The position numbers and the translations under genes are program-made. The notes beneath the pieces were generated by a model. The model did not search any database and was not told the origin of the DNA. It saw only the letters and a program-made list of their open reading frames with translations. A DNA stretch of 64,000 bases. Source: Candidatus Poribacteria bacterium. Its GTDB lineage: Bacteria; Poribacteria; WGA-4E; JAJDTR01. Positions 1-64,000 of the stretch are shown here, piece by piece; position 1 is the first letter of the stretch, and every line of letters begins with the position of its first letter. The DNA is taken from positions 4,192,001 to 4,256,000 of the forward strand of contig CBDCTK010000002.1 in the NCBI GenBank assembly GCA_965222225.1, in the 5' to 3' direction.

Positions 1-55
1 TGAATCCCCAGTACGAAGGAGGGAATTCCGGATAAACAAATAGGGCTTTTCGCAT
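1..55 (-). CDS. 5' end of probable B12-binding radical SAM protein (runs off window)
   Basis: Manual translation MRKALFVYPEFPPSYWGF resembles the N-terminus of that family; GGAGA RBS upstream. Confidence 0.6.
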   Translation of the reverse strand, partial: MRKALFVYPEFPPSYWGF

Positions 56-99
56 ATCTTTCTCCAAAAGGTGAAAATCGCTAGTTCAATTACTGTTCA

Positions 100-120
100 A
101 TTGTGTACACAGTACACAAT
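100..120. promoter_or_regulatory. Operator-like palindrome ATTGTGTAC-N3-GTACACAAT
   Basis: Perfect 9-bp inverted repeat upstream of the gene starting at 55; GT..AC core as in GntR-type operators. Confidence 0.45.
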
Positions 121-155
121 AATTTATATCAATTCTTGTTAGTGAAGTCCGGAAC

Positions 156-704
156 TTATACTCTAGCCACACTGCCTTCAAACTGTTTGCCGAGCTGTTT
201 CTTTGCTTCTTTCAGGCGGCTGTATACAGTGCTTACTGGAATATTCAGCCGCTGACCGATTTCGGATGCGGAATAGCCACACATGTAAAACTCGTAGACC
301 ACTTGGCGGTACCTCGGGGAAAGCGCATCAACAGCGTACCGAACTTTCTCGGTAAGTCCGCGGTGAAGCGTCGCCAACACTGCCGATTCTTGAAGATTCC
401 ATGACTTCAACTCGTGGGTCAATCGTGAGATTCTGCACTGCTGGCTTTTTAGCCAATCCTTTGCAGTATTTCGGGCAATCCTGGCAATCCAACCTTCAAG
501 GTGATATGGCGGCTTCAACTTTCCGATTGCTTGATAGACCTTAATCCATGTTTCCTGCGCTAAATCCTCAATGTCGTGCCTGTTTTTTGTGAAGGCGCGA
601 ATATTTCGGACGACATGCTGTTGATAACGTTCTACTAGGTCCGGAAATGCGTCTTTACTCCGCTGGGCATTCCTGATTAGGGGGTCAATACATTGATAAT
701 TCAC
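156..704 (-). CDS. ECF sigma-70 factor; original ATG at 730 appears disconnected by an 11-bp duplication
   Basis: DIEDLAQETWIK..WIARIARN (region 2) and IGQRLNIPVSTVYSRL (region 4). Confidence 0.85.
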   Translation of the reverse strand: MNYQCIDPLIRNAQRSKDAFPDLVERYQQHVVRNIRAFTKNRHDIEDLAQETWIKVYQAIGKLKPPYHLEGWIARIARNTAKDWLKSQQCRISRLTHELKSWNLQESAVLATLHRGLTEKVRYAVDALSPRYRQVVYEFYMCGYSASEIGQRLNIPVSTVYSRLKEAKKQLGKQFEGSVARV

Positions 705-1005
705 GGATAATTCACGGATTTCGTATCCATAGTGTTTTATTTGTAGCTGTTACCGATTACATTAAGACGTAGGCTTTCATATAATATAAACGACATTGTC
801 ACAAGGAATTAGGGGTAGCGTCCAGATTTTTTTCGCACGACTCAATGAAAAGGTTCGCAAAGTAATAACAACGAAATGCACAGTCTCCGAATCAAATTTC
901 TGCTGCTGCACACAACCACATCATACATGTTATCACAACTTACGTATTATCTCAAGACAAATTTCTTGTTGGAGATTGGTCAATGTGTTAGAATTCTAGC
1001 ATTAG

Positions 1006-2934
1006 TTGTGCCGAATAAGGAGACAAGTGAAGATGCGGCGCCGGACCGAGAAAACAACGCATCATACGAAACATCTACCATTGGGCGTTTTGCACGGGTT
1101 GTATGTGCAATTGTTCCCGAGTTGCCTACTTGGTTTTCTGCTCATTTTCATTCAGCATGCTGCGAAATGTGATGTGACCAATCCTGTCCTTCCTGATGAT
1201 AAGACTACATATCTGATTCGGCAAATTTCCTTCCGGGGAAATAAGAACGTTGATCGAAAGGCGTTGTCAAGGGTATTCGGCGTACTCGCTGGAAAACCCT
1301 ATCACCGTGAAAAAGTAATGGCGGGATTGACGAGAATCATGAGCACATACAAAAATGCCGGATTTGTGTTCGCATCAATTAGTCCCGAAGTTGTACCAGT
1401 GTCCATTGATCAGGTACATGTCCGAATACAAATAGACGAGGGCGATCAAATCCGAACGGGACAGATTACCATGAGTGGGAATAGGTTGTTCCCCACCTCG
1501 GATCTGCAACGTGAGCTAAACCTACAGCATGAAACACCTTTTAGTCAAATTGCTTTGGAAAGTGGAATTGACCGAATTCTAGCACTATATAGTGAACACG
1601 GACACCCGAAGGCACAAATCAATTTATCCGAATTTCAACTCTTGCCTGACCACGGCAAAGTTGATTTTCACCTAAACGTACATGAAGGGGATAAAGTTCG
1701 TATTGGTGAAATCAAGTTCACAGGTCTAAAGAAAACAAAGTCTAGTGTTGTTTTGCGTGAGTTACCCATCGAAGTCGGCGATGTTTTCAATCAGCGTAAG
1801 ATTGACCAAAGTCTTCGACGCCTTACGAATCTTGGATATTTTTACGAAGTGAATCCTTTGGTGCTTGAAGAGGGAAAAACACAAGACACAATAATCTTTC
1901 ACGCGCAAATGACGGAAGCACGCACCGGTCGGTTTAGTGGTATTATCGGCTACGCTCCGCCCTCATCGGAGGTTGACGATGCCCCAAGGCTAACCGGGAC
2001 TATTGAGGCAAGCGAAAACAACCTATTCGGCACTGGACGCAGAGCAAACTTCTTTTGGAAATCGGGCCTGCTCAAAACGCTGCGATTTGGCTATCGGGAG
2101 CCTTGGGCATTCGGAAAACCCGCTAGTATAGGCGTGGAATACGCTCAACTGAAGCAACGGAATCAATTCACCGACGCGGAATCCGAGGAACAATCCGGCA
2201 GTCTGACAATTAGCACACAGATCCACGAGGCTTTTGAAGGTGCGTTGGCAATCTCCTATAAGCGAATTAATTCCGCGGCAGTGGGCCCTTCGCTACCCGT
2301 GCCCACAGGTCCGGTTGATTTGCTTCCTAGCTCCAACCGTTCATTTTCCCAGTTTCCGCGGAACGACTCTTTTGACGTTAAGGCACAGAACGGCGTCAAG
2401 TACGGTGTCACCTTCAGTCTCATGCGCGACAGTAGGAATTACTTTCTGAATCCTACGCGGGGGCGCCGAGATTCGGTGGCTTTTGAGTTTTCGCGAGGAG
2501 ACTTTAGACTCCAAAAGTTGTGGGCGGATTTCCAACAGTACCTTCCAACGTGGCGAAAGCAGGTTATTGCAATTGGTGTGCATGCTGCTACGACTTGGGG
2601 AGCCAACATCCCTCCGACGGAGCTCTTTTACCTTGGTGGTGCGAACACGCTGCGCGGTTATGACGAAGATTGGTTCTCGGGACCACGTCGCGTCTACGCA
2701 AACTTTGAATACAGATTAATTGTTGAGCGTGCCTCAAGAATCTTCATGTTCGTCGATTTTGGATCTGTGACACAGGTCAACCAACCGTCTGTCTTCGACC
2801 CGCTTCGCGTTGGTTACGGTTTCGGCATGCGATTGGAATCGCGAGGGGGTCTGCTGCGTATAGACTACGGACTTGCGGAAGGCAGCTCCGCGCTTCAAGG
2901 CAAGATTCATGTAAATCTCGGAACATCCTTCTAA
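1006..2934 (+). CDS. Omp85/BamA-TamA family outer membrane protein (POTRA domains plus beta-barrel); start uncertain
   Basis: POTRA-like repeats (I.F.GN), FYLGGANTLRGY motif, C-terminal Phe. Confidence 0.9.
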   Translation: MCRIRRQVKMRRRTEKTTHHTKHLPLGVLHGLYVQLFPSCLLGFLLIFIQHAAKCDVTNPVLPDDKTTYLIRQISFRGNKNVDRKALSRVFGVLAGKPYHREKVMAGLTRIMSTYKNAGFVFASISPEVVPVSIDQVHVRIQIDEGDQIRTGQITMSGNRLFPTSDLQRELNLQHETPFSQIALESGIDRILALYSEHGHPKAQINLSEFQLLPDHGKVDFHLNVHEGDKVRIGEIKFTGLKKTKSSVVLRELPIEVGDVFNQRKIDQSLRRLTNLGYFYEVNPLVLEEGKTQDTIIFHAQMTEARTGRFSGIIGYAPPSSEVDDAPRLTGTIEASENNLFGTGRRANFFWKSGLLKTLRFGYREPWAFGKPASIGVEYAQLKQRNQFTDAESEEQSGSLTISTQIHEAFEGALAISYKRINSAAVGPSLPVPTGPVDLLPSSNRSFSQFPRNDSFDVKAQNGVKYGVTFSLMRDSRNYFLNPTRGRRDSVAFEFSRGDFRLQKLWADFQQYLPTWRKQVIAIGVHAATTWGANIPPTELFYLGGANTLRGYDEDWFSGPRRVYANFEYRLIVERASRIFMFVDFGSVTQVNQPSVFDPLRVGYGFGMRLESRGGLLRIDYGLAEGSSALQGKIHVNLGTSF

Positions 2935-3088
2935 GCTATCGGCAACACGAAATTGAAACGGATTCGAAGAGAAGAAATGGTAAGGTTGCCCTGCCTGTAG
3001 CACCTCAATCGGAAGCCTGAACCAAAAACAAGAATCTATTTCTAACCAACATTCTTAGCAGATTGGCAACAGCCAACAAGGAGGACGA

Positions 3089-3478
3089 ATGGCAATCAAC
3101 AACATCCACAAAATAGCTTTGGTGACAGACGATGTCGAAGCTGCTGTCAACTTCTATACCCAAACATTGGGGCTTGAAGTCATGGAACGCTTCCCCAACG
3201 AAGACGATGACGACTATGCCTTTCTTAGGGCAGGAGACATCATCCTAGAACTCATGCCGCAAAAAACCACCCAAGCGGATTTAGGTTTCCACCACATTTC
3301 TTTCAAGGTTGACAGTGTGGACGACAGCGCCCAGGAATTGAAGGACAAGGGAGTAGAACTTGAAGAAGAACCGTTCGATGCGGGAGACACCGGAATTCGT
3401 CTGTCATTCTTGAGAGGTCCAAATGAGATGCTTTTGCAATTATTTCATCGAAGTCTGCCAGACTCGAAACAAAGTTAA
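3089..3478 (+). CDS. VOC/glyoxalase family protein
   Basis: DDVEAAVNFYTQTLGL and GFHHISFKVDSVD motifs; GGAGG RBS. Confidence 0.9.
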   Translation: MAINNIHKIALVTDDVEAAVNFYTQTLGLEVMERFPNEDDDDYAFLRAGDIILELMPQKTTQADLGFHHISFKVDSVDDSAQELKDKGVELEEEPFDAGDTGIRLSFLRGPNEMLLQLFHRSLPDSKQS

Positions 3479-3656
3479 ATGATAGTTACAGTGGAGTAAA
3501 TTCGCGCTTTGGGACCCACGTGTCAATTTTGAAGATGGTACCGTTTTTCCAAGTTCACCAACCTTTTTCATCATGCGTTTCCGAGGGTGTCTTCCTCTAG
3601 GAGTTTGAAACAGACCAAGAAGACATTTCACGTAAAATTTACACCACTAAGGTCAC

Positions 3657-4493
3657 TTATTTCTCTCCCTTGCGAACCTTTTCTTGGGTTTTATTATAGC
3701 GTTTCTCCATCTCAGGTACCTGGCATTTCAAATATTCTTGTTCGGAAGACCGTGCCACTTCAAGCGAAGGAGGAATCGGTATATCAATGACTGCAGTGGT
3801 GATTTGATCGTTGCCCCACTTGTAAGCAACAATCTCTCCTTTGCTGATAATGAGATTCAGTCCTACATTTGCTTCAACAATCGGCACGCCGTTCTCCCGC
3901 GCCCGTGCCAAAACAGTTTCGTTCTGTGCTTTGAGTTTGGAACCGTACGAAGGGATAAAAATTAGGGCGGCACCGTCAAGCACGAGCGTGCGCGTGATTA
4001 GTGGATTCCAACGATCATTGCAAATGACAATGCCGGCACGACCAAGAGGAGTGTCAAACGCGCGAAGCGTATTACCAATGCGATTGAAATTCCACGATGG
4101 ATGAGTACCTTCAGCCAACTGAGTTTTATGGTACCTTCCACAAATTTCGCCGTTGTCGTCAATAAACACGCCGCAGTTGTAAACATCGCCACCTAGGCGT
4201 TCGGCAAAACCGAAGCATAAACAGGTATTCAGACTTTTGGCAAGACGCTGGAAACGCCGGATGTAAGGACCGTCGATCGGTTCAGCGATTTCAAGCATCG
4301 CCTCCGCCTTTTCCGGATGGTAGATTACATCCATGATCACGTAACCTTCCAGTGCACCCTCCGTGGTCAGAATCACATGTGGCTTCGCTTTAGCCGCTTG
4401 AACAAAGAATGCTTCCATCTTGTCGGCATTTGCAACTTTATCCCATTTCGCAGGCTTGAGTGAGATGGCTGCCACTTTGACTGAGTTATACAT
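3657..4493 (-). CDS. Carbon-nitrogen hydrolase (nitrilase superfamily)
   Basis: Catalytic E (TTEG), K (YHK) and C (ICND). Confidence 0.9.
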   Translation of the reverse strand: MYNSVKVAAISLKPAKWDKVANADKMEAFFVQAAKAKPHVILTTEGALEGYVIMDVIYHPEKAEAMLEIAEPIDGPYIRRFQRLAKSLNTCLCFGFAERLGGDVYNCGVFIDDNGEICGRYHKTQLAEGTHPSWNFNRIGNTLRAFDTPLGRAGIVICNDRWNPLITRTLVLDGAALIFIPSYGSKLKAQNETVLARARENGVPIVEANVGLNLIISKGEIVAYKWGNDQITTAVIDIPIPPSLEVARSSEQEYLKCQVPEMEKRYNKTQEKVRKGEK

Positions 4494-4743
4494 GATTTGA
4501 CTGCCTCATTTGTAACAATGGTATGGGGAATCAATTCGATAGTATGGAAAGTGTCGAGTAATATGACGCTTTTCGCTGAAAACCGAAACCTCAAGTTATC
4601 CGTGGAGTGCATACGGTTCAGAATCATCCTCGGATTTACGTGGAACGATGGATTTTGGCGTGGTCACTCCCTCTTACTCAACACTCATTAAGGCATCCGA
4701 CGTGTTACGGCGTGATTGTAATTTTTCCGATTTCACCCATTGA

Positions 4744-4772
4744 TAGACGCATTTTTTTGCGAATATAGTTCC
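4744..4772 (-). promoter_or_regulatory. Candidate ECF-sigma promoter GGAACT-N17-CGTCTA
   Basis: Matches the generic ECF -35 GGAAC / -10 CGTC consensus; points at the nitrilase gene. Confidence 0.4.
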
Positions 4773-5185
4773 CAAGCCGGTTGAACCATCGTGGAGATAT
4801 TGCCAACACTTTCTACATCAATGTATTCTAATCGATCCCATTTAAATAATCAAGAAAAATGAGAATCTACGCACCAATTCCGGTGTTCTTTGGTTTCCTC
4901 GTATTAGTTGCGGATGTCTGGGCAATATCTATTGATTTTCTCTTTGATTTTGGTATACTAACGTGAGTTTGAGGCAAGCATACAGTGCCAAGCAGTGCCA
5001 AGATTGGACAGTCAAGGATGCTAACATGGCAAAGTAATGCTTGTTCTTATCTGCAAGTTTCGTAGTTCGGTAAACGTTGTACCATCGATTCACCATAGTG
5101 GAACGTTGGGGAGACGTTTACGAGAATGATTTTGTCACAATACACTTTCAAAAACACGATGTGCGACTTACCAAGGGGAGGGTCT

Positions 5186-6083
5186 ATGGCTATTGACGTT
5201 TGCGCCGACGAAGTATTGGATCTTATTGATGCTGACGCGCAGGTAGAAAAATTGGGCACAGGTTGTCAATTCACCGAAGGACCGGTATGGAATTCAATGG
5301 GTGGATTCCTGGTGTTCAGCGACATTCCCGCGAATCAGATGAAGAAGTGGACGCCTGAATCCGGGATTATCAATTTCCGTGTGCCATCAGGCAAATCCAA
5401 TGGCTTGACTTACGATAGGCAAGGACGGCTTATTTCATGTGAACATGCGAATCGTCGCGTATCACGAACCGAAGTTGACGGAGAAATTGTCACAATCGCA
5501 TCACATTACGATGGCAAGCGTTTGAACAGTCCGAACGATGTTGTTGTAAAGTCGGATGGCAGTATCTATTTCACCGATCCACCCTACGGATTAACCGCAG
5601 AATACGGGATGCTAGGAAAACAGGAGTTAGGTTTTCAAGGAGTCTATCGACTCTCGCCTGACGGCGATAATTTAGCGCTTCTAAGCGCTTCTAATTGATG
5701 ATTTCGATCGCCCAAACGGACTTTGCTTCGCTCCAGATGAGTCAATTCTCTACATCAACGATTCATCGGGTCGGTCGCATGTCAGGGCTTTCGATGTCCA
5801 GCCCGATGGTACAATCGCAAACGGACGACTCTTTGCTGATGTCGTGGGTGAGGGCGGAGCCCCTGATGGAATGAAGGCGGACCAAGAAGGGAATGTCTAT
5901 GCGACAGGCCCTCGTGGTGTTTGGATTTTCGATGCATCCGGGAAGCACCTAGGTGTCATTGAAACACCCGAAGGTGCAACTAATTTCGCTTGGGGGGAGT
6001 CTGACTGGAAGACGCTGTACATCGCGGCTAAGACGTCACTTTATCGCGTAAGGTGCAAGGTTGCGGGAATTCCTGTTTTTTGA
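5186..6083 (+). pseudogene. SMP-30/gluconolactonase family, frameshifted
   Basis: ORFs 5126-5698 and 5844-6083 join (..DNLALLIDDFDRPNG..) when one copy of AGCGCTTCTA (5674-5683, 5684-5693) is removed. Confidence 0.9.
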
Positions 6084-6135
6084 AATCACGATCAATGCCA
6101 AACTGAAATTGTGCCTACTTAACGAAAATGACGAA

Positions 6136-6163
6136 CACCCTAGTTGAATGATCAACTAGGGTG
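6136..6163. terminator. Perfect 12-bp hairpin, possible terminator
   Basis: CACCCTAGTTGA-atga-TCAACTAGGGTG between convergent genes; no clear U-tract. Confidence 0.4.
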
Positions 6164-6276
6164 GCAGGCAATATCCAACTTTTGTACTTTACGATATGCT
6201 AGGCTTGTGATAGTATAAAAATATTGGCGGCCATACTTACGACTCATTGACAGAATCTGTACTACAAACCGAATCT

Positions 6277-7093
6277 GAGAGTGTTCACACAAAGATAGAT
6301 AAGGCAATCTTCTGATACCGACGGAAGACCTCTGGGTCGCTCAAAGCAGTCCATAACTTCATGGCATTGTCCACCATCTCAAGTTTCTTGGATACTATTT
6401 TGGTGCGGCGTGTGAATCGTCCAAGATGATGGCGTGTATTGCTGTTATCACGTTTGACTGTTGCTGTCCCTGATTTCCCGATGTGATGACGCTCCGCAGG
6501 AAGTACCTTGGCAAACGCTTCCCAATTGTCAGTGTAATACTGGCAATCACTTAAGTGTTTCACTTTGTCGAATAGCCGTCTGAAGGTATGAGCATCACGA
6601 CCACCGATAACCCAGGCAACGGTTTTGCCTGTTTCACGAGAAACTGCTTTGTGAATCCATCTTTTGTTTTTTTTGACCCGATAAAATGCCACATCTCATC
6701 AAATTCCAATTCACGGGTATTGATTGGAATCTCAGGCTCCGACAACAGGGCTGCTTCCTTTGCAAGCCATTTTTGAACAGTACTTGGCGATACATTAAAC
6801 AAGTTGGCAATAGTGCCATAAGATGCTTTTGCAAGGGAGTAGAGAATTACTGCAAAAGCACGCTTGATGGTGGTTTGAGGGTTGGTTCTCTCGTCTCCCT
6901 CAACGAAATTATAACCGCACGTTTTACAACGGTATCGCTGTTTGGAACGAACGAATCCGTTTTTCGTGACTTCCGAACTTTGACAGTTCTTACAGTTTGA
7001 CATAATATCTCCTTCCTGACCTTTCTGGTTAGTTAGAGGAATTATATCATAAATCTATCTATATGGCAATACTCTCCAAAATGTAACACTGCC
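6277..7093 (-). mobile_element. IS1-family element (InsA 6560-7003, InsB 6285-6692, -1 frameshift)
   Basis: Zn ribbon CKNC..CKTC, HTH, ELEFDEMW/TDNW DDE motifs; A8 slippery run at about 6667-6674; IR GGCAGTGTTACATTTTGGAGAG at 7093; other end only partial. Confidence 0.88.
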
Positions 7094-7120
7094 TTTTGGA
7101 TTACATAACGGAATACACGA

Positions 7121-8347
7121 ATGCAGGTAAATCGAGAGCGGTTCCTGGAACAGGGGTACCTAATCCTTCGAAACGTCGTCCCGCCAAATGAGTTGAAGGG
7201 ATTGCGAAAAAGTTACGAGATTCTCGTGGAACGCCAGCGGGCAATATGGGCACGAGATCGATTGCCTGACGACCTGCCCGGCGGCGTTTGGGAGAGTTCT
7301 CCCCAGCCACGATTGATTCTCAATTCCGGAAGAGAGAATGGTTCACCGCTAATCGACCGTGAGACTGCCAATGCAGTGGAGTTCTGGCTTCATGAAAATA
7401 CGCAGGGCGTCAGCAGCCAATTGATGGACGTGAACGACGCCGCAGTCACCGAGATGTTCCTGATGTGCAACCCTGTGCGCGACCGTGGACCTGCAAACTG
7501 GCACCGAGACATCCATCCAATTGACACCGCACCGCTGATGGGTTATATTGAAGACATTAAGGAGAACGGACCTAGCTACGTACAATTGAACATTCCGCTC
7601 TATGATGACGAGGTGCTTTGGGTTGTGCCCGGCAGCCACATCCGACTCAACACCGAAGAGGAGAATTGCCAGTTACTGGAAAATCCGCATGCACCGCTCC
7701 GTAGCGGCATTCAGACGCACTTGGCAGCAGGGGATGGTGTTGTCTACATTACCCCAATCCTTCACTGGGGGAGTAACTACAGCACTAAGCTACGTCGTAC
7801 TATCCACGGTGGATTTGCAAGATGGGGAAGGACCTATTACGAGAATCTGGACTTCGCGCAGTACCTTAATCTCGGAGCGCGCGAAACCATCGAAAGGTGG
7901 GCATGCCGCAGCGCAGAGGCACAGGATTGCACTGAAGCGGCGCTTCGTGCAGTAATTTCCAAAGACGGAACCACATTTCGACAATGTATTGAGAGAATAC
8001 ACCCGGGTGTTGGCGAAAATGGAAAAAGGCTGCAGACAGTTTTCCTGTGTAAAGCCGCCATTCATATTCATTGCACGAAACGCCCCAATCTCCCAATTGT
8101 ACCGGAAGACCTTAGCAATCGGGGAAAGCGGGCGCATTCGCTGACTCTCAATTGGGGGCCACAATTCGCGGATCGCTTTACATTGGAGGAGGCAGACGCG
8201 CTCTGGGCAAGGTTCGAGGGCCTAGATGCCGCACTGCAACAAGATGAAGAACACTTTTCCCCGGGCTTTCAGTCGGGACCAATGCGCTACAACTTCAATG
8301 AGATGCCGGCCGACTTCCATCTCGACGATTTCATCGCAAGCTGGTGA
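7121..8347 (+). CDS. Phytanoyl-CoA dioxygenase (PhyH) family Fe(II)/2OG oxygenase
   Basis: F..GYL, WHRD, VVPGSH, LHWG..N..RR. Confidence 0.85.
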   Translation: MQVNRERFLEQGYLILRNVVPPNELKGLRKSYEILVERQRAIWARDRLPDDLPGGVWESSPQPRLILNSGRENGSPLIDRETANAVEFWLHENTQGVSSQLMDVNDAAVTEMFLMCNPVRDRGPANWHRDIHPIDTAPLMGYIEDIKENGPSYVQLNIPLYDDEVLWVVPGSHIRLNTEEENCQLLENPHAPLRSGIQTHLAAGDGVVYITPILHWGSNYSTKLRRTIHGGFARWGRTYYENLDFAQYLNLGARETIERWACRSAEAQDCTEAALRAVISKDGTTFRQCIERIHPGVGENGKRLQTVFLCKAAIHIHCTKRPNLPIVPEDLSNRGKRAHSLTLNWGPQFADRFTLEEADALWARFEGLDAALQQDEEHFSPGFQSGPMRYNFNEMPADFHLDDFIASW

Positions 8348-8448
8348 GTGCCTCTGTCATCTGGGTTACTATCAGTTGTATTAACAAGCTATTTCGAGTC
8401 GGGTTATTCGGGTTATAGGGACCGCACGACTTTTGATTCAAGAGCGCT

Positions 8449-8820
8449 ATGGCCGTTGACAAACTGCAGATACAGGAATGGCTGGAGAAATTCCGAGATG
8501 GAACGCTAACGGAAGATGATTTCCAACGGGTGTTGCACCGTTTGAACGATCAGCCCCGAGAAAGAAAAAGACAGCAGAAATTGCTGTATTTGCACACGAG
8601 CACGACTGGCGTAGATTCCGAAGTGCTTGCCATGGCACTAGTGGACAATGGTCAAATCTTTGAGGGGCCGGGAGATCCCGCGGAGTGGCCCTATAACTCA
8701 GTGATTTCGGCAATAGACGATGGATGGCGCGTCATCAAATTCCCCGAAATGGCGCTACTTCTTCAGGAGGATAAAACATTTGGCCTCGGCTGCGAATTCA
8801 TCCTTGAGAAATTGGAGTGA
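8449..8820 (+). CDS. Hypothetical protein (123 aa)
   Basis: Protein-like composition; co-oriented between two PhyH genes. Confidence 0.7.
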   Translation: MAVDKLQIQEWLEKFRDGTLTEDDFQRVLHRLNDQPRERKRQQKLLYLHTSTTGVDSEVLAMALVDNGQIFEGPGDPAEWPYNSVISAIDDGWRVIKFPEMALLLQEDKTFGLGCEFILEKLE

Positions 8821-8857
8821 ACCTACTGCCGTACTTGGTGAATCAGAGGATGTTTCC

Positions 8858-9730
8858 GTGGGCACGCTAACACCACCGCCGCCACACGTAGGAAGTGTGT
8901 ACGATTGCGAACCAACACTTAACGACCAGCAAGTGTTGGAATTCTGCCGCAACGGTTACATGATACTTGAAGGCGTCGTTGAAGATGCAGTGAATCGGCG
9001 CATGATGGCTTTCGTTGAGGCGCATCCGGAACATCAGCCACTCCAAGTCCTAAGTGAAGATTGGTTCGTTGACGGTGTGATTAAGAATCAGCAGGCAGCG
9101 GGGGCTGTACGCTCATTATTGGGTCCGAACTTCAAACTTCCCCAGACATTGTGTAATCACCGTGCCGAGTGCCCTGCCCCAGCACAAGGTTGGCATCGAG
9201 ACGGCGGATCAATCTACACGCCGAGGCTCGATTATCTCCAAGTTTTCTACTACCCTCAGGATACACCGAAGGAGTCGGGACCGACCGACGTGATTCCGGG
9301 ATCACACTTTATGCGAAGCAAGGCGAACTACATGGGACACATTCGCAGCGTGAAGTTAGCCGAATCAACCGCCGCGCCAGCAGGCTCAATTTTTATAACG
9401 GTGTATTCTATCTGGCACCGCAAATCCAAAAGCACGACCACTGGTTTCCGCAACCTATTCAAATACAACTACTGGCGGACATCCCAATCTTGTCGTGATT
9501 GGATTGTCGATCCCGACTTTGATTTTTCTTGGCCCACATTCAATAATAATCCACATTTTGAGCAGTTTAAGTGCGGCATTGCGGCAGCCGAAATGTTCTG
9601 CTGGTTGTCCGGCGAAGTGTACGAACATACAGGCGGCCAGTGTTGGCCATGTGAAGCACCATTCAAACTACCCTTTGACCAAGAGGGATTGCCGCGCGGG
9701 CTGCGACGATATTCGGACTCGACGCACTAA
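8858..9730 (+). CDS. PhyH family dioxygenase (likely GTG start at 8858)
   Basis: EFCRNGY, WHRD, GPT..IPGSH, IWHR; GAGG RBS. Confidence 0.85.
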   Translation: MGTLTPPPPHVGSVYDCEPTLNDQQVLEFCRNGYMILEGVVEDAVNRRMMAFVEAHPEHQPLQVLSEDWFVDGVIKNQQAAGAVRSLLGPNFKLPQTLCNHRAECPAPAQGWHRDGGSIYTPRLDYLQVFYYPQDTPKESGPTDVIPGSHFMRSKANYMGHIRSVKLAESTAAPAGSIFITVYSIWHRKSKSTTTGFRNLFKYNYWRTSQSCRDWIVDPDFDFSWPTFNNNPHFEQFKCGIAAAEMFCWLSGEVYEHTGGQCWPCEAPFKLPFDQEGLPRGLRRYSDSTH

Positions 9731-9812
9731 ACCCGCCGTGACCAAGTCGAGTATTTGGAGCAAGATACGGATCAAAAACTTAACTGCCCTGATAAAGCCG
9801 GAATTTTAAAAC

Positions 9813-10880
9813 ATGACCACGAGAAACTTAAGCCCACAGCAGATGTTCATCGATCTGGTTAAAGAACACCGACCTGAATGTCAATTTTCCGGAAAGGACC
9901 AAAGGGACTTCTTGGACTGGAAAAGGAGCACGCTACCCAAAGTTCTAGCGACCCTAGGTGAATCACCTCCAGCAGTTGATGCAAACCCTGAGATGATAGT
10001 TGAATGGGAGGACAAGGGATTAATCAAGCAACGTTGGATTATTGACGTTCAGAAACATCTTTCGGCGACGCTACTCGTTAACCTACCGGCAGATTTGAAG
10101 AAAACCGAAAAACGACCTGCGCTGCTGTGTTGCCATGGTCACGGCGCATATGGAAAAGAACCGGTGATGGGTAACGATTCCAGTCCCGACCTGCGTCAGG
10201 CAATCGCCAATAACAACTATAATTACGGTGAAGTCATGGCGCAGAAGGGGTTCGTTACCTATGCCATTGATTGGATTGGCTTTGGCGAGCGAAATGACAA
10301 AAACAAACCCAACCATAACTCGGTCGCCGGAGGGCGGGACTGGTGTAATCTTTACTATCTCCACGCAACCATGCTCGGAATGACGTCAATTTCAATCAAC
10401 GTGGCGCACGGCAAAGCGGCTACGGATGTCGTGATTTCCACGCAGCCTGTCGATGAAGAGCGGTTGGGCGTCATGGGGTTGAGCGGCGGCGGCACCATGT
10501 CACTGTGGATGGCGCTATGCGATGAACGAATCAAAGCTACGGAGATAATCTGCTACAGTGATCTCTGGGCTGCCTTCGGAATCCGCGATGTCAACTACTG
10601 CGGGATGCAGGTTGCGCCCAGCCTTTACAAGTATGTAGATCTCCCGGACCTACAAGGGTTGATTGCTCCCAGACCTTTACTAATCGACATCGGCGTGAAC
10701 GACACATGCTTCAAAATTGATACGGCAATAAAATGCTACCAGCAGTTGTCCAAGATTTACGAGGCGGCAGAGGCGGGCGATCAACTTGAACTAGATTTGC
10801 ATCCCGGTGAACACGGCTGGGGCGGGAATAAATCTGAAGCATTCTTTAGGAAACACGTAGGAGATGCGCCGTCCGAATAA
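9813..10880 (+). CDS. Alpha/beta hydrolase (dienelactone hydrolase-like)
   Basis: HGHG, GLSGGG nucleophile elbow, IAPRPLL, C-terminal His. Confidence 0.85.
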   Translation: MTTRNLSPQQMFIDLVKEHRPECQFSGKDQRDFLDWKRSTLPKVLATLGESPPAVDANPEMIVEWEDKGLIKQRWIIDVQKHLSATLLVNLPADLKKTEKRPALLCCHGHGAYGKEPVMGNDSSPDLRQAIANNNYNYGEVMAQKGFVTYAIDWIGFGERNDKNKPNHNSVAGGRDWCNLYYLHATMLGMTSISINVAHGKAATDVVISTQPVDEERLGVMGLSGGGTMSLWMALCDERIKATEIICYSDLWAAFGIRDVNYCGMQVAPSLYKYVDLPDLQGLIAPRPLLIDIGVNDTCFKIDTAIKCYQQLSKIYEAAEAGDQLELDLHPGEHGWGGNKSEAFFRKHVGDAPSE

Positions 10881-11013
10881 ATTCCAATGTCGCGCTTAAA
10901 TGCAAAGCAGCAGATATTAAACAACATAGCCTTATCGAAACTCTCAAGTCAACATAATTTACCGATTTCAGAATTGCAAAAAACTCAAATTTATTACGTA
11001 TGGAGGATTCAAC

Positions 11014-11847
11014 ATGTCTGTTTCATCAACCGGTATTCAGACGAAAAAGGTTGTCACTGACGAGGAAGTTCAGTTCTTTAATGAGAACGGCTATCTGATA
11101 CTTAGGAATGTTTTGAGTTCGGAAGAACAGAAGCGCCTTCGGGATGCATCGCATGCGCTGATGATAAACGGTAACCCGGAACAACCCGCCCCGGATTACG
11201 GGTATCAACCCGGAAGGCGAACGGGAAAGAGCACTCTAAAGCGGATTGACTATGTGGTGGACAAAGACGCCACGTATCGGGTACTGCTGGCACACCCCTA
11301 TATCCTGCGGACTGTAGAGAAACTCACCGGACCGGACCTAATTCCCACGTGGGATGCCATGATTTACAAAATGCCGCATGAGGGCATCAGCGCTCCTTGG
11401 CACCGTGACGCCGCAGTTGACTGCGCCACTGACATTCCGATTTTCAACGTGGATTTCTATCTGGATGAGGCAGATCATGACACGTGCGTGTGGGCAATTC
11501 CGGGCAGCCATCGATGGAGTCAAGAACAGGCGATGAAATACTTCAGAACCGAAGAGTTTAATTTGCCCGAATCACAGCCTATTTACATGCAGCCCGGTGA
11601 TGTACTGTTTCATGAAATTCGACTTCTGCACGGCTCGCCTGTTAATACTTCGCCACGGCTGAGACGAGTCATATACTATGAATTTAGAACCGCTGGAGTT
11701 GAAACTGCACACGGACCGCATGTGCCGGAATATATCCCTCTGAAACAGGATGTTCTTCGGGCATGTATCGAACTGAGGAAGCAAGCCAACTATATACCCG
11801 ACGATGAAGAAGCCTTTGTATATTCCCCTCCTGCCCCGTTTGATTAG
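11014..11847 (+). CDS. PhyH family dioxygenase
   Basis: FFNENGY, WHRD, IPGSH, LHGS..N...RR. Confidence 0.9.
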   Translation: MSVSSTGIQTKKVVTDEEVQFFNENGYLILRNVLSSEEQKRLRDASHALMINGNPEQPAPDYGYQPGRRTGKSTLKRIDYVVDKDATYRVLLAHPYILRTVEKLTGPDLIPTWDAMIYKMPHEGISAPWHRDAAVDCATDIPIFNVDFYLDEADHDTCVWAIPGSHRWSQEQAMKYFRTEEFNLPESQPIYMQPGDVLFHEIRLLHGSPVNTSPRLRRVIYYEFRTAGVETAHGPHVPEYIPLKQDVLRACIELRKQANYIPDDEEAFVYSPPAPFD

Positions 11848-11931
11848 TTTGACGACCTCCCTGCTGAAGGGTTAGAAACTTACCGATATGTCCATAAGAA
11901 TTATTGGAGAGAATAATGCCTCGGAATTGAG

Positions 11932-13119
11932 GTGAATCGAAGCGTGTCATCCCCCATCTTTGGGGCCCAATTGTCCCAATACTTCAGCTCGGAAGATATT
12001 AATCTTGAACAATTCCAAACCATCTGCGACCAAAACGCAGATTTGGAATTGTACCGATTTGCTGACGGCATCGAACAGAACATTGTCATCTATCAGGGTG
12101 ACAAACTGAGAGAGGGAATGGCTGATGCCGGCGCAGACTCTGAACTCAAGGCGGAATTGGGAAGTTGCCTGAGAGACGGGCCGGGAATATTTGTTATTCG
12201 CGGCGCATATTCCGATACAACTGTCATTGATTGTATGACAGCCGTTTTCATGCAGATTATTGCAGATGAGAAATCATCGCTTGTAGGAGTAGGCGATCAT
12301 TTTGGCGACAACGAACGAATTTGGAACTCTTTTCAAAAGGCTTGTCTCGCCGCTCCCGAATTGTTCATTGAATACTACGGCAATCCGTTGCTCTCTCTCG
12401 CTGTTCATGCCTGGTTAGGTCCTTGCTACCAAATCACCGCTCAGGTGAATAATGTGAAACCGGGTGGAAAAGCGCAATCGCCCCATCGTGACTACCATCT
12501 AGGCTTTCAATCCGTCAAGACTGCGGCGGAATTCCCCGTTCATGCGCACCTCATGTCGCAATTCCTGACGCTGCAGGGAAGTATCGCCCACACTGACATG
12601 CCGACTGAATCGGGGCCAACACTGTTCCTTCCGTTCTCGCATCAATACCCGGCCGGGTATCTAGCCTTCCATGAGGAAGATTTTTCTGCCTTTTTTGATG
12701 AGAACAAATCGCAAGTCCCACTCAACAAAGGAGATGTCGTCTTCCTTAGCCCTGCGTTATTTCATGCGGCTGGCACGAACTTTTCCGATAAAGATCGGAT
12801 TGCCAATTTGGTTCAAATATCATCCGCGTTTGGGCGCCCGATGGAATCCGTCAATCGACAGGCTATGATAGAGAAGATATATCCTATCCTCCTAGACAAG
12901 ACTAAACAGGACGCCATCCCGTCTCGCACCGTACGAGACATCATCGCGGCGGTAGCAGACGGCTATTCGTTTCCGACCAACTTGGACTCGGATCCGCCCG
13001 TCGGTGGTAATGTCCCTTTCACAGCGCAACAGATGATGCACCAAGCGCTGCAAGAGCATTGGCCGCTGCAACGGCTAAAAAACGAACTAAGTCTGTATGC
13101 TCAAAAGCGCAAGGCGTGA
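11932..13119 (+). CDS. PhyH family dioxygenase
   Basis: PHRDYH, GPT..LPFSH, FHAAG.N...R. Confidence 0.88.
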   Translation: MNRSVSSPIFGAQLSQYFSSEDINLEQFQTICDQNADLELYRFADGIEQNIVIYQGDKLREGMADAGADSELKAELGSCLRDGPGIFVIRGAYSDTTVIDCMTAVFMQIIADEKSSLVGVGDHFGDNERIWNSFQKACLAAPELFIEYYGNPLLSLAVHAWLGPCYQITAQVNNVKPGGKAQSPHRDYHLGFQSVKTAAEFPVHAHLMSQFLTLQGSIAHTDMPTESGPTLFLPFSHQYPAGYLAFHEEDFSAFFDENKSQVPLNKGDVVFLSPALFHAAGTNFSDKDRIANLVQISSAFGRPMESVNRQAMIEKIYPILLDKTKQDAIPSRTVRDIIAAVADGYSFPTNLDSDPPVGGNVPFTAQQMMHQALQEHWPLQRLKNELSLYAQKRKA

Positions 13120-13211
13120 AGCCTTGTACCGGCGATTGCATAGGCATATTCCAACCAATTCATTACAATGCACTCTGACGAATATCTGTGAGAGTCTTTC
13201 TACTCCTCAGA

Positions 13212-14318
13212 CTACGCGCGAGTTTGCAATCGACGGATTCGGGCAGGCACGGAGTCACCACCAATCTCTAGCGATAGGATGCGCAAACTCCGATCCGAAA
13301 GCGGGAGACTAACTTTCACGCCGCCGTGGCGATGCGACTCCCGCATTGCAATCGCGATTTCTAACGCCTGTCGCGCGTCCTCACCGGAGCACTTAGGCGG
13401 TTCGCCGGTTTCAATAGCGTTAATGAGATCGGCAACGATTGTCAGCCCCATACCCTGTATCCGTACCGGCATAGGGAAAGGAACTTTCGCCGGTATATTT
13501 GCACCACTATAAGCACTGGGTGCCATCTGAATCAGCTCGAACTCCTCCGAGTTGTTCAGAGACCGAACACGTCCGGTCGTTCCGATGACATCAACTTCCC
13601 AAGATGCCGTGCCGCACGGCGTGCCACGGAAATAAGCACGAACATCGTTGTCAAAAGCCATATATCCGTTTCCTTTCAAATCGTTATCGCTCGCGGCAGC
13701 TTCGTCCGACTCCATCTCCCCAAAAACCCACTGGACATCGCCGCCTGCCATATAGCGCAAGATATCAATAGCGTGGCTTCCGTTGTGAGAGAGACCGCAT
13801 TCCGTGTAGACGGTCACCTGCACAATGTCGCCGAGCCGACCCTCGTCAATCAAGCGTCGAGCTTCGCTGAAGAATGGGTTCCAGCGGCGCGCACAGTTCA
13901 CCGCTAGCGCTGCCCCATGTTCTCTGCAGACATCTATCATGTCGTCCGCTTCCTTCAAACTCAACGAGATGGGCTTTTCCGCCCAGATAGCCTTTACTCC
14001 GGCACGGGCAACATCCTGCACAATGATTGGGCGGAGCCGCGCGGTTGTACACACGCTGACAATGTCCAACCGTTCTTCAGCTAACATCTCTCTGTAGTCA
14101 CTATACAGATGGTCGGAGGCAAGTCCCCAACGCTCGCCGAAGATGGCGGCTTGTTCGTCATGTATATCTGTGCCAGCCACTAGCTCGACATTCGGAGCGG
14201 CGTGGTAACTCGGGGCATGGCAATAGGGAAGGAACAAACTGCCGCCACGGGTCATTTCATCATCAAAAGTGCTACCCATGCGACCTAGACCAATTACTCC
14301 AGAACGATAGGTTTTCAT
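13212..14318 (-). CDS. Gfo/Idh/MocA oxidoreductase
   Basis: GVIGLGRMG Rossmann motif, AEKP, HAID. Confidence 0.92.
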   Translation of the reverse strand: MKTYRSGVIGLGRMGSTFDDEMTRGGSLFLPYCHAPSYHAAPNVELVAGTDIHDEQAAIFGERWGLASDHLYSDYREMLAEERLDIVSVCTTARLRPIIVQDVARAGVKAIWAEKPISLSLKEADDMIDVCREHGAALAVNCARRWNPFFSEARRLIDEGRLGDIVQVTVYTECGLSHNGSHAIDILRYMAGGDVQWVFGEMESDEAAASDNDLKGNGYMAFDNDVRAYFRGTPCGTASWEVDVIGTTGRVRSLNNSEEFELIQMAPSAYSGANIPAKVPFPMPVRIQGMGLTIVADLINAIETGEPPKCSGEDARQALEIAIAMRESHRHGGVKVSLPLSDRSLRILSLEIGGDSVPARIRRLQTRA

Positions 14319-14649
14319 AGCTTTTCTCCAATAGGAATGTTTTCACGCTCCACAAGAATCAAGTTCCGATTTCAGCTCCAATGTTGAGTGTAATATTGCA
14401 GTATCTAGTATTACGGTTGTTTGAACGCATAAACGATGAAACGAATTTTCCGACCTAGATTTGAAACTGGCAAAACATTTCATCATATTATCATGAACTG
14501 TACCATACCACAACGTCATTTCTGGGCTTGACTTATCTTATGCCTGTTGCTAAACTGATTCTGTATGGTTATATCGATTGCTCACCATAGGCGTATTGGT
14601 TACTTAAGAGAAGACAATCCTCCGCACTGTTTTATTACAAGGTTGATAC

Positions 14650-15387
14650 ATGCTAACAGACACAGAGAAAGCTCAGTTGGATAAACAGGGATTTACGCGT
14701 CTGCGGGACGTGATTTCAACTGATGAGGTCAATGAACTTCGTCGGTTGTCGGTGACGCTTGCTGCGGATGAAAGGGCGTCAGGACGCGGGGCGATGTATC
14801 TGGACGATCGCGCTCAACGGGTTTGGAACTTGGTCAACAAAGGTGCACCGTTTGAACGGGCAATTCAGCATCCGCGTATTTTGGCTGCGATGGAATATCT
14901 GCTAGGCGAGGACTGTACGCTAAGCTCGTTTACGGTGAACATTATTAACCCCGGAGCTAATGACGGAGGACTACATATTGACTATCCCCTCCGTTTGATG
15001 CCCGACCCGCGTCCCAGTTTCCCTCTTGTTGCCAACAGCGTCTGGTTACTTGATGATTTCACACTAGAGAATGGAGCCACGCGGTGCGTACCTGGCAGCC
15101 ATCTTCGGCTCGAAGGCGGACCGGAACCCGGGGTCAAATTCGATGATGAAGTGCAGGTCTGCGGTCCAAAAGGATCGGTACTGATTGTCAACGGCGCGCT
15201 TTGGCACGCTTCGTCGGCAAATCACACAGATGGAGATCGCGTCGGTTTGCTCGGTTTCTTTTGTCGCTCGTTTATGAAACCGCAGCAGGACCACCTCAAA
15301 CTGGCTTCGGACGAAGTGATTTCCCGCGCAACTCCCACACTCAGACGGCTGCTTGGCTTTGATTCGATGTCGGGCGCGACGGCATAA
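14650..15387 (+). CDS. PhyH family dioxygenase
   Basis: LHID, NGAT..VPGSH, LWH...N....R. Confidence 0.9.
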   Translation: MLTDTEKAQLDKQGFTRLRDVISTDEVNELRRLSVTLAADERASGRGAMYLDDRAQRVWNLVNKGAPFERAIQHPRILAAMEYLLGEDCTLSSFTVNIINPGANDGGLHIDYPLRLMPDPRPSFPLVANSVWLLDDFTLENGATRCVPGSHLRLEGGPEPGVKFDDEVQVCGPKGSVLIVNGALWHASSANHTDGDRVGLLGFFCRSFMKPQQDHLKLASDEVISRATPTLRRLLGFDSMSGATA

Positions 15388-15507
15388 TCTGTCCTACCTT
15401 TTCCCTACGACAATCCTGAGCATAGACCGAGACTTTTGCCTTGATGGGTTTGAATGCATCTGTTAGAATTTAATTCAATACTATTTTACAGAAGGAAGGA
15501 GCACAAT

Positions 15508-16569
15508 ATGTTAGTCGATTGTCTGCGTCAATCCAACCGTTGCTATGTCATGTTTGCTCTCATAATGAGTCTCACGATTGCAGGGATGTTGACGGCGAAT
15601 GCGGCAGAATCCTTGCCGAGCGGGGATGCGAGCATCTTATCCCCTGACGCCAAGCTGGAAAAGTTATTCGAGGGAGCACATTTCACGGAAGGGCCCGCGG
15701 TTTCGTTTGACGGTACGGTCTACTTTAGCGATATCACCTTTACCTATGAGTCGAGTATGCAGGCAGGACATATTTGGAAGTACAATCCCAATACCGGTGA
15801 AACTACCGTTTACCGCTCACCTAGCGGAATGTCCAACGGCATCAAATTTGATGCTCAAGGTCGGATGATTGTCGCCGAAGGCGCCGACTTTGGCGGACGT
15901 CGAGTTACCCGGACAGATATGGCGACAGGAAAGAGTGAAATCATCGCGGGACTGTACGAAGGGCAGCCGTTTAATGCGCCCAACGACATCACGATTGATG
16001 AGCAGGGACGCATCTACTTCAGCGACCCGCGCTATCTCGGACATGAACCGGTGAATCAACCCGTGATGGGTGTATATCGAATCGACCCGGATGGCTCAAT
16101 TCACCGTATAATCACGGATGCGGGAAAACCAAACGGAGTGGCTGTGTCGCCGGATCAGAGGGCACTTTTCGTTGTCAGTAACGACAACGGCGCGACCGGT
16201 TTAGATCGTCTTCCCACAGGTGCGCCGACCCATAAGGGACGGATGGCACTATTGGCGTATGACTTGGCGGAAGACGGAACCGCAGCATTTCGGGAAGTAT
16301 TGGTTGATTACTACCCACAGGATGGACCAGACGGCTTGGTGGTTGATGTTGACGGAAATCTTTACGTCGCTGTGCGTGATGTTACCCGGCCAGGCATAAA
16401 TGTCTACTCGCCATCAGGAAAAGAATTGGCGCATATTCCAACAGGTGTGCTACCAACGAATGTGGCATTTGGCAGAGGCGACAAAAGTAAAACTTTGTAC
16501 GTCACGGCAGGGAATGCTCTTTACCGGATTAACGTTATGAAAGACGGCTATCATTTACCATCGCAGTAG
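15508..16569 (+). CDS. SMP-30/gluconolactonase family protein, probably exported
   Basis: FTEGP, APND, KPNG, GPDG; hydrophobic N-terminus ending ANA; AAGGAG RBS. Confidence 0.9.
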   Translation: MLVDCLRQSNRCYVMFALIMSLTIAGMLTANAAESLPSGDASILSPDAKLEKLFEGAHFTEGPAVSFDGTVYFSDITFTYESSMQAGHIWKYNPNTGETTVYRSPSGMSNGIKFDAQGRMIVAEGADFGGRRVTRTDMATGKSEIIAGLYEGQPFNAPNDITIDEQGRIYFSDPRYLGHEPVNQPVMGVYRIDPDGSIHRIITDAGKPNGVAVSPDQRALFVVSNDNGATGLDRLPTGAPTHKGRMALLAYDLAEDGTAAFREVLVDYYPQDGPDGLVVDVDGNLYVAVRDVTRPGINVYSPSGKELAHIPTGVLPTNVAFGRGDKSKTLYVTAGNALYRINVMKDGYHLPSQ

Positions 16570-16639
16570 ATGCTTTGTTCCCGAATCTTTTGCGATGCAT
16601 CCCGAATTGCTACGATAACCATGGAGGTGGAATGTACTT

Positions 16640-17671
16640 ATGCCGATTTTTGGCGCAGCGGAGTTAAAACAGACCGTGCACGATGTGTTCTCGCTATTGG
16701 GAGCCACGGGGGACGAAGTGCGGCGACTTCAAGATCATTTGGTCGATAGTAACTTGGCCGGTCACGATTCGCACGGGGTGCGGGTTATACCCAACTATGT
16801 GGACATGATTCGGCGAGGTGATATCGTGCTAGGCGCCGACTTGGGGGTTGTTACGGAAAGTCCCATCCATGCGGTGCTTGATGGTAATTGGGGGGTAGGT
16901 CAACTGATGGGCTGGCGGGCGGCGCAGTTGGTCATCAATAAGGCGAAGCAGAGCGCACTTGCCGCGGTAAGCCTGCGAAATTGCAGCCACCTCGGTCGTC
17001 TCGGCGAATATAGCCAGATGATTGCAGATCAGGGACTAGTCGGATTCGTAACCGTGAACGGGCATGGCGGTGCACAGGGCGTGGCGCCTTGGGGCGGCCT
17101 GGAGCGGCGGCTTTCGGTGAATCCGATGTCCTACGCGGTACCGGCTTCCGATGGAGTCGTTATGATTGACATTTCACCGACGGTTGTCGCAGCCGGAAAA
17201 GTAGCGGTCAAAGCCCTGCGAGGCGAGCCCGTCCCCGAGGGATGGATTGTGGACAGCGAAGGACGATCGACGACGGATCCCAATGCGCTTGAAGGGCCTC
17301 CGCCCGGCAGTCTGATTCCTGTGGGCGGACATAAAGGATTTGCACTTGGTCTTATTGTGGACATACTTTCAGGCGCGCTAAGCGGCGGCGGGTGTAGCCG
17401 TCCGGATACAGATCGTTGGGGCAATGCCACATTCATATTGGCAATCAATCCGGGGGTGTTTGTCGGACAACAGGAATTTGAAACCGAGGTAAAGGACTTC
17501 CTGAATTACGTCAAGTCTAGCCGGGTGGCGCCCGGATTTACAGAGATTCTCATACCCGGGGAGCCTGAGAATCGTGAAAGAGAACGAAGAATGAACGAGG
17601 GCATCTTTGTAGAGCACAAAACATGGGACAAAATTACCGAAATCCTTGATGAACTCAAGGCCAATGCCTAG
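16640..17671 (+). CDS. Ldh_2 family (malate/L-lactate/ureidoglycolate-type) dehydrogenase
   Basis: GHDSHG, SHLGRLG, NP, GGHKG motifs. Confidence 0.92.
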   Translation: MPIFGAAELKQTVHDVFSLLGATGDEVRRLQDHLVDSNLAGHDSHGVRVIPNYVDMIRRGDIVLGADLGVVTESPIHAVLDGNWGVGQLMGWRAAQLVINKAKQSALAAVSLRNCSHLGRLGEYSQMIADQGLVGFVTVNGHGGAQGVAPWGGLERRLSVNPMSYAVPASDGVVMIDISPTVVAAGKVAVKALRGEPVPEGWIVDSEGRSTTDPNALEGPPPGSLIPVGGHKGFALGLIVDILSGALSGGGCSRPDTDRWGNATFILAINPGVFVGQQEFETEVKDFLNYVKSSRVAPGFTEILIPGEPENRERERRMNEGIFVEHKTWDKITEILDELKANA

Positions 17672-17806
17672 TCCAATAGAGAGCAAACCTACTGTCCTAA
17701 AACCTTCAACAGCCAATCTGATGTGTGCATAAGCGACTGGGAAAACGACGAGACTTCCTTAAAGGATTTCCGCGGTTGAATCGAACCCGTCCAAGGAGTT
17801 CCCCAG

Positions 17807-18919
17807 ATGAAAATCACCAAAGTTGAAGTGCGTGCCGTGGCGCCACCGGTTGACCGTTTTACATGGTCGGACGATCTGCCGGATCAATACTCGACGAACA
17901 CCGTCGTCAGAATCTACACGGACGAGGGCGTAGAGGGAGTCGCCGGCGTCTGGAATGCGACATCATACGATTTCGAGCGCTACACCGCTGAATCAATACG
18001 TCATCTGGCGCCGATATTGGTGGGCAAGGATCCGCTCCTGCGCGAATTTATCTGGCATGAAATCCGGCCGCGGGTGTTTCCTCTTCCGCCTCAGTCGCTC
18101 GCCGCCATCGATATCGCACTGTGGGATCTCGCAGGAAAAGTGGCAGGCATGCCCCTGTACCGTCTGCTGGGAAGCGCGAGAAAATCCATCCTCGCTTATG
18201 CAAGCACCCCACTCTTTGAAGATGTGGCATCCTATCTGAAAAATGCAGAAGCGCTCATCGCCCAAGGTTTCAAAGCAATCAAGTTTCATACGTGGTGTAT
18301 CCCCGAACTCGATCTTGAACTCGCTCGCGCCGTTCGCAAACAGTACCCCGACAACAATGTCGCCTTTATGCTTGACGCCGAGAACAATTACGACCGTGAC
18401 GGGGCGCTGCGGGTAGCCCAAGAGCTAGAAGCGATGGGTTTCACGTGGTTTGAAGCGCCCCTGCATGACTCGGATCTTGACGGATATAGAGAGTTGACCA
18501 GCCGGGTGAAGATTCCCATTATTCCGTCCGGGAATTGGTTTCAGGATTTACATACTTTTAGTGAAGCCATCCGTTCAAAAGCTTGGGGACGGGCGCGTAC
18601 GGACGCCGCGATGATGGGCGGAATAACACAGACGAACAAAGCGATTTCCCTCACCGAAGCCGCCGGAATGAAGTGCGAAATCATGTCGTGGGGTTACAGC
18701 CTTGTCTCGGCAGCCAACCTGCACCTCATGTTGGCACACGACAACTGTACCTACTTTGAGCAGTCAGTGCCCTTTGAGCCGTATGAGTACGGCATGAAGG
18801 ACGTGATTCGCACGCAAGCCGACGGTTACGCTTATGCCCCCACTGGCCCAGGTCTTGGTTTGGAAGTAGATTGGGATGCCATGGAGGCAGCCACGATTCT
18901 TTCCTTCGTTTCGGAGTAA
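17807..18919 (+). CDS. Mandelate racemase/muconate lactonizing enzyme family
   Basis: AIDIALWDLAGK, K.KFH, MLDA, WFEAP, PTGPGLG. Confidence 0.9.
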   Translation: MKITKVEVRAVAPPVDRFTWSDDLPDQYSTNTVVRIYTDEGVEGVAGVWNATSYDFERYTAESIRHLAPILVGKDPLLREFIWHEIRPRVFPLPPQSLAAIDIALWDLAGKVAGMPLYRLLGSARKSILAYASTPLFEDVASYLKNAEALIAQGFKAIKFHTWCIPELDLELARAVRKQYPDNNVAFMLDAENNYDRDGALRVAQELEAMGFTWFEAPLHDSDLDGYRELTSRVKIPIIPSGNWFQDLHTFSEAIRSKAWGRARTDAAMMGGITQTNKAISLTEAAGMKCEIMSWGYSLVSAANLHLMLAHDNCTYFEQSVPFEPYEYGMKDVIRTQADGYAYAPTGPGLGLEVDWDAMEAATILSFVSE

Positions 18920-19339
18920 GGCTCACGTACGGAGGCCCACCTCATCGGCAAAGTCCCGTATCAGTAGCATTAGACGCTGGGTTCGTGTCTCGTCATTGCG
19001 ACTAAGAACCTCACGTATGAGACCAAATTTGTCCGGTTTGCGCTAGCGATACTTAGTGTGCGTATTCTATAGAGCGATCTTCTAATCGCGAGGACCTTTC
19101 GCCGACAGAGTTTGCGCTTATAGTTGGTTCGTCGTAACGAGCTTCAATAATTCAGGCGCCCGGCTCCATTCCCATGCTTTGGCTGCCAACCACTCGTTTA
19201 GTTGCCTTTAGACCGCAATATGGCCAGATGTGAATCTAGGTGGCCACTGCGCAATCAGCGCGCGGAGATTTCCTGCCGCATTGCTCCCTCCTTTTTCAGT
19301 ATCAATCCCACTGAACAACTAAATAATTTTGCTTGGTAG

Positions 19340-19368
19340 GTGAGATTAGGCCGATAATATGCGTCTAA
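19340..19368 (+). promoter_or_regulatory. Candidate autoregulatory ECF promoter GTGAGA-N16-CGTCTAA
   Basis: ECF-type -10 CGTCTAA about 33 bp upstream of the sigma gene. Confidence 0.35.
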
Positions 19369-19400
19369 CATCCAAACAGCTATGGCTGAGGTAGAGATCC

Positions 19401-22247
19401 ATGCGAACGGAAGATGGTCATATCATTCAAAAATGCCTTGATGGAGACGCCGCCGCATTTGGCTTGCTCGTAGACAAGTACAAAGGTAGTGTGTACGGAT
19501 TGGCTTACGCCAAGCTCGGCGATTTTCACGACGCGCAAGACATGACCCAGGAAGTATTTCTCAAAGCGTATCAGAAACTTCGTACGCTGAAACGGTGGGA
19601 CAAGTTTCTGTCATGGCTTTATGCCATCACTTCCAATTCGTGCAAAGATTTCTTGCGCTCCAAGGCGAGCCGTCCCGATGGAGAGTACGTTACCGACCAA
19701 GAAAAAGAGCGCTTGGACAAGATTTCAATCAACTCTCATCACGAGGACAAACTCCATCAAACGCTCCGGGAAGCCTTGTCCGAATTGCCCGAGATACATC
19801 GGCAAGTCTTGTCCCTTCACTATTTGGGAGGATTGAGTTGCAGAGAGATTGCGCAGTTTCTCGGAATCTCTCCCCATGCGATTGCCATGCGACTCAGCCG
19901 CGCCCGCGCTAAATTGAGGAAGGAGATGTTGACGATGATGCATTCTAGTTTTGACGGACAGAAACTTCATTCCGCTTTCACGCTAAACATCGTTGAGATA
20001 ATTCGACGAACGCAAATCCAACCGAATCCGCAAGTACCCGTCATTCCCATAGGGATTGCCGTAGTCAGCCTACTGACGCTATCAATGTTGTACCTATTCG
20101 TCTCCATCGATCAATTTCCGGCAATTGGTAAACTAGTCGGAGCGCCTATCTTAAGCGAAACCAGAATCGCGGAGGTCGGCGAGATTCCAGTGGATGTGGT
20201 TATGCTTTCAAAGTCGTCGGTTGTTTCGAGTGGCGATGGGAAGAGGGATTTGGAAAGGAATTCACGACAAACGAATGATGTGCAGGCTCTGAATACCCAG
20301 ACCGATGTAGAATCAAGTAGCCTCAATGAACCGATGGCACGTCTCGGCAACGTTACAGTTCGCGAAATAGCCTATTCCCCGGATGGTAGCCTGATTGCCA
20401 TCGCGGGCGCAATTGGAATCTGGTTCTATGATGCCGAATCACTCGTGGAAGTCGGGAGGATAGCACAAGGCGCGAGATATATCGCTTTCAGTCCCAACGG
20501 ACGAATTTTGGCGTCAGGACATTGGTCAGACCGGACTGTTCATCTATGGGATGTAAAGACACGAGAACCGGTTGGACGTTTGGTGTGCGCAGATGATTGG
20601 GGAGCGACCGCCTTAACGTTTGCCCTTGACGGCAAAACCTTGGCTGTAGGCTACGCACATGGAGATGCGAATGGAGTTATTGGTTTGTGGAATATCGGTA
20701 CACAACAACAAACCGCGCGGCTGAACACGCCTGCACGTTACTTGTGGGCTTTAGCCTTCAGTCCTGACGGGCAGTTGTTGGCTTCGGGAGGGCATAAAAA
20801 TGCCGGCATCAGTTTGTGGAACGTGCGGTCACATGCACTCGTGGCGACATTTGAAGGACATAATGAGAAACCCTACAATCATGAAGTTTCGACGGTAGCT
20901 TTTAGTCCAGACGGAGAGACTTTGGCTTCGGGGAGCGCCTTCGATAACACAGTTCGACTTTGGGAGGTAGCGACTGGGAGGCTAGTCGCAAAGTTGTCAA
21001 AGAGTAATCCAAATCAAGAATATCAAGGTGTTAACTCTGTCGCCTTTAACCGGGACGGCACCCTCCTGACATCGTCTGGAGATGACGGTAAAATCCTACT
21101 GTGGGACACTCAAACGTTGAAGCAGATTGGAGTGTTAGAGACAGATGCCGGCAGCGTGTCTTCCATCGCGTTTCGTCCGGATGGAAAAACACTTGTGTCG
21201 CTGAATGGCGGGGATGCAGAATCCGCAAGGCACAAAGGTGGAGACATGACTCTCTGCCTATGGAATGTGAAGACACACGAGCAGATTGCCGCAATGCGGC
21301 ACCATAATGCTGAGATCGAATCAGCGGCACTCAGTCCGGACGGAATGCTGCTCGCGTCAGGGCGTCAAGATGGTGTTGTTGCGCTTTGGGATATGCGCAC
21401 TGAGAAGCTGTCCGCAGCCTTGGGGGGTCACATCGCAACGGTGAAGTCCGTGGCATTCAGTTCCGATGGGACGCTACTGGCTTCAGGCGAGAGAGAGCAC
21501 GCGCGACTGTGGGATGTCCACAAGGGACAGCTGATCGCAGTTTTCAAGCACAGAGCGATCGTGGAATCGGTTGCGTTTAGCCCAAATGGGAAAATTCTTG
21601 CCTGTGTCGATGACACCTGCATACGACTCTGGGACACGAAACGGCAGAAAAGAATCGCAGTGTTGGGGAAACAGCCTCCACGCGAAATTACCACTTTTTG
21701 GGACAGATTGTATGCAAGATTCATAAGCATAGAACCTTTCAGGGACTATCCTGACCCATACGTGAGCACCATACAGTCGGTGGCATTCAGTCCGGACGGA
21801 AAATTGCTGGCTTCAGGAGGGTTTGACAATAAAGTACGCGTGTGGAACGTAGCGAAACGACGGGAAATCTTCACACGAGAACTGGACGAATATAGCGACA
21901 TATATGCTGTTGCATTCAGCCCTGACGGGAAGACGGTGGCTTCGGCCGGAATTCACAGAAAAATCCATTTATGGCACCCGGCGGAACGGAAGTTAATCGG
22001 GACGTTGAACACACAGGGATGGTGCAAAGCACTCGCTTTCAGTCCGGACGGTCGTTTTCTCGCCGCCGGGGCCGAGGCGAAGGTCGGTGTGTGGGATATG
22101 GCAGCACACGCGCAGGTGATGACCCTTGAAGGATGCCAGAGGATAGTTAATTCAGTCACGTTCAGTCGTGACGGTAAAACGCTCGTGGCAAGTAGTGAGG
22201 ACGGTACCATCCGAGTTTGGGATACTAGCGGACTCGGCGGCGATTAG
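19401..22247 (+). CDS. ECF sigma factor fused to a TM helix and WD40 beta-propeller repeats
   Basis: Sigma regions 2 and 4 in the first ~175 aa, hydrophobic segment at about aa 210-235, many AFSPDG..WD repeats. Confidence 0.92.
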   Translation: MRTEDGHIIQKCLDGDAAAFGLLVDKYKGSVYGLAYAKLGDFHDAQDMTQEVFLKAYQKLRTLKRWDKFLSWLYAITSNSCKDFLRSKASRPDGEYVTDQEKERLDKISINSHHEDKLHQTLREALSELPEIHRQVLSLHYLGGLSCREIAQFLGISPHAIAMRLSRARAKLRKEMLTMMHSSFDGQKLHSAFTLNIVEIIRRTQIQPNPQVPVIPIGIAVVSLLTLSMLYLFVSIDQFPAIGKLVGAPILSETRIAEVGEIPVDVVMLSKSSVVSSGDGKRDLERNSRQTNDVQALNTQTDVESSSLNEPMARLGNVTVREIAYSPDGSLIAIAGAIGIWFYDAESLVEVGRIAQGARYIAFSPNGRILASGHWSDRTVHLWDVKTREPVGRLVCADDWGATALTFALDGKTLAVGYAHGDANGVIGLWNIGTQQQTARLNTPARYLWALAFSPDGQLLASGGHKNAGISLWNVRSHALVATFEGHNEKPYNHEVSTVAFSPDGETLASGSAFDNTVRLWEVATGRLVAKLSKSNPNQEYQGVNSVAFNRDGTLLTSSGDDGKILLWDTQTLKQIGVLETDAGSVSSIAFRPDGKTLVSLNGGDAESARHKGGDMTLCLWNVKTHEQIAAMRHHNAEIESAALSPDGMLLASGRQDGVVALWDMRTEKLSAALGGHIATVKSVAFSSDGTLLASGEREHARLWDVHKGQLIAVFKHRAIVESVAFSPNGKILACVDDTCIRLWDTKRQKRIAVLGKQPPREITTFWDRLYARFISIEPFRDYPDPYVSTIQSVAFSPDGKLLASGGFDNKVRVWNVAKRREIFTRELDEYSDIYAVAFSPDGKTVASAGIHRKIHLWHPAERKLIGTLNTQGWCKALAFSPDGRFLAAGAEAKVGVWDMAAHAQVMTLEGCQRIVNSVTFSRDGKTLVASSEDGTIRVWDTSGLGGD

Positions 22248-22336
22248 CGTATTTTTTTACAGACGGTTGCGCTTTAATGCCTAATTTTCAGGCTCGAATT
22301 GGTGGGGGATTTCGATCGTAGTCATTATCCATTCCT

Positions 22337-25300
22337 TTAATCGGTGCCCACCCTACAATTACGCAGCCAGTTTAAACCCAGCGCCGCGCTGCAGACAATC
22401 TTTGGCAGGTCGGCATTCTGGGTCTCCTGTTGCCTCGTATTCCGCACATGCATGTTGTGTTGGCGGTAGAGATGGCTCAAGTTCCTGAGCTGCGCGGTTC
22501 CCGTCACCCCGTTTCGGCGCAGCAGATTAAGTTCTCGGTTGAGGGCGTCCGAAATCGAGCCGCGGAAGGATTCCTCCATCTCCTTGATGCCCTCTCGAAC
22601 GTCTTCGTCGCGTTCCTCCTTAAAGATGAACTGCAATTCCCGAAGCACATAGCGTTGCGCCTGCGTCAACGAAAGTCTATGCCGCCGTTCGGTTTGGCGA
22701 TGTCTGATTTCTTGAGCGAATATCCGCTTGACCCGCATGACGGTCTCGTTGTAATCGGGAGGCAGCCTGCCACCCGGGAGGTCGGGAGTGCACTTGATGG
22801 TGTTGAGGATTCGGGTGATATCTCTCGAGATAATCTCGCCCGCCTCGTCCAAAAGGAAGAGTTGCTGAAATCGACCGGCTTGACAAAACAGATAGACGCC
22901 TCTTGAACTTTTCGGCATGGCGGCGCGGATTCCGTCTCGAAGATTCGCGATTCGTTCAAATTCCTCCGGATCGTCTCGGCGCAACTGCCTCAGCATTTCT
23001 TCCGCCTCGTTAAGGTCCATCAACTCTTCATCGTCATCGAACAGACTCAACTGATCGCCTTTTTGTTCATAGATGGCGTACATCGCATCTGGGTTGAGTT
23101 GCTCGGATTTGTCAAGGATAGCGGCATCCTCGCCTATGGTGTCGTGTATGTCCTGAATGCGGAAGCGCAGTTTCTCTCGCAGCCCCAAATTCCGTTCAAT
23201 GCCGGTTTCCGGGAGAAAGTTAAATCCATAGATTTCATCGTGTTCGCTACCGATACGGTCAATTCGCCCGAATCGCTGGATAAGCCGCACGGGATTCCAG
23301 TGGAGATCGTAGTTGATGATTTTGTTCCCATCCTGTAGGTTTAATCCTTCCGCCAGAACATCGGTCGCGATGAGCATGGACAGCTCCGATTCGCCGCGTT
23401 GGAATCGGTATTCCGGATTGGCTTTCGGCGCGAACCGTCCCACCGCCCGTTCCTTGCTTTTATCTCCGCTAAAGATGACATCAATATCGTCTCGCTCGGT
23501 ATTGGGGTTGAGATTTTCAAACAGATAACGCGCCGTGTCCGCATATTGCGTGAAGATTAGGCGTTTCCCGTCGCGAAGAGGAGACTCGCTTAAGCGGTCT
23601 TTGAGCGTTTGAAGTTTGGCGTCTTGGTCGGGCGTAATCGGATTAACTAGTCCCAAAATCTCACTCAAGAGTTTTATGTCGTTTCCGAGGTGTTCTTGGA
23701 GCAGATTGACATTGAAGTCGGCAATCTCGTATCGTCCCGAAGCCTTCCTTAACTCCTCCATGAGTTCCTGTTCTTCCACGGCGGATGGCTCGTAAAGTAG
23801 CGCCTGAGCCGCGTCACCCGCCGGGACAATTCCGTTTTCGAGTGCCTCCGCGAAGAGTCGGTGTAGGTTGAGCAGTCTGTGAATCGTTTGCCTAAAGGCG
23901 TACACGCTTGACTCAAAACGTTTGAATAGAAGCACTCGCATCAGGCCTCGAAGGTTTGCGCCCGAACTCTGTAAGTTGATATAGGGTTCCTGCTTCTGTT
24001 TAGACTCAACCACGTAGTTCCACAGTCCGTAACGCGCGTAGGTAAGCTCGCCTACCGCGATTGAAGTTGAATCTCCGCGGCGCGGTTTACCCAAGTAGCC
24101 GCGCAACTCATGATAGAGCCCCTGATAGGTGTCCTCGATGCTGTAGGATACGGTTTCCAAAATACGCTTGGGAAAGAATTGCTTGTTTCCGCCGACGAGG
24201 ACGTAAGCCTTCCGATTGCCGTTTAGGTACTGCTGAAATCTGGACGGATCAACGGGTTGTTCGGTCTGAGCATCGAAACCGTACCATCGCAAGATGTGAT
24301 TTCGTGTGCGTCGGATAAGGATGTTGCTCAGTATATCGGGCAGATTCCGCTCACCCTTCTCAATTTTGCGGAAATACTCTCGTATATCGGGCGGGTCTAT
24401 TGGCAGATCGGAGATGTCGTTGGGGTGGAAGAGCTTAATTTGATGGAACACATCCCACGCGCTCTTGTTGCGCGGGGTTGCGGTGAGGAAACAGCAGCGC
24501 CGCCCGGTCCCCAAGAACGACTGGACGACCTTATAGCGTTGTGTATCGGAATGGCGAAAGTTGTGGCTTTCGTCAATGAGCACAAAATCGCGGTCGCGGT
24601 ACATGACATCATCGAGTATCGAGGAGGGTATTCCATCTATGTCCTCACCGACTCGCTCATGCAACTTTCCCATGGAAAGCACGCGGGCGTTGAGGTGATA
24701 GACCTCATTGTAGCGTTCCCACATGTCGACCAGCGGAGCCGGGCAAATAATCAACGGACGCGCATTCTCCGTCCATTCAAAGTGCTTGATGATGGCGGCG
24801 CCGACGTAGCTCTTTCCGAGACCGACGACATCCGAAACAAAGACGCCGCCGTTGTCGCGAATAATCTGCACCGCTTGTCGGACGGCGACCTTTTGGAAGT
24901 CCGCCAACTGTCTGGTAAGGTCATCCGCCCAGAGTAGCTCCCGATCATCCCCGCCTTCCAGTCGGTCTTTGACTAATTCGTAGAGCGTTTTCATGTAAAT
25001 GTCGTAGGGCTTGACGAGTGCGAATCCCCAGGAGGCCTTCATCGCCTCCATCAGGGACTCGTCAAAGTCTTGCGAGTCGTCCCAGAGTTCGTCGAACCAG
25101 CGACCCAGTTCGGCGTGGTTGGCGTTTCCCTGCACGACAACATTAAGCTCGCTGTTGTGATTCAGACCGGACAACGTGAGGTTGGACGACCCGACAATGG
25201 CGGCGCCCTTCTCGTATCGTCCATCTTCGCGATAGTCGAAGATGTAGGCTTTGGCGTGTAGCCGTCCTTTGGTATAGACGCGCACTAAAAGGCGCTTCTC

Positions 25301-25687
25301 GGCGATCATCCGGACTAGCGACTTTATCAGGACTTCGGCTTGGTCAGTCTGATCCATGAATTCAACGGATTCGCTGATGTTTTCCGCGGTGTCTTCCGCC
25401 ATCTGCCGGAGATTCGCCCGTTTGGGGTAAACTTGGGCTTCGGCAATTTCCGCAACCTGTTCCAACCTTTGATGCCCCTCGGCAAGCTGCTCCAGCGTCT
25501 CCAGATTCGTGGTGTTGCCGATCAACAGACGGAGTTCTTTTACACCCTTGAGTTCTTCGGCAATACTCTGGAAACCGGAGAGGAAAAAGTATCCGACTGC
25601 GAACCTCGCCCTCTCGGTTGAGTCAAGAATGAGGCTGATGTGATCGACTAATTTTTCGCTGCGGTTGTCGATGATGTCGTGTGGCAT
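22337..25687 (-). CDS. PLD-nuclease/SNF2-type helicase fusion (restriction-associated)
   Basis: LHAKAY..GSSNL (PLD), DVVGLGKS (Walker A), DESH, LTATP, QRFGRIDR. Confidence 0.9.
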   Translation of the reverse strand: MPHDIIDNRSEKLVDHISLILDSTERARFAVGYFFLSGFQSIAEELKGVKELRLLIGNTTNLETLEQLAEGHQRLEQVAEIAEAQVYPKRANLRQMAEDTAENISESVEFMDQTDQAEVLIKSLVRMIAEKRLLVRVYTKGRLHAKAYIFDYREDGRYEKGAAIVGSSNLTLSGLNHNSELNVVVQGNANHAELGRWFDELWDDSQDFDESLMEAMKASWGFALVKPYDIYMKTLYELVKDRLEGGDDRELLWADDLTRQLADFQKVAVRQAVQIIRDNGGVFVSDVVGLGKSYVGAAIIKHFEWTENARPLIICPAPLVDMWERYNEVYHLNARVLSMGKLHERVGEDIDGIPSSILDDVMYRDRDFVLIDESHNFRHSDTQRYKVVQSFLGTGRRCCFLTATPRNKSAWDVFHQIKLFHPNDISDLPIDPPDIREYFRKIEKGERNLPDILSNILIRRTRNHILRWYGFDAQTEQPVDPSRFQQYLNGNRKAYVLVGGNKQFFPKRILETVSYSIEDTYQGLYHELRGYLGKPRRGDSTSIAVGELTYARYGLWNYVVESKQKQEPYINLQSSGANLRGLMRVLLFKRFESSVYAFRQTIHRLLNLHRLFAEALENGIVPAGDAAQALLYEPSAVEEQELMEELRKASGRYEIADFNVNLLQEHLGNDIKLLSEILGLVNPITPDQDAKLQTLKDRLSESPLRDGKRLIFTQYADTARYLFENLNPNTERDDIDVIFSGDKSKERAVGRFAPKANPEYRFQRGESELSMLIATDVLAEGLNLQDGNKIINYDLHWNPVRLIQRFGRIDRIGSEHDEIYGFNFLPETGIERNLGLREKLRFRIQDIHDTIGEDAAILDKSEQLNPDAMYAIYEQKGDQLSLFDDDEELMDLNEAEEMLRQLRRDDPEEFERIANLRDGIRAAMPKSSRGVYLFCQAGRFQQLFLLDEAGEIISRDITRILNTIKCTPDLPGGRLPPDYNETVMRVKRIFAQEIRHRQTERRHRLSLTQAQRYVLRELQFIFKEERDEDVREGIKEMEESFRGSISDALNRELNLLRRNGVTGTAQLRNLSHLYRQHNMHVRNTRQQETQNADLPKIVCSAALGLNWLRNCRVGTD

Positions 25688-25702
25688 TTGCTTTCAAGTA
25701 CC

Positions 25703-26311
25703 TCACAGGTTGCCCAAAGTTGTCCATGCTTCATCATAGTTTTCTAGGATTTCCTCACCTTGCCAAGAGTTGTAAATAGCTCGTCCGATTTCCTCAAGCA
25801 TAGATTCATCGTACCACCCGCCTATGTTTGCATGTTCTCGCGCTATAGCAATGAAGTCCTCACGGGAGTGCGGCTTATCCTTGTATTTTTTCGGTGTCTT
25901 GACACCCGCCAATTTCTGTTCTAAAACCTGATAAACTTGCTCAACGGTCATGGAGCGCAAATCAAGATATCCGACTGTCATTAGGAACCCGGGAATCTCT
26001 GTATCGTCAAGACAGACGGGTAGAATATACTCTCGGTATTTCTCGACAAAAGCTCTTGCCCGGGCACTCTCGCGTTCATGCTTTGGCAACCACTTGCGGT
26101 CATAGTGTTCGGACAGGAACATCACGCAGTAATGCGCTTGATTTTGATAAACCGATGACAATTCATCATAGAGATTCTTCCCTTGGAGGTTAGGTTTCTC
26201 ATATTCGTCGTAAAAGACCCGGTAACCTCCCGATTTTAGAAGCCGAGCTAATTCTTTGGCGTGGAGGCGATCTTCTCCAGCAAAGGAAAGGGCGACATCG
26301 TACTTTTCCAT
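25703..26311 (-). CDS. TIR_2 domain protein
   Basis: YDVALSFAGEDR..VFYD..MFLS.HY..K.....E..ILPV. Confidence 0.88.
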   Translation of the reverse strand: MEKYDVALSFAGEDRLHAKELARLLKSGGYRVFYDEYEKPNLQGKNLYDELSSVYQNQAHYCVMFLSEHYDRKWLPKHERESARARAFVEKYREYILPVCLDDTEIPGFLMTVGYLDLRSMTVEQVYQVLEQKLAGVKTPKKYKDKPHSREDFIAIAREHANIGGWYDESMLEEIGRAIYNSWQGEEILENYDEAWTTLGNL

Positions 26312-26611
26312 CTTGTGTGCTCCTTCAACGAAACTTGAATACTGACCGCTGTAAGACTAGAGGTGAATGGTTCAATCTTACATCGCCGCTTGTTATGGTC
26401 GATTTCATTTTCGGCAACTGTTTAGTCTAACGGTTTTTCGAATGATGCGAGGAATCGCTTATGATTTTAGCGCGTATTGTTAAACGTATGTCAACCTTAT
26501 TTTTGCAAAGACATTCCCAGCGCTATTATCTACTTTACAAGTTATCGTAGGTATGCACATTCCGCTCCTCTGGAGCGGGAGAGACAGACACTCCTAGGCT
26601 ACAGACATGGA

Positions 26612-26646
26612 CAATCTCTATCGCACTCGTTATTCACTCGCTTGAT
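26612..26646 (+). repeat. 35-bp micro-element copy (5' end degenerate)
   Basis: CAATCTCTATCGCACTCGTTATTCACTCGCTTGAT. Confidence 0.8.
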
Positions 26647-26696
26647 CCCCGCTGGGGCTTTGGTGCACGGGGTTTTGGCGTTTCTATACACCTTCG

Positions 26697-26731
26697 GGAT
26701 CTCTATCGCACTCGCTATTCGCTCCCTTGAT
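26697..26731 (+). repeat. 35-bp micro-element copy
   Basis: GGATCTCTATCGCACTCGCTATTCGCTCCCTTGAT at a G|C junction. Confidence 0.85.
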
Positions 26732-26800
26732 CCCACGCTGGGGCTTTTAGAGGCTGGTGCGCAGTGCGCACCCTACAAATGTACTTTTCAAACAGGTTCT
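26732..26800 (+). repeat. Composite repeat (REP palindrome GGTGCGCAGTGCGCACC-CTAC plus IS5-like end), also at 33092-33195
   Basis: Near-identical to 33092-33195 apart from the 35-bp insertion there. Confidence 0.85.
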
Positions 26801-26842
26801 TAAAGTATCCTCAACCGCAAGAATCACGCTGTTCAAGCTCAT
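26800..26842 (-). pseudogene. 5' stub of the AAA partner gene (DUF4276-like), truncated by an IS5-like end
   Basis: MSLNSVILAVEDTL, ATGA-coupled to the ATPase stop, then runs into AGAACCTGTTTGAAAA. Confidence 0.6.
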
Positions 26843-27993
26843 GAGAGTGAACTCAGTTGATTGGGATGTTCGGGTTTGGTTCTCGAAAGCACGACTTCTG
26901 CCACCGTTAACCCTTCCTCAAGAAGCGGCTTGACATCGGCAATATCGGAGGCTATCTCGACTGCCGTTCCCTCTTTTGCAGGGGTGCGCAGGAGAACTTC
27001 CCTGCCATCGATCCCTTGATCAGTCAACAATGCGTCGCTATGAGTACTCACGAACACCTGTCGTCGCCGTCTTCGTTGCATCTTCGAAATCAGGGCGGCG
27101 AGTTGCGATACAATGCCGGCGTTCAAGGAAAGTTCGGGCTCCTCCAGTAGGAGGACGGACTCACTTTCAAGAAGCGTCCAAAGTAGCCCCAGAAGACGAA
27201 GTGTGCCGTCAGAAAACTGATCTTCGCGTTGCCAGCCCGCATTTGGACGCCAGTGGGAGTAAAGCGCCTGCAGGTGAGGACGGCCGGTAGATTCGTCACG
27301 GATGAATTCCAACTGCTCAAGCTGAGGCACGGCAAATTTGAGCGCTTGCTCAATAGTTTTTAAGCGTGACCGACGCGTTTTTGGCGTGATGCCCGCAACC
27401 CTCTCAAGAAATCCCTGCCCAAACGGGTCATCCTCAATGGCTCTTCCCTGAATCGAATTAGCAAACCGCAAGAGTTGAGGTACTAAATGAAGGTAAGTCA
27501 CCGTTTGGAGGAAACGCGCGATTTCGCGAAAATCGGCGATGACATTGATCTGCTCAAGAAAGGTCTGCGTCAGTCGATCACGATCGGCTTCATCTTCTTC
27601 GGTTGGCCTAGCTAGGAGTTGCGCGCCGTTTTTCCACACGCACTCATGCGTGAGATAGGTGTGGCGGTGACCTCGTGGTTCTTGTCGAAATCCTAACGAG
27701 TATCGCCAAGTTGCGGAAGTGTCCGCATCGTCTGCAAGATGAATCTCAATCGTAATTTCCGGATCTCTCCGCGCCGCTAGATTTCGGATTTTGGAGAGGC
27801 CGCCCCGGTCCTTGACGGCTTTTTGAAAACCTCCGCCTTCAGACTTTACGACATCTCGGAGAAAACGGAAAATGTCAAGAAGATTCGATTTCCCGGACGC
27901 ATTTGCGCCGACGATGAATTGACGTTCGCTGAGGTGAACATCAATCTCCCGAAAATTTCTCCAGTTCTTGGCGACGAGACGATTAATAATCAT
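26839..27993 (-). CDS. AAA_21/SMC-like ATPase
   Basis: GANASGKSN, FSDGTLR, LLLEEPE, STHS. Confidence 0.9.
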   Translation of the reverse strand: MIINRLVAKNWRNFREIDVHLSERQFIVGANASGKSNLLDIFRFLRDVVKSEGGGFQKAVKDRGGLSKIRNLAARRDPEITIEIHLADDADTSATWRYSLGFRQEPRGHRHTYLTHECVWKNGAQLLARPTEEDEADRDRLTQTFLEQINVIADFREIARFLQTVTYLHLVPQLLRFANSIQGRAIEDDPFGQGFLERVAGITPKTRRSRLKTIEQALKFAVPQLEQLEFIRDESTGRPHLQALYSHWRPNAGWQREDQFSDGTLRLLGLLWTLLESESVLLLEEPELSLNAGIVSQLAALISKMQRRRRRQVFVSTHSDALLTDQGIDGREVLLRTPAKEGTAVEIASDIADVKPLLEEGLTVAEVVLSRTKPEHPNQLSSLS

Positions 27994-28051
27994 GGCGTCT
28001 CCTTAAGTTTTTCTGATTGTCTTCGTGTGCTAAAATCATTTACCTCAGACG

Positions 28052-28251
28052 CTATATTCGTGTAGATTTCTTTGCTGCTTTGATCACTTTGATGAGGTAC
28101 TCAATGTCTCCAAGAGTGACATACGGCGGTTGCTGCATTGCCTTGATAAGGCGTTGAGCACTCGCATTTTTTCGGTCGGTAGTGGCGCCGATTTATCCTC
28201 AGGTTGTTCGATTAGCATTGTGGCTTGCTGCTGCAATTCCGCTTTTCGCAC
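28052..28251 (-). pseudogene. Chimeric or frameshifted antitoxin-like remnant
   Basis: GGAGG RBS plus VRKAELQQQATMLIEQ, similar to MRKTELKQRAIMLIEQ of 28834; then frame change. Confidence 0.45.
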
Positions 28252-28347
28252 GGTATCGTTCCTCCGTTTGCCAAATCCGAGGGAGAAGTGGTCTGTTTTA
28301 CGATGCTAAATGCGTAATTCCCATGGTATTGGCTTTTCCCGTTCAGA

Positions 28348-28623
28348 CTAGGAGCGATAGGCTCTGCCACGCTGATAGATGGTTCTAATAATGCACTCCC
28401 GGTTCATTGTGTCTACACTGTAGACAATCCGATAACTTCCGACGCGGTATCGGTATTGTCCACGATACTTGCCCTTCAATTTGACGATGTTTGGTCCGAA
28501 CAGTGGATTCTGGGCTAACAGAGCAATCGCCCGATTTACTCGGCGCTTCATATTGGTATCAAGCGCGTTATAGTGTTTCTCCGCCTCGGCGGTGAATAGC
28601 ACATTAAATATCGCTTTCAACAT
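28348..28623 (-). CDS. RelE/ParE family toxin
   Basis: KLKG....YRYRVGSYRIVY. Confidence 0.88.
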   Translation of the reverse strand: MLKAIFNVLFTAEAEKHYNALDTNMKRRVNRAIALLAQNPLFGPNIVKLKGKYRGQYRYRVGSYRIVYSVDTMNRECIIRTIYQRGRAYRS

Positions 28624-28834
28624 CAGCCCAACGCTTTAGCCTGCCCGCCTTGACATCCGTTTCCGCACGTTTCAGACTCTCGGCAACTTCCGGGTCACTC
28701 ATTAACTCGTGAGTTGCTTCCCATGCTTCTTTATCTTGAAGATATGCCAGATAGTCATGCGCTATTTTCAGTTTGTCAGCGGAAAGTTGCTCAATTAACA
28801 TTATCGCACGTTGCTTTAACTCGGTTTTGCGCAT
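28604..28834 (-). CDS. Cognate antitoxin
   Basis: EATHELMSDP..ESLKRAETDVKAGR; overlaps the toxin start. Confidence 0.8.
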   Translation of the reverse strand: MRKTELKQRAIMLIEQLSADKLKIAHDYLAYLQDKEAWEATHELMSDPEVAESLKRAETDVKAGRLKRWADVESDI

Positions 28835-28883
28835 ACATTTCTCCTTCCGTTTTCTGTGCACTTTGTCTGAATCGCGGATTCAG

Positions 28884-28918
28884 GGATCTCTATCGCACTC
28901 GTTATCCACTCGCTTGAT
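28884..28918 (+). repeat. 35-bp micro-element copy inside a TTGTCTGAATCGCGGATT.. repeat
   Basis: GGATCTCTATCGCACTCGTTATCCACTCGCTTGAT at a G|C junction. Confidence 0.85.
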
Positions 28919-29060
28919 CGGATTAAGGGATTACGCGGATTGAGTTTGCCTGAAGCGCCGATACGCCTTATCAGTTCGCTTAAACTGCGAAGCAGGGCTA
29001 ATTCTCCGTGTAAATTATAGCATACCTTGCGCGGTTAAGGCGGCCGCGGGGTTGTTTGAT

Positions 29061-29310
29061 TCACGCCGCTATTTTAGCCATGCTGTCTAGCGCCTCTGCT
29101 ACATCACGTACCGCAAGAAGGAACGCTTCTATGTCCTCGTCTTTCTCATAATCTTCAAGCGCAACGGAAAGGTATATCTTTGCGTCCTCCGGATCGCGTA
29201 GTTGTTCAATATGAAAGCCTTTGAAGCGTCTATAATTGCTCATTTTCTAACTCCCTAGCAGCTCTGATCGCCCGAACCAAACTGCAACCGAAGCTCAAAA
29301 CCCCGACTCG
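29061..29310 (-). pseudogene. Decayed addiction module (HI1420-like antidote lacking its HTH; HI1419-like killer remnant)
   Basis: YLSVALE..FLLAVRDVAEA then early stop; upstream fragment GFELRLQFGSG. Confidence 0.6.
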
Positions 29311-29413
29311 TGGGTTCGCATCATCACATATTGTCACATATTGTCACAAATTTTCGGGAGAATGTCGCGATTCGGAGATCGCTCCTACAGAACTAGGGAT
29401 CGGAGCGTGTTGC

Positions 29414-29449
29414 CTGCATCGCGGAATGGCGGGGATTCCATCCTTGATT
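29414..29449 (+). repeat. 36-bp direct repeat, copy 1 (copy 2 at 30799-30834)
   Basis: CTGCATCGCGGAATGGCGGGGATTCCATCCTTGATT; 3 mismatches to copy 2. Confidence 0.8.
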
Positions 29450-29544
29450 TGATTAAAGGATTACGCGGATTGAATTCGTTTGAGATGGATAGACCTAGAC
29501 AGCATACCGTCATTTTTCATCTGACTCGGTGAGATACTTCCTCT

Positions 29545-30768
29545 TTAGGTCTTATCGTTATCTTGCAACGATTTTGCGGCGAAAATGGCCAAACGTAATT
29601 CTTCTCCAAAGAGTTCATATAGAGGGGTTTTGCCGCTGAGCGCCTTGCTTTCATTGAGAATAATTCCGACCCCCTCACCCCTACGCTCCAGAAAGTGTCG
29701 CCTTGCTACATGTTTCTTCATATTATCGTCTAGCGTAGTTTCTGACAGTAGGCGAGCGAGCAGTTCGTTACGCGTCGCTTGGTTGTAGGGCAAATCGTCC
29801 ACCGTTAAGCTATTTGCCAATGCACCCGGCGAATAGAGTTCTAGCCGGTCCGTGAACATAAACAGGCGAATTTTCGATCCGGCTTTTGAATAATCTCTAT
29901 GTACAACTGCATTAACCAGTGCCTCAAAAACAGCTCTCATGCTGTATTGCGATCGTTCTATTCTGCCAATCTCCTTGCGAGCGGAGACTTGGTTATATCT
30001 TTCAACAAATTTGAATGCATCCACAATCTGGCGATCCAGCGGTCCCCTAAAATCCTTAGCATCAATCTGGTAGTTCGCATCCTTTTCCACGCCATTGTAA
30101 AATACGGCTTGAATGAAACTGTTATAGAGGTAATCGTCGGGGCTATCATGACACATCAACAGACCGGCTACCGAGGCGCGGTATTCATGACCATCTTTGA
30201 CCAGCAATCGTCTTTTAAGTAGTAAATCTTCTATCTTCTCACGATCAGCCGCATCCTCTGTGATAAATCGCTGATACAGCTTTTCCCTTAATGTTTCTTT
30301 GCGAGTGTTCGGGACAAACTGCTCATCAAAAGAGATTCTATGTGCTTGTGATCGGCTTTGTAACAATCGCGCCAACTGCTCGGTGGCCATCTCTCTTTTA
30401 CTGCTGCCTTGGCGGATGAAATAACCGTTAGATGATTTATGAACAAACGGGCTCCGAGGCACTTCGATTTTTAAGAGATTTTTATTATCAACTTGCAGTT
30501 TTTCTGTAACAATGTGAACCATAGGGTCAATGTTGTCTCCGCATATTTCAACTGCTGTTTTCTCTGTCCTATCAAGATTCTGGCGGTCAATACCGACAAT
30601 TTCACTATCATCGTCAACGCCGATTAGTATCACGCCACCGTTCGCGTTGGCAAACGCAGCGATTTCATCGCCGAGACTCTCTCTGTGATGCAACTCTCTT
30701 TTGAATTCAATCGTTGAGTCTTCTCCCAGATATATTTTTTCAATGAGGTCGGTCAGACTGTCGAACAT
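29545..30768 (-). CDS. AlbA_2 (Schlafen-like) plus HATPase_c_4 domain protein
   Basis: GEDSTIEFK, AFANANGG.ILIGVDD, EALVNAVVHRDY, ERRGEG. Confidence 0.88.
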   Translation of the reverse strand: MFDSLTDLIEKIYLGEDSTIEFKRELHHRESLGDEIAAFANANGGVILIGVDDDSEIVGIDRQNLDRTEKTAVEICGDNIDPMVHIVTEKLQVDNKNLLKIEVPRSPFVHKSSNGYFIRQGSSKREMATEQLARLLQSRSQAHRISFDEQFVPNTRKETLREKLYQRFITEDAADREKIEDLLLKRRLLVKDGHEYRASVAGLLMCHDSPDDYLYNSFIQAVFYNGVEKDANYQIDAKDFRGPLDRQIVDAFKFVERYNQVSARKEIGRIERSQYSMRAVFEALVNAVVHRDYSKAGSKIRLFMFTDRLELYSPGALANSLTVDDLPYNQATRNELLARLLSETTLDDNMKKHVARRHFLERRGEGVGIILNESKALSGKTPLYELFGEELRLAIFAAKSLQDNDKT

Positions 30769-30798
30769 CGCTCATTCTCCAGATGAATACGCTATTAT

Positions 30799-30834
30799 CT
30801 GCATCACGGATTGGCGGGGATTCCATCCTCGATT
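30799..30834 (+). repeat. 36-bp direct repeat, copy 2
   Basis: CTGCATCACGGATTGGCGGGGATTCCATCCTCGATT. Confidence 0.8.
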
Positions 30835-30913
30835 CGAAATCGGAATTACTGGGCGCTGCATTCTCAGAAATTGCATTGATTGGATTGGTTAGGACACTGG
30901 TGCTGCCTTCGCG

Positions 30914-31333
30914 TTACCTAGGCGCATCAAATATGAGAAAGACAAAGACGATGAAGGCAATTTCGATTAGGTAGAAGATAACGAACGTGACAGAGAAAAT
31001 TGCCGATACCCAGCTACATTTTGGTTTGTCTTTGTGTTTGAGAAGATCCATCTTAAAGTCGGTATCGGATTGGACTCTGACCTCGTCGTATACTTTTCGA
31101 AATAGCCTTTCTTGCCAAAGGAAATATCCGTTCAAGATCCAAAAGCCCATAACGGGGAGAATCAACGCCAAAGCAAAATAGGGATTCTCAACCTCGTGTT
31201 TAGGGATCAACACCATGGCTGCCACAATAATTATCATGCTCCAACTTTTTACCAAGAAACTGTTTCTTCCTAATCGGTTTATGACAGAATGGGTTATTTT
31301 CAAATTCTCGACTGCCTTTTCAGTGCAGTTCGT
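30914..31333 (-). pseudogene. Paralog of the 36929-37360 membrane protein, start codon ATG changed to ACG
   Basis: TNCTEKAVENLKITHSVINRLGRNS aligns with MNGTEKVVEHLKIIQAVIDRLGRNS. Confidence 0.7.
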
Positions 31334-31616
31334 GGTTTTTTACTCCAGTATCAAGTTTAGAAGCTGGCGATATATCGGGCTAGTTCATTCTCAGTTTATT
31401 TCCTAGTGTAATCCTTGGCTCGACTTTTTTGCATTCAGCAAGTTTAACAGACCGTGTAGATCAAACCATTCAGAATAACGGGTGAGATTTTAGCAATTTG
31501 GTCTGTTTTGCCGACCATTGAGAAAGTCTACCCTGTGGACGCGAATGCCTGTTTCACCCACCGCGGTGTATCGGGAAAGGTCGCCGGTGGTTTTTCGAAC
31601 AGCCTTTCACCTATCA

Positions 31617-31717
31617 GGACATACTATCGCCTACGTCGTCCATTCGGTTAATTGGTCGTTTGAAGTTATTTGATTACTACCCATTTAGTCGCTTGATCGC
31701 CATTCACTCCTTTAATC
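31617..31717 (+). repeat. Degenerate cluster of micro-element copies
   Basis: GGACATACTATCGC..GGTTAAT (31617-31652) plus 3' halves ..TTAGTCGCTTGAT and CATTCACTCCTTTAAT. Confidence 0.6.
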
Positions 31718-31796
31718 TCATGCTACAAATGTACAAAGTCGATCTTAGGATTTGCCCGACATGCTAAGTTTGGAAAAGCACCGGGCAGGGAGCGGA

Positions 31797-32414
31797 TTAG
31801 TTGTTGGACGAGGTTTCCAAGGCTTTTGTGTGCCCGTTCGTGCCCGGAATCAGCGCTGCCACTTCATCTCCGTCTTCGTTGCCAGGATGGGCAAGAGACG
31901 GGTGATTCCCACCCCCAAATTGTGCGAGGATTCCGCGGAGTTGCGTAATCGCGGTTGCAATATCGGGTGAGTCAATACGCTCGAGTGCGAACGTACTCAG
32001 TGACTGAGTCATGGTCAAGAGTTCGCGGAGGTCTTTAACGGTTGTGATTTCCACCTTCGCGTTATTTAATGCTTGCATAATGCAGTCGGTAAAACGGTCG
32101 GTCGCTTTGTCGATTTTACTATGCAAGTTCGCGAGGTATTCCTGTTTGCATTCTTGGTAGATTTCACCCCACTTGGCACGGTTGAATTTTTTGTTGTTGG
32201 GATTCATCGTGCGAATGCGTTCGCGTATTTGATCGCGGCTCAGGTGGAATTCCTTATCGGTCACGTGCTCCTGCACTTTCTCCAACAAATCTAGAACCTG
32301 GTTGGTTGTGCAGCATTCGGCAAACCTGCGTATGATATACTCGCAGACAAATGCCTCTTTCGAAAAATCGAGCGGCTTTTGTAATTTATTCACGTTTTCC
32401 TCCTCAAAAAGCAA
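31797..32414 (-). CDS. Hypothetical protein resembling DUF2280 (phage terminase small subunit-like)
   Basis: IIRRFAECCTTNQV..SRDQI..NP..KW.EIY pattern. Confidence 0.5.
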   Translation of the reverse strand: MLFEEENVNKLQKPLDFSKEAFVCEYIIRRFAECCTTNQVLDLLEKVQEHVTDKEFHLSRDQIRERIRTMNPNNKKFNRAKWGEIYQECKQEYLANLHSKIDKATDRFTDCIMQALNNAKVEITTVKDLRELLTMTQSLSTFALERIDSPDIATAITQLRGILAQFGGGNHPSLAHPGNEDGDEVAALIPGTNGHTKALETSSNN

Positions 32415-32996
32415 TTAGTGGCGAGCCACGGGATTGGATTATGGATGATACCCCAAATTCGGCGGTTTATCCAATAAAAGCCCCTTCAACAACGCAGAAA
32501 ACCGCCTTGTAATCTTGTAACACAGTTTTGCAATATTTTCCGTGCAGGCATGGTGTTGTGAGATGTTGCCATTGCGGGACGAGGAGATCCCCGTTGGGTG
32601 GAATCTGTATGTAATCTCTATGTTGTGCCCGATGAATCTTATAACTCAAAACTACGTGTGCTGCCGGGAATAAGCTGGACGAATGATACGACATGTATGT
32701 TAAGTTTGTCAGGGTAAATCTTCTGATTAAGAAGACGGCGGCTGAATGGGGTTCAATCGGCGAGGTTCATCACCGGGCGAGATGTGGCTGCGAGTTTTGG
32801 GAATTAGGGATTGGCGGGAATTCTGTCTCAAAGTCTGTATCACGGATATTCGCGGATAAAAGGATTACGCGGATAAAATTCTTCAGCGATTAGTAACCTA
32901 AGAGCTTGTTTGAATAATAGATAGTCAAGTCATGTCTGGTCATTTGAGGAAGGGCTTTTCATGTTCTTGTCGTCACACGCACACTATTCACCTGTC

Positions 32997-33091
32997 GGAT
33001 CTCTATGGGAGCTCTATCGCGGTCACTACGGGATCTTCTATCGCCTTCGTTAACCACTCTCAGTTGATCGCTCGTTATTCACTCGCTTGAT
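32997..33091 (+). repeat. Nested micro-element array
   Basis: Outer GGATCTCTAT...CTCGTTATTCACTCGCTTGAT interrupted by two further copies. Confidence 0.75.
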
Positions 33092-33119
33092 CCCGCGCTG
33101 GGGCTTTTAGAGGCTGGTG

Positions 33120-33154
33120 GGATCTCTATCGCATTCGCTAATCGCTCATTTGAT
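33120..33154 (+). repeat. 35-bp micro-element splitting a REP palindrome
   Basis: GGTG[35 bp]CGCAGTGCGCACC versus the empty site at 26756-26772. Confidence 0.9.
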
Positions 33155-33373
33155 CGCAGTGCGCACCCTACAAATGTACTTTTCAAACAGGTTCTAAGGC
33201 TTTCTATCAGTGATAAATATTTTTTTCATGTACTTTTACTTCAGTGATTACGTGATGACGTGGATTAGGGTGTGCGGGGGCGGGGGCGGACTTAGGGTGA
33301 AGATTATGAACTAAAGGCGAAAGAACGCGTTCGTAATGGTACTGGGAGAAAACCCTGATAGGCTTAGGTGGAT

Positions 33374-33856
33374 TTACTGAATATTCTCAAGCTCGGTTAA
33401 GTCTTCAACTTCTGCCATTAAAGACAGTGCTTTTGCGTAACCACGCAGTTTTTCTTGTAATTCTTCAAGTTCACACCTGAACTGTCTCACTAGTGCCTCA
33501 TCATTAAATGCATCTTCTAGTGATAGTTTGTGCCACTTCGCCGTAAATGGTCGTATGACTTGATTTAATACAGGTATGGCGATTTTTGCAAACTGAATAG
33601 ATCCAGAACCCTTGTCTTTCAAAATATCACGTGTTATTTGAAATAAGGAATAAACGCTAGTAAGTGCTGTTTTATCATCTCCAACATCAATCGGGAGTGG
33701 TTGAGTTGTGATTCTAGTCAGTAATTCAATGTACAATTCCCAAGCTGCTTCCTTGTCATGTTCTTTGGGCTTGAATTCAGCCTTTAACACATGAATATTA
33801 AGTTTCAATTGTGAAAGTTCTAGCCCAGAAATGGAAAGCCATTTTGAAAGTTTCAA
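33374..33856 (-). CDS. Hypothetical protein (160 aa)
   Basis: AGGAGG RBS; AAWELYIELLTR..IRPFTAKWH looks like a conserved helical family. Confidence 0.75.
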   Translation of the reverse strand: MKLSKWLSISGLELSQLKLNIHVLKAEFKPKEHDKEAAWELYIELLTRITTQPLPIDVGDDKTALTSVYSLFQITRDILKDKGSGSIQFAKIAIPVLNQVIRPFTAKWHKLSLEDAFNDEALVRQFRCELEELQEKLRGYAKALSLMAEVEDLTELENIQ

Positions 33857-34017
33857 ACCTACCTCCTAATGGGTGACTCCGCAATGTATACATTTTGAAT
33901 TGTACTTCTTAACTTACCCCCATCCTTTAGACAGTAAATGACGAGATTTAAGTAATGAAAACCGACTAAACCTGGTCAAATTGCTGGGCGTAAGTTCAAA
34001 AGAGGGCAAGCATTCTT

Positions 34018-34236
34018 TTAGATGTTGTACCCTAGTTTTGAGAATAGAAGTTGAAGAAGATCTGTATCGTTTTCAAACAACTCGATCGCCGTTTGTGATT
34101 CTAATTCGGTAAAGTGTTTCGTTCTTGACAGATGCTCTTTTATTCGGTTGATTTCGGTCCTACGTTCATTTAGAATCATTTCGACTTCTTCTTGAGTTAG
34201 TTCGCGCCGACTTATGGCTATTTCACGATAATTCAT
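34018..34236 (-). CDS. Small hypothetical protein (72 aa)
   Basis: AAGGAGG RBS and ATG start. Confidence 0.65.
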   Translation of the reverse strand: MNYREIAISRRELTQEEVEMILNERRTEINRIKEHLSRTKHFTELESQTAIELFENDTDLLQLLFSKLGYNI

Positions 34237-34415
34237 AAGTCAAACCTCCTTGAGGATATACTCTGAAGAAAACGAAGATAGAATCCATTAAAGGAATCTT
34301 GGAAGGCTTGGCAAAACGAATTCGACAACTGACCGAAAAAGTAAAAACCAGCATTCATAACAACGTATAGTCCTGACTACTTGGGGATAGCTAGCATTTG
34401 ACTTCTAGTTCCTGC

Positions 34416-34453
34416 AAAAGAAAAGGGAACGCCTGGTGAGAAGGCACTCCCTT
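34416..34453 (-). terminator. Intrinsic terminator
   Basis: AAGGGAGTGCC-loop-GGCGTTCCCTT followed by TTCTTTT on the minus strand. Confidence 0.6.
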
Positions 34454-34510
34454 AGCACCGGTGGCCGCAATTAACGTTCGCCGAAAAGCCTCGGTCTCTA
34501 TACTATACTG

Positions 34511-35152
34511 TTACGTCATTGCAAACGCCGGTGTCCATCCTAACTGCCTTGGAGAATTGTGTTTTCTCATTTCGCGTCTAAGATCATATTTGCATGTGCT
34601 TCGACCTTGAAACGCAGCATCAATCAGAAAGCGAAGGTTCTTCGGATTGTTTGCAATTGTTTCCCATTTAGTAACTGAGATTTTTGCCTTCGGGTTTAGT
34701 AAGTTGCCGATGATTCGTTCGGGGACGTAAGGCTAACGACGCTCGTATTCTGACCGATGGTCAATGCTGTACCAACTAGGAAACTCAGGATAAAGAGCAT
34801 GTTCGCCATCATGGGGAGCTGTAACAAAATGGGAATTAGTCAATGGCAGGCTTACCACGAGAAGCCCGGATTTTTTGTTAACTTTCCCGTTAATCATACT
34901 CGAATAAATTTCCCAATCTACGTGTTTCCTTCCTTTAGTTTCTAACCCTATAAGCACAATAGTAATTGTCGAATCACGCAGGTACTTGTCACGGATTTTT
35001 TCTCTGATTACTTCGTCTTTAAGATTCTCAGAGATGTCACCCGTGTCCACAGATTGGTCAATAAAAATTCTGTATCGTCTCCCTAGTCGAACAAGTTCTT
35101 CCTGGTAATCTTGGTCATTAGCATGATGGTAACTGATAAAGGTCTTATGCAT
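34511..35152 (-). pseudogene. TIR domain protein (ThsB/MTH538-like) with in-frame TAG at 34733-34735
   Basis: KTFISYHH, STITIVLIG..RKHVDWEI; frame continues PYVPERIIGNLLNPKAKISV after the stop. Confidence 0.8.
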
Positions 35153-35167
35153 TGATACCTCCAAGAA

Positions 35168-35548
35168 TTATGTGCGGGAAAAGTACATTACGATAAATGT
35201 CACACCTAGAAGAATCAACGTCAGAGGAACAATAAACCCAAAACTAAACCACAACCTCGACTTAGGCGGAATGTTATTGTCGCCAATCTTAGAAGCGACC
35301 TCACGAAGAACCTTGTTGTTCATATCGACCCCGTGCTTAATCTTGAATATGGTCGCCCCAAAGATGACAAATAAAGTGCCCACTACTGCGAACACCCATT
35401 GCACTGATTCACATTCTGCTTTTACATAGGCTAAAGACAACGGGCCAAGTATCATGACTATCTGCAACATTTGCCAACGTAATCGGTCGAGATAGCGGAA
35501 TGTTTCGTAGCGCTGTTTGTAAATTTCTAGTTCCTCGCATGTAGCCAT
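35168..35548 (-). CDS. Small multi-TM protein, candidate effector
   Basis: AAGGAG RBS; three hydrophobic segments; lies between two TIR genes. Confidence 0.7.
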   Translation of the reverse strand: MATCEELEIYKQRYETFRYLDRLRWQMLQIVMILGPLSLAYVKAECESVQWVFAVVGTLFVIFGATIFKIKHGVDMNNKVLREVASKIGDNNIPPKSRLWFSFGFIVPLTLILLGVTFIVMYFSRT

Positions 35549-35556
35549 GTTTTTAC

Positions 35557-35742
35557 TCACTCCTTGTTGATTAGTGGTTTCACTGCCAAAGGGCTTGTCC
35601 TTTTCGCAGTTTCCCAAACCGAAGCGTCAAAAAAGCCCGCATCATCTCGATCTGCTTTAGTGAGCCAATGGTTCCTGACCACGTTCGCCCTAAAGTCTAT
35701 TACATTCTGATAATGAAAACTGAAGAACACTCTGCGCGCCAT
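35557..35742 (-). pseudogene. Truncated TIR (ThsB/MTH538-like) N-terminus
   Basis: MARRVFFSFHY..RANVVRN..GFFDASVWE ends after 61 aa, before the catalytic Glu. Confidence 0.8.
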
Positions 35743-35928
35743 GGTAATCGTCCTCTTCACGTCCTTGAAGTTTTCTGTTGGGAATTCTGAGAATCATGCG
35801 CTGGTCGGATTGCCGGAAACATGTCAAGCTAGAATGAAAACAGTATAAGAAAGGCTAACTCGGTGGTTCAGGTCAATAGGTTTTGCCAGGGGGAATCACG
35901 GAGAACCAGATTGCCCAAAAAAAACGTA

Positions 35929-36240
35929 TCACCGGACAGATCTTCTTTTTGTGCCAGACATATTCTTAACAGTTCCACTGACTTCTTTTGTTTTCATTGC
36001 TTCAATCGCTTCGGGCATGTCCTTTTGGGGGACCTGCAATACCTTCTGCGGCTTCTTACTATCTTTCAACCTTTGAGCGGCTTTTACTAATTTCTGTTTC
36101 TCACCACTGCGTTCGATTTCCGTGGCTCTATTTTTGGTTTGGGCATCAAGCCGACGGCCACCTTTAAGAGGGGCTTCAGTCTTGCCACTTTTGCCTGCTG
36201 CCTTCGATTTTGCCCTTCTGTGGGCGTTTGATTCTGCCAT
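35929..36240 (-). CDS. Small basic hypothetical protein (103 aa)
   Basis: AGGAGG RBS; K/R-rich; RLDA...ATEIERSG. Confidence 0.75.
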   Translation of the reverse strand: MAESNAHRRAKSKAAGKSGKTEAPLKGGRRLDAQTKNRATEIERSGEKQKLVKAAQRLKDSKKPQKVLQVPQKDMPEAIEAMKTKEVSGTVKNMSGTKRRSVR

Positions 36241-36639
36241 TTGATTCGCCTCCTGTTAAAAGATGTTCATCATTGCCTACAACTCACGGCTATTGTGCGA
36301 TTGCCCTAACTTCTGAGATCGGAGCAGCCATACTTGCCAAACGACCGAATATTTCGGTGATTCAAAAAGTCTTGTTAATTCTTCGGTGTGGAGTCGATTT
36401 GCCGCGGGAAACGACAAGGTAAGATCAAAGTCTTGCATCTCTTCCACTGCTTTTTAAAGTTTGTTTAAGTTACAATCGTATGTTACCCGATGTGACTTGG
36501 GAATGCAAGTCGAAATCGGAGTTCATCGCCATAATTTGTACAAAATGTTAAAATACCCACGACATGTAGAAGATTGGATCGTTGGGGTGTAAAAACTAGA
36601 CCTGAGGGGATTGCTCTTATCCGTACCTCACGCCTGACC

Positions 36640-36695
36640 CTTCAAACACCTCGCCTTACTCAACCGCGCCTCGACAAGATTCACAACCGCCTCAT
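36640..36695 (-). repeat. 56-bp duplicate of the methyltransferase 3' end (40815-40870)
   Basis: 55/56 identical; encodes EAVVNLVEARLSKARCLK. Confidence 0.92.
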
Positions 36696-36928
36696 GCATA
36701 GTGCGATAACCGAAGAAGGGAGGCAGTGGGAGGCAAACCCTTTTCCCGATAATCAGGGCGAGGGTAGATTGCTATCCACTCAGTTGATTGTTGGCTTGAT
36801 CTGTCCTGCCGGCAGTTGGGTAGCGTAGGCGGTTTGCGGCACACGGGGGTTACGGCACACGGGGAGTGCCTACTACAATGATGCCACTTAGCGCCGTGTA
36901 TTCATTGATAATGTGTTGACCGGATTGG

Positions 36929-37360
36929 TTAGGGAGCTGGAAGTGTTTTCGCATCAACTATGAAGAACACAAAAACCGTGAAGGCAATTTCCAACAAATA
37001 GAAGATTACGAGCGTGACTGAAAAGATTGCCGATAGCCAGTTACATTTCGGTTTGTTTCTGTGTTTGAGCGGATCCATCTGAAAGTCAGTGTCAGATTGG
37101 ATTCTGATGTCGTCGTAGACTTTTCGAAACAGTCTTTCCTGCCAGAGGAAATATCCGTCAAGAATCCCGAAGCCTAGAACGGGAAGAACAAGCGCCAAGA
37201 CAAAATACGGGTTTTGTACATCGTGCTTAGCGATGAGTGCCATCGCCGCGATAATAAGAGCTAGGCTCCAAGTTTTGACCCACAAGCTGTTGCGTCCTAG
37301 ACGGTCAATCACGGCTTGGATTATTTTCAAGTGTTCTACGACTTTTTCTGTGCCATTCAT
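36929..37360 (-). CDS. Small multi-TM protein of a type I recall next to TIR genes
   Basis: HLKIIQAVIDRL..NS..VK.W, LDGYFL.QERLFR..YD. Confidence 0.8.
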   Translation of the reverse strand: MNGTEKVVEHLKIIQAVIDRLGRNSLWVKTWSLALIIAAMALIAKHDVQNPYFVLALVLPVLGFGILDGYFLWQERLFRKVYDDIRIQSDTDFQMDPLKHRNKPKCNWLSAIFSVTLVIFYLLEIAFTVFVFFIVDAKTLPAP

Positions 37361-37540
37361 GGGCTAATCCTTCAACACGAACACTTGAAATCTCGTGGCG
37401 TCTTTAGGGTTAATTCTCTTTCGAGCGTTCACTACTTCAAGAAGAATCGTGCCTAGTTAGCCACAGGCGGATACTTAACGCAAGGCAAAATACACGCCAG
37501 TCGCTGGGAATTGTTACTTCCCTTGCGGCAATGTGGATTT

Positions 37541-38095
37541 TCAAACAGATATAAGGGAAAGATCTTCAAGAAACGAACATACCTTTTCGATCTGTGAATT
37601 ATTGAGATTCCATCCATACTCTTGAGCGATTTGTCGAATCTGCTCTGTTGTGGTACTTCTTTGCTGTTTGACAATGTAACAAACTTTTGCAGCGATTGAG
37701 AGCATGTTAAAATCGTGCGCCAATTTTCCCTTGTTCAGCGTGTGAAGTTCTCTCTGCCAATCCGTATATCCAGCCTCCTTTCTTATCTCCATCATTACGA
37801 TGTCTCCATCAGGAGTTAAAGAATACGTATGGCGGCGGATCTCGCCAAAGATATTCTGATCTGATTCAAAAGTCTCTTTTTCCTCGTTCAGGAAACGTGC
37901 GTTGACGAGAATATCCAAATTTTCTGCAACTAAACTGCTATAAGGCCCATAGTAGTGTGGGCGGAACCCATAGTCGACTCCCTTTAATTCCGAAAGAAAA
38001 TAAAGTTTCTTTTGGAGGATAGTTCGCCCCTGAAGGCGTTTACCTTCCTCATTTCCAATGATAAGCAAAATCAAGTCTTGAATGTGCATACACAC
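37541..38095 (-). CDS. YwgA-like winged-helix protein
   Basis: GRTILQKKLYFL..F.PHYYGPYS..YSLT. Confidence 0.75.
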   Translation of the reverse strand: MCMHIQDLILLIIGNEEGKRLQGRTILQKKLYFLSELKGVDYGFRPHYYGPYSSLVAENLDILVNARFLNEEKETFESDQNIFGEIRRHTYSLTPDGDIVMMEIRKEAGYTDWQRELHTLNKGKLAHDFNMLSIAAKVCYIVKQQRSTTTEQIRQIAQEYGWNLNNSQIEKVCSFLEDLSLISV

Positions 38096-38134
38096 TCCTT
38101 TTTTTCAGGGACAATGTCCCTTGACTCTCCCTTG

Positions 38135-39460
38135 TTAGAGATTAAGCAGAATATCTTGAAGCTGCAATTCATCTTGTTGTCTCTTCCAACCCTCCGGCGG
38201 GACATAAACTTGAATGGTTACCAAGTCAGTTGCATCAGAGGGCAGGCGGGCTAAAATGATCTCATAGTCACTAAGTTTTCTTAAGTCACCTTGCTTTTCA
38301 TCGAAAATTATAATCGCTTCTGGATCGAGGCTATAGCTTTGACTTCCGTAGTTGGGGTTCCGGATGTGGAGCTTGTTAACAATTACATCATCGGGGTCGA
38401 TTTCAAGATCTTCTGCAATTCGTCTTTCCCATTTCCGTATTTGCTCACCATCTGCTTGGTGGAGTCGTCTGTTGTCTATCGGATTCTGTATATTGTTTAA
38501 TGATAATTCACCAATCATCTTGAACAATCTTCTTTCATAAAGTCGTTCAAATATGTTGCGGGCATTTGCTTGGGCGCACCCTTTTAGGATATCAATCAGC
38601 CGTTCGTCATGATACCTCATGTAATTTTCTATAAATTCGGATGTTCCATCATATTTGTAAAGTCGTTCCAGTTCCGTATTCTTCTCTCTGATCGCAAGTT
38701 CGATTCCGCGCACAATCATCGCATCAGAGATTGATCTTACCCGATGGTGATATACTTGTTGTGTCATGTGGTGTTTTGCAAGTAGAAGTTGTTCAAGGGC
38801 GAGAATACCTTCATCGCTAATTGCCAAAACTGATTCATGCCCTTTGTAGTGTACCTGGAATGACTCAATGATTTTCTCCAGATCGTAAATCCCATATTTT
38901 ACGCCAGCGAAATAGGAATCCCGAAGTAGATAATCCATTTTGTCTGCATCCAGATCGCTGGAGACAATGTCACGCCGAAAGTCCTTCGTTGCCTTCCCTT
39001 TAATCATGTTAACGACGAAATCGCGTTCTTCATCACTAAGGATCGCGCAAATCTCAGTGTCATTGTTAACAATGTCAATTGTAACTTTCTCGTGGATTTT
39101 TTCCCGGTCTGAACCTTCACTCGCTTCGTTTGGTGCATGCTGATCCAAGAGGTATTCGGAAACGTGGCTAAACGGTCCATGACCAATGTCGTGTAGCAGC
39201 GCTGCAAGCCGAATCTGTTCGCGCTCCTTATCGGTTATCTTGAGCCGATTGCAGATATGTCCGGCGATGTGCATTACACCGATTGAGTGTTCGAAACGGG
39301 TGTGCAAGGTTCCGGGATACACAAGAAACGCCATCGCCAATTGGCGAATCCGACGAAGCCTTTGGAAAGCTCTGGTATTGACTAAATTAACTTCCTTTTC
39401 TGAGAGTGCAATGAAACCGTGAATCGGGTCTCGAATCTTATGCGCAGGTTTTTTCATCAA
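38135..39460 (-). CDS. HD-domain phosphohydrolase (YwfO/SAMHD1-like dNTPase family)
   Basis: RDPIHG, FQRLRRIRQL, HTRFEHSIG, LLHDIGHGPFSH, DADKMDYLLRDS. Confidence 0.92.
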   Translation of the reverse strand: MMKKPAHKIRDPIHGFIALSEKEVNLVNTRAFQRLRRIRQLAMAFLVYPGTLHTRFEHSIGVMHIAGHICNRLKITDKEREQIRLAALLHDIGHGPFSHVSEYLLDQHAPNEASEGSDREKIHEKVTIDIVNNDTEICAILSDEERDFVVNMIKGKATKDFRRDIVSSDLDADKMDYLLRDSYFAGVKYGIYDLEKIIESFQVHYKGHESVLAISDEGILALEQLLLAKHHMTQQVYHHRVRSISDAMIVRGIELAIREKNTELERLYKYDGTSEFIENYMRYHDERLIDILKGCAQANARNIFERLYERRLFKMIGELSLNNIQNPIDNRRLHQADGEQIRKWERRIAEDLEIDPDDVIVNKLHIRNPNYGSQSYSLDPEAIIIFDEKQGDLRKLSDYEIILARLPSDATDLVTIQVYVPPEGWKRQQDELQLQDILLNL

Positions 39461-39708
39461 AGAAGGACCAGATTAAATTATACTATACTTATGTTTAGTA
39501 TTTCAAGAAAATTTTGGAATAATTTAGTAACAGTGTATCATTACTCCTCCAGAAAGATAGGGGAACGACAGAACTAAACTCGTTGGCGATTTTTTGAACC
39601 GTGGATTAAAGCATTTTACGGATAAAGTCTATACAAGAAGGCGACCTGAATGTATCCTGTATAAAGAGCGTGTTCCGATATTCAGAGAAGTATTTGGTAT
39701 TCTTCCGG

Positions 39709-40563
39709 TTAGGTGGTGTCGAGGATATCTATCACCTTAAATACAGTGAGCACGAACCTACGAAATTGGTTTAGGTAACATTCTTGTTCGTCTCTTTGCC
39801 AGTCTTGTGGCAAAGCCTTGGGGTGACCAGCCTCATTTCGGTTGAGACGATATATCCGGGCGATTCCTTCTAGCTTATCCCTGAGTTCACTTCGAAATGT
39901 TGAATCTGTAATTGGCTTGAAAATTTGGTTGACGTTGTCCGACAAGTAGCCTGTTAGTGCTGATATGCTTTGATGTTTGCCAATAGGCTCCTGATAATGG
40001 GCATCATGCCTAATAACTGCTTCTGCCAGACAATTGATAGCTCGTTCGGACGCTCCGCCTAAACAGATCACGGAGGAGATGTAGGAACCTTCTTGACAAG
40101 TTCGCAAACTCTCCAAATAGTATTGCCCAACGACGTAGTCAAGGTTGGGTATGTTCTCTTTGAGGGACTTGACTATGTCGTGAGCATCATCAAAAAGAAT
40201 AAGTATGCCATTATGATCGTCAGATTTTTCGCCAAGGGAGGTGAAGCAACAGCAAGGGCGGTTGGAATAACTAGGATCCAAAGCATCCATCAACAATCCC
40301 CGTCGCTTAAGTTGCGCAATCGCTTCATAGAATTTCAGAAAAAAACTCGGATCCTTGGTTTCTCCTTGAACTTCATTTTCAGCACATAATTGCTTTTGGA
40401 GATGGGGTAAAGAAAAGCGAATAGGTCCTTCTAATTGATTTCCTCGATTTTCGGCTTGTTTTTTCATGTCTTGCTCTATTCCTTTCACTAGACGGAAAAC
40501 AAGCCTTGCAAGTTCAGCAACGGTAATCTGTTCTCTCTGTTCTTGATTCAAAGATGATCGCAT
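39709..40563 (-). CDS. Hypothetical protein with probable C-terminal HEPN domain
   Basis: ESLRTCQEGSYISSVICLGGASE helix and RNEAGH (RX4H) motif. Confidence 0.65.
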   Translation of the reverse strand: MRSSLNQEQREQITVAELARLVFRLVKGIEQDMKKQAENRGNQLEGPIRFSLPHLQKQLCAENEVQGETKDPSFFLKFYEAIAQLKRRGLLMDALDPSYSNRPCCCFTSLGEKSDDHNGILILFDDAHDIVKSLKENIPNLDYVVGQYYLESLRTCQEGSYISSVICLGGASERAINCLAEAVIRHDAHYQEPIGKHQSISALTGYLSDNVNQIFKPITDSTFRSELRDKLEGIARIYRLNRNEAGHPKALPQDWQRDEQECYLNQFRRFVLTVFKVIDILDTT

Positions 40564-40805
40564 TATATTCTCCCATTATAGATGCAGTATTGTTTCAGAT
40601 CAAGCCAATATTTTTCTAGGCGGAATAAAGTTAACATCAATTGGCACGGGTGGTAAATCTAGTGCTCTATTATTATGATAGGGATTCGGAGAACATACAG
40701 CTATCTACATTCGGTTCCTGACCTCGGATTGAAACACTATCGTACATTGGCACAACCTTTCCATAGCACGCGGTTCTAATCCATGTAATCTGTTAAATTC
40801 GTGAT

Positions 40806-43800
40806 TCAGATAGACTTCAAACTCCTCGCCTTACTCAACCGCGCCTCGACAAGATTCACAACCGCCTCATAAACCCCGTCCCGTTCCCCTTGCGTGAGGT
40901 CGAGGGCATCAAAGACGATTGCATCAAGGGCGCGGCGGTCATCAGATGGTTCCAGCATCTCCCATGAAGATGATGCGAAAATGGCTTCATCGTCAAACAC
41001 GATTGTCGTTGGGTCTAGACAAAACAATTCCGCAACTTCATAGGTCTGTATTTTCAGCAATCCTCCGCCGAAATTGGAACGGCCAGCCATATTCACCATA
41101 AGTTGAAACAAAGATGAATTCACGGAGACACACAAACGCAATGTCAAGCCTGAATCCGTGTGTACCTCTTGAAAGTTGTCGCTTGCGAAACAACTGTCCG
41201 GAGCATAAAGTGTTCTTGCTGTTGAAGAAATCAAGTAGTTGAAAGCAAGGTGTGGAATCCGCCGTTGCCCCAAATCCCACCATCGCGCCCGACCTCGGCA
41301 ACTCGGCCTCTCATCAAATTCTTGCGACTCACCCCACTCAATGTATTTCAGCGCTGCCGTGCCGTCCAAGTCTTCTTTGTCTTTCCCGCAGATAAACAGC
41401 TTAAACTTCAGCCGGCTTGGGTCGATTAGGATGCTTTTGCATTCTCGCGGGCTTTTGATGACAGGATTCAGGAACTCCTCCTCGATTTCCCATTGACGGA
41501 TGGCGTCGGCATCAAGGTAAAAAAACTCGTTTGCTCCCGTCGTAAAACCACGTCGCACCTCTGCAACATCGCCCAAACGCACCAGTTTGTCCCTTCCCTT
41601 CTTCAGAATTGTCCAGTAGATGTCGGGTGCGCGGAGGTACTTGCCGCCCCACTTGTCGCCGGTGTACTTTGCCGTGGCAGACTTATCTGTGGTTTGATTA
41701 TCTCCGCCTGATTCCAGGAGCGCGCGTTGGGAGACGGGGAAAATGCGGTGTTCTTCCGTGCTCTTTCGTTCACTAGTCTCCTCAACCTCCTCGAAAATAA
41801 CCGGTGACAGCACACTCTCAAAGGGGGTTTTGAACATCACAAACCGTGCGATCTCATCTAATCCCGACCAGCGTTTTTCGTCGGGTGCGGAGAAGAGGCA
41901 GATGACGGTGTTCACATCGGCGGAGGCGAAGGAGCGCCGCGACTGGTTGTCAATAATCTGCTTGATGTGGCAGTGCTTGAGGAGGAATTCCTGAAGGTCT
42001 TTTCCGTAGCCGACATCCAGCCACGAATTGGAGGTGATGAAACAGAACGAGCCTTTCGGATTGAGGAGGGAAAGTCCGTGAAAATAGAAATAGATGTAGA
42101 GGTCGCTTTTGGCGTCGAGCTTGTGGGAGACAGCAGCGGCGGGGTTGTCCGGTTTGATATCCTTCTCGCGTTTGTACCCGAAGAAACGCGGGAAGGCTTG
42201 ATACACGGCGCGGGCAAGTTTTGTTTTGTAGGCTTTCTTGTTAGCGGTTGTAATGTCTTCGCGCGGGAGCTTCGGATCAGCGATGTTCTCCTGCCGTACG
42301 TACGGCGGGTTGCCGATGACAATATCGAATCCGCGTTTATCGTCGGAAAAGATTTCGACAAAGGCGATGTCCCAGACAAATGGCGAAGTAGGTGCGTTCG
42401 CGAGAGCGCCCCGTGCCTCTACAAGACGGTCGTAGTCTATGGTCAACACCTCAATCTGTTTGCTCCATTCTATTTCTTGGCGTTTGAGTTTCTGGCTGGT
42501 TGTCTCATCAATTGTCCCTTCAATCGTGATCTGCTGTGCTTTGAGATCATTGATAAGCTCCTTTAGGTCGTCAATTTGCTTTTTGACATCTTCGGCGTGT
42601 GTATCCACGAGATCTCGGAAAAGGTTCAACTCTTCCTGTTCTAGCGCTTGTTTAGACCTGTAGCGACAGGTTTTGTCGTTGTTGAAGAATTTGAGTTTTT
42701 CAGTTTTGAGACGGGTGGTACGTGCTTTTAATGATCTCGGTATCCCACTGAAATCGGCGCGGATTTGGACGAGGTTCATGCCGCCGATTTCTTGAAGGAG
42801 GCCATCGCCGCATCGGATGTTGAACGAGAAGTGCGGGAGGAGAGGCTCTATTCGTAATTGGAGTTCAGCGCGGGGAATATCGGCGTCAATGATGAGTGCC
42901 AGCCAAAGTCGCAGTTCTGCCACGTGGCACGCCCACTCCATTACGTCCACGCCGTAGAGATTCTTCCCGATGATGGCTTTCTTGCGATCGAAACTCAATT
43001 GTTCATACCCAAGTACGCGATTTGCTCTATCCTGCAGATCGTCAAGGATATGCAGCATCCCGACCAGAAATGAACCGGAACCGCAGGCTGGATCGACGAC
43101 GGCGAGTCCTTTAAGACGCTCATCAAGCTGATTCCAGAGGTTCTTTTCTCGGAGTTGTTGATCTGCACGTGTTCTTTCGTCGGGTTCAAAGGCGAAAACG
43201 GCTTTGTAGAGGGCAGATTTATTTTCTTCTCCCAAGTGATTTGCCAGGTTGTCCACCAGCGCGTCGGCACATCAGGTCGATTTCTGTGCGAGGGGTGTAG
43301 AAGATGCCGGCATCACCCTGTTTATCCGTCTCCTCCGAGACGTTGACCAGGCTCTCATACACCTTTCCAATCATCTCCGGATCGACGGCGACCTCTTGAT
43401 CGAGCGGGCTGTCTTCGGCGATGGTGAAGTTGTAGCTTTCAAGGAAATTGAAAATACTCTTAAAGCGAGAGTCAGAGATTTGAAAGTCGTGTTGGCTGTC
43501 GAGGTCGTTCTCGGTGAACAGCCCGCCGTTGAGGTAAGGGGCTGAGGCTAACGCCCTTCGAATCTCGTCCGGGAAATGGCGGTGTCCGCCGTGGAATCTG
43601 TTATTGAACGCCTCAAAGAACATGACGTTGAGCCAATGTTCAACGAACGAGTCGACCGGCTGATCTGTCGTCTGATAGGACTCCCAGAACGTCCGTAGAA
43701 AGTCGGTGTTGTCACCAAGCCAACCTTTCCGCTGGATGAAGTAGAGAAACATACAGCGGTTGAGAAACTGCAAAGCGTAATCGTGCGCCCATTGGTTGTC

Positions 43801-44400
43801 ATCCGTCTGATCCGCCAAATCATCCTGCAAACGCTGAAAAACGGATTTGTAGGCGTCGAAGAAGCCTTTGGTAACGGCTTCAACGTCAAAGGCTTTGTCG
43901 TGACGGCTTTGAATTTCAAGCGGCGAGTCTAAGGATTCTGCATCCAGCATCGCAATCCGCTCTGAGGCGGTACGAAGTTTTTCACGCGGGCTAATCGTAA
44001 TGCGGCGGTAGAGTCGGCGTTTCTCCGGATGTTCTTCGTCGAATTTGGCATTGACGAAGTGCCAGTCGGTTTGCTCCCGGTTGCTGAACATGAAAAGGGC
44101 GTAGGGGTAGTCTTTCAGGAGACGAGAGATGATGGGTCGTTCGGCGGTCAGGGGCAGGCGGTCCGAGTCGAGACGGGTATAGATGAGGTGAAAATCGGAG
44201 TCATTTCCGCCTGTCGCAAATAGGAGCGGGTCTTCAGCCGTGCGAGAAGTGTTTGACTGGTTCCTGTCGCCAAGGGAAATCGGGGCGTTTTGGTAATCGT
44301 AGTTCAATTCCGTACAGAAGAGTTCTCTGAGGGGTTTGATTCCGCGGAAGTTTTGGAGGATGTCGTGGATTCTTTGTTCGTCGGGGAGGTCATGTGGCAT
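40806..44400 (-). pseudogene. Type IIG/Eco57I-like N6-adenine methyltransferase (restriction-modification), frameshifted near 43260
   Basis: PYLNGGLF, IGKVYE, GIFYTP | DPACGSGSF, IGNPPY; the two ORFs join if 2 nt are restored. Confidence 0.88.
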
Positions 44401-44451
44401 AGATGTTCTCACAATGCATTTTTTTGTAAGTTGGGAGTCGGGAATCGGAGG

Positions 44452-44486
44452 GGATCTCTATCGCACTCCTTATTCAGTCGCTTGAT
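44452..44486 (+). repeat. 35-bp micro-element copy
   Basis: GGATCTCTATCGCACTCCTTATTCAGTCGCTTGAT at a G|C junction in a ..CCTAC repeat. Confidence 0.85.
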
Positions 44487-44729
44487 CCGTCCTACGGTAG
44501 AAGCCCCGCTGAAAATCCCCATACTATAATCGTACAGTTTTCGATTCAAGTCAAGCAAACAATCAAGTTTGGACTGCCTCCGACCTTGACAACGGAGACG
44601 AAATCGTGCGAGCCACCTTGGGAAGGTTTAGTATCAAACGCATTTTGTCAACGGCTGTGTCCTTTGATTCGTTAGGACTTGTATTCGGATACACAAAGAG
44701 AACGTCAAAGGTAAACTAGGAGGAACGAA

Positions 44730-45143
44730 ATGAGAATTGTAGCAATCTTAATGTTGGTGTTATTGACAGCTTGCGCCGAGATATACGAGGAGTTTAGGGA
44801 ACATGAAGAAAATGACAAACATGAAGAACACACTGAAATCTTGACCCTAGGTCCCTACACGATGCAGTGCTACGGGCCATTTGAGCAAGACTGCTTTATG
44901 GAGTACAACGAGGAAGCGGGACGCTGGCACTTTTTCTACGACGGTATTGAAGGCTTCCACTTTGAACCGGGGTACATCTATACGCTTGAGGTTAGGTTGG
45001 AGGACCGCGGCACCGAGATTCAGGATGTGGGACGCTATTCGTATCACCTGATAAAGATAGTGGATAAGGTAAAAGCGCCAGATGACTTTGATTACGCGAA
45101 AAACGAGAAACCCCAACTTTCAGATCTTGAATCTGGTGCATGA
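44730..45143 (+). CDS. DUF4377-like lipoprotein, copy 1
   Basis: LTAC lipobox; C.G....C..W.FFY..I.GF.FEPGY.Y.L.V. Confidence 0.8.
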   Translation: MRIVAILMLVLLTACAEIYEEFREHEENDKHEEHTEILTLGPYTMQCYGPFEQDCFMEYNEEAGRWHFFYDGIEGFHFEPGYIYTLEVRLEDRGTEIQDVGRYSYHLIKIVDKVKAPDDFDYAKNEKPQLSDLESGA

Positions 45144-45224
45144 GAATAGGTGTGATAAGACTTACACAAATGCAACCCATCCCGTGAATATGATTCGTCA
45201 CAGGTAGATTTAGGAGAGGCGAAA

Positions 45225-45566
45225 ATGAGATTCGTAATATTCGTTGTATTGGCGCTATTGGTGGCTTGCGGCGAAGAGCACACCGAGGTCCTAACGCTTG
45301 GTCCCTATACCAAGCGGTGCGTTGGGGCTTTTGAGCAAGACTGTTTTATGGAATACAACGAGGAAGCGCAACGCTGGCACTTTTTCTACGATGTTATTCA
45401 AGGCTTCGACTTTGAGCCGGGGTACATCTATACGCTTGAGGTTGGGTTGGAGGATCGTGGCACCGAGATACAGGATGTCGGACGGTATTCGTATCACCTT
45501 ACAAAGATAGTGGATAAAGTGAAATCTCCTGATGATTTTGACTACGCAAAGAACGAGAAGCCTTAA
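45225..45566 (+). CDS. DUF4377-like lipoprotein, copy 2
   Basis: LVAC lipobox; near-identical domain to copy 1. Confidence 0.8.
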   Translation: MRFVIFVVLALLVACGEEHTEVLTLGPYTKRCVGAFEQDCFMEYNEEAQRWHFFYDVIQGFDFEPGYIYTLEVGLEDRGTEIQDVGRYSYHLTKIVDKVKSPDDFDYAKNEKP

Positions 45567-45685
45567 TTCTCAGGACTTGAATGTTGTGTACGCGAACAAA
45601 TGTGATAGGACGTACACAATTGAGCCCTCAAATCCGTCTAACTCGGAGATTTCACCGTAGGGATAAGGAGGATTTCAATCGCGGG

Positions 45686-45720
45686 GGATTTACTATCGCC
45701 TTAGTATCCGCACAGTTAAT
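45686..45720 (+). repeat. Divergent 35-bp micro-element copy
   Basis: GGATTTACTATCGCCTTAGTATCCGCACAGTTAAT. Confidence 0.6.
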
Positions 45721-45855
45721 TCTATCCGGTCGCTCAACATTCACTCGCCTCAGCCTGCTGTGGGGCTTTCTGCAGGAAATGGTGGGCGGTGCCCACCCTA
45801 CAAATATACTACAGCTCCTAAAATGTCGCGGTTTAGAAAAAGTTTGCAAAAAGAA

Positions 45856-45884
45856 TTGACAATCCCTTGACCATAAGATATAAT
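45856..45884 (+). promoter_or_regulatory. Perfect sigma70 consensus promoter
   Basis: TTGACA-17 bp-TATAAT. Confidence 0.75.
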
Positions 45885-45908
45885 AGCGCGCAACACGCGT
45901 GGCTGGCT

Positions 45909-45990
45909 TGAGACTGAGTCTCAGAGTCAATAACTAGTGGTATATAATAGCATCGGGATTTAATTTGAGAATGCATGATACTGAGTCTCA
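45909..45990. promoter_or_regulatory. Two 7-1-7 Fur-like boxes
   Basis: TGAGACTGAGTCTCA (45909-45923) and TGATACTGAGTCTCA (45976-45990), next to iron genes. Confidence 0.6.
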
Positions 45991-46215
45991 ATATCATATT
46001 TTGCAGCCGCGTGACGGTCAAAACCGAATTCATCCGCAATAATATTTTTAACCTGTAGATTCTAGGCATCCAATCCTTGCACGTCACTTGATTGGTTCAC
46101 TTGCGGCAAAGCGTTATATAATACGTTTTGGGTTGAAACATATCTCTAGACCTCTTCGTTAATCGCATTGCCATCTGTGTATTCGGTGCAAAGTAAATTA
46201 GGCGTTCTCTTCGTC

Positions 46216-46689
46216 TTATTCGGCGTCAATCTGTTGCGCGAGGTAGTTTTCAATGCCCATCTGGCTAATTTGGTCCAGTTGTGCCTCAATCCAGTCAACG
46301 TGTTCCTCCTCCTCTCGGAGAATTTCTTCAAACAGTTCCTCCGTGCCAAAGTCCTTCAGGGTATGCGCAAGTTGAATCAATTCGTTCAACCGTTCAATAG
46401 CTTCCTTCTCAAGGGCGCAATCGTTATCCATCATCTCCTTAACGGTTTTGCCAATCTTGATTTCAAAGTATCGTGCCATGTTCGGCAAACCATCCAGGTA
46501 GAGAACTCGCGCTATCAATTTTTCAGCGTGCCTCATTTCTCCGATGGAATGTTCTCGAATCGCGGCGTGCAGGCGCTCATAACCCCAATTTTCGCACATT
46601 TCCGAATGAGCGAAATATTGGTTGATTGCGGTTAGCTCAGAGGTCAGTATTTCGTTGAGTGCTTCAATGATGTCGGGATGGCCGTACAA
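46216..46689 (-). CDS. bfr: Bacterioferritin
   Basis: ELTAINQYF, EMRHAEKLI.R.L.L.G.PN, EEEH ferroxidase ligands. Confidence 0.95.
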   Translation of the reverse strand: MYGHPDIIEALNEILTSELTAINQYFAHSEMCENWGYERLHAAIREHSIGEMRHAEKLIARVLYLDGLPNMARYFEIKIGKTVKEMMDNDCALEKEAIERLNELIQLAHTLKDFGTEELFEEILREEEEHVDWIEAQLDQISQMGIENYLAQQIDAE

Positions 46690-46859
46690 TTTGGTCTCCT
46701 CTTCGGTTTGGTATAAATTAGATTTAATGTAAAGCTTGTAAGACTACGAACACAGTTAAAGCATAGTTTAGAAACGTGGGCGATGTCAAGCAAAAGTGAG
46801 GGAGGTAAGAATTCTGTACACTCGACCTAGACCGGCCAAGGGAAAGTAATTTCGGGATT

Positions 46860-47348
46860 TTGATTCCTCTTGTGTCCGAATCGAGTGGAATTCCCAGACA
46901 TAGTTATATGCCTTTACAAATCCAAACAGCATCGGTGAATCGAGAAGAATCTCGATTCGTAAAAGCGACAGAGACCAACAACGTGACCCCGGGAAGTAGT
47001 GTCGCCGTAAAGTTGGAAGGTAATTTCATTGGAATACACAATGTTGATGGCGAGTACTACGCTATCGATAATATCTGCCCTCACGTGGGCGGCGTTTTGC
47101 ACGCGGGCAAACAGGAAGGCGGTGTTATTGTTTGTCCAATCCATGAGTGGAAATTTGATGTGAAAACAGGGAAATGCATCTGGCCCGGCGAATGTGAATT
47201 GGCTACCTATCCTTTGAAGGTAAGCGGAGGTGATATCTTGGTTGACGTGGATTCACCAAGTACCCCGCAGAAACGTAGTCGTCTTCGCGCGTGTTCAACT
47301 AATACCAATGACCAATCGAAATCAAGCGAATGGAGGATACAGAGTTGA
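46860..47348 (+). CDS. Rieske (2Fe-2S) ferredoxin; start uncertain
   Basis: CPH...CPIH. Confidence 0.85.
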   Translation: MIPLVSESSGIPRHSYMPLQIQTASVNREESRFVKATETNNVTPGSSVAVKLEGNFIGIHNVDGEYYAIDNICPHVGGVLHAGKQEGGVIVCPIHEWKFDVKTGKCIWPGECELATYPLKVSGGDILVDVDSPSTPQKRSRLRACSTNTNDQSKSSEWRIQS

Positions 47349-48346
47349 AATTCCTCGTGCTGGCAATCAGTATTCTAACGGTTGTGGCGACGTGCGGTGC
47401 CGTAGACGCAAAAGAACTGGTTCTCTATTCCGGTAGAAGCAAGAGTCTGGTTGAACCGATAATTAAGCAATTTGAGAATGAGACGCAAATTAAGGTGAAG
47501 GTGCGTTACGGCGGCACAGCGGAGCTTGCAGTTGCATTGTTGGAGGAGGGGGAGAATAGTCCCGCCGATCTCTTCTGGGCTCAAGATGCGGGGGCGCTCG
47601 GTGCAATCAGTAAGCGTGGTCTATTTCAACAACTGCCTGACACAATCCCTTCGAAAGTGCCTGAAAAATTCCGCGATTCGGGAGGAATGTGGGTGGCTAC
47701 CAGCGGACGTGCTCGTGTCATCGCATACTCCTCCGACCAGATTAAAGCTGAGGACGTGCCCGACAGCATCTTTGAGTTGACGGATTCAAAATGGCAGGGA
47801 CGGGTTGGATGGGCACCGCAGAACGCTTCGTTCCAGGCATTTGTGACGGCGATGCGCGTTGGAATCGGGGAGGAAAAGACCGAGGAATGGCTGCGTGGAA
47901 TGAAGGCGAACAAAACAAAAGGTTATGCCAAGAATACTCCGATCATCAAAGCGCTCGCAGCGGGCGAGATCGATCTGGGTCTGCCGAATCATTACTACCT
48001 GTTGCGATTCAAGAAAACCGATTCCGAGTTCCCGGTCGAACAAGCTTTCTTTAAACCCGACGACCCGGGAAATCTCGTCAATATCTCAGGCATCGGACAT
48101 CTAAAAACCAGCCAAAACTCCGAAGAAGCTCTCGCCCTGATCCAATTCTTGCTCTCTTCCCAAGCACAACAGTTTTTCGTCAGTGAAGTCTTTGAGTATC
48201 CTATAACCAATAACGCAGTTCCAAATCCAAACCCGAAGCTAGTGCCGCTTGCAGAACTACTGGAGCGGACACCGAAAATCAATCTTGGAGACTTGGACGA
48301 TCTTGACGGCACCCTCAAACTTCTAAGGAAGGTGGGAATCTTGTGA
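47330..48346 (+). CDS. Fe(III) ABC transporter substrate-binding protein (FbpA/FutA-like)
   Basis: YSGR, EGENSPAD, NHYY. Confidence 0.9.
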   Translation: MEDTELKFLVLAISILTVVATCGAVDAKELVLYSGRSKSLVEPIIKQFENETQIKVKVRYGGTAELAVALLEEGENSPADLFWAQDAGALGAISKRGLFQQLPDTIPSKVPEKFRDSGGMWVATSGRARVIAYSSDQIKAEDVPDSIFELTDSKWQGRVGWAPQNASFQAFVTAMRVGIGEEKTEEWLRGMKANKTKGYAKNTPIIKALAAGEIDLGLPNHYYLLRFKKTDSEFPVEQAFFKPDDPGNLVNISGIGHLKTSQNSEEALALIQFLLSSQAQQFFVSEVFEYPITNNAVPNPNPKLVPLAELLERTPKINLGDLDDLDGTLKLLRKVGIL

Positions 48347-49926
48347 CATTTCACAAGATTGGTCGGGTTCTACAGTGGTTCTTCTTCCTCCTCCCGACGT
48401 TTATTGTTAGCTTGAGTGTGCTCGTGTCTTTAGCGTACCTTGTTTTACGGGCCGCTGAGGCAGACAGTGCGGAGTTGATCGAGGTTGTTTTTCGATCAAG
48501 AACTCTTTTCCTCTTTGGCAACACAGTGTTGCTCGTCGTCGGTGTTGTCGTCGCTGACATCGCTTTGGCATTGCCTTTCGCTTGGATCACCAGCCACACG
48601 AATGTTAAGGCTAAGCGTTTCTTTACGCTGATGGGTGTGTTGCCGCTGGCAATTCCCAGTTACGTGATGGCATACGCTATTCTGGGTTTGGGCGGCAAAG
48701 ACGGGGCATTTGCTCAACTGTTCGGTATAAGCCTCCCTCGGTTGAGTGGATATTGGGGGGCATTGACCGCACTTAGTTTTTATACATTCCCTTACTTTTT
48801 TCTAAATATACGTTCAGCATTGATCGGAGTCGATCCGGCGCTTGAGGAATCTGCCCGCAGTCTCGGCTATCGGCGGCGGGAAGTGTTGTATTACGTCCTT
48901 ATCCCCCAGCTACGCCCGGCGCTCTACGCTAGCGGACTGGTCGTCGGACTACACGTATTGGGTAATTTCGGGGTTGTCTCGCTAATGCGGTATGAAACAT
49001 TTAGTTTCGCAATCTACTTGCAATTAGCCTCTTTCGATCGCATTTACGCGGCATGGCTCGCGCTGATGCTCCTCGTTTTTGCCGGATGCCTGGTCTATGT
49101 CGAAGCACGACTATTGCGAGGCAAGAGTTTTCATCGGGCGGGAATTGGTAGCATTCATCAAAGAAACCTCATCCCACTCAAAGGATGGGGACAACTCTCT
49201 TACCTCTATCTCGGCGTTTTGATATTCAGCTGTATCGCGGTTCCAACTATTACGATAGTATTATGGATGATCAGGGGACTTGATTCGGTGTCTATGGAAA
49301 ACCTCGTTAAAGCGGTGATTGGCTCCCTTGGGGCTGCTGTACCAGCCGCTTTTCTGAGTACTAGCCTTATGCTACCGCTAGTGTACTTGGGAGTTCGTCG
49401 TCCTTCCGCTTTGTCTCGACTGTTGGAGCGCCTCGCCTACATCGGCTATGCCATACCGCCGTTGGCATTCGGGCTGTCTTTGATTTTCTTCGTACAGCGG
49501 GTAATTCCCGGTCTCTATCAAACGTTATGGCTTCTAGTTTATGGTTACACGTTACATTTCATGGCTGAAGCAATCGGTCCCGCACGCAGCACCATTTATC
49601 AAGCTTCGACCAACATTGAGGAAGCGGCGCGTTCCCTCGGTTTTTCGAGGCTAAAGGCCTTTTACAAAGTGACCATTCCCATACTTATCCGAGGGCTGAC
49701 CATAAGCACTGCTTTTGTATTTCTCTCCGCTATGAAAGAACTTCCAATTGCCTTCTTACTCCGCCCTATAGGATATGAGACGTTAGCGTTGAATGTCTGG
49801 AGCAACACCTCCGAAGCCTTTTTTGCCGAAGCGGCTCCATACGCTCTACTTATGATAATCTTCGCCGGGCTATTTGTTGGACTCCTGCTTGTTCGGGAAA
49901 GGAGCGTGCATGAACTGCCTGCTTAA
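48343..49926 (+). CDS. Fe(III) ABC transporter permease (FbpB-like)
   Basis: Duplicated EE.ARSLG motifs; multiple TM helices. Confidence 0.9.
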   Translation: MTFHKIGRVLQWFFFLLPTFIVSLSVLVSLAYLVLRAAEADSAELIEVVFRSRTLFLFGNTVLLVVGVVVADIALALPFAWITSHTNVKAKRFFTLMGVLPLAIPSYVMAYAILGLGGKDGAFAQLFGISLPRLSGYWGALTALSFYTFPYFFLNIRSALIGVDPALEESARSLGYRRREVLYYVLIPQLRPALYASGLVVGLHVLGNFGVVSLMRYETFSFAIYLQLASFDRIYAAWLALMLLVFAGCLVYVEARLLRGKSFHRAGIGSIHQRNLIPLKGWGQLSYLYLGVLIFSCIAVPTITIVLWMIRGLDSVSMENLVKAVIGSLGAAVPAAFLSTSLMLPLVYLGVRRPSALSRLLERLAYIGYAIPPLAFGLSLIFFVQRVIPGLYQTLWLLVYGYTLHFMAEAIGPARSTIYQASTNIEEAARSLGFSRLKAFYKVTIPILIRGLTISTAFVFLSAMKELPIAFLLRPIGYETLALNVWSNTSEAFFAEAAPYALLMIIFAGLFVGLLLVRERSVHELPA

Positions 49927-50953
49927 CCTTCACAACGTGACCAAGCATTTCTCACCACTTCCAGCGCCGGTGGTGGATGATGTTAGCTTCGAGATGAACG
50001 CCGGCGAGATTTTTGCCTTATTGGGACCTAGTGGGTGTGGCAAAACGACGACCTTGCGCCTAATTGCGGGATTCGAGCGATCCGATTCAGGAGAAATTCA
50101 CGTAGAAGACAGATGCATCGAAAGCCTGTCAATCCATGCACCACCCGAGTCGCGCGAGATCGGCTTCGTTTTTCAGGACTATGCGCTTTTTCCGCATCTA
50201 AATGTTTTGGACAATGTCGCGTTCGGTTTGAAGAAATTACCCCCGAAAGCTCGATTCGATCGGGCGTTGGAAGTGCTGGAGATGGTAGAACTTGCCGAAT
50301 TCCGAGGCCGAACGCCTCACGACCTCTCCGGCGGCGAACAGCAACGCGTCGCATTGGCTCGTTCCATCGCTCCAAGCCCCAAACTCATTCTTCTGGACGA
50401 ACCGTTTTCCAATCTTGACGCCGGGTTACGTCAAGCCACCCGCAAAGAGGTGCGACAACTGCTTAAAGATGCCGGGATGAGCGCCATGTTGGTCACACAT
50501 GATCGGGAGGAAGCTCTCAGTTTTGCCGATCGCGTTGCTGTCATGGAAAACGGTAGAATTGAACAGACGGGGGCACCCGAAGCCATGTATAATCGACCCA
50601 AAACCCCGTTTGTGGCAGAATTCCTCGGTAAGACAAATCTCGTTTCGGGCGCCGCTCGTGGAGACTGTGCCGAAACCGATTTAGGTAAATTCAAACTTGA
50701 TTGTCACGCTCAAGGTAGGGTGTTGCTCTCAATAAGACCGGAACATTTGACAATGATTCACGCTACCGCAGGCGAAAAGAATGCCAAATTGGGCAAAATC
50801 GTCGAGCGTGAATTCAAGGGGCACGACCTCACCTATCGGGTGCAGGTCGAAGGCAGAGACTACTTCGTGCAGACCGATTACCGCTGCCCATACCAAATCG
50901 GAGATTGGGTACAACTCAAGGCAGTTGAACCTGGGGTGGTGCTCAATGAATAG
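49910..50953 (+). CDS. Fe(III) ABC transporter ATP-binding protein (FbpC-like)
   Basis: GPSGCGKT, LSGGEQQR, LLDEP, C-terminal TOBE-like domain. Confidence 0.92.
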   Translation: MNCLLNLHNVTKHFSPLPAPVVDDVSFEMNAGEIFALLGPSGCGKTTTLRLIAGFERSDSGEIHVEDRCIESLSIHAPPESREIGFVFQDYALFPHLNVLDNVAFGLKKLPPKARFDRALEVLEMVELAEFRGRTPHDLSGGEQQRVALARSIAPSPKLILLDEPFSNLDAGLRQATRKEVRQLLKDAGMSAMLVTHDREEALSFADRVAVMENGRIEQTGAPEAMYNRPKTPFVAEFLGKTNLVSGAARGDCAETDLGKFKLDCHAQGRVLLSIRPEHLTMIHATAGEKNAKLGKIVEREFKGHDLTYRVQVEGRDYFVQTDYRCPYQIGDWVQLKAVEPGVVLNE

Positions 50954-50969
50954 AGTTCAGACCTCAAGT

Positions 50970-51125
50970 GATTAAGCGAGCAAATGGATTGACCGAGATC
51001 GATTTAGCTGATAATGAGGGATCAACCGAACGATGAACTGAGTGGATAACGAAGTCGATAGTAAGTCCTATAGTGAGGGATCAAGGGAACGAACAGTGAC
51101 CGCGATAGAGCTCCCATAGAGATCC
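50970..51125 (-). repeat. Nested micro-element array (reverse strand)
   Basis: Intact inner copy at 51080-51114 inside an outer GGATCTCTAT copy; host repeat TTGTCTGAATCGCGGATT at 51129-51146. Confidence 0.75.
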
Positions 51126-51466
51126 CTTAATCCGCGATTCAGACAAGTACCAAAATACCCCTGCCTTATACATTATTCTTTTAGCGAATAAACCACTTGA
51201 ATTTAGACCCTGTTTGAAGAACCATTTTCCTCTATGAAAGCAGCATTAATTGGAGAATGAAATTGCTTTGTCTGGCAACTTTGGTTTCATACCTAAATTT
51301 CATACCAACACCCCTTTGACGTTAATGTCGAAATTGCCCAAAAGCCGCTGATAACAAGAGTTCTCACCTTTTCTTGGACGCTATCGAAACCCTCATTTGG
51401 TATGAAAAATATGAAAAGTATGAAAGTTCTTAGCATTATCAAGCGACGTTCTTTAGGTTCAACTTA

Positions 51467-52360
51467 TTAATATATTTCGGGCACGTACGTCTGATCGGAT
51501 CTGGGAGGGCGGATATAATGTTGGTCGGACTGAAGGGGTGGAAGTTCCATCGGTTGAAGCCGTAAATCCTCGTACGGAATTTGTCTTAACAGGTGGGCAA
51601 TACAGTTCAAGCGTGCCCGGCGTTTATCGTGAGATTCAACCACGAACCATGGAGCTTGTTTAATATCTGTATACTTGAACATGTCATCTTTCGCCCTTGA
51701 ATAGTCAACCCACCTCTTGCGCGCCTCCAAATCCATCTTGCTAATTTTCCACCGCTTGCTCGGATTTTCAATCCGAGCCTGAAAGCGGTGCGCCTGTTCC
51801 TCGAAATCCACGGATAACCAATACTTAATCAGGACAATACCTGAACGCACCAGCATCCGTTCGAACTCCGGACACGAACGCAGGAATTCTTGATACTCTT
51901 CATCGGTACAGAAATTCATTACGCGTTCAACACCAGCTCGGTTGTACCAGCTCCGGTCGAACAGTACCATCTCTCCAGATGCTGGAAGATGGGCGACGTA
52001 TCGTTGGAAGTACCACTGGTTTTTTTCGCGTTCCGTTGGTGTCCCTAACGCGACGACTCGACAGATACGGGGATTCAAAGCTTCGGTAATCCGCTTGATT
52101 GTGCCTCCCTTTCCCGCGGTGTCGCGTCCTTCAAAGATTACGACAACTTTCAACCCCTTGTGCTTGATGTGTTCCTGCAACTTAATTAACTCAAGCTGAA
52201 GCCGCGCTAACTCTTTTTCATAGAATTTTCGCTTTAGCGCCTTTTCTTTCTGGGCGGGATTCTCTCCTACTATGTGAGTTTCCTCGTTTGCAACCTGTTG
52301 GCTATCCTTCATCTCGGAGTTCTGCTCCTTATGCGAACAGGATTTCTTCTTTTTCGCCAT
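51467..52360 (-). CDS. ppk2: Polyphosphate kinase 2
   Basis: FEGRDTAGKGG, FDRSWYNR. Confidence 0.95.
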   Translation of the reverse strand: MAKKKKSCSHKEQNSEMKDSQQVANEETHIVGENPAQKEKALKRKFYEKELARLQLELIKLQEHIKHKGLKVVVIFEGRDTAGKGGTIKRITEALNPRICRVVALGTPTEREKNQWYFQRYVAHLPASGEMVLFDRSWYNRAGVERVMNFCTDEEYQEFLRSCPEFERMLVRSGIVLIKYWLSVDFEEQAHRFQARIENPSKRWKISKMDLEARKRWVDYSRAKDDMFKYTDIKQAPWFVVESHDKRRARLNCIAHLLRQIPYEDLRLQPMELPPLQSDQHYIRPPRSDQTYVPEIY

Positions 52361-52465
52361 AATCTCCTCCTCTTTATCTTGACCCAACTCAATTAAAATG
52401 GGACGCATGCACTGAAAATTCTGGAGAACGAAAAGCTAACGTCGTAGCCGTCCAAGTAGCAATCC

Positions 52466-52708
52466 TTATCTCAAAGATCCCGTTTCAGCCTCTCTGTGTA
52501 CTGCCATCTTGATTTTAGTCCAAGCTGAACTTGATTGGTTGAGCACGACAATTGCTTTGGCATTCTTCCGATAGTCTTGGCAGGTGTCGTATACGAGTCG
52601 CAGCATGTCCGAAGAATCGGAATCGAGATAGCAATCACCAAGTTTTTCCATAATTATTATATCGTCCTCAGAATTATCCATCAGCTCTGCCAAAGACTTT
52701 TGATCCAT
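52466..52708 (-). CDS. Hypothetical protein (80 aa)
   Basis: ORF only; co-oriented with ppk2. Confidence 0.45.
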   Translation of the reverse strand: MDQKSLAELMDNSEDDIIIMEKLGDCYLDSDSSDMLRLVYDTCQDYRKNAKAIVVLNQSSSAWTKIKMAVHREAETGSLR

Positions 52709-52940
52709 GCCGATTAGCTTTGATCCGAATTACGCCATGTCGTTACCGGACAAGATATCACGTTTTGATTTCATTGTACAACCTCAATTAACACATATAC
52801 CAAGCATTTCGGCTTAATGGAAGCTGCCAAAAACAACTCGACGGATAAAGTCTTAGATACGCGCTCTGAAATCCCCCCACAGCGTTGACAGGAATCCCGC
52901 AGACATGTAAAATCGTGTCGATTCAACCCAAAAGACACCT

Positions 52941-53834
52941 ATGACACTTTTAACTATCATTCTGGTTCTTTTCTCCGCCTTCATTCATGCCCTTTGGAAT
53001 TACTATGCAAAATCCAGTAAATCTACCCAGATTTTCTTCTTTTGGATTGGTATCTTCACACTCTTTTTGACACTCGCAGCGTTCGCGATTCGATCGCCTA
53101 TTATCCCTTCACAAGTTTGGGTGTATGTTATTACATCCGGTCTAGTCCACTTCGGTTACTGGTTCTCCTTGAGTCGCGCCTACATGCTGGGTGAGATCTC
53201 GTTTGTTTATCCAATCGCGCGCTCGGCGCCCGCGTTTGTTCCGCTCTTAGCGTTCCTGTTCTTGGACGAATCAATTTCCACACGGGGACTGGTGGGTATC
53301 TTCTGTGTGGTGTTGGCAATCTATCTTTTCCAGCAACGGGGAAATAAAATTATGCTCAAATCAATCCTTCAATATGCACGGAAACCAGATTCAATCTGGG
53401 CATTTTCGACACTTGGCACGGTCATAGCATACTCCTTGATTGATAAGCAAGGAATGACGGTATTCCACGCATATTCCAATAAATCGGCTATTTGGGACGC
53501 GATGACCTATTATCTTGCCGAGGGATGTATTGCGCTGGTGTTGTACAATACCTACATTTTTCTTCAGTTTCGATGGAGACAAATTGCTGAAATTGGACGA
53601 CGAGAATGGAAGCAAGTGATTACGGCGGCTACATTGGCGATGGTCTCGTACACACTGATTCTTTACCTCCTGATGACCGAAAAGGTCAGTTACATCGTTG
53701 CGCTTCGACAATGCTCTGTAATCTTTGCGGTGCTTCTCGGCAGTTACAAGTTACACGAGTCCGGTTTAAGGCTACGGTTAGCTGGGGCAGCCCTGATAGT
53801 GTTTGGAATGTTTCTAATTTCGATGGCGGGATAG
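52941..53834 (+). CDS. EamA/DMT family transporter
   Basis: About 10 TM helices; HALWN, VYPIAR. Confidence 0.9.
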   Translation: MTLLTIILVLFSAFIHALWNYYAKSSKSTQIFFFWIGIFTLFLTLAAFAIRSPIIPSQVWVYVITSGLVHFGYWFSLSRAYMLGEISFVYPIARSAPAFVPLLAFLFLDESISTRGLVGIFCVVLAIYLFQQRGNKIMLKSILQYARKPDSIWAFSTLGTVIAYSLIDKQGMTVFHAYSNKSAIWDAMTYYLAEGCIALVLYNTYIFLQFRWRQIAEIGRREWKQVITAATLAMVSYTLILYLLMTEKVSYIVALRQCSVIFAVLLGSYKLHESGLRLRLAGAALIVFGMFLISMAG

Positions 53835-53900
53835 AGAAAAAGAATTTAAACAAACGAGACAACCGATTGTTGATTTACCGTGAATCTGTTCTGCCATTTT

Positions 53901-54668
53901 CTAAACAGAGTCCTCGTCCGATGTATCGGTTGGGGTAGCCGGTTCATCACCTTCTTCATCCGTTCTGTCGGGAGTTGTGACTTGCAGAAACAAATCCTCT
54001 AAGTTCATCTCAATCTCCGCTATACTATCGGAAAATGCCAAGCCGCCTTCCGCCAAGATTATGACGTGACTGCAAATGGGAGCAACCTCCCCAGGTCGGT
54101 TCGTGGTGGTTACAATCGTTTTTTCCATTGCGGAAAGTTCTTGTATCAGCGTACTCAGCTCGTTCCGTCCACGCACGTCCAATCCGGAAAAAGGCTCATC
54201 AAACAACCAGATTTCCGGGTCATGTAGAAATGTTTTGGCAAGGCAAAGCCGCCGTTTCTCGCCTTGAGAAAGAGATGCAATCTTCCGATGGGCTATCGCA
54301 GCAATGTCCATTAGATTCAACACGTCTTCAATTGCGGTGGCGCGTCCGCTTTTGTCCAATTTGTACGCGGCGGCAAAAAAATCAAGGTATTCAACAATCG
54401 AAAGGTGTGGATAACCATCGAATGTTTCCGGAACATAGCCTATAAGAGGCCTGACCTCGCGTAGATTCGTAAATGCATCATGTCCGGCAATATTGACCGT
54501 TCCGCTAGTCGGTTCAGTTAAGGTCGCCAAAATTCTGAGTAGTAACGATTTGCCCGATCCGTTTGCGCCGAGAAGAGCAAGACTCTCGCCCGATTCCACA
54601 CGGAACGTTAGGTCGGCGAAAATTACGTTTCCTTCTACTGATTTGGATAAATTCTGGACTTCAATCAC
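53901..54668 (-). CDS. ABC transporter ATP-binding protein
   Basis: GANGSGKS, LSQGEKRR, LFDEP. Confidence 0.9.
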   Translation of the reverse strand: MIEVQNLSKSVEGNVIFADLTFRVESGESLALLGANGSGKSLLLRILATLTEPTSGTVNIAGHDAFTNLREVRPLIGYVPETFDGYPHLSIVEYLDFFAAAYKLDKSGRATAIEDVLNLMDIAAIAHRKIASLSQGEKRRLCLAKTFLHDPEIWLFDEPFSGLDVRGRNELSTLIQELSAMEKTIVTTTNRPGEVAPICSHVIILAEGGLAFSDSIAEIEMNLEDLFLQVTTPDRTDEEGDEPATPTDTSDEDSV

Positions 54669-54901
54669 ACTGGTAGGCTCCGTGCATGTTATGTCAATTG
54701 TGACGCAATGGATGATCGTAAAGATTTAATTGTACACGGGCATCATGGCTTACGTCATACATATAGGTGACGTGGCGCCCATCACGATACACCGTTGATA
54801 TTTTAGCAAAGATGGCGGAATTTCGCAACTGCCCGCTATACATTTAATCAACCAAGAGTCGGTACTCATTAAAATCAACCGTGCCGAACTGAAGAAACGC
54901 A

Positions 54902-55510
54902 ATGCGGAAATCCACTAAAGCTTTATTGGTCATTGAGTTTTTTTTCGTGGTTAACCTTATGATTCCTGATGATGTCTACGTTCACAAAACGGTTGAAGGT
55001 GATGGGAGTGCGTTCAACGAACTTGTGCAACGTCACTATGCCAAGATTTATGGGCTGGCTTGCCGTATGCTTGGTAATCCGGACGATGCATCCGACGCAA
55101 CTCAAGAGACGTTTTTGGAAGCCTATAAATCGCTTCAATCCTTCCAGTTTCAATCGAAGTTTTCAACGTGGTTGTATCGAGTAGCAATCAATACATGCCA
55201 ACAGCACATTCGTAAGTCCGAGTCCCGGGGCCGCACGTTGATGTCTTACACGAATAGCCTGCGAGAGCAGGACCGTCAGTACATCGCAGATTTTCCGGAG
55301 CGGATGATATTGAAAACCGAGCGAGATGGCTTAATACAAGCAGCAATCGACCAATTGCCGCCAAAGCAACGAGCCGTGGTAGTTCTGTTTTATGCTCAAA
55401 ATCTGAAATATCGAGAGATTGCACTGGTTTTAGATTGTTCGGAAGGCACAGCGGCTTCACGCCTGAACGCGGCAATAAGAAACCTCAAATCAATGCTCAA
55501 GAATCTGTAG
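54902..55510 (+). CDS. ECF sigma-70 factor (start may be 54959)
   Basis: DASDATQETFL..FSTWLYRVAIN; region 4 HTH. Confidence 0.92.
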   Translation: MRKSTKALLVIEFFFVVNLMIPDDVYVHKTVEGDGSAFNELVQRHYAKIYGLACRMLGNPDDASDATQETFLEAYKSLQSFQFQSKFSTWLYRVAINTCQQHIRKSESRGRTLMSYTNSLREQDRQYIADFPERMILKTERDGLIQAAIDQLPPKQRAVVVLFYAQNLKYREIALVLDCSEGTAASRLNAAIRNLKSMLKNL

Positions 55511-55541
55511 AGGTGACGACGTATAGAAAGGAGGTACTATT

Positions 55542-56075
55542 TTGAATTGTGAAGATTTCATGACAACTATCAATGTGAATCGCTTAAGTTCAGAGCTCCA
55601 ACTGCAAGAGAATGTTGAATTGAAACGGCACCTTGAGACGTGCCCAAAGTGTGAGGCGGAATATGAGGAGATGCTGCATGCGGTAGCAGTTCTTGAAAGC
55701 CTGCCAGATCCCGCGCCACCTCCAGATCTTGCCTTGCGCATTCAGAAAGAGATTGCCAAGGAACATCGTCGCAGTCGCCTCGCTTTTTTTGCAAACCCGT
55801 TTGCCCGCCTTATTCTTGCTTTGAAGATCAACCCTCACCCGGCACTCGTTAACTGTACCGCGATGATATTCTACTTAATGCTGACGGTTTTTTTGGTAAA
55901 ACTCACATTCTTCAGCGAATCAAATGATGCAAGGCACATCTCATCCCCTGCCAAAGCCGTAAAGAAGAACGCGCGTGTTGTCACAACATCATGGGCTGCG
56001 ATCAGAGGAATACCAACTCTCAGAGAGGAACCTGAGCTGATGATGCCAGAGGAGGAGACTATACAAGAGCGATAA
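55542..56075 (+). CDS. Zinc-binding anti-sigma factor with TM helix
   Basis: MNC..HLETCPKC (HxxxCxxC) directly after the ECF gene. Confidence 0.85.
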   Translation: MNCEDFMTTINVNRLSSELQLQENVELKRHLETCPKCEAEYEEMLHAVAVLESLPDPAPPPDLALRIQKEIAKEHRRSRLAFFANPFARLILALKINPHPALVNCTAMIFYLMLTVFLVKLTFFSESNDARHISSPAKAVKKNARVVTTSWAAIRGIPTLREEPELMMPEEETIQER

Positions 56076-56079
56076 TTAA

Positions 56080-57328
56080 CGGAATTAGTAGCTTGTAGCT
56101 TTTAGACTGACGACAAACATAAAACTTGGTACCCTGTCGTAAATCTTTTCGTCACACGTAGATGTCCATAGTGACTATTCTTCTCGTAGGAGTTTGCTAT
56201 GGACATTTTGAATCTTATGAAAGAGTTTCCAAATCAAGAATCTTGTCTCAGATTTATAGAGGAAAAACGTTGGAAGGACGGTGTTTGCTGTATCCACTGT
56301 GGCAGTGAAAAAGTTGGACGCAAGAACAAAAACGACATTACTACTGGTTGGAATTGCTACGATTGTGAATCTAGCTTTTCGGCTACAGCAGGAACCATCT
56401 TCCATGGTACCAAGATACCTCTCCAGAAATGGTTTTTGGCTATCTCAATTCTTTCCAATGCCAAGAAAAGCATATCGAGTTGTCAGCTTGCTCGTGACTT
56501 GGACATGAATCAAAAGTCCGCTTGGTATATGGCAATGCGCCTCCGTGAGAAAATGAGTGATAGTGATGAATTGCTGAAAGGGATAGTTGAAGCGGACGAA
56601 ACCTATGTCGGCGGCAAACCCAGAGCAAAATCTAAGAGAGGTAGAGGCACAAATAAATCTCCCGTCATCGGCGTAGTCGAGAGAGGCGGTCGGGTGGTTG
56701 CTAAATTCATGAAGGTTCTATCTGGTGAAAATATCAGAGAATTCATCCTTAGCAATGTCTCACCCGATGAGTCTATTCTTATGACTGATGAATTTCGCTC
56801 TTACAATAGTCTGGACGAAGATATCGAAAGACATGTTATCCATCACCAAGAGAGATATGTTTCTGAGGACGGCGTAACTCACACCAACACCATCGAGTCG
56901 TTTTGGGCTTGTGTCAAGAGGTCATTCTACGGAACGCATCATCACTACAGCAAGAAGTGGCTGCCACTGTATATCATGGAGTCTTGCTGGAAATATAATC
57001 GCAGAAAAGATGATGAGATTTTCATAAGATTTTTTGATGAATGCTTCACCTGAGCCACATGAATTGTTTGGCTATCGGTATATTCTGTCAACGACAACAT
57101 CATGGTGTGCTGAAAATCCCATAGTGTTGGAAATTAAAATCCCGCAGATAACCCGCAATGCTCCCGCGAGCATGTACAAACGCTTGGTCAACATGATATG
57201 CCTCCATTTCTCTCTTATAGAGATGTATTTTAGTGTGAATCAAGATTCCGAACACTGTCTAAAGTTATTGTACATTAAGAAGAGAAAAGCAAGCAAATCG
57301 ACCAAAAAGCAGTTAACTACTAAGTCCC
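56080..57328 (+). mobile_element. IS1595-family element with 8-bp TSD ATAATTAA
   Basis: Imperfect ~25-bp IRs; TSD at 56072-56079 and 57329-57336. Confidence 0.9.
56199..57053 (+). CDS. IS1595 family transposase
   Basis: Zn ribbon, VEADETY, MTDE, HTNTIES. Confidence 0.93.
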   Translation: MDILNLMKEFPNQESCLRFIEEKRWKDGVCCIHCGSEKVGRKNKNDITTGWNCYDCESSFSATAGTIFHGTKIPLQKWFLAISILSNAKKSISSCQLARDLDMNQKSAWYMAMRLREKMSDSDELLKGIVEADETYVGGKPRAKSKRGRGTNKSPVIGVVERGGRVVAKFMKVLSGENIREFILSNVSPDESILMTDEFRSYNSLDEDIERHVIHHQERYVSEDGVTHTNTIESFWACVKRSFYGTHHHYSKKWLPLYIMESCWKYNRRKDDEIFIRFFDECFT

Positions 57329-57741
57329 ATAATTAATGTTACGTGTTAACGCCTCATGACTACAAGACGTCAAGATTACAACAAGAATTGATTACCGAGG
57401 CGCATGTTTTCCCGACCTGTTCTACACCCCGTTATTGTACGGAACATCCCTACATTAACTAGGAATACGTCTATGCCTATTTGCTGGTTCTCATGTATCT
57501 CACTTAAATATCCCGGCACTGGCGCATTCCCGTCCTAGAGGCATCAATTTGATTGACGCAGTAATTCCGGATATGCTATGATAACCTTTCTGCGTTACGG
57601 AAAGACATAGGACTGTATTCACCCTAATTGAGAGTGCATTTGAAAGCAGGGCGTTTACCAAAGTCCGACCGTTGCTTAATCGAATTGTCGAAACTGGCCA
57701 GAGAGAAGCAAAAATCGTAAAAATATAAGGGAGGCAACTGA

Positions 57742-58509
57742 ATGCCGGAAATTGGAATACCTCACACGATTGGCGGGATTGCCATCATCATAGCCTTAAC
57801 GACCTCATTTCGTATTCTGAAAGAATACGAACGAGCTGTTGTTTTTCGCCTTGGGCGACTCAGTGGAACAAGAGGTCCCGGCTGGGTTTGGTTGATTCCA
57901 TTCTGGGTTGAACGCATGCAGAAAATTAGCCTTCGGGTGGTTGTGCAGGATGTCACCCCTCAAGATGCGATCACGAAGGACAACGTCTCGGTGAGTGTGA
58001 ATGCGGTGCTCTCTTTTCGAGTTGTGGCGGCGGACAAAGCCGTCGTTGAAGTGGAGGACTTTGGGTTCGCCATCGCGCAGGTTGCGCAGACGACACTCCG
58101 GAGCGTACTCGGTAGGGCTGAGCTTGATGATCTTCTGTCAGAGCGGGAGAAGCTTAATCAAGACCTTCAAACAATCATTGAACAACACTGTGCACCGTGG
58201 GGTGTCAAGGTCTTTGCCATGGAGATTAAGCATGTTGACTTGCCTGCCGAGATGCAACGAGCAATGGCAAAACAGGCGGAGGCGGAAAGAGAACGGCGTG
58301 CCAAGATCACTCACGCAGAAGGTGAATTGGAATCTGCCCACGCATTGACAGATGCGGCGACAATCTTGAGCGCAACGCCAACCGCAATCCAATTGCGATT
58401 TCTGCAGGCAATGGTTGAGGTTTCCGCGGAGAAAAATTCAACTCTCGTGTTTCCGATTCCCATCGATCTCCTCACACCGTTCCTAAAACAGAGAGATGAA
58501 AAGAGTTAA
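57742..58509 (+). CDS. SPFH/stomatin-like protein
   Basis: [32 protein letters not shown]. Confidence 0.93.
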
Positions 58510-58529
58510 GTGTTTCCCACAGGTCGAAT

Positions 58530-58898
58530 ATGTTGTCTGCGAGAGACAAAATCATCCTCAAAGGTATTCGATTCCATGGTTACCATGGCACCTCTGAGTC
58601 CGAGAGACAAGTGGGACAGAAATATGAGGTTGATGTCGAATTGATATGCAGTTTGGCTACAGCCGGCGGTACGGATGACCTCGACGACACCGTTAACTAT
58701 ACCGATGTCGTCGACCTAATTGTCGAAATCGGGACGGAAAAATCCTTCCATTTAATCGAGGCCCTGGCAGAAAGGTCGGCGTCAGGAATTTTGAACCGTT
58801 TCCCGGTTGATGAAGTCCGAATAACCGTTAAGAAGCTGTCTCCTCCGATTGAGCAACCTCTTCCTCATGTTGCGGTAGAAATATGTCGAAGCAAATAG
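58530..58898 (+). CDS. folB: Dihydroneopterin aldolase
   Basis: FHGYHG..ER..GQ, DTVNY, LIEALAE. Confidence 0.93.
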   Translation: MLSARDKIILKGIRFHGYHGTSESERQVGQKYEVDVELICSLATAGGTDDLDDTVNYTDVVDLIVEIGTEKSFHLIEALAERSASGILNRFPVDEVRITVKKLSPPIEQPLPHVAVEICRSK

Positions 58899-58997
58899 CA
58901 GCCAAGATTAATTCGCTAGCCATTACGAATACGGTTTTCACATCTGGATTGGCAGCTTCAACGTGCCCAACTTATTGCGAAGAGGTTGAAATCCGTC

Positions 58998-60287
58998 TTA
59001 CTCCAAATAGGGGCGCAGGTGAGTCAACGTCCGCTCTGCAGCCCCTAGATTCTCTTCAATAACACGCTTTCCAATCAATCCCCTTCGAACTCGTTCTTTC
59101 GGGTTATTGAACCAATGTCCGAGCACGGAAGCCATTTCAGTCGCATTATTGACTAATTGCGCTGCCCCTTCGTCCCGGAGCATGTGCGCTTCGTGAGCGT
59201 TGTGGACGGTTGGCCCGAATAGTATGGGTTTCGCCATTGCCGCCGGCTCCATCACGTTATGAACGCTGCCGTGAAAACTTCCTCCCACAAATACAACATC
59301 GCCCATTAAATAGAGTTTCGCGAGCAATCCAACGGTGTCGATTATAATCACATCGGTGTCTTTCAGATTAATCCCGTCCGTTAAATCGGAAAAACAGAAA
59401 TATGAGAAGCCGCGTAGATTTAACACTTCTCGAATCTGGCGGATGCGGTTCTCGGTCGGCTCGTGAGGAACAAGAATAAGGTGGGGTCGAATCCGGGATG
59501 GTTCCTGCTGCAGAAGTTTGTACGCCTCCAACAATACTCGCTCATCCTCCGAGTAGGTGCTTCCGGCAATCAGAACCTGGCGGGCTAACGTAGCCTGTCC
59601 CGGAAAGAATTCGGCGTCAGCCTCAACGGTTAGCGCTCGTTGGTAGACCCTATCGAAACGTGTGTCGCCAGTCACCTCAATTCGGGCATCAGGCGGGCAA
59701 ATCTGACGGAATCGTTCCGCGTCTGCCTCCGAGATGGCGCAATGGAGTGTGATGTGGCGGTGCACACTCCTGGAAAACGGGCGCACTAGGTATGACATCC
59801 GCTTTGACTTTGCGTGCAGTGTCCCGGCAATAAGAATGATTGGTACCTTCTGGCGGGCGGTTGACCACACGAGATTGGGCCAAGTATCAAATTTTGAAAA
59901 GACTAGAAGTGTTGGCTTGATAATCTGAAGAAGTGCGCGCGCATTGTGACGCGTGTCAAGCGGTAGGTAACCCGATGCATCGCAGTAAGAATATCGCGCG
60001 ACGTTGGGGTGTACGGACGGCGAGAAGTAGGTCAGTACAATTCGAGAATCATCTTTAATCGCCTCAATTAGAGGTTTAGCTTGTTCAAATTCTCCGACCG
60101 AAGTAAAATGAAACCAAACAGTGCAGTCCGATTGCCGTGCCGAATTCAACTGGCTTTTCAGCTTTCTCAGTACATCACGCCTACCTGCGATGCCCTCCCG
60201 GACCTTATTGTCGAATTTCGCTGCGGTGTGAAAACCAACGAATAGCGCCGGAACACCTATCGCGTTATAGAGTGATTCCCAAATCAT
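58998..60287 (-). CDS. waaA: 3-deoxy-D-manno-octulosonic acid transferase
   Basis: WFH..SVGE, AGST, DTVG.L, FVGGSF, HNVMEPA. Confidence 0.9.
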   Translation of the reverse strand: MIWESLYNAIGVPALFVGFHTAAKFDNKVREGIAGRRDVLRKLKSQLNSARQSDCTVWFHFTSVGEFEQAKPLIEAIKDDSRIVLTYFSPSVHPNVARYSYCDASGYLPLDTRHNARALLQIIKPTLLVFSKFDTWPNLVWSTARQKVPIILIAGTLHAKSKRMSYLVRPFSRSVHRHITLHCAISEADAERFRQICPPDARIEVTGDTRFDRVYQRALTVEADAEFFPGQATLARQVLIAGSTYSEDERVLLEAYKLLQQEPSRIRPHLILVPHEPTENRIRQIREVLNLRGFSYFCFSDLTDGINLKDTDVIIIDTVGLLAKLYLMGDVVFVGGSFHGSVHNVMEPAAMAKPILFGPTVHNAHEAHMLRDEGAAQLVNNATEMASVLGHWFNNPKERVRRGLIGKRVIEENLGAAERTLTHLRPYLE

Positions 60288-60367
60288 ATAGAATCTACAC
60301 GTATTTCATTACAAGAGAAGCCAAATAATTGTACCATGTCACTCCGTGCCGTGTGTCGCGACGCACT

Positions 60368-60694
60368 TTATAGTGCGCCTAGAATTTTTTGCTGCAATGC
60401 ATCCTTCGGCATGACACCGACAATTTGCTCGGCAACTTCACCATCTTTGAAAACGAGCAGTGTGGGGATGCTTCGAATGCCGTATTTCATCGCTGTTTCG
60501 CGGTTGTTATCCACATCTAACTTTCCAACAGAGAATTTCCCAACATTCTCATCGGCAAGTTCTTCCAGAATTGGAGCAATCATCTTGCACGGGCCGCACC
60601 ATTCCGCCCAAAAATCAACCACCGTCGGCGTATCGGAACTTACAACACTTTCTTCAAAAGTTTCATCAGTGACTTCAAAAACGTTCCCAGCCAT
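60368..60694 (-). CDS. trxA: Thioredoxin
   Basis: WCGPC active site. Confidence 0.95.
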
Positions 60695-61039
60695 AATTTC
60701 CCTCCTTCTAAGTAATAATCTGTTTTCATGTTTCTCAAAACCGCGTCTCTATTGCTTATCACGAAAAACGAGCAGTGTAGAATCCGCCTACTTGAATATT
60801 GCCAAAAACTGCGCAATATGATACCCTACAAGTATACCAGAGTCAACCGTATTCCCGTCAAAAATCTGTCAACCTCTTGGCGTGGAATACTGTGCATCTG
60901 TTCCGAGTCTGACATCATAGGCATTTGGCTTCAGCCTGAGGCAGCAAAATAAATGGCACCAAGCTTACAACGGATTACTGATTTTGGTTCGGAGTTTAAG
61001 CCTATCCGATGGATCCAAAGACTTGTATCGGAAAGGGCA

Positions 61040-61648
61040 ATGTACAATTTAAGCGGAAAAATAGCCCTTGTCACAGGTGTTGGAGGAGAGTTCGGAATAG
61101 GACGCGCTATCGCCATGAGACTTGCCGAGGATGGCGCCGACTTCGCTATCAGCGACCTCGCACAGAGTCTCCGTATACCGACAGCGGATCGGACTGGGCT
61201 GTGTTGCCGCAGGTAGTCGATGAAATCCGTGCGTTGGAATGCAGATCGATTGGAATTACGGCCGACGTTTCTAAAGCAGTTCAAGTCGAGAACATGGTCC
61301 GGAAGGTGATTGGAGAGTTCGGACGTATTGACATTCTGGTAAACAATGCCGGTGCACTCGCGGGACCGGACCGCGTTTCCGTCACTGGACTGGATGAGGC
61401 GGTCTGGGATCGAGTACAATTTGTTAATGTCAAGGGGACGTTTCTCTGTTGCAAGACAGCTGCCCGGCACTTCAACAATTACGGAAAAACGACGGCAGAT
61501 AGTTGAGAAGAAAGCTTCAGATGTACCTCTAGGTCGGATTGCTCAAGGTCTTGATGTTGATCGAACCGCGGCATACCTCGCTTCGTCCGAGTCGGGCTAT
61601 CACACCGGATTGGCAATAAGTGTTACCGGCGGGTTGGAAATGGGATGA
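61040..61648 (+). pseudogene. Short-chain dehydrogenase pseudogene
   Basis: TG..G..GIG, NNAG and PLGR segments lie in three different frames; YxxxK region absent. Confidence 0.85.
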
Positions 61649-61903
61649 AACCTTTGGCTTGTTTTCGTTCAATACCACGTCCGTTTGATACAGAATAGCC
61701 AACGGCGCTCCCGATACCCTTCAGAGGCAACCAAGCCTTACACTTTTGAGTGCAAGACTTGGGACAGGACGCAGAGCACTACAACTAACACTTCTCGACT
61801 CGTTTCAGCATCTAGGCTACCGCTAAACTTTCAATTCCAACTTCCGTCAAAAAATACGGTTAAATGGATTATGGAGCAGGTCAACATACTCAAGGAGATG
61901 CTA

Positions 61904-63235
61904 ATGATTAGACGGAGAACGTGGTTCGCGCTGGCAATCGTGCTGATGCTTTCAATCCGATTTACGGACGCAGAGGAGCCTGATGTTGGAGTCGACTTTT
62001 CCAGACCTCTCACACTTGAACAGTGCATCAAACTTGCACTGGAGAAGTCGTCCGATATGCGTAATGCACGACTAGATTTTGCCATTCAAGACCTCCGAGT
62101 CGAAAATGCGCGAGCACAATTTCTGCCCGATGTTTTGCTCGGTGGACGATATGGAATTTCCGAAAGGGCTGATTTCGGATTCAAACGCGCAAATTACGAT
62201 CTTGATGTCACGGGAAGATATACACTGTGGGATCACGGCCAGAGAACGGCAACTTACTCGCAGGCAAAGGAGACACGCAATGCGACTGAAAATCGAAACG
62301 AGCGAGTTAAGCAGGGCCTTATTTTTCAAATCACACAAGCCTATTACGATGTGCTCAAATCGCAGGAGCTTGTCAAGGTAAGTAAGGAAATTTTGGCAAG
62401 ATCGCAAGAAAACACTGCGGCAACGAAGGTTCATGTTCAAGTCGGCAATCTGATTCCCGCTGATATTGCCACTTCCCAAGTACGAGAAGCGAATGACGAA
62501 TTGAGTCTCTTAAGCAACGAGAACGATCTCAAAATCGCCTTGGCGACTTTGCCACGGTTAATGGGCATGAAACCGGACACTGTAATCATCCTTGCCGAAG
62601 ACGCTGATTATGTTCAATATCGCGATCGCGGCGAAATTGAGGTCACGGAAATGGCGGTCGAAGAAGCCATCCAGTTGGCATATGAGAACCGTCCGGAGTT
62701 CAAAGAACTTAACTCCCTCCTTGCCCAGCGTGAAGCAGATATGAAACTCGCAACGTTGGGGCGATTGCCACAACTGGACGCGGACTTCAACTACTCCATA
62801 AACCTTGATGATTACCTCCACGAACGTGAGGATTTTAATCAGTTCCGAAGTTGGGACTTTACGACACGGTTGAATTTCCCTATTTTCGATGGCGGGGTCA
62901 CTAAGCGGCTTGTTCAGGAAGTTAGCATACTGCTAAGTCAAATACGCGAGGACGCTCAGGATTTGGAACGCTCTATCGCACTGGAAGCCCGGCAAGCATA
63001 CCTTAACCTCAAACGTGCGGAACGGGCGCTAGATATTTCCGGTACTCAAGTCAGAAACGCTGAATCGAGTCTTGAGGTAATTCGCGGACGATTTCAACAG
63101 GAGCTAGCATTTCTGCTAGAATTACTCGACTCGCAAACGGAGTATGCACAAGCTGTGACCAATCAGGTTCGGTCATTTTATGATTACAAGATTGCGCAAA
63201 GTGCATTGCAGCGTGCAATGGGAACGCTAAATTGA
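61904..63235 (+). CDS. TolC-family outer membrane efflux protein
   Basis: LTLEQCIKLAL, FPIFDGG, two OEP repeats; AAGGAG RBS. Confidence 0.9.
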   Translation: MIRRRTWFALAIVLMLSIRFTDAEEPDVGVDFSRPLTLEQCIKLALEKSSDMRNARLDFAIQDLRVENARAQFLPDVLLGGRYGISERADFGFKRANYDLDVTGRYTLWDHGQRTATYSQAKETRNATENRNERVKQGLIFQITQAYYDVLKSQELVKVSKEILARSQENTAATKVHVQVGNLIPADIATSQVREANDELSLLSNENDLKIALATLPRLMGMKPDTVIILAEDADYVQYRDRGEIEVTEMAVEEAIQLAYENRPEFKELNSLLAQREADMKLATLGRLPQLDADFNYSINLDDYLHEREDFNQFRSWDFTTRLNFPIFDGGVTKRLVQEVSILLSQIREDAQDLERSIALEARQAYLNLKRAERALDISGTQVRNAESSLEVIRGRFQQELAFLLELLDSQTEYAQAVTNQVRSFYDYKIAQSALQRAMGTLN

Positions 63236-64000
63236 GATTCAACAAGAAACACAGCATTATACTCTCATTAGTCGTACTCTTGGTTGCCACGGTTGTGATT
63301 ATCGTCATTAAAATTAAAGGGAAGAGTAAAGATGACGATGAAGAGAAAATGGAAGTTGTCCGGCGCGGCGAGTTTGTTGTCAAGTTGCGTGAGACAGGCA
63401 ATCTTGCGGCTTTGCTTTCTGTAGAAGTGCGTTCAAACGTTGAGGGAGAAATTGAGCAGATTTTTGTGACGGCGGGAGCGCTTGTTGAAGAAGGGCACGA
63501 ATTGCTCAAAATTGACGATGAGCAAATCTCCGAGCAGCGGAACCAGGCAGAGGCATACCGCAACGCACAGAAAGCGCAGCACAAACAGGCGGAACTACGG
63601 ATCGAGCTGAAAAAAAAACAGCAAGCAAGTGAAATTGCCCAAGCCGAAAATTCTGTAAAAATAAAGGAAGGGCGTCTGGAATCGCTAGAACCGACTATAC
63701 GCCAACGAATCACCGAATCCGAAACTCGTATCTCGACAACTTACAACTCTCTTGCACAAGACGACATCGCGCTGCGTCAGGCCAAGATTGCGTTAGAACA
63801 GGCACAACTTGCCCATCAACGCGCGCAAGGCGCCTCTGAAGCGGCGAAGGTTAAGCTTGAAACCGTCCAAGCGGACTACAAGCGCAACCAGGAACTTTAT
63901 GAGAAAAAGTTGGTGCCGAAACGAACGGTGGAGGAATCCGACACGCGTCATGCGAATGCCCTATTCGAATACGAAACAGCAAAGAAAGATGTTGAAACAC
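63232..64000 (+). CDS. Efflux periplasmic adaptor (HlyD/MFP), partial
   Basis: Manual translation: N-terminal TM, VEVRSNVEGEI..V..G..V..G..L, coiled coil; absent from the ORF track because it has no stop in the window. Confidence 0.85.
   Translation, partial: MRFNKKHSIILSLVVLLVATVVIIVIKIKGKSKDDDEEKMEVVRRGEFVVKLRETGNLAALLSVEVRSNVEGEIEQIFVTAGALVEEGHELLKIDDEQISEQRNQAEAYRNAQKAQHKQAELRIELKKKQQASEIAQAENSVKIKEGRLESLEPTIRQRITESETRISTTYNSLAQDDIALRQAKIALEQAQLAHQRAQGASEAAKVKLETVQADYKRNQELYEKKLVPKRTVEESDTRHANALFEYETAKKDVET

Follow-up and report, generated by a model that had tools for sequence, protein, structure and literature searches.

A sponge-symbiont Candidatus Poribacteria MAG carries a 36-nt unit with a small conserved hairpin in approximately 1000 copies. 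The window analyzed here, a 64,000-nt stretch of that genome, contains seven intact or near-intact copies plus nested and decayed ones, distributed as follows:

22306..22341, + strand: decayed copy ending in TTAAT, which occupies the loop of a GGTGGG...CCCACC-CTAC hairpin (nhmmer E 0.45)
26612..26646, + strand: copy within a composite repeat, 5' of CCCCGCTGGGGC; its own 5' end is altered to CAATCTC... (nhmmer E 2.3e-7)
26696..26731, + strand: intact 36-nt unit (G plus the 35-mer), followed by C (E 2e-8; 15 paralogous empty-site matches)
26756..26776, + strand: unoccupied host, a REP-like hairpin GGTGCGC-AGT-GCGCACC with a CTAC tag; empty target G|C at 26759|26760
28883..28918, + strand: intact 36-nt unit within the GAATCGCGGATT...CGGATTAAGGGATT repeat (4 paralogous empty-site matches)
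31617..31730, + strand: cluster of decayed copies and fragments (nhmmer E 9.8, weak)
32997..33091, + strand: three-level nest, parsed by eye; the outer copy (32997-33006 and 33069-33091) is split after CTAT by two others, one of them 3'-truncated (33008-33028) and one a 38-nt variant (33031-33068)
33119..33154, + strand: intact unit filling the G|C site in the 5' arm of a REP-like hairpin (50 empty-site matches)
33155..33171, + strand: rest of the interrupted host hairpin (CGCAGTGCGCACC) and its CTAC tag, from the sequence
44451..44486, + strand: intact 36-nt unit with GGGAATCGGAG on one side and CCGTCCTAC on the other (nhmmer and mismatch search)
45670..45745, + strand: decayed nested cluster (mismatch search and sequence)
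51033..51125, - strand: nest (mismatch, pattern and nhmmer searches); the outer copy holds a complete inner copy after CTAT (51080-51114) and a decayed second copy in its loop (51033-51061)

The initial annotation of this DNA had counted about ten copies, and these are real. With up to two mismatches allowed, GGATCTCTATCGC occurs 12 times in the window against 1.23 expected (0/100 shuffles reach 12), and CTATCG-N15-24-TTGAT occurs seven times against 0.27 expected. An nhmmer search with a profile built from the genome gave 12 window matches, on the + strand at 22307, 26614, 26697, 28884, 31624 (weak, E 9.8), 33008, 33037, 33069, 33120 and 44452, and on the reverse strand at 51033 and 51080. 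One site that had been listed at 45686 does contain the repeat, but is actually a decayed nested cluster that starts at 45670. The decayed copy at 22306..22341 lies outside the range that the initial annotation covered.

The genome-wide search that had been proposed returned 405 exact 35-mers and 985 nhmmer matches at E<0.01. Of the latter, 982 are on the chromosome and 896 of these are fully intergenic, a strong exclusion from coding DNA. A survey of 176 Poribacteria genomes showed the 29-nt core to be abundant in just two genera, g1 (332-832 copies per genome, 10/10 genomes) and g4 (122-141, 4/4), which belong to two families; the element was not found in most Poribacteria genera searched, close relatives included. 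Copy number ranges 2.5-fold within g1, and the g4 elements differ in their 5' arm. Intergenic location, patchy distribution and the differing g4 arm together form a selfish pattern. An adapter or assembly artefact, which had been raised as a possibility, is excluded by the presence of the family in 14 separate MAG species and by contigs of four public runs, from four studies, that cover such stretches.

In the orientation written here, the unit reads R-GGAKYTCT followed by the hairpin ATCGC-NN-TC-NN-TATYC-NN-TC-NN-TTGAT. The empty/filled pair on which the claim of insertion was based is exact: gaggctggtg|cgcagtgcgcaccctacaa (26750-26779) recurs at 33110-33171, where 35 nt (33120-33154) separate the G from the C. 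When the flanks of the 33120 copy are joined, they match the empty site 26759|26760 at 98.6% over 74 nt. Likewise, the four copies singled out as clean (26697, 28884, 33120 and 44452) are all preceded by G (-1) and followed by C (+1), in differing host sequences. Paralogous empty sites were found for 191/405 copies, providing 147 scorable filled/empty pairs in 112 distinct contexts. In these pairs the unit measures 36 nt (R plus 35) and takes the place of 1-3 nt, most often 2, immediately 5' of the C in YG|CSC, the target logo that was built from paralogous empty sites as had been suggested (-2 Y 84%, -1 G 73%, +1 C 96%, +2 S 82%, +3 C 69%). The modal class, with one extra base and 2 nt lost, accounts for 77/147 pairs (CG>G in 40, TG>G in 28). 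Relative to the empty site, bases are replaced or lost in 140/147 pairs, and the remaining 7/147 are precise insertions. The description of a 35-nt insertion without target duplication therefore stands as to the duplication, which fits none of the 147 scored pairs, but the usual event across the genome exchanges approximately 2 nt for 36, the 35-mer with one purine.

The two ends of the unit are joined differently. The hairpin-foot end is joined precisely 5' of C, at TTGAT|C, and the other end carries the extra purine with 1-3 target nt replaced. Such asymmetry is what would be predicted if the unit were transcribed and a reverse transcriptase (RT) copied it into a nicked target in a target-primed, SINE-like manner, with a precise junction at the RNA 3' end and an extra base plus a short deletion of the target at the other; R2 elements are known to delete 2 bp of their target. 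This RNA-mediated route also predicts an excess of true 5'-truncated copies, which we did not see: of 264 3' fragments, 139 begin right after a TTGAT-like end of another copy, while many others come after ...TTGA and so also look like outer remainders of nests. No excision footprints were found, with 0 CTATGC or CTATC-type sites against 623 intact in outer copies and a G-only loop in none of the REPs (65 intact), and spread therefore looks replicative.

The hosts are REP-like hairpins, the unit's own copies, a Y1-gene-associated hairpin (ACCTGTCGCCCCGCTGGGGC) and occasionally genes. Complementary arms of at least 5 bp flank 61/405 copies (17 in a permuted control); a CTAC tag is present on 27 of these host arms. 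Nested CTAT-R-GGA sites number 159, with nesting up to three levels. One solitary copy lies in frame in a gene, adding 33 nt (11 codons) that are absent from 11/11 compared homologues. The initial annotation's view of a family of very short units that enter REP-like hairpins and other repeats without target duplication is supported by these data. Between strains, no orthologous site polymorphic for insertion of the bare unit was obtained, which counts against mobility of the unit itself.

Many copies are passengers of amplified host repeats, which also counts against our preferred explanation. Taken to its limit, this observation would make the 35-mer itself immobile, with one or a few ancient insertions spread by amplification of host repeats (REPs and a composite repeat of ~130 nt) and by gene conversion among the host copies. 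Heart variants do track host context, one sequence recurring in 24 identical copies and the heart AG.AT.AT.CT in 43, and a gene of G000 and G005 contains, in frame, a REP with the 35-mer in its loop that three orthologues lack. Against this, the same junction rule recurs across 112 contexts, the 405 copies have 118 different hearts, nested sites are numerous (159), the inner hearts of the 79 nested exact 35-mers are diverse in the part of the list inspected, and the solitary copy within a gene has no host repeat. Target variants that already lack the replaced base are absent (0 against 65 and 623, as above), and each junction must therefore be made at insertion. We regard passive spread alone as unlikely, and favor, with somewhat better than even confidence, a family of non-autonomous 36-nt insertion elements.

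Four base pairs within the unit covary (mutual information 1.19 for 18:26, 1.04 for 15:29, 0.63 for 14:30 and 0.50 for 19:25), each being Watson-Crick in 269-376 of the 405 copies. The core that had been described as TCR-periodic is really this covarying hairpin, a single one that spans 27 of the 36 nt. Non-Watson-Crick combinations on the written strand are 187 A.C against 24 G.T, implying G.T wobble on the reverse strand, where standard pairs reach 94.4% against 60% when shuffled (0/1000 shuffles reach it) and fall to 20-57% when the partner position is slid. T16/C28 and C17/T27 are ~95% invariant, so that the reverse strand has tandem G.A. Conservation reaches 95-100% at non-paired positions, and variation in paired ones is always compensated. 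RNAfold gives exactly the expected fold for 3/4 reverse strands and 0/4 forward strands; folding energies are weak and no better than those of shuffles (z -0.77 to +1.46), which weighs against our explanation. In the favored reading, selection preserves an irregular 27-nt hairpin that is proper only on the reverse strand, 5'-AUC/AA/NN/GA/NN/GRAUA/NN/GA/NN/GC/GAU. Wobbles of the G.U type are well tolerated, as an RNA-mediated route would allow, but they assign the fold to the complement of the RNA that this route requires.

Orientation follows the composition of the strand. Where local GC skew is >0, 295 copies are '+' and 157 '-', and where it is <0, 148 are '+' and 382 '-'. Neighboring copies within 100 nt have the same orientation in 183/221 cases. 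Relative to flanking genes, no orientation bias was found and both orientations occur, so that the strand needed for RNA-mediated spread would not be reliably transcribed. The folding strand is the C-rich strand and is thus opposite to the IS608 rule, by which the active strand should be the lagging-strand template. Empty host REPs show the strand bias too (126/169), and it may therefore be inherited from the hosts, as the passenger model would have it.

Conservation, compensation, exclusion from coding DNA and orientation relative to replication would also suit a structural motif that serves the host, such as a nucleoid, replication or RNA-processing protein site of the kind proposed for REPs, selected locus by locus with mobility incidental. 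We consider this improbable, since copies often destroy one another by nesting, orientation is unrelated to neighboring genes, the element was not found in most of the genera searched, and copy number varies as it does within one genus.

Because 36 nt cannot encode anything, the element must act in trans. The mobilization in trans proposed in the initial annotation is thus upheld, but none of the enzyme classes that it offered (HUH, RT or recombinase) is, as no gene could be tied to the element. There are five Y1 HUH matches in G000. Among 13 Y1 loci examined in 10 genomes, none is consistently flanked by the 36-mer, which adjoins Y1 genes only sporadically, and the IS200-like gene is flanked by inverted ACCTGTCGCCCCGCTGGGGC hairpins rather than by the 36-mer. 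No Y1 subtype is common to all element-rich genomes, and Y1 genes are present also in genomes lacking the element. G008, with 702 core copies, has a single Y1 match of a subtype not among the five of G000 as read; L084- and L082-type Y1 proteins and the RT were each found in no more than a subset of the element-rich genomes. G000 yielded neither TnpB nor IS110, and a larger gene-bearing element with the same ends, for which a search had been suggested, was not seen in a crude test.

G000 does encode one RT-like ORF of 679 aa, as an RNA-mediated route would need. The match is weak (27.5 bits), and the gene is patchy, being present in 6/10 g1 and 1/4 g4 species, interrupted by stops in several, and not found in 4/10 g1 species, G008 among them. 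A non-LTR or SINE-like retroelement was rejected on this distribution and because the fragments are mostly remainders of nests, and RNA-mediated spread has a low probability in our estimate.

Several known systems resemble our preferred insertion element in part. Like REPs and REPINs, it is a trans-acting, non-coding, extragenic imperfect hairpin of ~35 nt (20-40) in hundreds of copies that are oriented relative to replication, and its source genome, like REP/REPIN-RAYT genomes, has Y1 HUH genes. Unlike them, none of its 405 copies has a GT[AG]G or CGTC tag at either foot: the reverse strand starts ATCAA and the forward strand GGAKYT, and the CTAC/GTAG tags seen belong to host hairpins. Its neighbors are co-oriented, not inverted doublets as in REPINs, and no Y1 gene is consistently flanked by it as in a REPtron. 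REP/REPIN-RAYT membership was rejected on the missing tag, cognate-gene flanking and inverted doublets, with size, extragenic location and copy number in agreement. The true REP-like families of the genome are instead its hosts, and the 36-mer inserts into REPs.

IS200/IS605 elements (IS608, ISDra2) and their short derivatives, described in part in PMC6006769, make no target duplication and have a one-sided target, a hairpin near the ends and a replication-strand bias. The 36-mer resembles them in these respects, its right junction always lying 5' of C(S)C. It differs in that IS200/IS605 have two different subterminal hairpins and are hundreds of nt long, and in that it replaces 1-3 target nt, leaves no footprints and has its folding strand on the side that the IS608 rule would not predict. 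Guide sequences set the cleavage sites of IS200/IS605 elements; in the 36-mer, inspection by eye showed no pairing of the bases 5' of the foot with the target.

MITEs make target duplications. Those such as Nezha, Correia/NEMIS and ERIC share with the 36-mer a non-autonomous, intergenic, high-copy nature. The statement that the unit is far shorter than typical MITEs holds, as these are given as 70-300 bp with 15-30-bp terminal inverted repeats (PMC3733652). A MITE was rejected because the ends (GGAKYT and TTGAT) are not inverted repeats and 0/147 junction pairs fit a duplication.

To our knowledge, mobile DNA below ~70 bp is almost undocumented, the one described case being the cyanobacterial small dispersed repeats (SDRs). 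SDR1-8 of Nostocaceae were reportedly described by Elhai et al. in 2008 (Genome Res 18:1484). As they are described in citing papers, SDRs, SDR5 above all, are the closest known system. According to these accounts, SDR5 is 21 nt long and inserts between nt 3 and 4 of HIP1 (GCG|ATCGC), SDRs are not found outside Nostocaceae, and in a 2026 paper they are still without known function. By the same descriptions, SDRs and the 36-mer are alike in being far below MITE size, highly repeated, reported as mobile and precisely inserted into another short repeat. SDRs are described as lying in otherwise conserved sequences, and the 36-mer was seen inserted in conserved paralogous and orthologous sequence; the SDR5 target can be set beside the 36-mer target on the reverse strand, GSG|C. 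SDRs as so described are 21-27 nt and nostocacean, while our unit has 36 nt, belongs to a different phylum and is seemingly unrelated in sequence. For the 36-mer there is an explicit junction rule (extra purine, 1-3 nt lost) and a covarying hairpin with tandem G.A.

No known transposition mechanism accounts for insertion of a unit this small. A single-strand, trans-mobilized route is most likely. The element would be recognized as a folded single strand, more plausibly ssDNA at the replication fork than RNA, and a nuclease or transposase that is structure-specific and encoded elsewhere would copy it in trans. The unit is inserted as a discrete piece, with the hairpin-foot end joined 5' of C, and its spread looks replicative. 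A Y1 HUH enzyme is the leading named candidate, and a tentative one; the likelihood is similar for an enzyme from a class that has yet to be linked to transposition. It is conceivable, if rather doubtful, that movement of the 36-mer, and maybe of the cyanobacterial SDRs as well, relies on an undescribed chemistry in which an enzyme outside the known transposase families recognizes one irregular hairpin with sheared G.A pairs, copies ssDNA at the fork and pastes it 5' of C, replacing 1-3 bases. If true, the unit would rank as the smallest mobile DNA to be defined with a readable signature at its junctions.

The family represents a second, independent and much better-defined system beside the SDRs. 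Ten species each have ~330-830 core copies, the unit is fixed at 36 nt, and there is a logo for its target, a junction in which 36 nt reproducibly replace 2, a covariation-defined hairpin and a strand bias. The family provides concrete substrates for biochemical tests of the moving enzyme, and it shows repeats parasitizing other repeats, occasionally adding 11 codons to a gene, in an uncultivated phylum of sponge symbionts.

The short repeat that the initial annotation placed between positions 26612 and 51125 of the window, as insertions of about 35 bp into REP-like repeats, occurs well above chance: GGATCTCTATCGC was found 12 times at up to two mismatches (1.23 expected) and CTATCG-N15-24-TTGAT seven times (0.27 expected). 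The pair of empty and filled sites described there is exact, since a context of about 74 nt at 26726-26799 recurs around 33120 and differs from it by 35 nt between a G and a C. A profile made from genome copies gave 12 matches in the window, including the following nested and decayed copies and one copy beyond the range first reported.

Copies located by the profile search
22307, extra copy beyond the range first reported
32997-33091, nested and decayed copies
45670-45745, nested and decayed copies
51033-51125, reverse strand, nested and decayed copies

No Rfam family reached its gathering score in the window. The source genome comprises a 5.64-Mb chromosome, which carries the window, and a 63-kb contig (GC 0.50). 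The regular expression proposed in the initial annotation was run across this genome and gave 419 matches, 405 of which are exactly 35 nt long. With nhmmer, 1515 matches were obtained at E<=10 and 985 at E<0.01, 555 of the latter spanning the whole model; matches that appeared to be anchored only at the 3' end were mostly full copies with a 5' arm that was variant or 1 nt longer. Copies are clustered, with a neighbour no more than 300 nt away for 516 of 982, and close neighbours share the same orientation in 183 of 221 cases. At one site in another genome (G004:C60:33834-33938), three full 35-nt units, each with its own bases at the variable positions, follow one another directly in head-to-tail order. 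A 47-nt palindromic form is seen at L083:1976-2032 and similar sites, where a copy runs straight into a reverse-complemented 5' arm (TTGAT-CGATAGAGATCC); insertion of a unit at the G|CGATAG site of a copy in the opposite orientation is the probable origin.

Insertion junctions were examined through paralogous sequences matching the joined flanks, which exist for 191 of the 405 copies; 147 pairs, representing 112 distinct contexts, could be scored. The filled site reads as left flank, a purine (G in 290 of 405, A in 80), the 35-mer and then C (373 of 405), and the empty site has one to three bases that are absent from the filled site. The modal class, with one extra base and two lost, accounts for 77 of the 147 pairs.

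Junction types between empty and filled sites (empty>filled)
CG>G, 40 pairs
TG>G, 28 pairs
T>G, 10 pairs
G>A, 8 pairs
ATG or TTG>G, 12 pairs
precise form, as in the window, 7 pairs

The purine is part of the insert and not of the target, as the G>A and CG>A junctions show, so the unit is 36 nt long, with a commonest net gain of 34 nt. The target logo that had been proposed was built from the empty sites and reads Y(-2) G(-1) | C(+1) S(+2) C(+3). In the source genome, targets already without the lost base were absent, both as REPs with a G-only loop (none, against 65 intact) and as the nested target (no CTATGC, against 623 CTATCGC), so that the base change must arise during insertion. Against 159 filled nested sites, no site had the look of an excised copy. 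The unit is a discrete element with a site-specific, asymmetric junction; it leaves no duplication and no footprints, and it nests in itself. An origin as a restriction fragment with GATC ends (31 + 4 = 35) was ruled out by the variation at positions 4-5 and by targets other than GATC. The window stretch is contained in 20 of the 24 public sequencing runs listed, from 10 studies; in four public runs the repeats interrupt the contigs, the joints observed were paralogous forms at high depth, and no orthologous empty allele was seen. The intergenic DNA around the PPK2 gene of the window cannot be aligned between species.

Hosts of the unit are frequently hairpins. Complementary arms of at least 5 bp enclose 61 of the 405 copies, compared with 17 in a permuted control, and 27 of those 61 have CTAC 3' of the arms, the mark of GTAG-tagged REP-like hairpins read on the other strand. 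CTAT-R precedes 79 of the 405 exact copies, which lie within another copy, at its CTAT|CG|C site; further nesting hot spots are positions 15-19 and the loop. The hairpin ACCTGTCGCCCCGCTGGGGC also serves as a host. Inverted ACCTGTCGCCCCGCTGGGGC hairpins flank an IS200-like Y1 transposase gene in the source genome, in G001 (two copies), G002, G005 and G009, and in one genome of genus g4. In the source genome this gene (L081, G000:C2:3080372-3080716) encodes a product that starts MADTYTQIYLH, with counterparts at loci L088, L090, L093, L094 and L095. The inverted hairpins around genes of this type, ACCTGTCGCCCC(G/T)CTGGGGC, were seen in five species of genus g1 and one of g4, and gene and hairpins together look like a REPtron. 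The same hairpin family also occurs within a composite repeat of about 130 nt at 26560-26800 and 32990-33175 of the window.

The internal pattern of the 35-mer is that of a hairpin. Positions 1-3, 7-13, 16-17, 20-24, 27-28 and 31-35 are near-invariant, and the variable positions 14, 15, 18, 19, 25, 26, 29 and 30, at about 0.4-0.9 bits each, form four nested covarying pairs, 14:30, 15:29, 18:26 and 19:25, with mutual information of 0.50-1.19. Each pair is Watson-Crick in 269-376 of the 405 copies, among which 118 different combinations of the paired positions are found. The exceptions are lopsided on the written strand (GGAKYT...TTGAT), with 187 A.C against 24 G.T, and are therefore wobble pairs on the reverse strand. 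Read on that strand, the invariant T16/C28 and C17/T27 become tandem G.A/A.G. Among distinct sequences, standard pairs occupy 94.4% of reverse-strand cells, whereas shuffled partners gave 60% and none of 1000 shuffles reached the observed value; sliding the partner by 1-3 positions lowered the proportion to 20-57%. RNAfold returned (((..((..((.....))..))..))) for three of four reverse strands and none of four forward strands, and added a basal AUC/GAU helix, so that the hairpin has its foot at the TTGAT end of the unit. Folding energies were weak and no better than those of shuffled sequences (z about 0), so the evidence for the structure is covariation and not stability. Certain pair types were never seen: the first pair and the third lack T:A, the second lacks A:T, and the fourth is only Y:R. 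The context 5'-Y-GA-R-3' favours sheared G.A pairs, and the absent pair types would fit it. The single-strand hairpin of the unit is under selection.

Most matches (896 of 982) are fully intergenic, although 79% of the chromosome lies under crude ORF calls. A methylase-like protein of the source genome and G005 gains about 17-22 residues, in frame, from a REP whose loop holds the unit, and the orthologues in G001, G002 and G008 are without this REP and unit. In a gene at G000:C2:3736518-3738572, a solitary in-frame unit lengthens the product by exactly 11 residues (+33 nt, which fits 36 nt replacing 3), and this insert is absent from all 11 homologues compared (nine from other species and two paralogues); this copy is the cleanest evidence for the bare unit inserting alone. 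The gene and its paralogues belong to a very large family of proteins of about 650-700 aa; six-frame searches match it 62-153 times in each g1 genome, in some cases with stops. Beside repeat clusters, the window at 22337-30768 carries an apparent defence island.

Genes of the apparent defence island
22337-25687, SNF2-helicase/PLD-nuclease protein
25703-26311, TIR-domain protein
26839-27993, AAA_21 (AbiEii-type) ATPase
29545-30768, Schlafen AlbA_2 and HATPase_c_4 protein

The phyletic distribution of the unit is patchy. The strict 35-nt pattern, of which the reversed control matched nowhere, was found 223 times in the source genome, 131-453 times in each of nine other g1 species, twice in genus g2 and 3-8 times per species in four g4 species; 26 further genomes of the order had none. 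In 176 Poribacteria genomes, the 29-nt core used as a search pattern occurs 332-832 times per g1 genome (10/10) and 122-141 times per genome in g4 (4/4), a genus of a different family in which the 5' arm is GAARA, not GGAKYT. Four genomes have one or two core matches, two other MAGs have 14 and 5, and the remaining genomes, roughly 156, have none. In these two MAGs of other genera, G066 (C72, C83, C91, C116) and G146 (C61, C362), the copies sit only on a handful of small contigs, which may have been misbinned from a genome of g1 type. Viral contigs had no matches, and the two distinct matching sequences in six metagenome stretches (JGI) were without complementary pairs and were read as chance, not true copies. 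A cyanobacterial origin, prompted by the HIP1-like GATCGC, was ruled out, the nearest loci all being Candidatus Poribacteria; the nearest relatives of the PPK2 gene (69-92% amino acid identity) are Candidatus Poribacteria MAGs save one 'uncultured bacterium'.

Orientation of the element shows no bias relative to flanking genes. Against GC skew in 200-kb bins, orientation gave a Spearman coefficient of 0.61 (p 7e-4), compared with -0.06 for gene-strand bias. Where the skew within +/-50 kb is positive there are 295 '+' and 157 '-' copies, and where it is negative 148 '+' and 382 '-', counts for which the Fisher p value exaggerates significance since copies are non-independent. The G-rich strand thus tends to carry the written sequence, and the C-rich strand the folding one. 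Empty host REPs have the same strand bias (126/169), so that of the unit may come from its hosts. The GC-skew sign flips many times along the 5.6-Mb chromosome and does not show the pattern of two replichores, which points to numerous inversions or assembly joins at repeats.

An enzyme was sought by co-occurrence. Of the five Y1_Tnp matches in the source genome, one is IS200-like, a second is 257 aa long, a third is RAYT-like (171 aa), a fourth has a stop codon and the fifth is a fragment; the genome also has one weak reverse transcriptase (RT) match, and none for TnpB or IS110. Y1 genes are common across Poribacteria, element-free genomes included; G008, with 702 core copies, has a single Y1 match, of a second subtype. 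The L084-type Y1 has close relatives (at least 73% identical) in five genomes only, the L082 type occurs in two genomes plus a fragment, and RT counterparts are present in 6 of 10 g1 and 1 of 4 g4 genomes, frequently with stops. Neither the Y1 family, these two Y1 types nor the RT tracks the element. A crude orphan-end scan for a larger autonomous element bounded by the unit's halves, with an imperfect definition of orphans, gave nothing convincing. The 257-aa Y1 protein (G000:C2:2563965-2564705) is 99% identical to that at G005:C1:3780663-3781403, while housekeeping-type genes of the two genomes share about 85% DNA identity, which suggests recent transfer between the two species. The weak RVT_1 match lies in a 679-aa ORF (L086, G000:C2:4499563-4501569), whose counterparts in four other g1 species have in-frame stop codons.

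The unit lacks the tag, REPtron and doublet of REPs and REPINs, the two hairpins of IS200/IS605 derivatives, and the TIRs and TSD of MITEs. None of the papers listed by the literature searches deals with such repeats in Poribacteria. As described in citing papers, the closest known kind are the small dispersed repeats (SDRs) of Nostocaceae: SDR5, of 21 nt, is described as having no known function (PMC13756078) and inserts precisely at GCG|ATCGC of HIP1 (PMC4390886), and SDRs are reported not to have been found outside Nostocaceae (PMC5861425). An RT route is disfavoured by the lack of a co-occurring RT, of a 5'-truncation signature and of any dependence on gene orientation. Two observations weaken a simple IS608-like model: no Y1 subtype co-occurs with the element, and the strand bias runs in the direction opposite to the one that such a model requires. 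Rather than the RT route, we favour one through single-stranded DNA at the replication fork, with either a Y1 HUH enzyme or an unknown nuclease acting on it. The unit would be recognised as a folded single-stranded nucleic acid and then copied in trans, and the mechanism of the element is testable.
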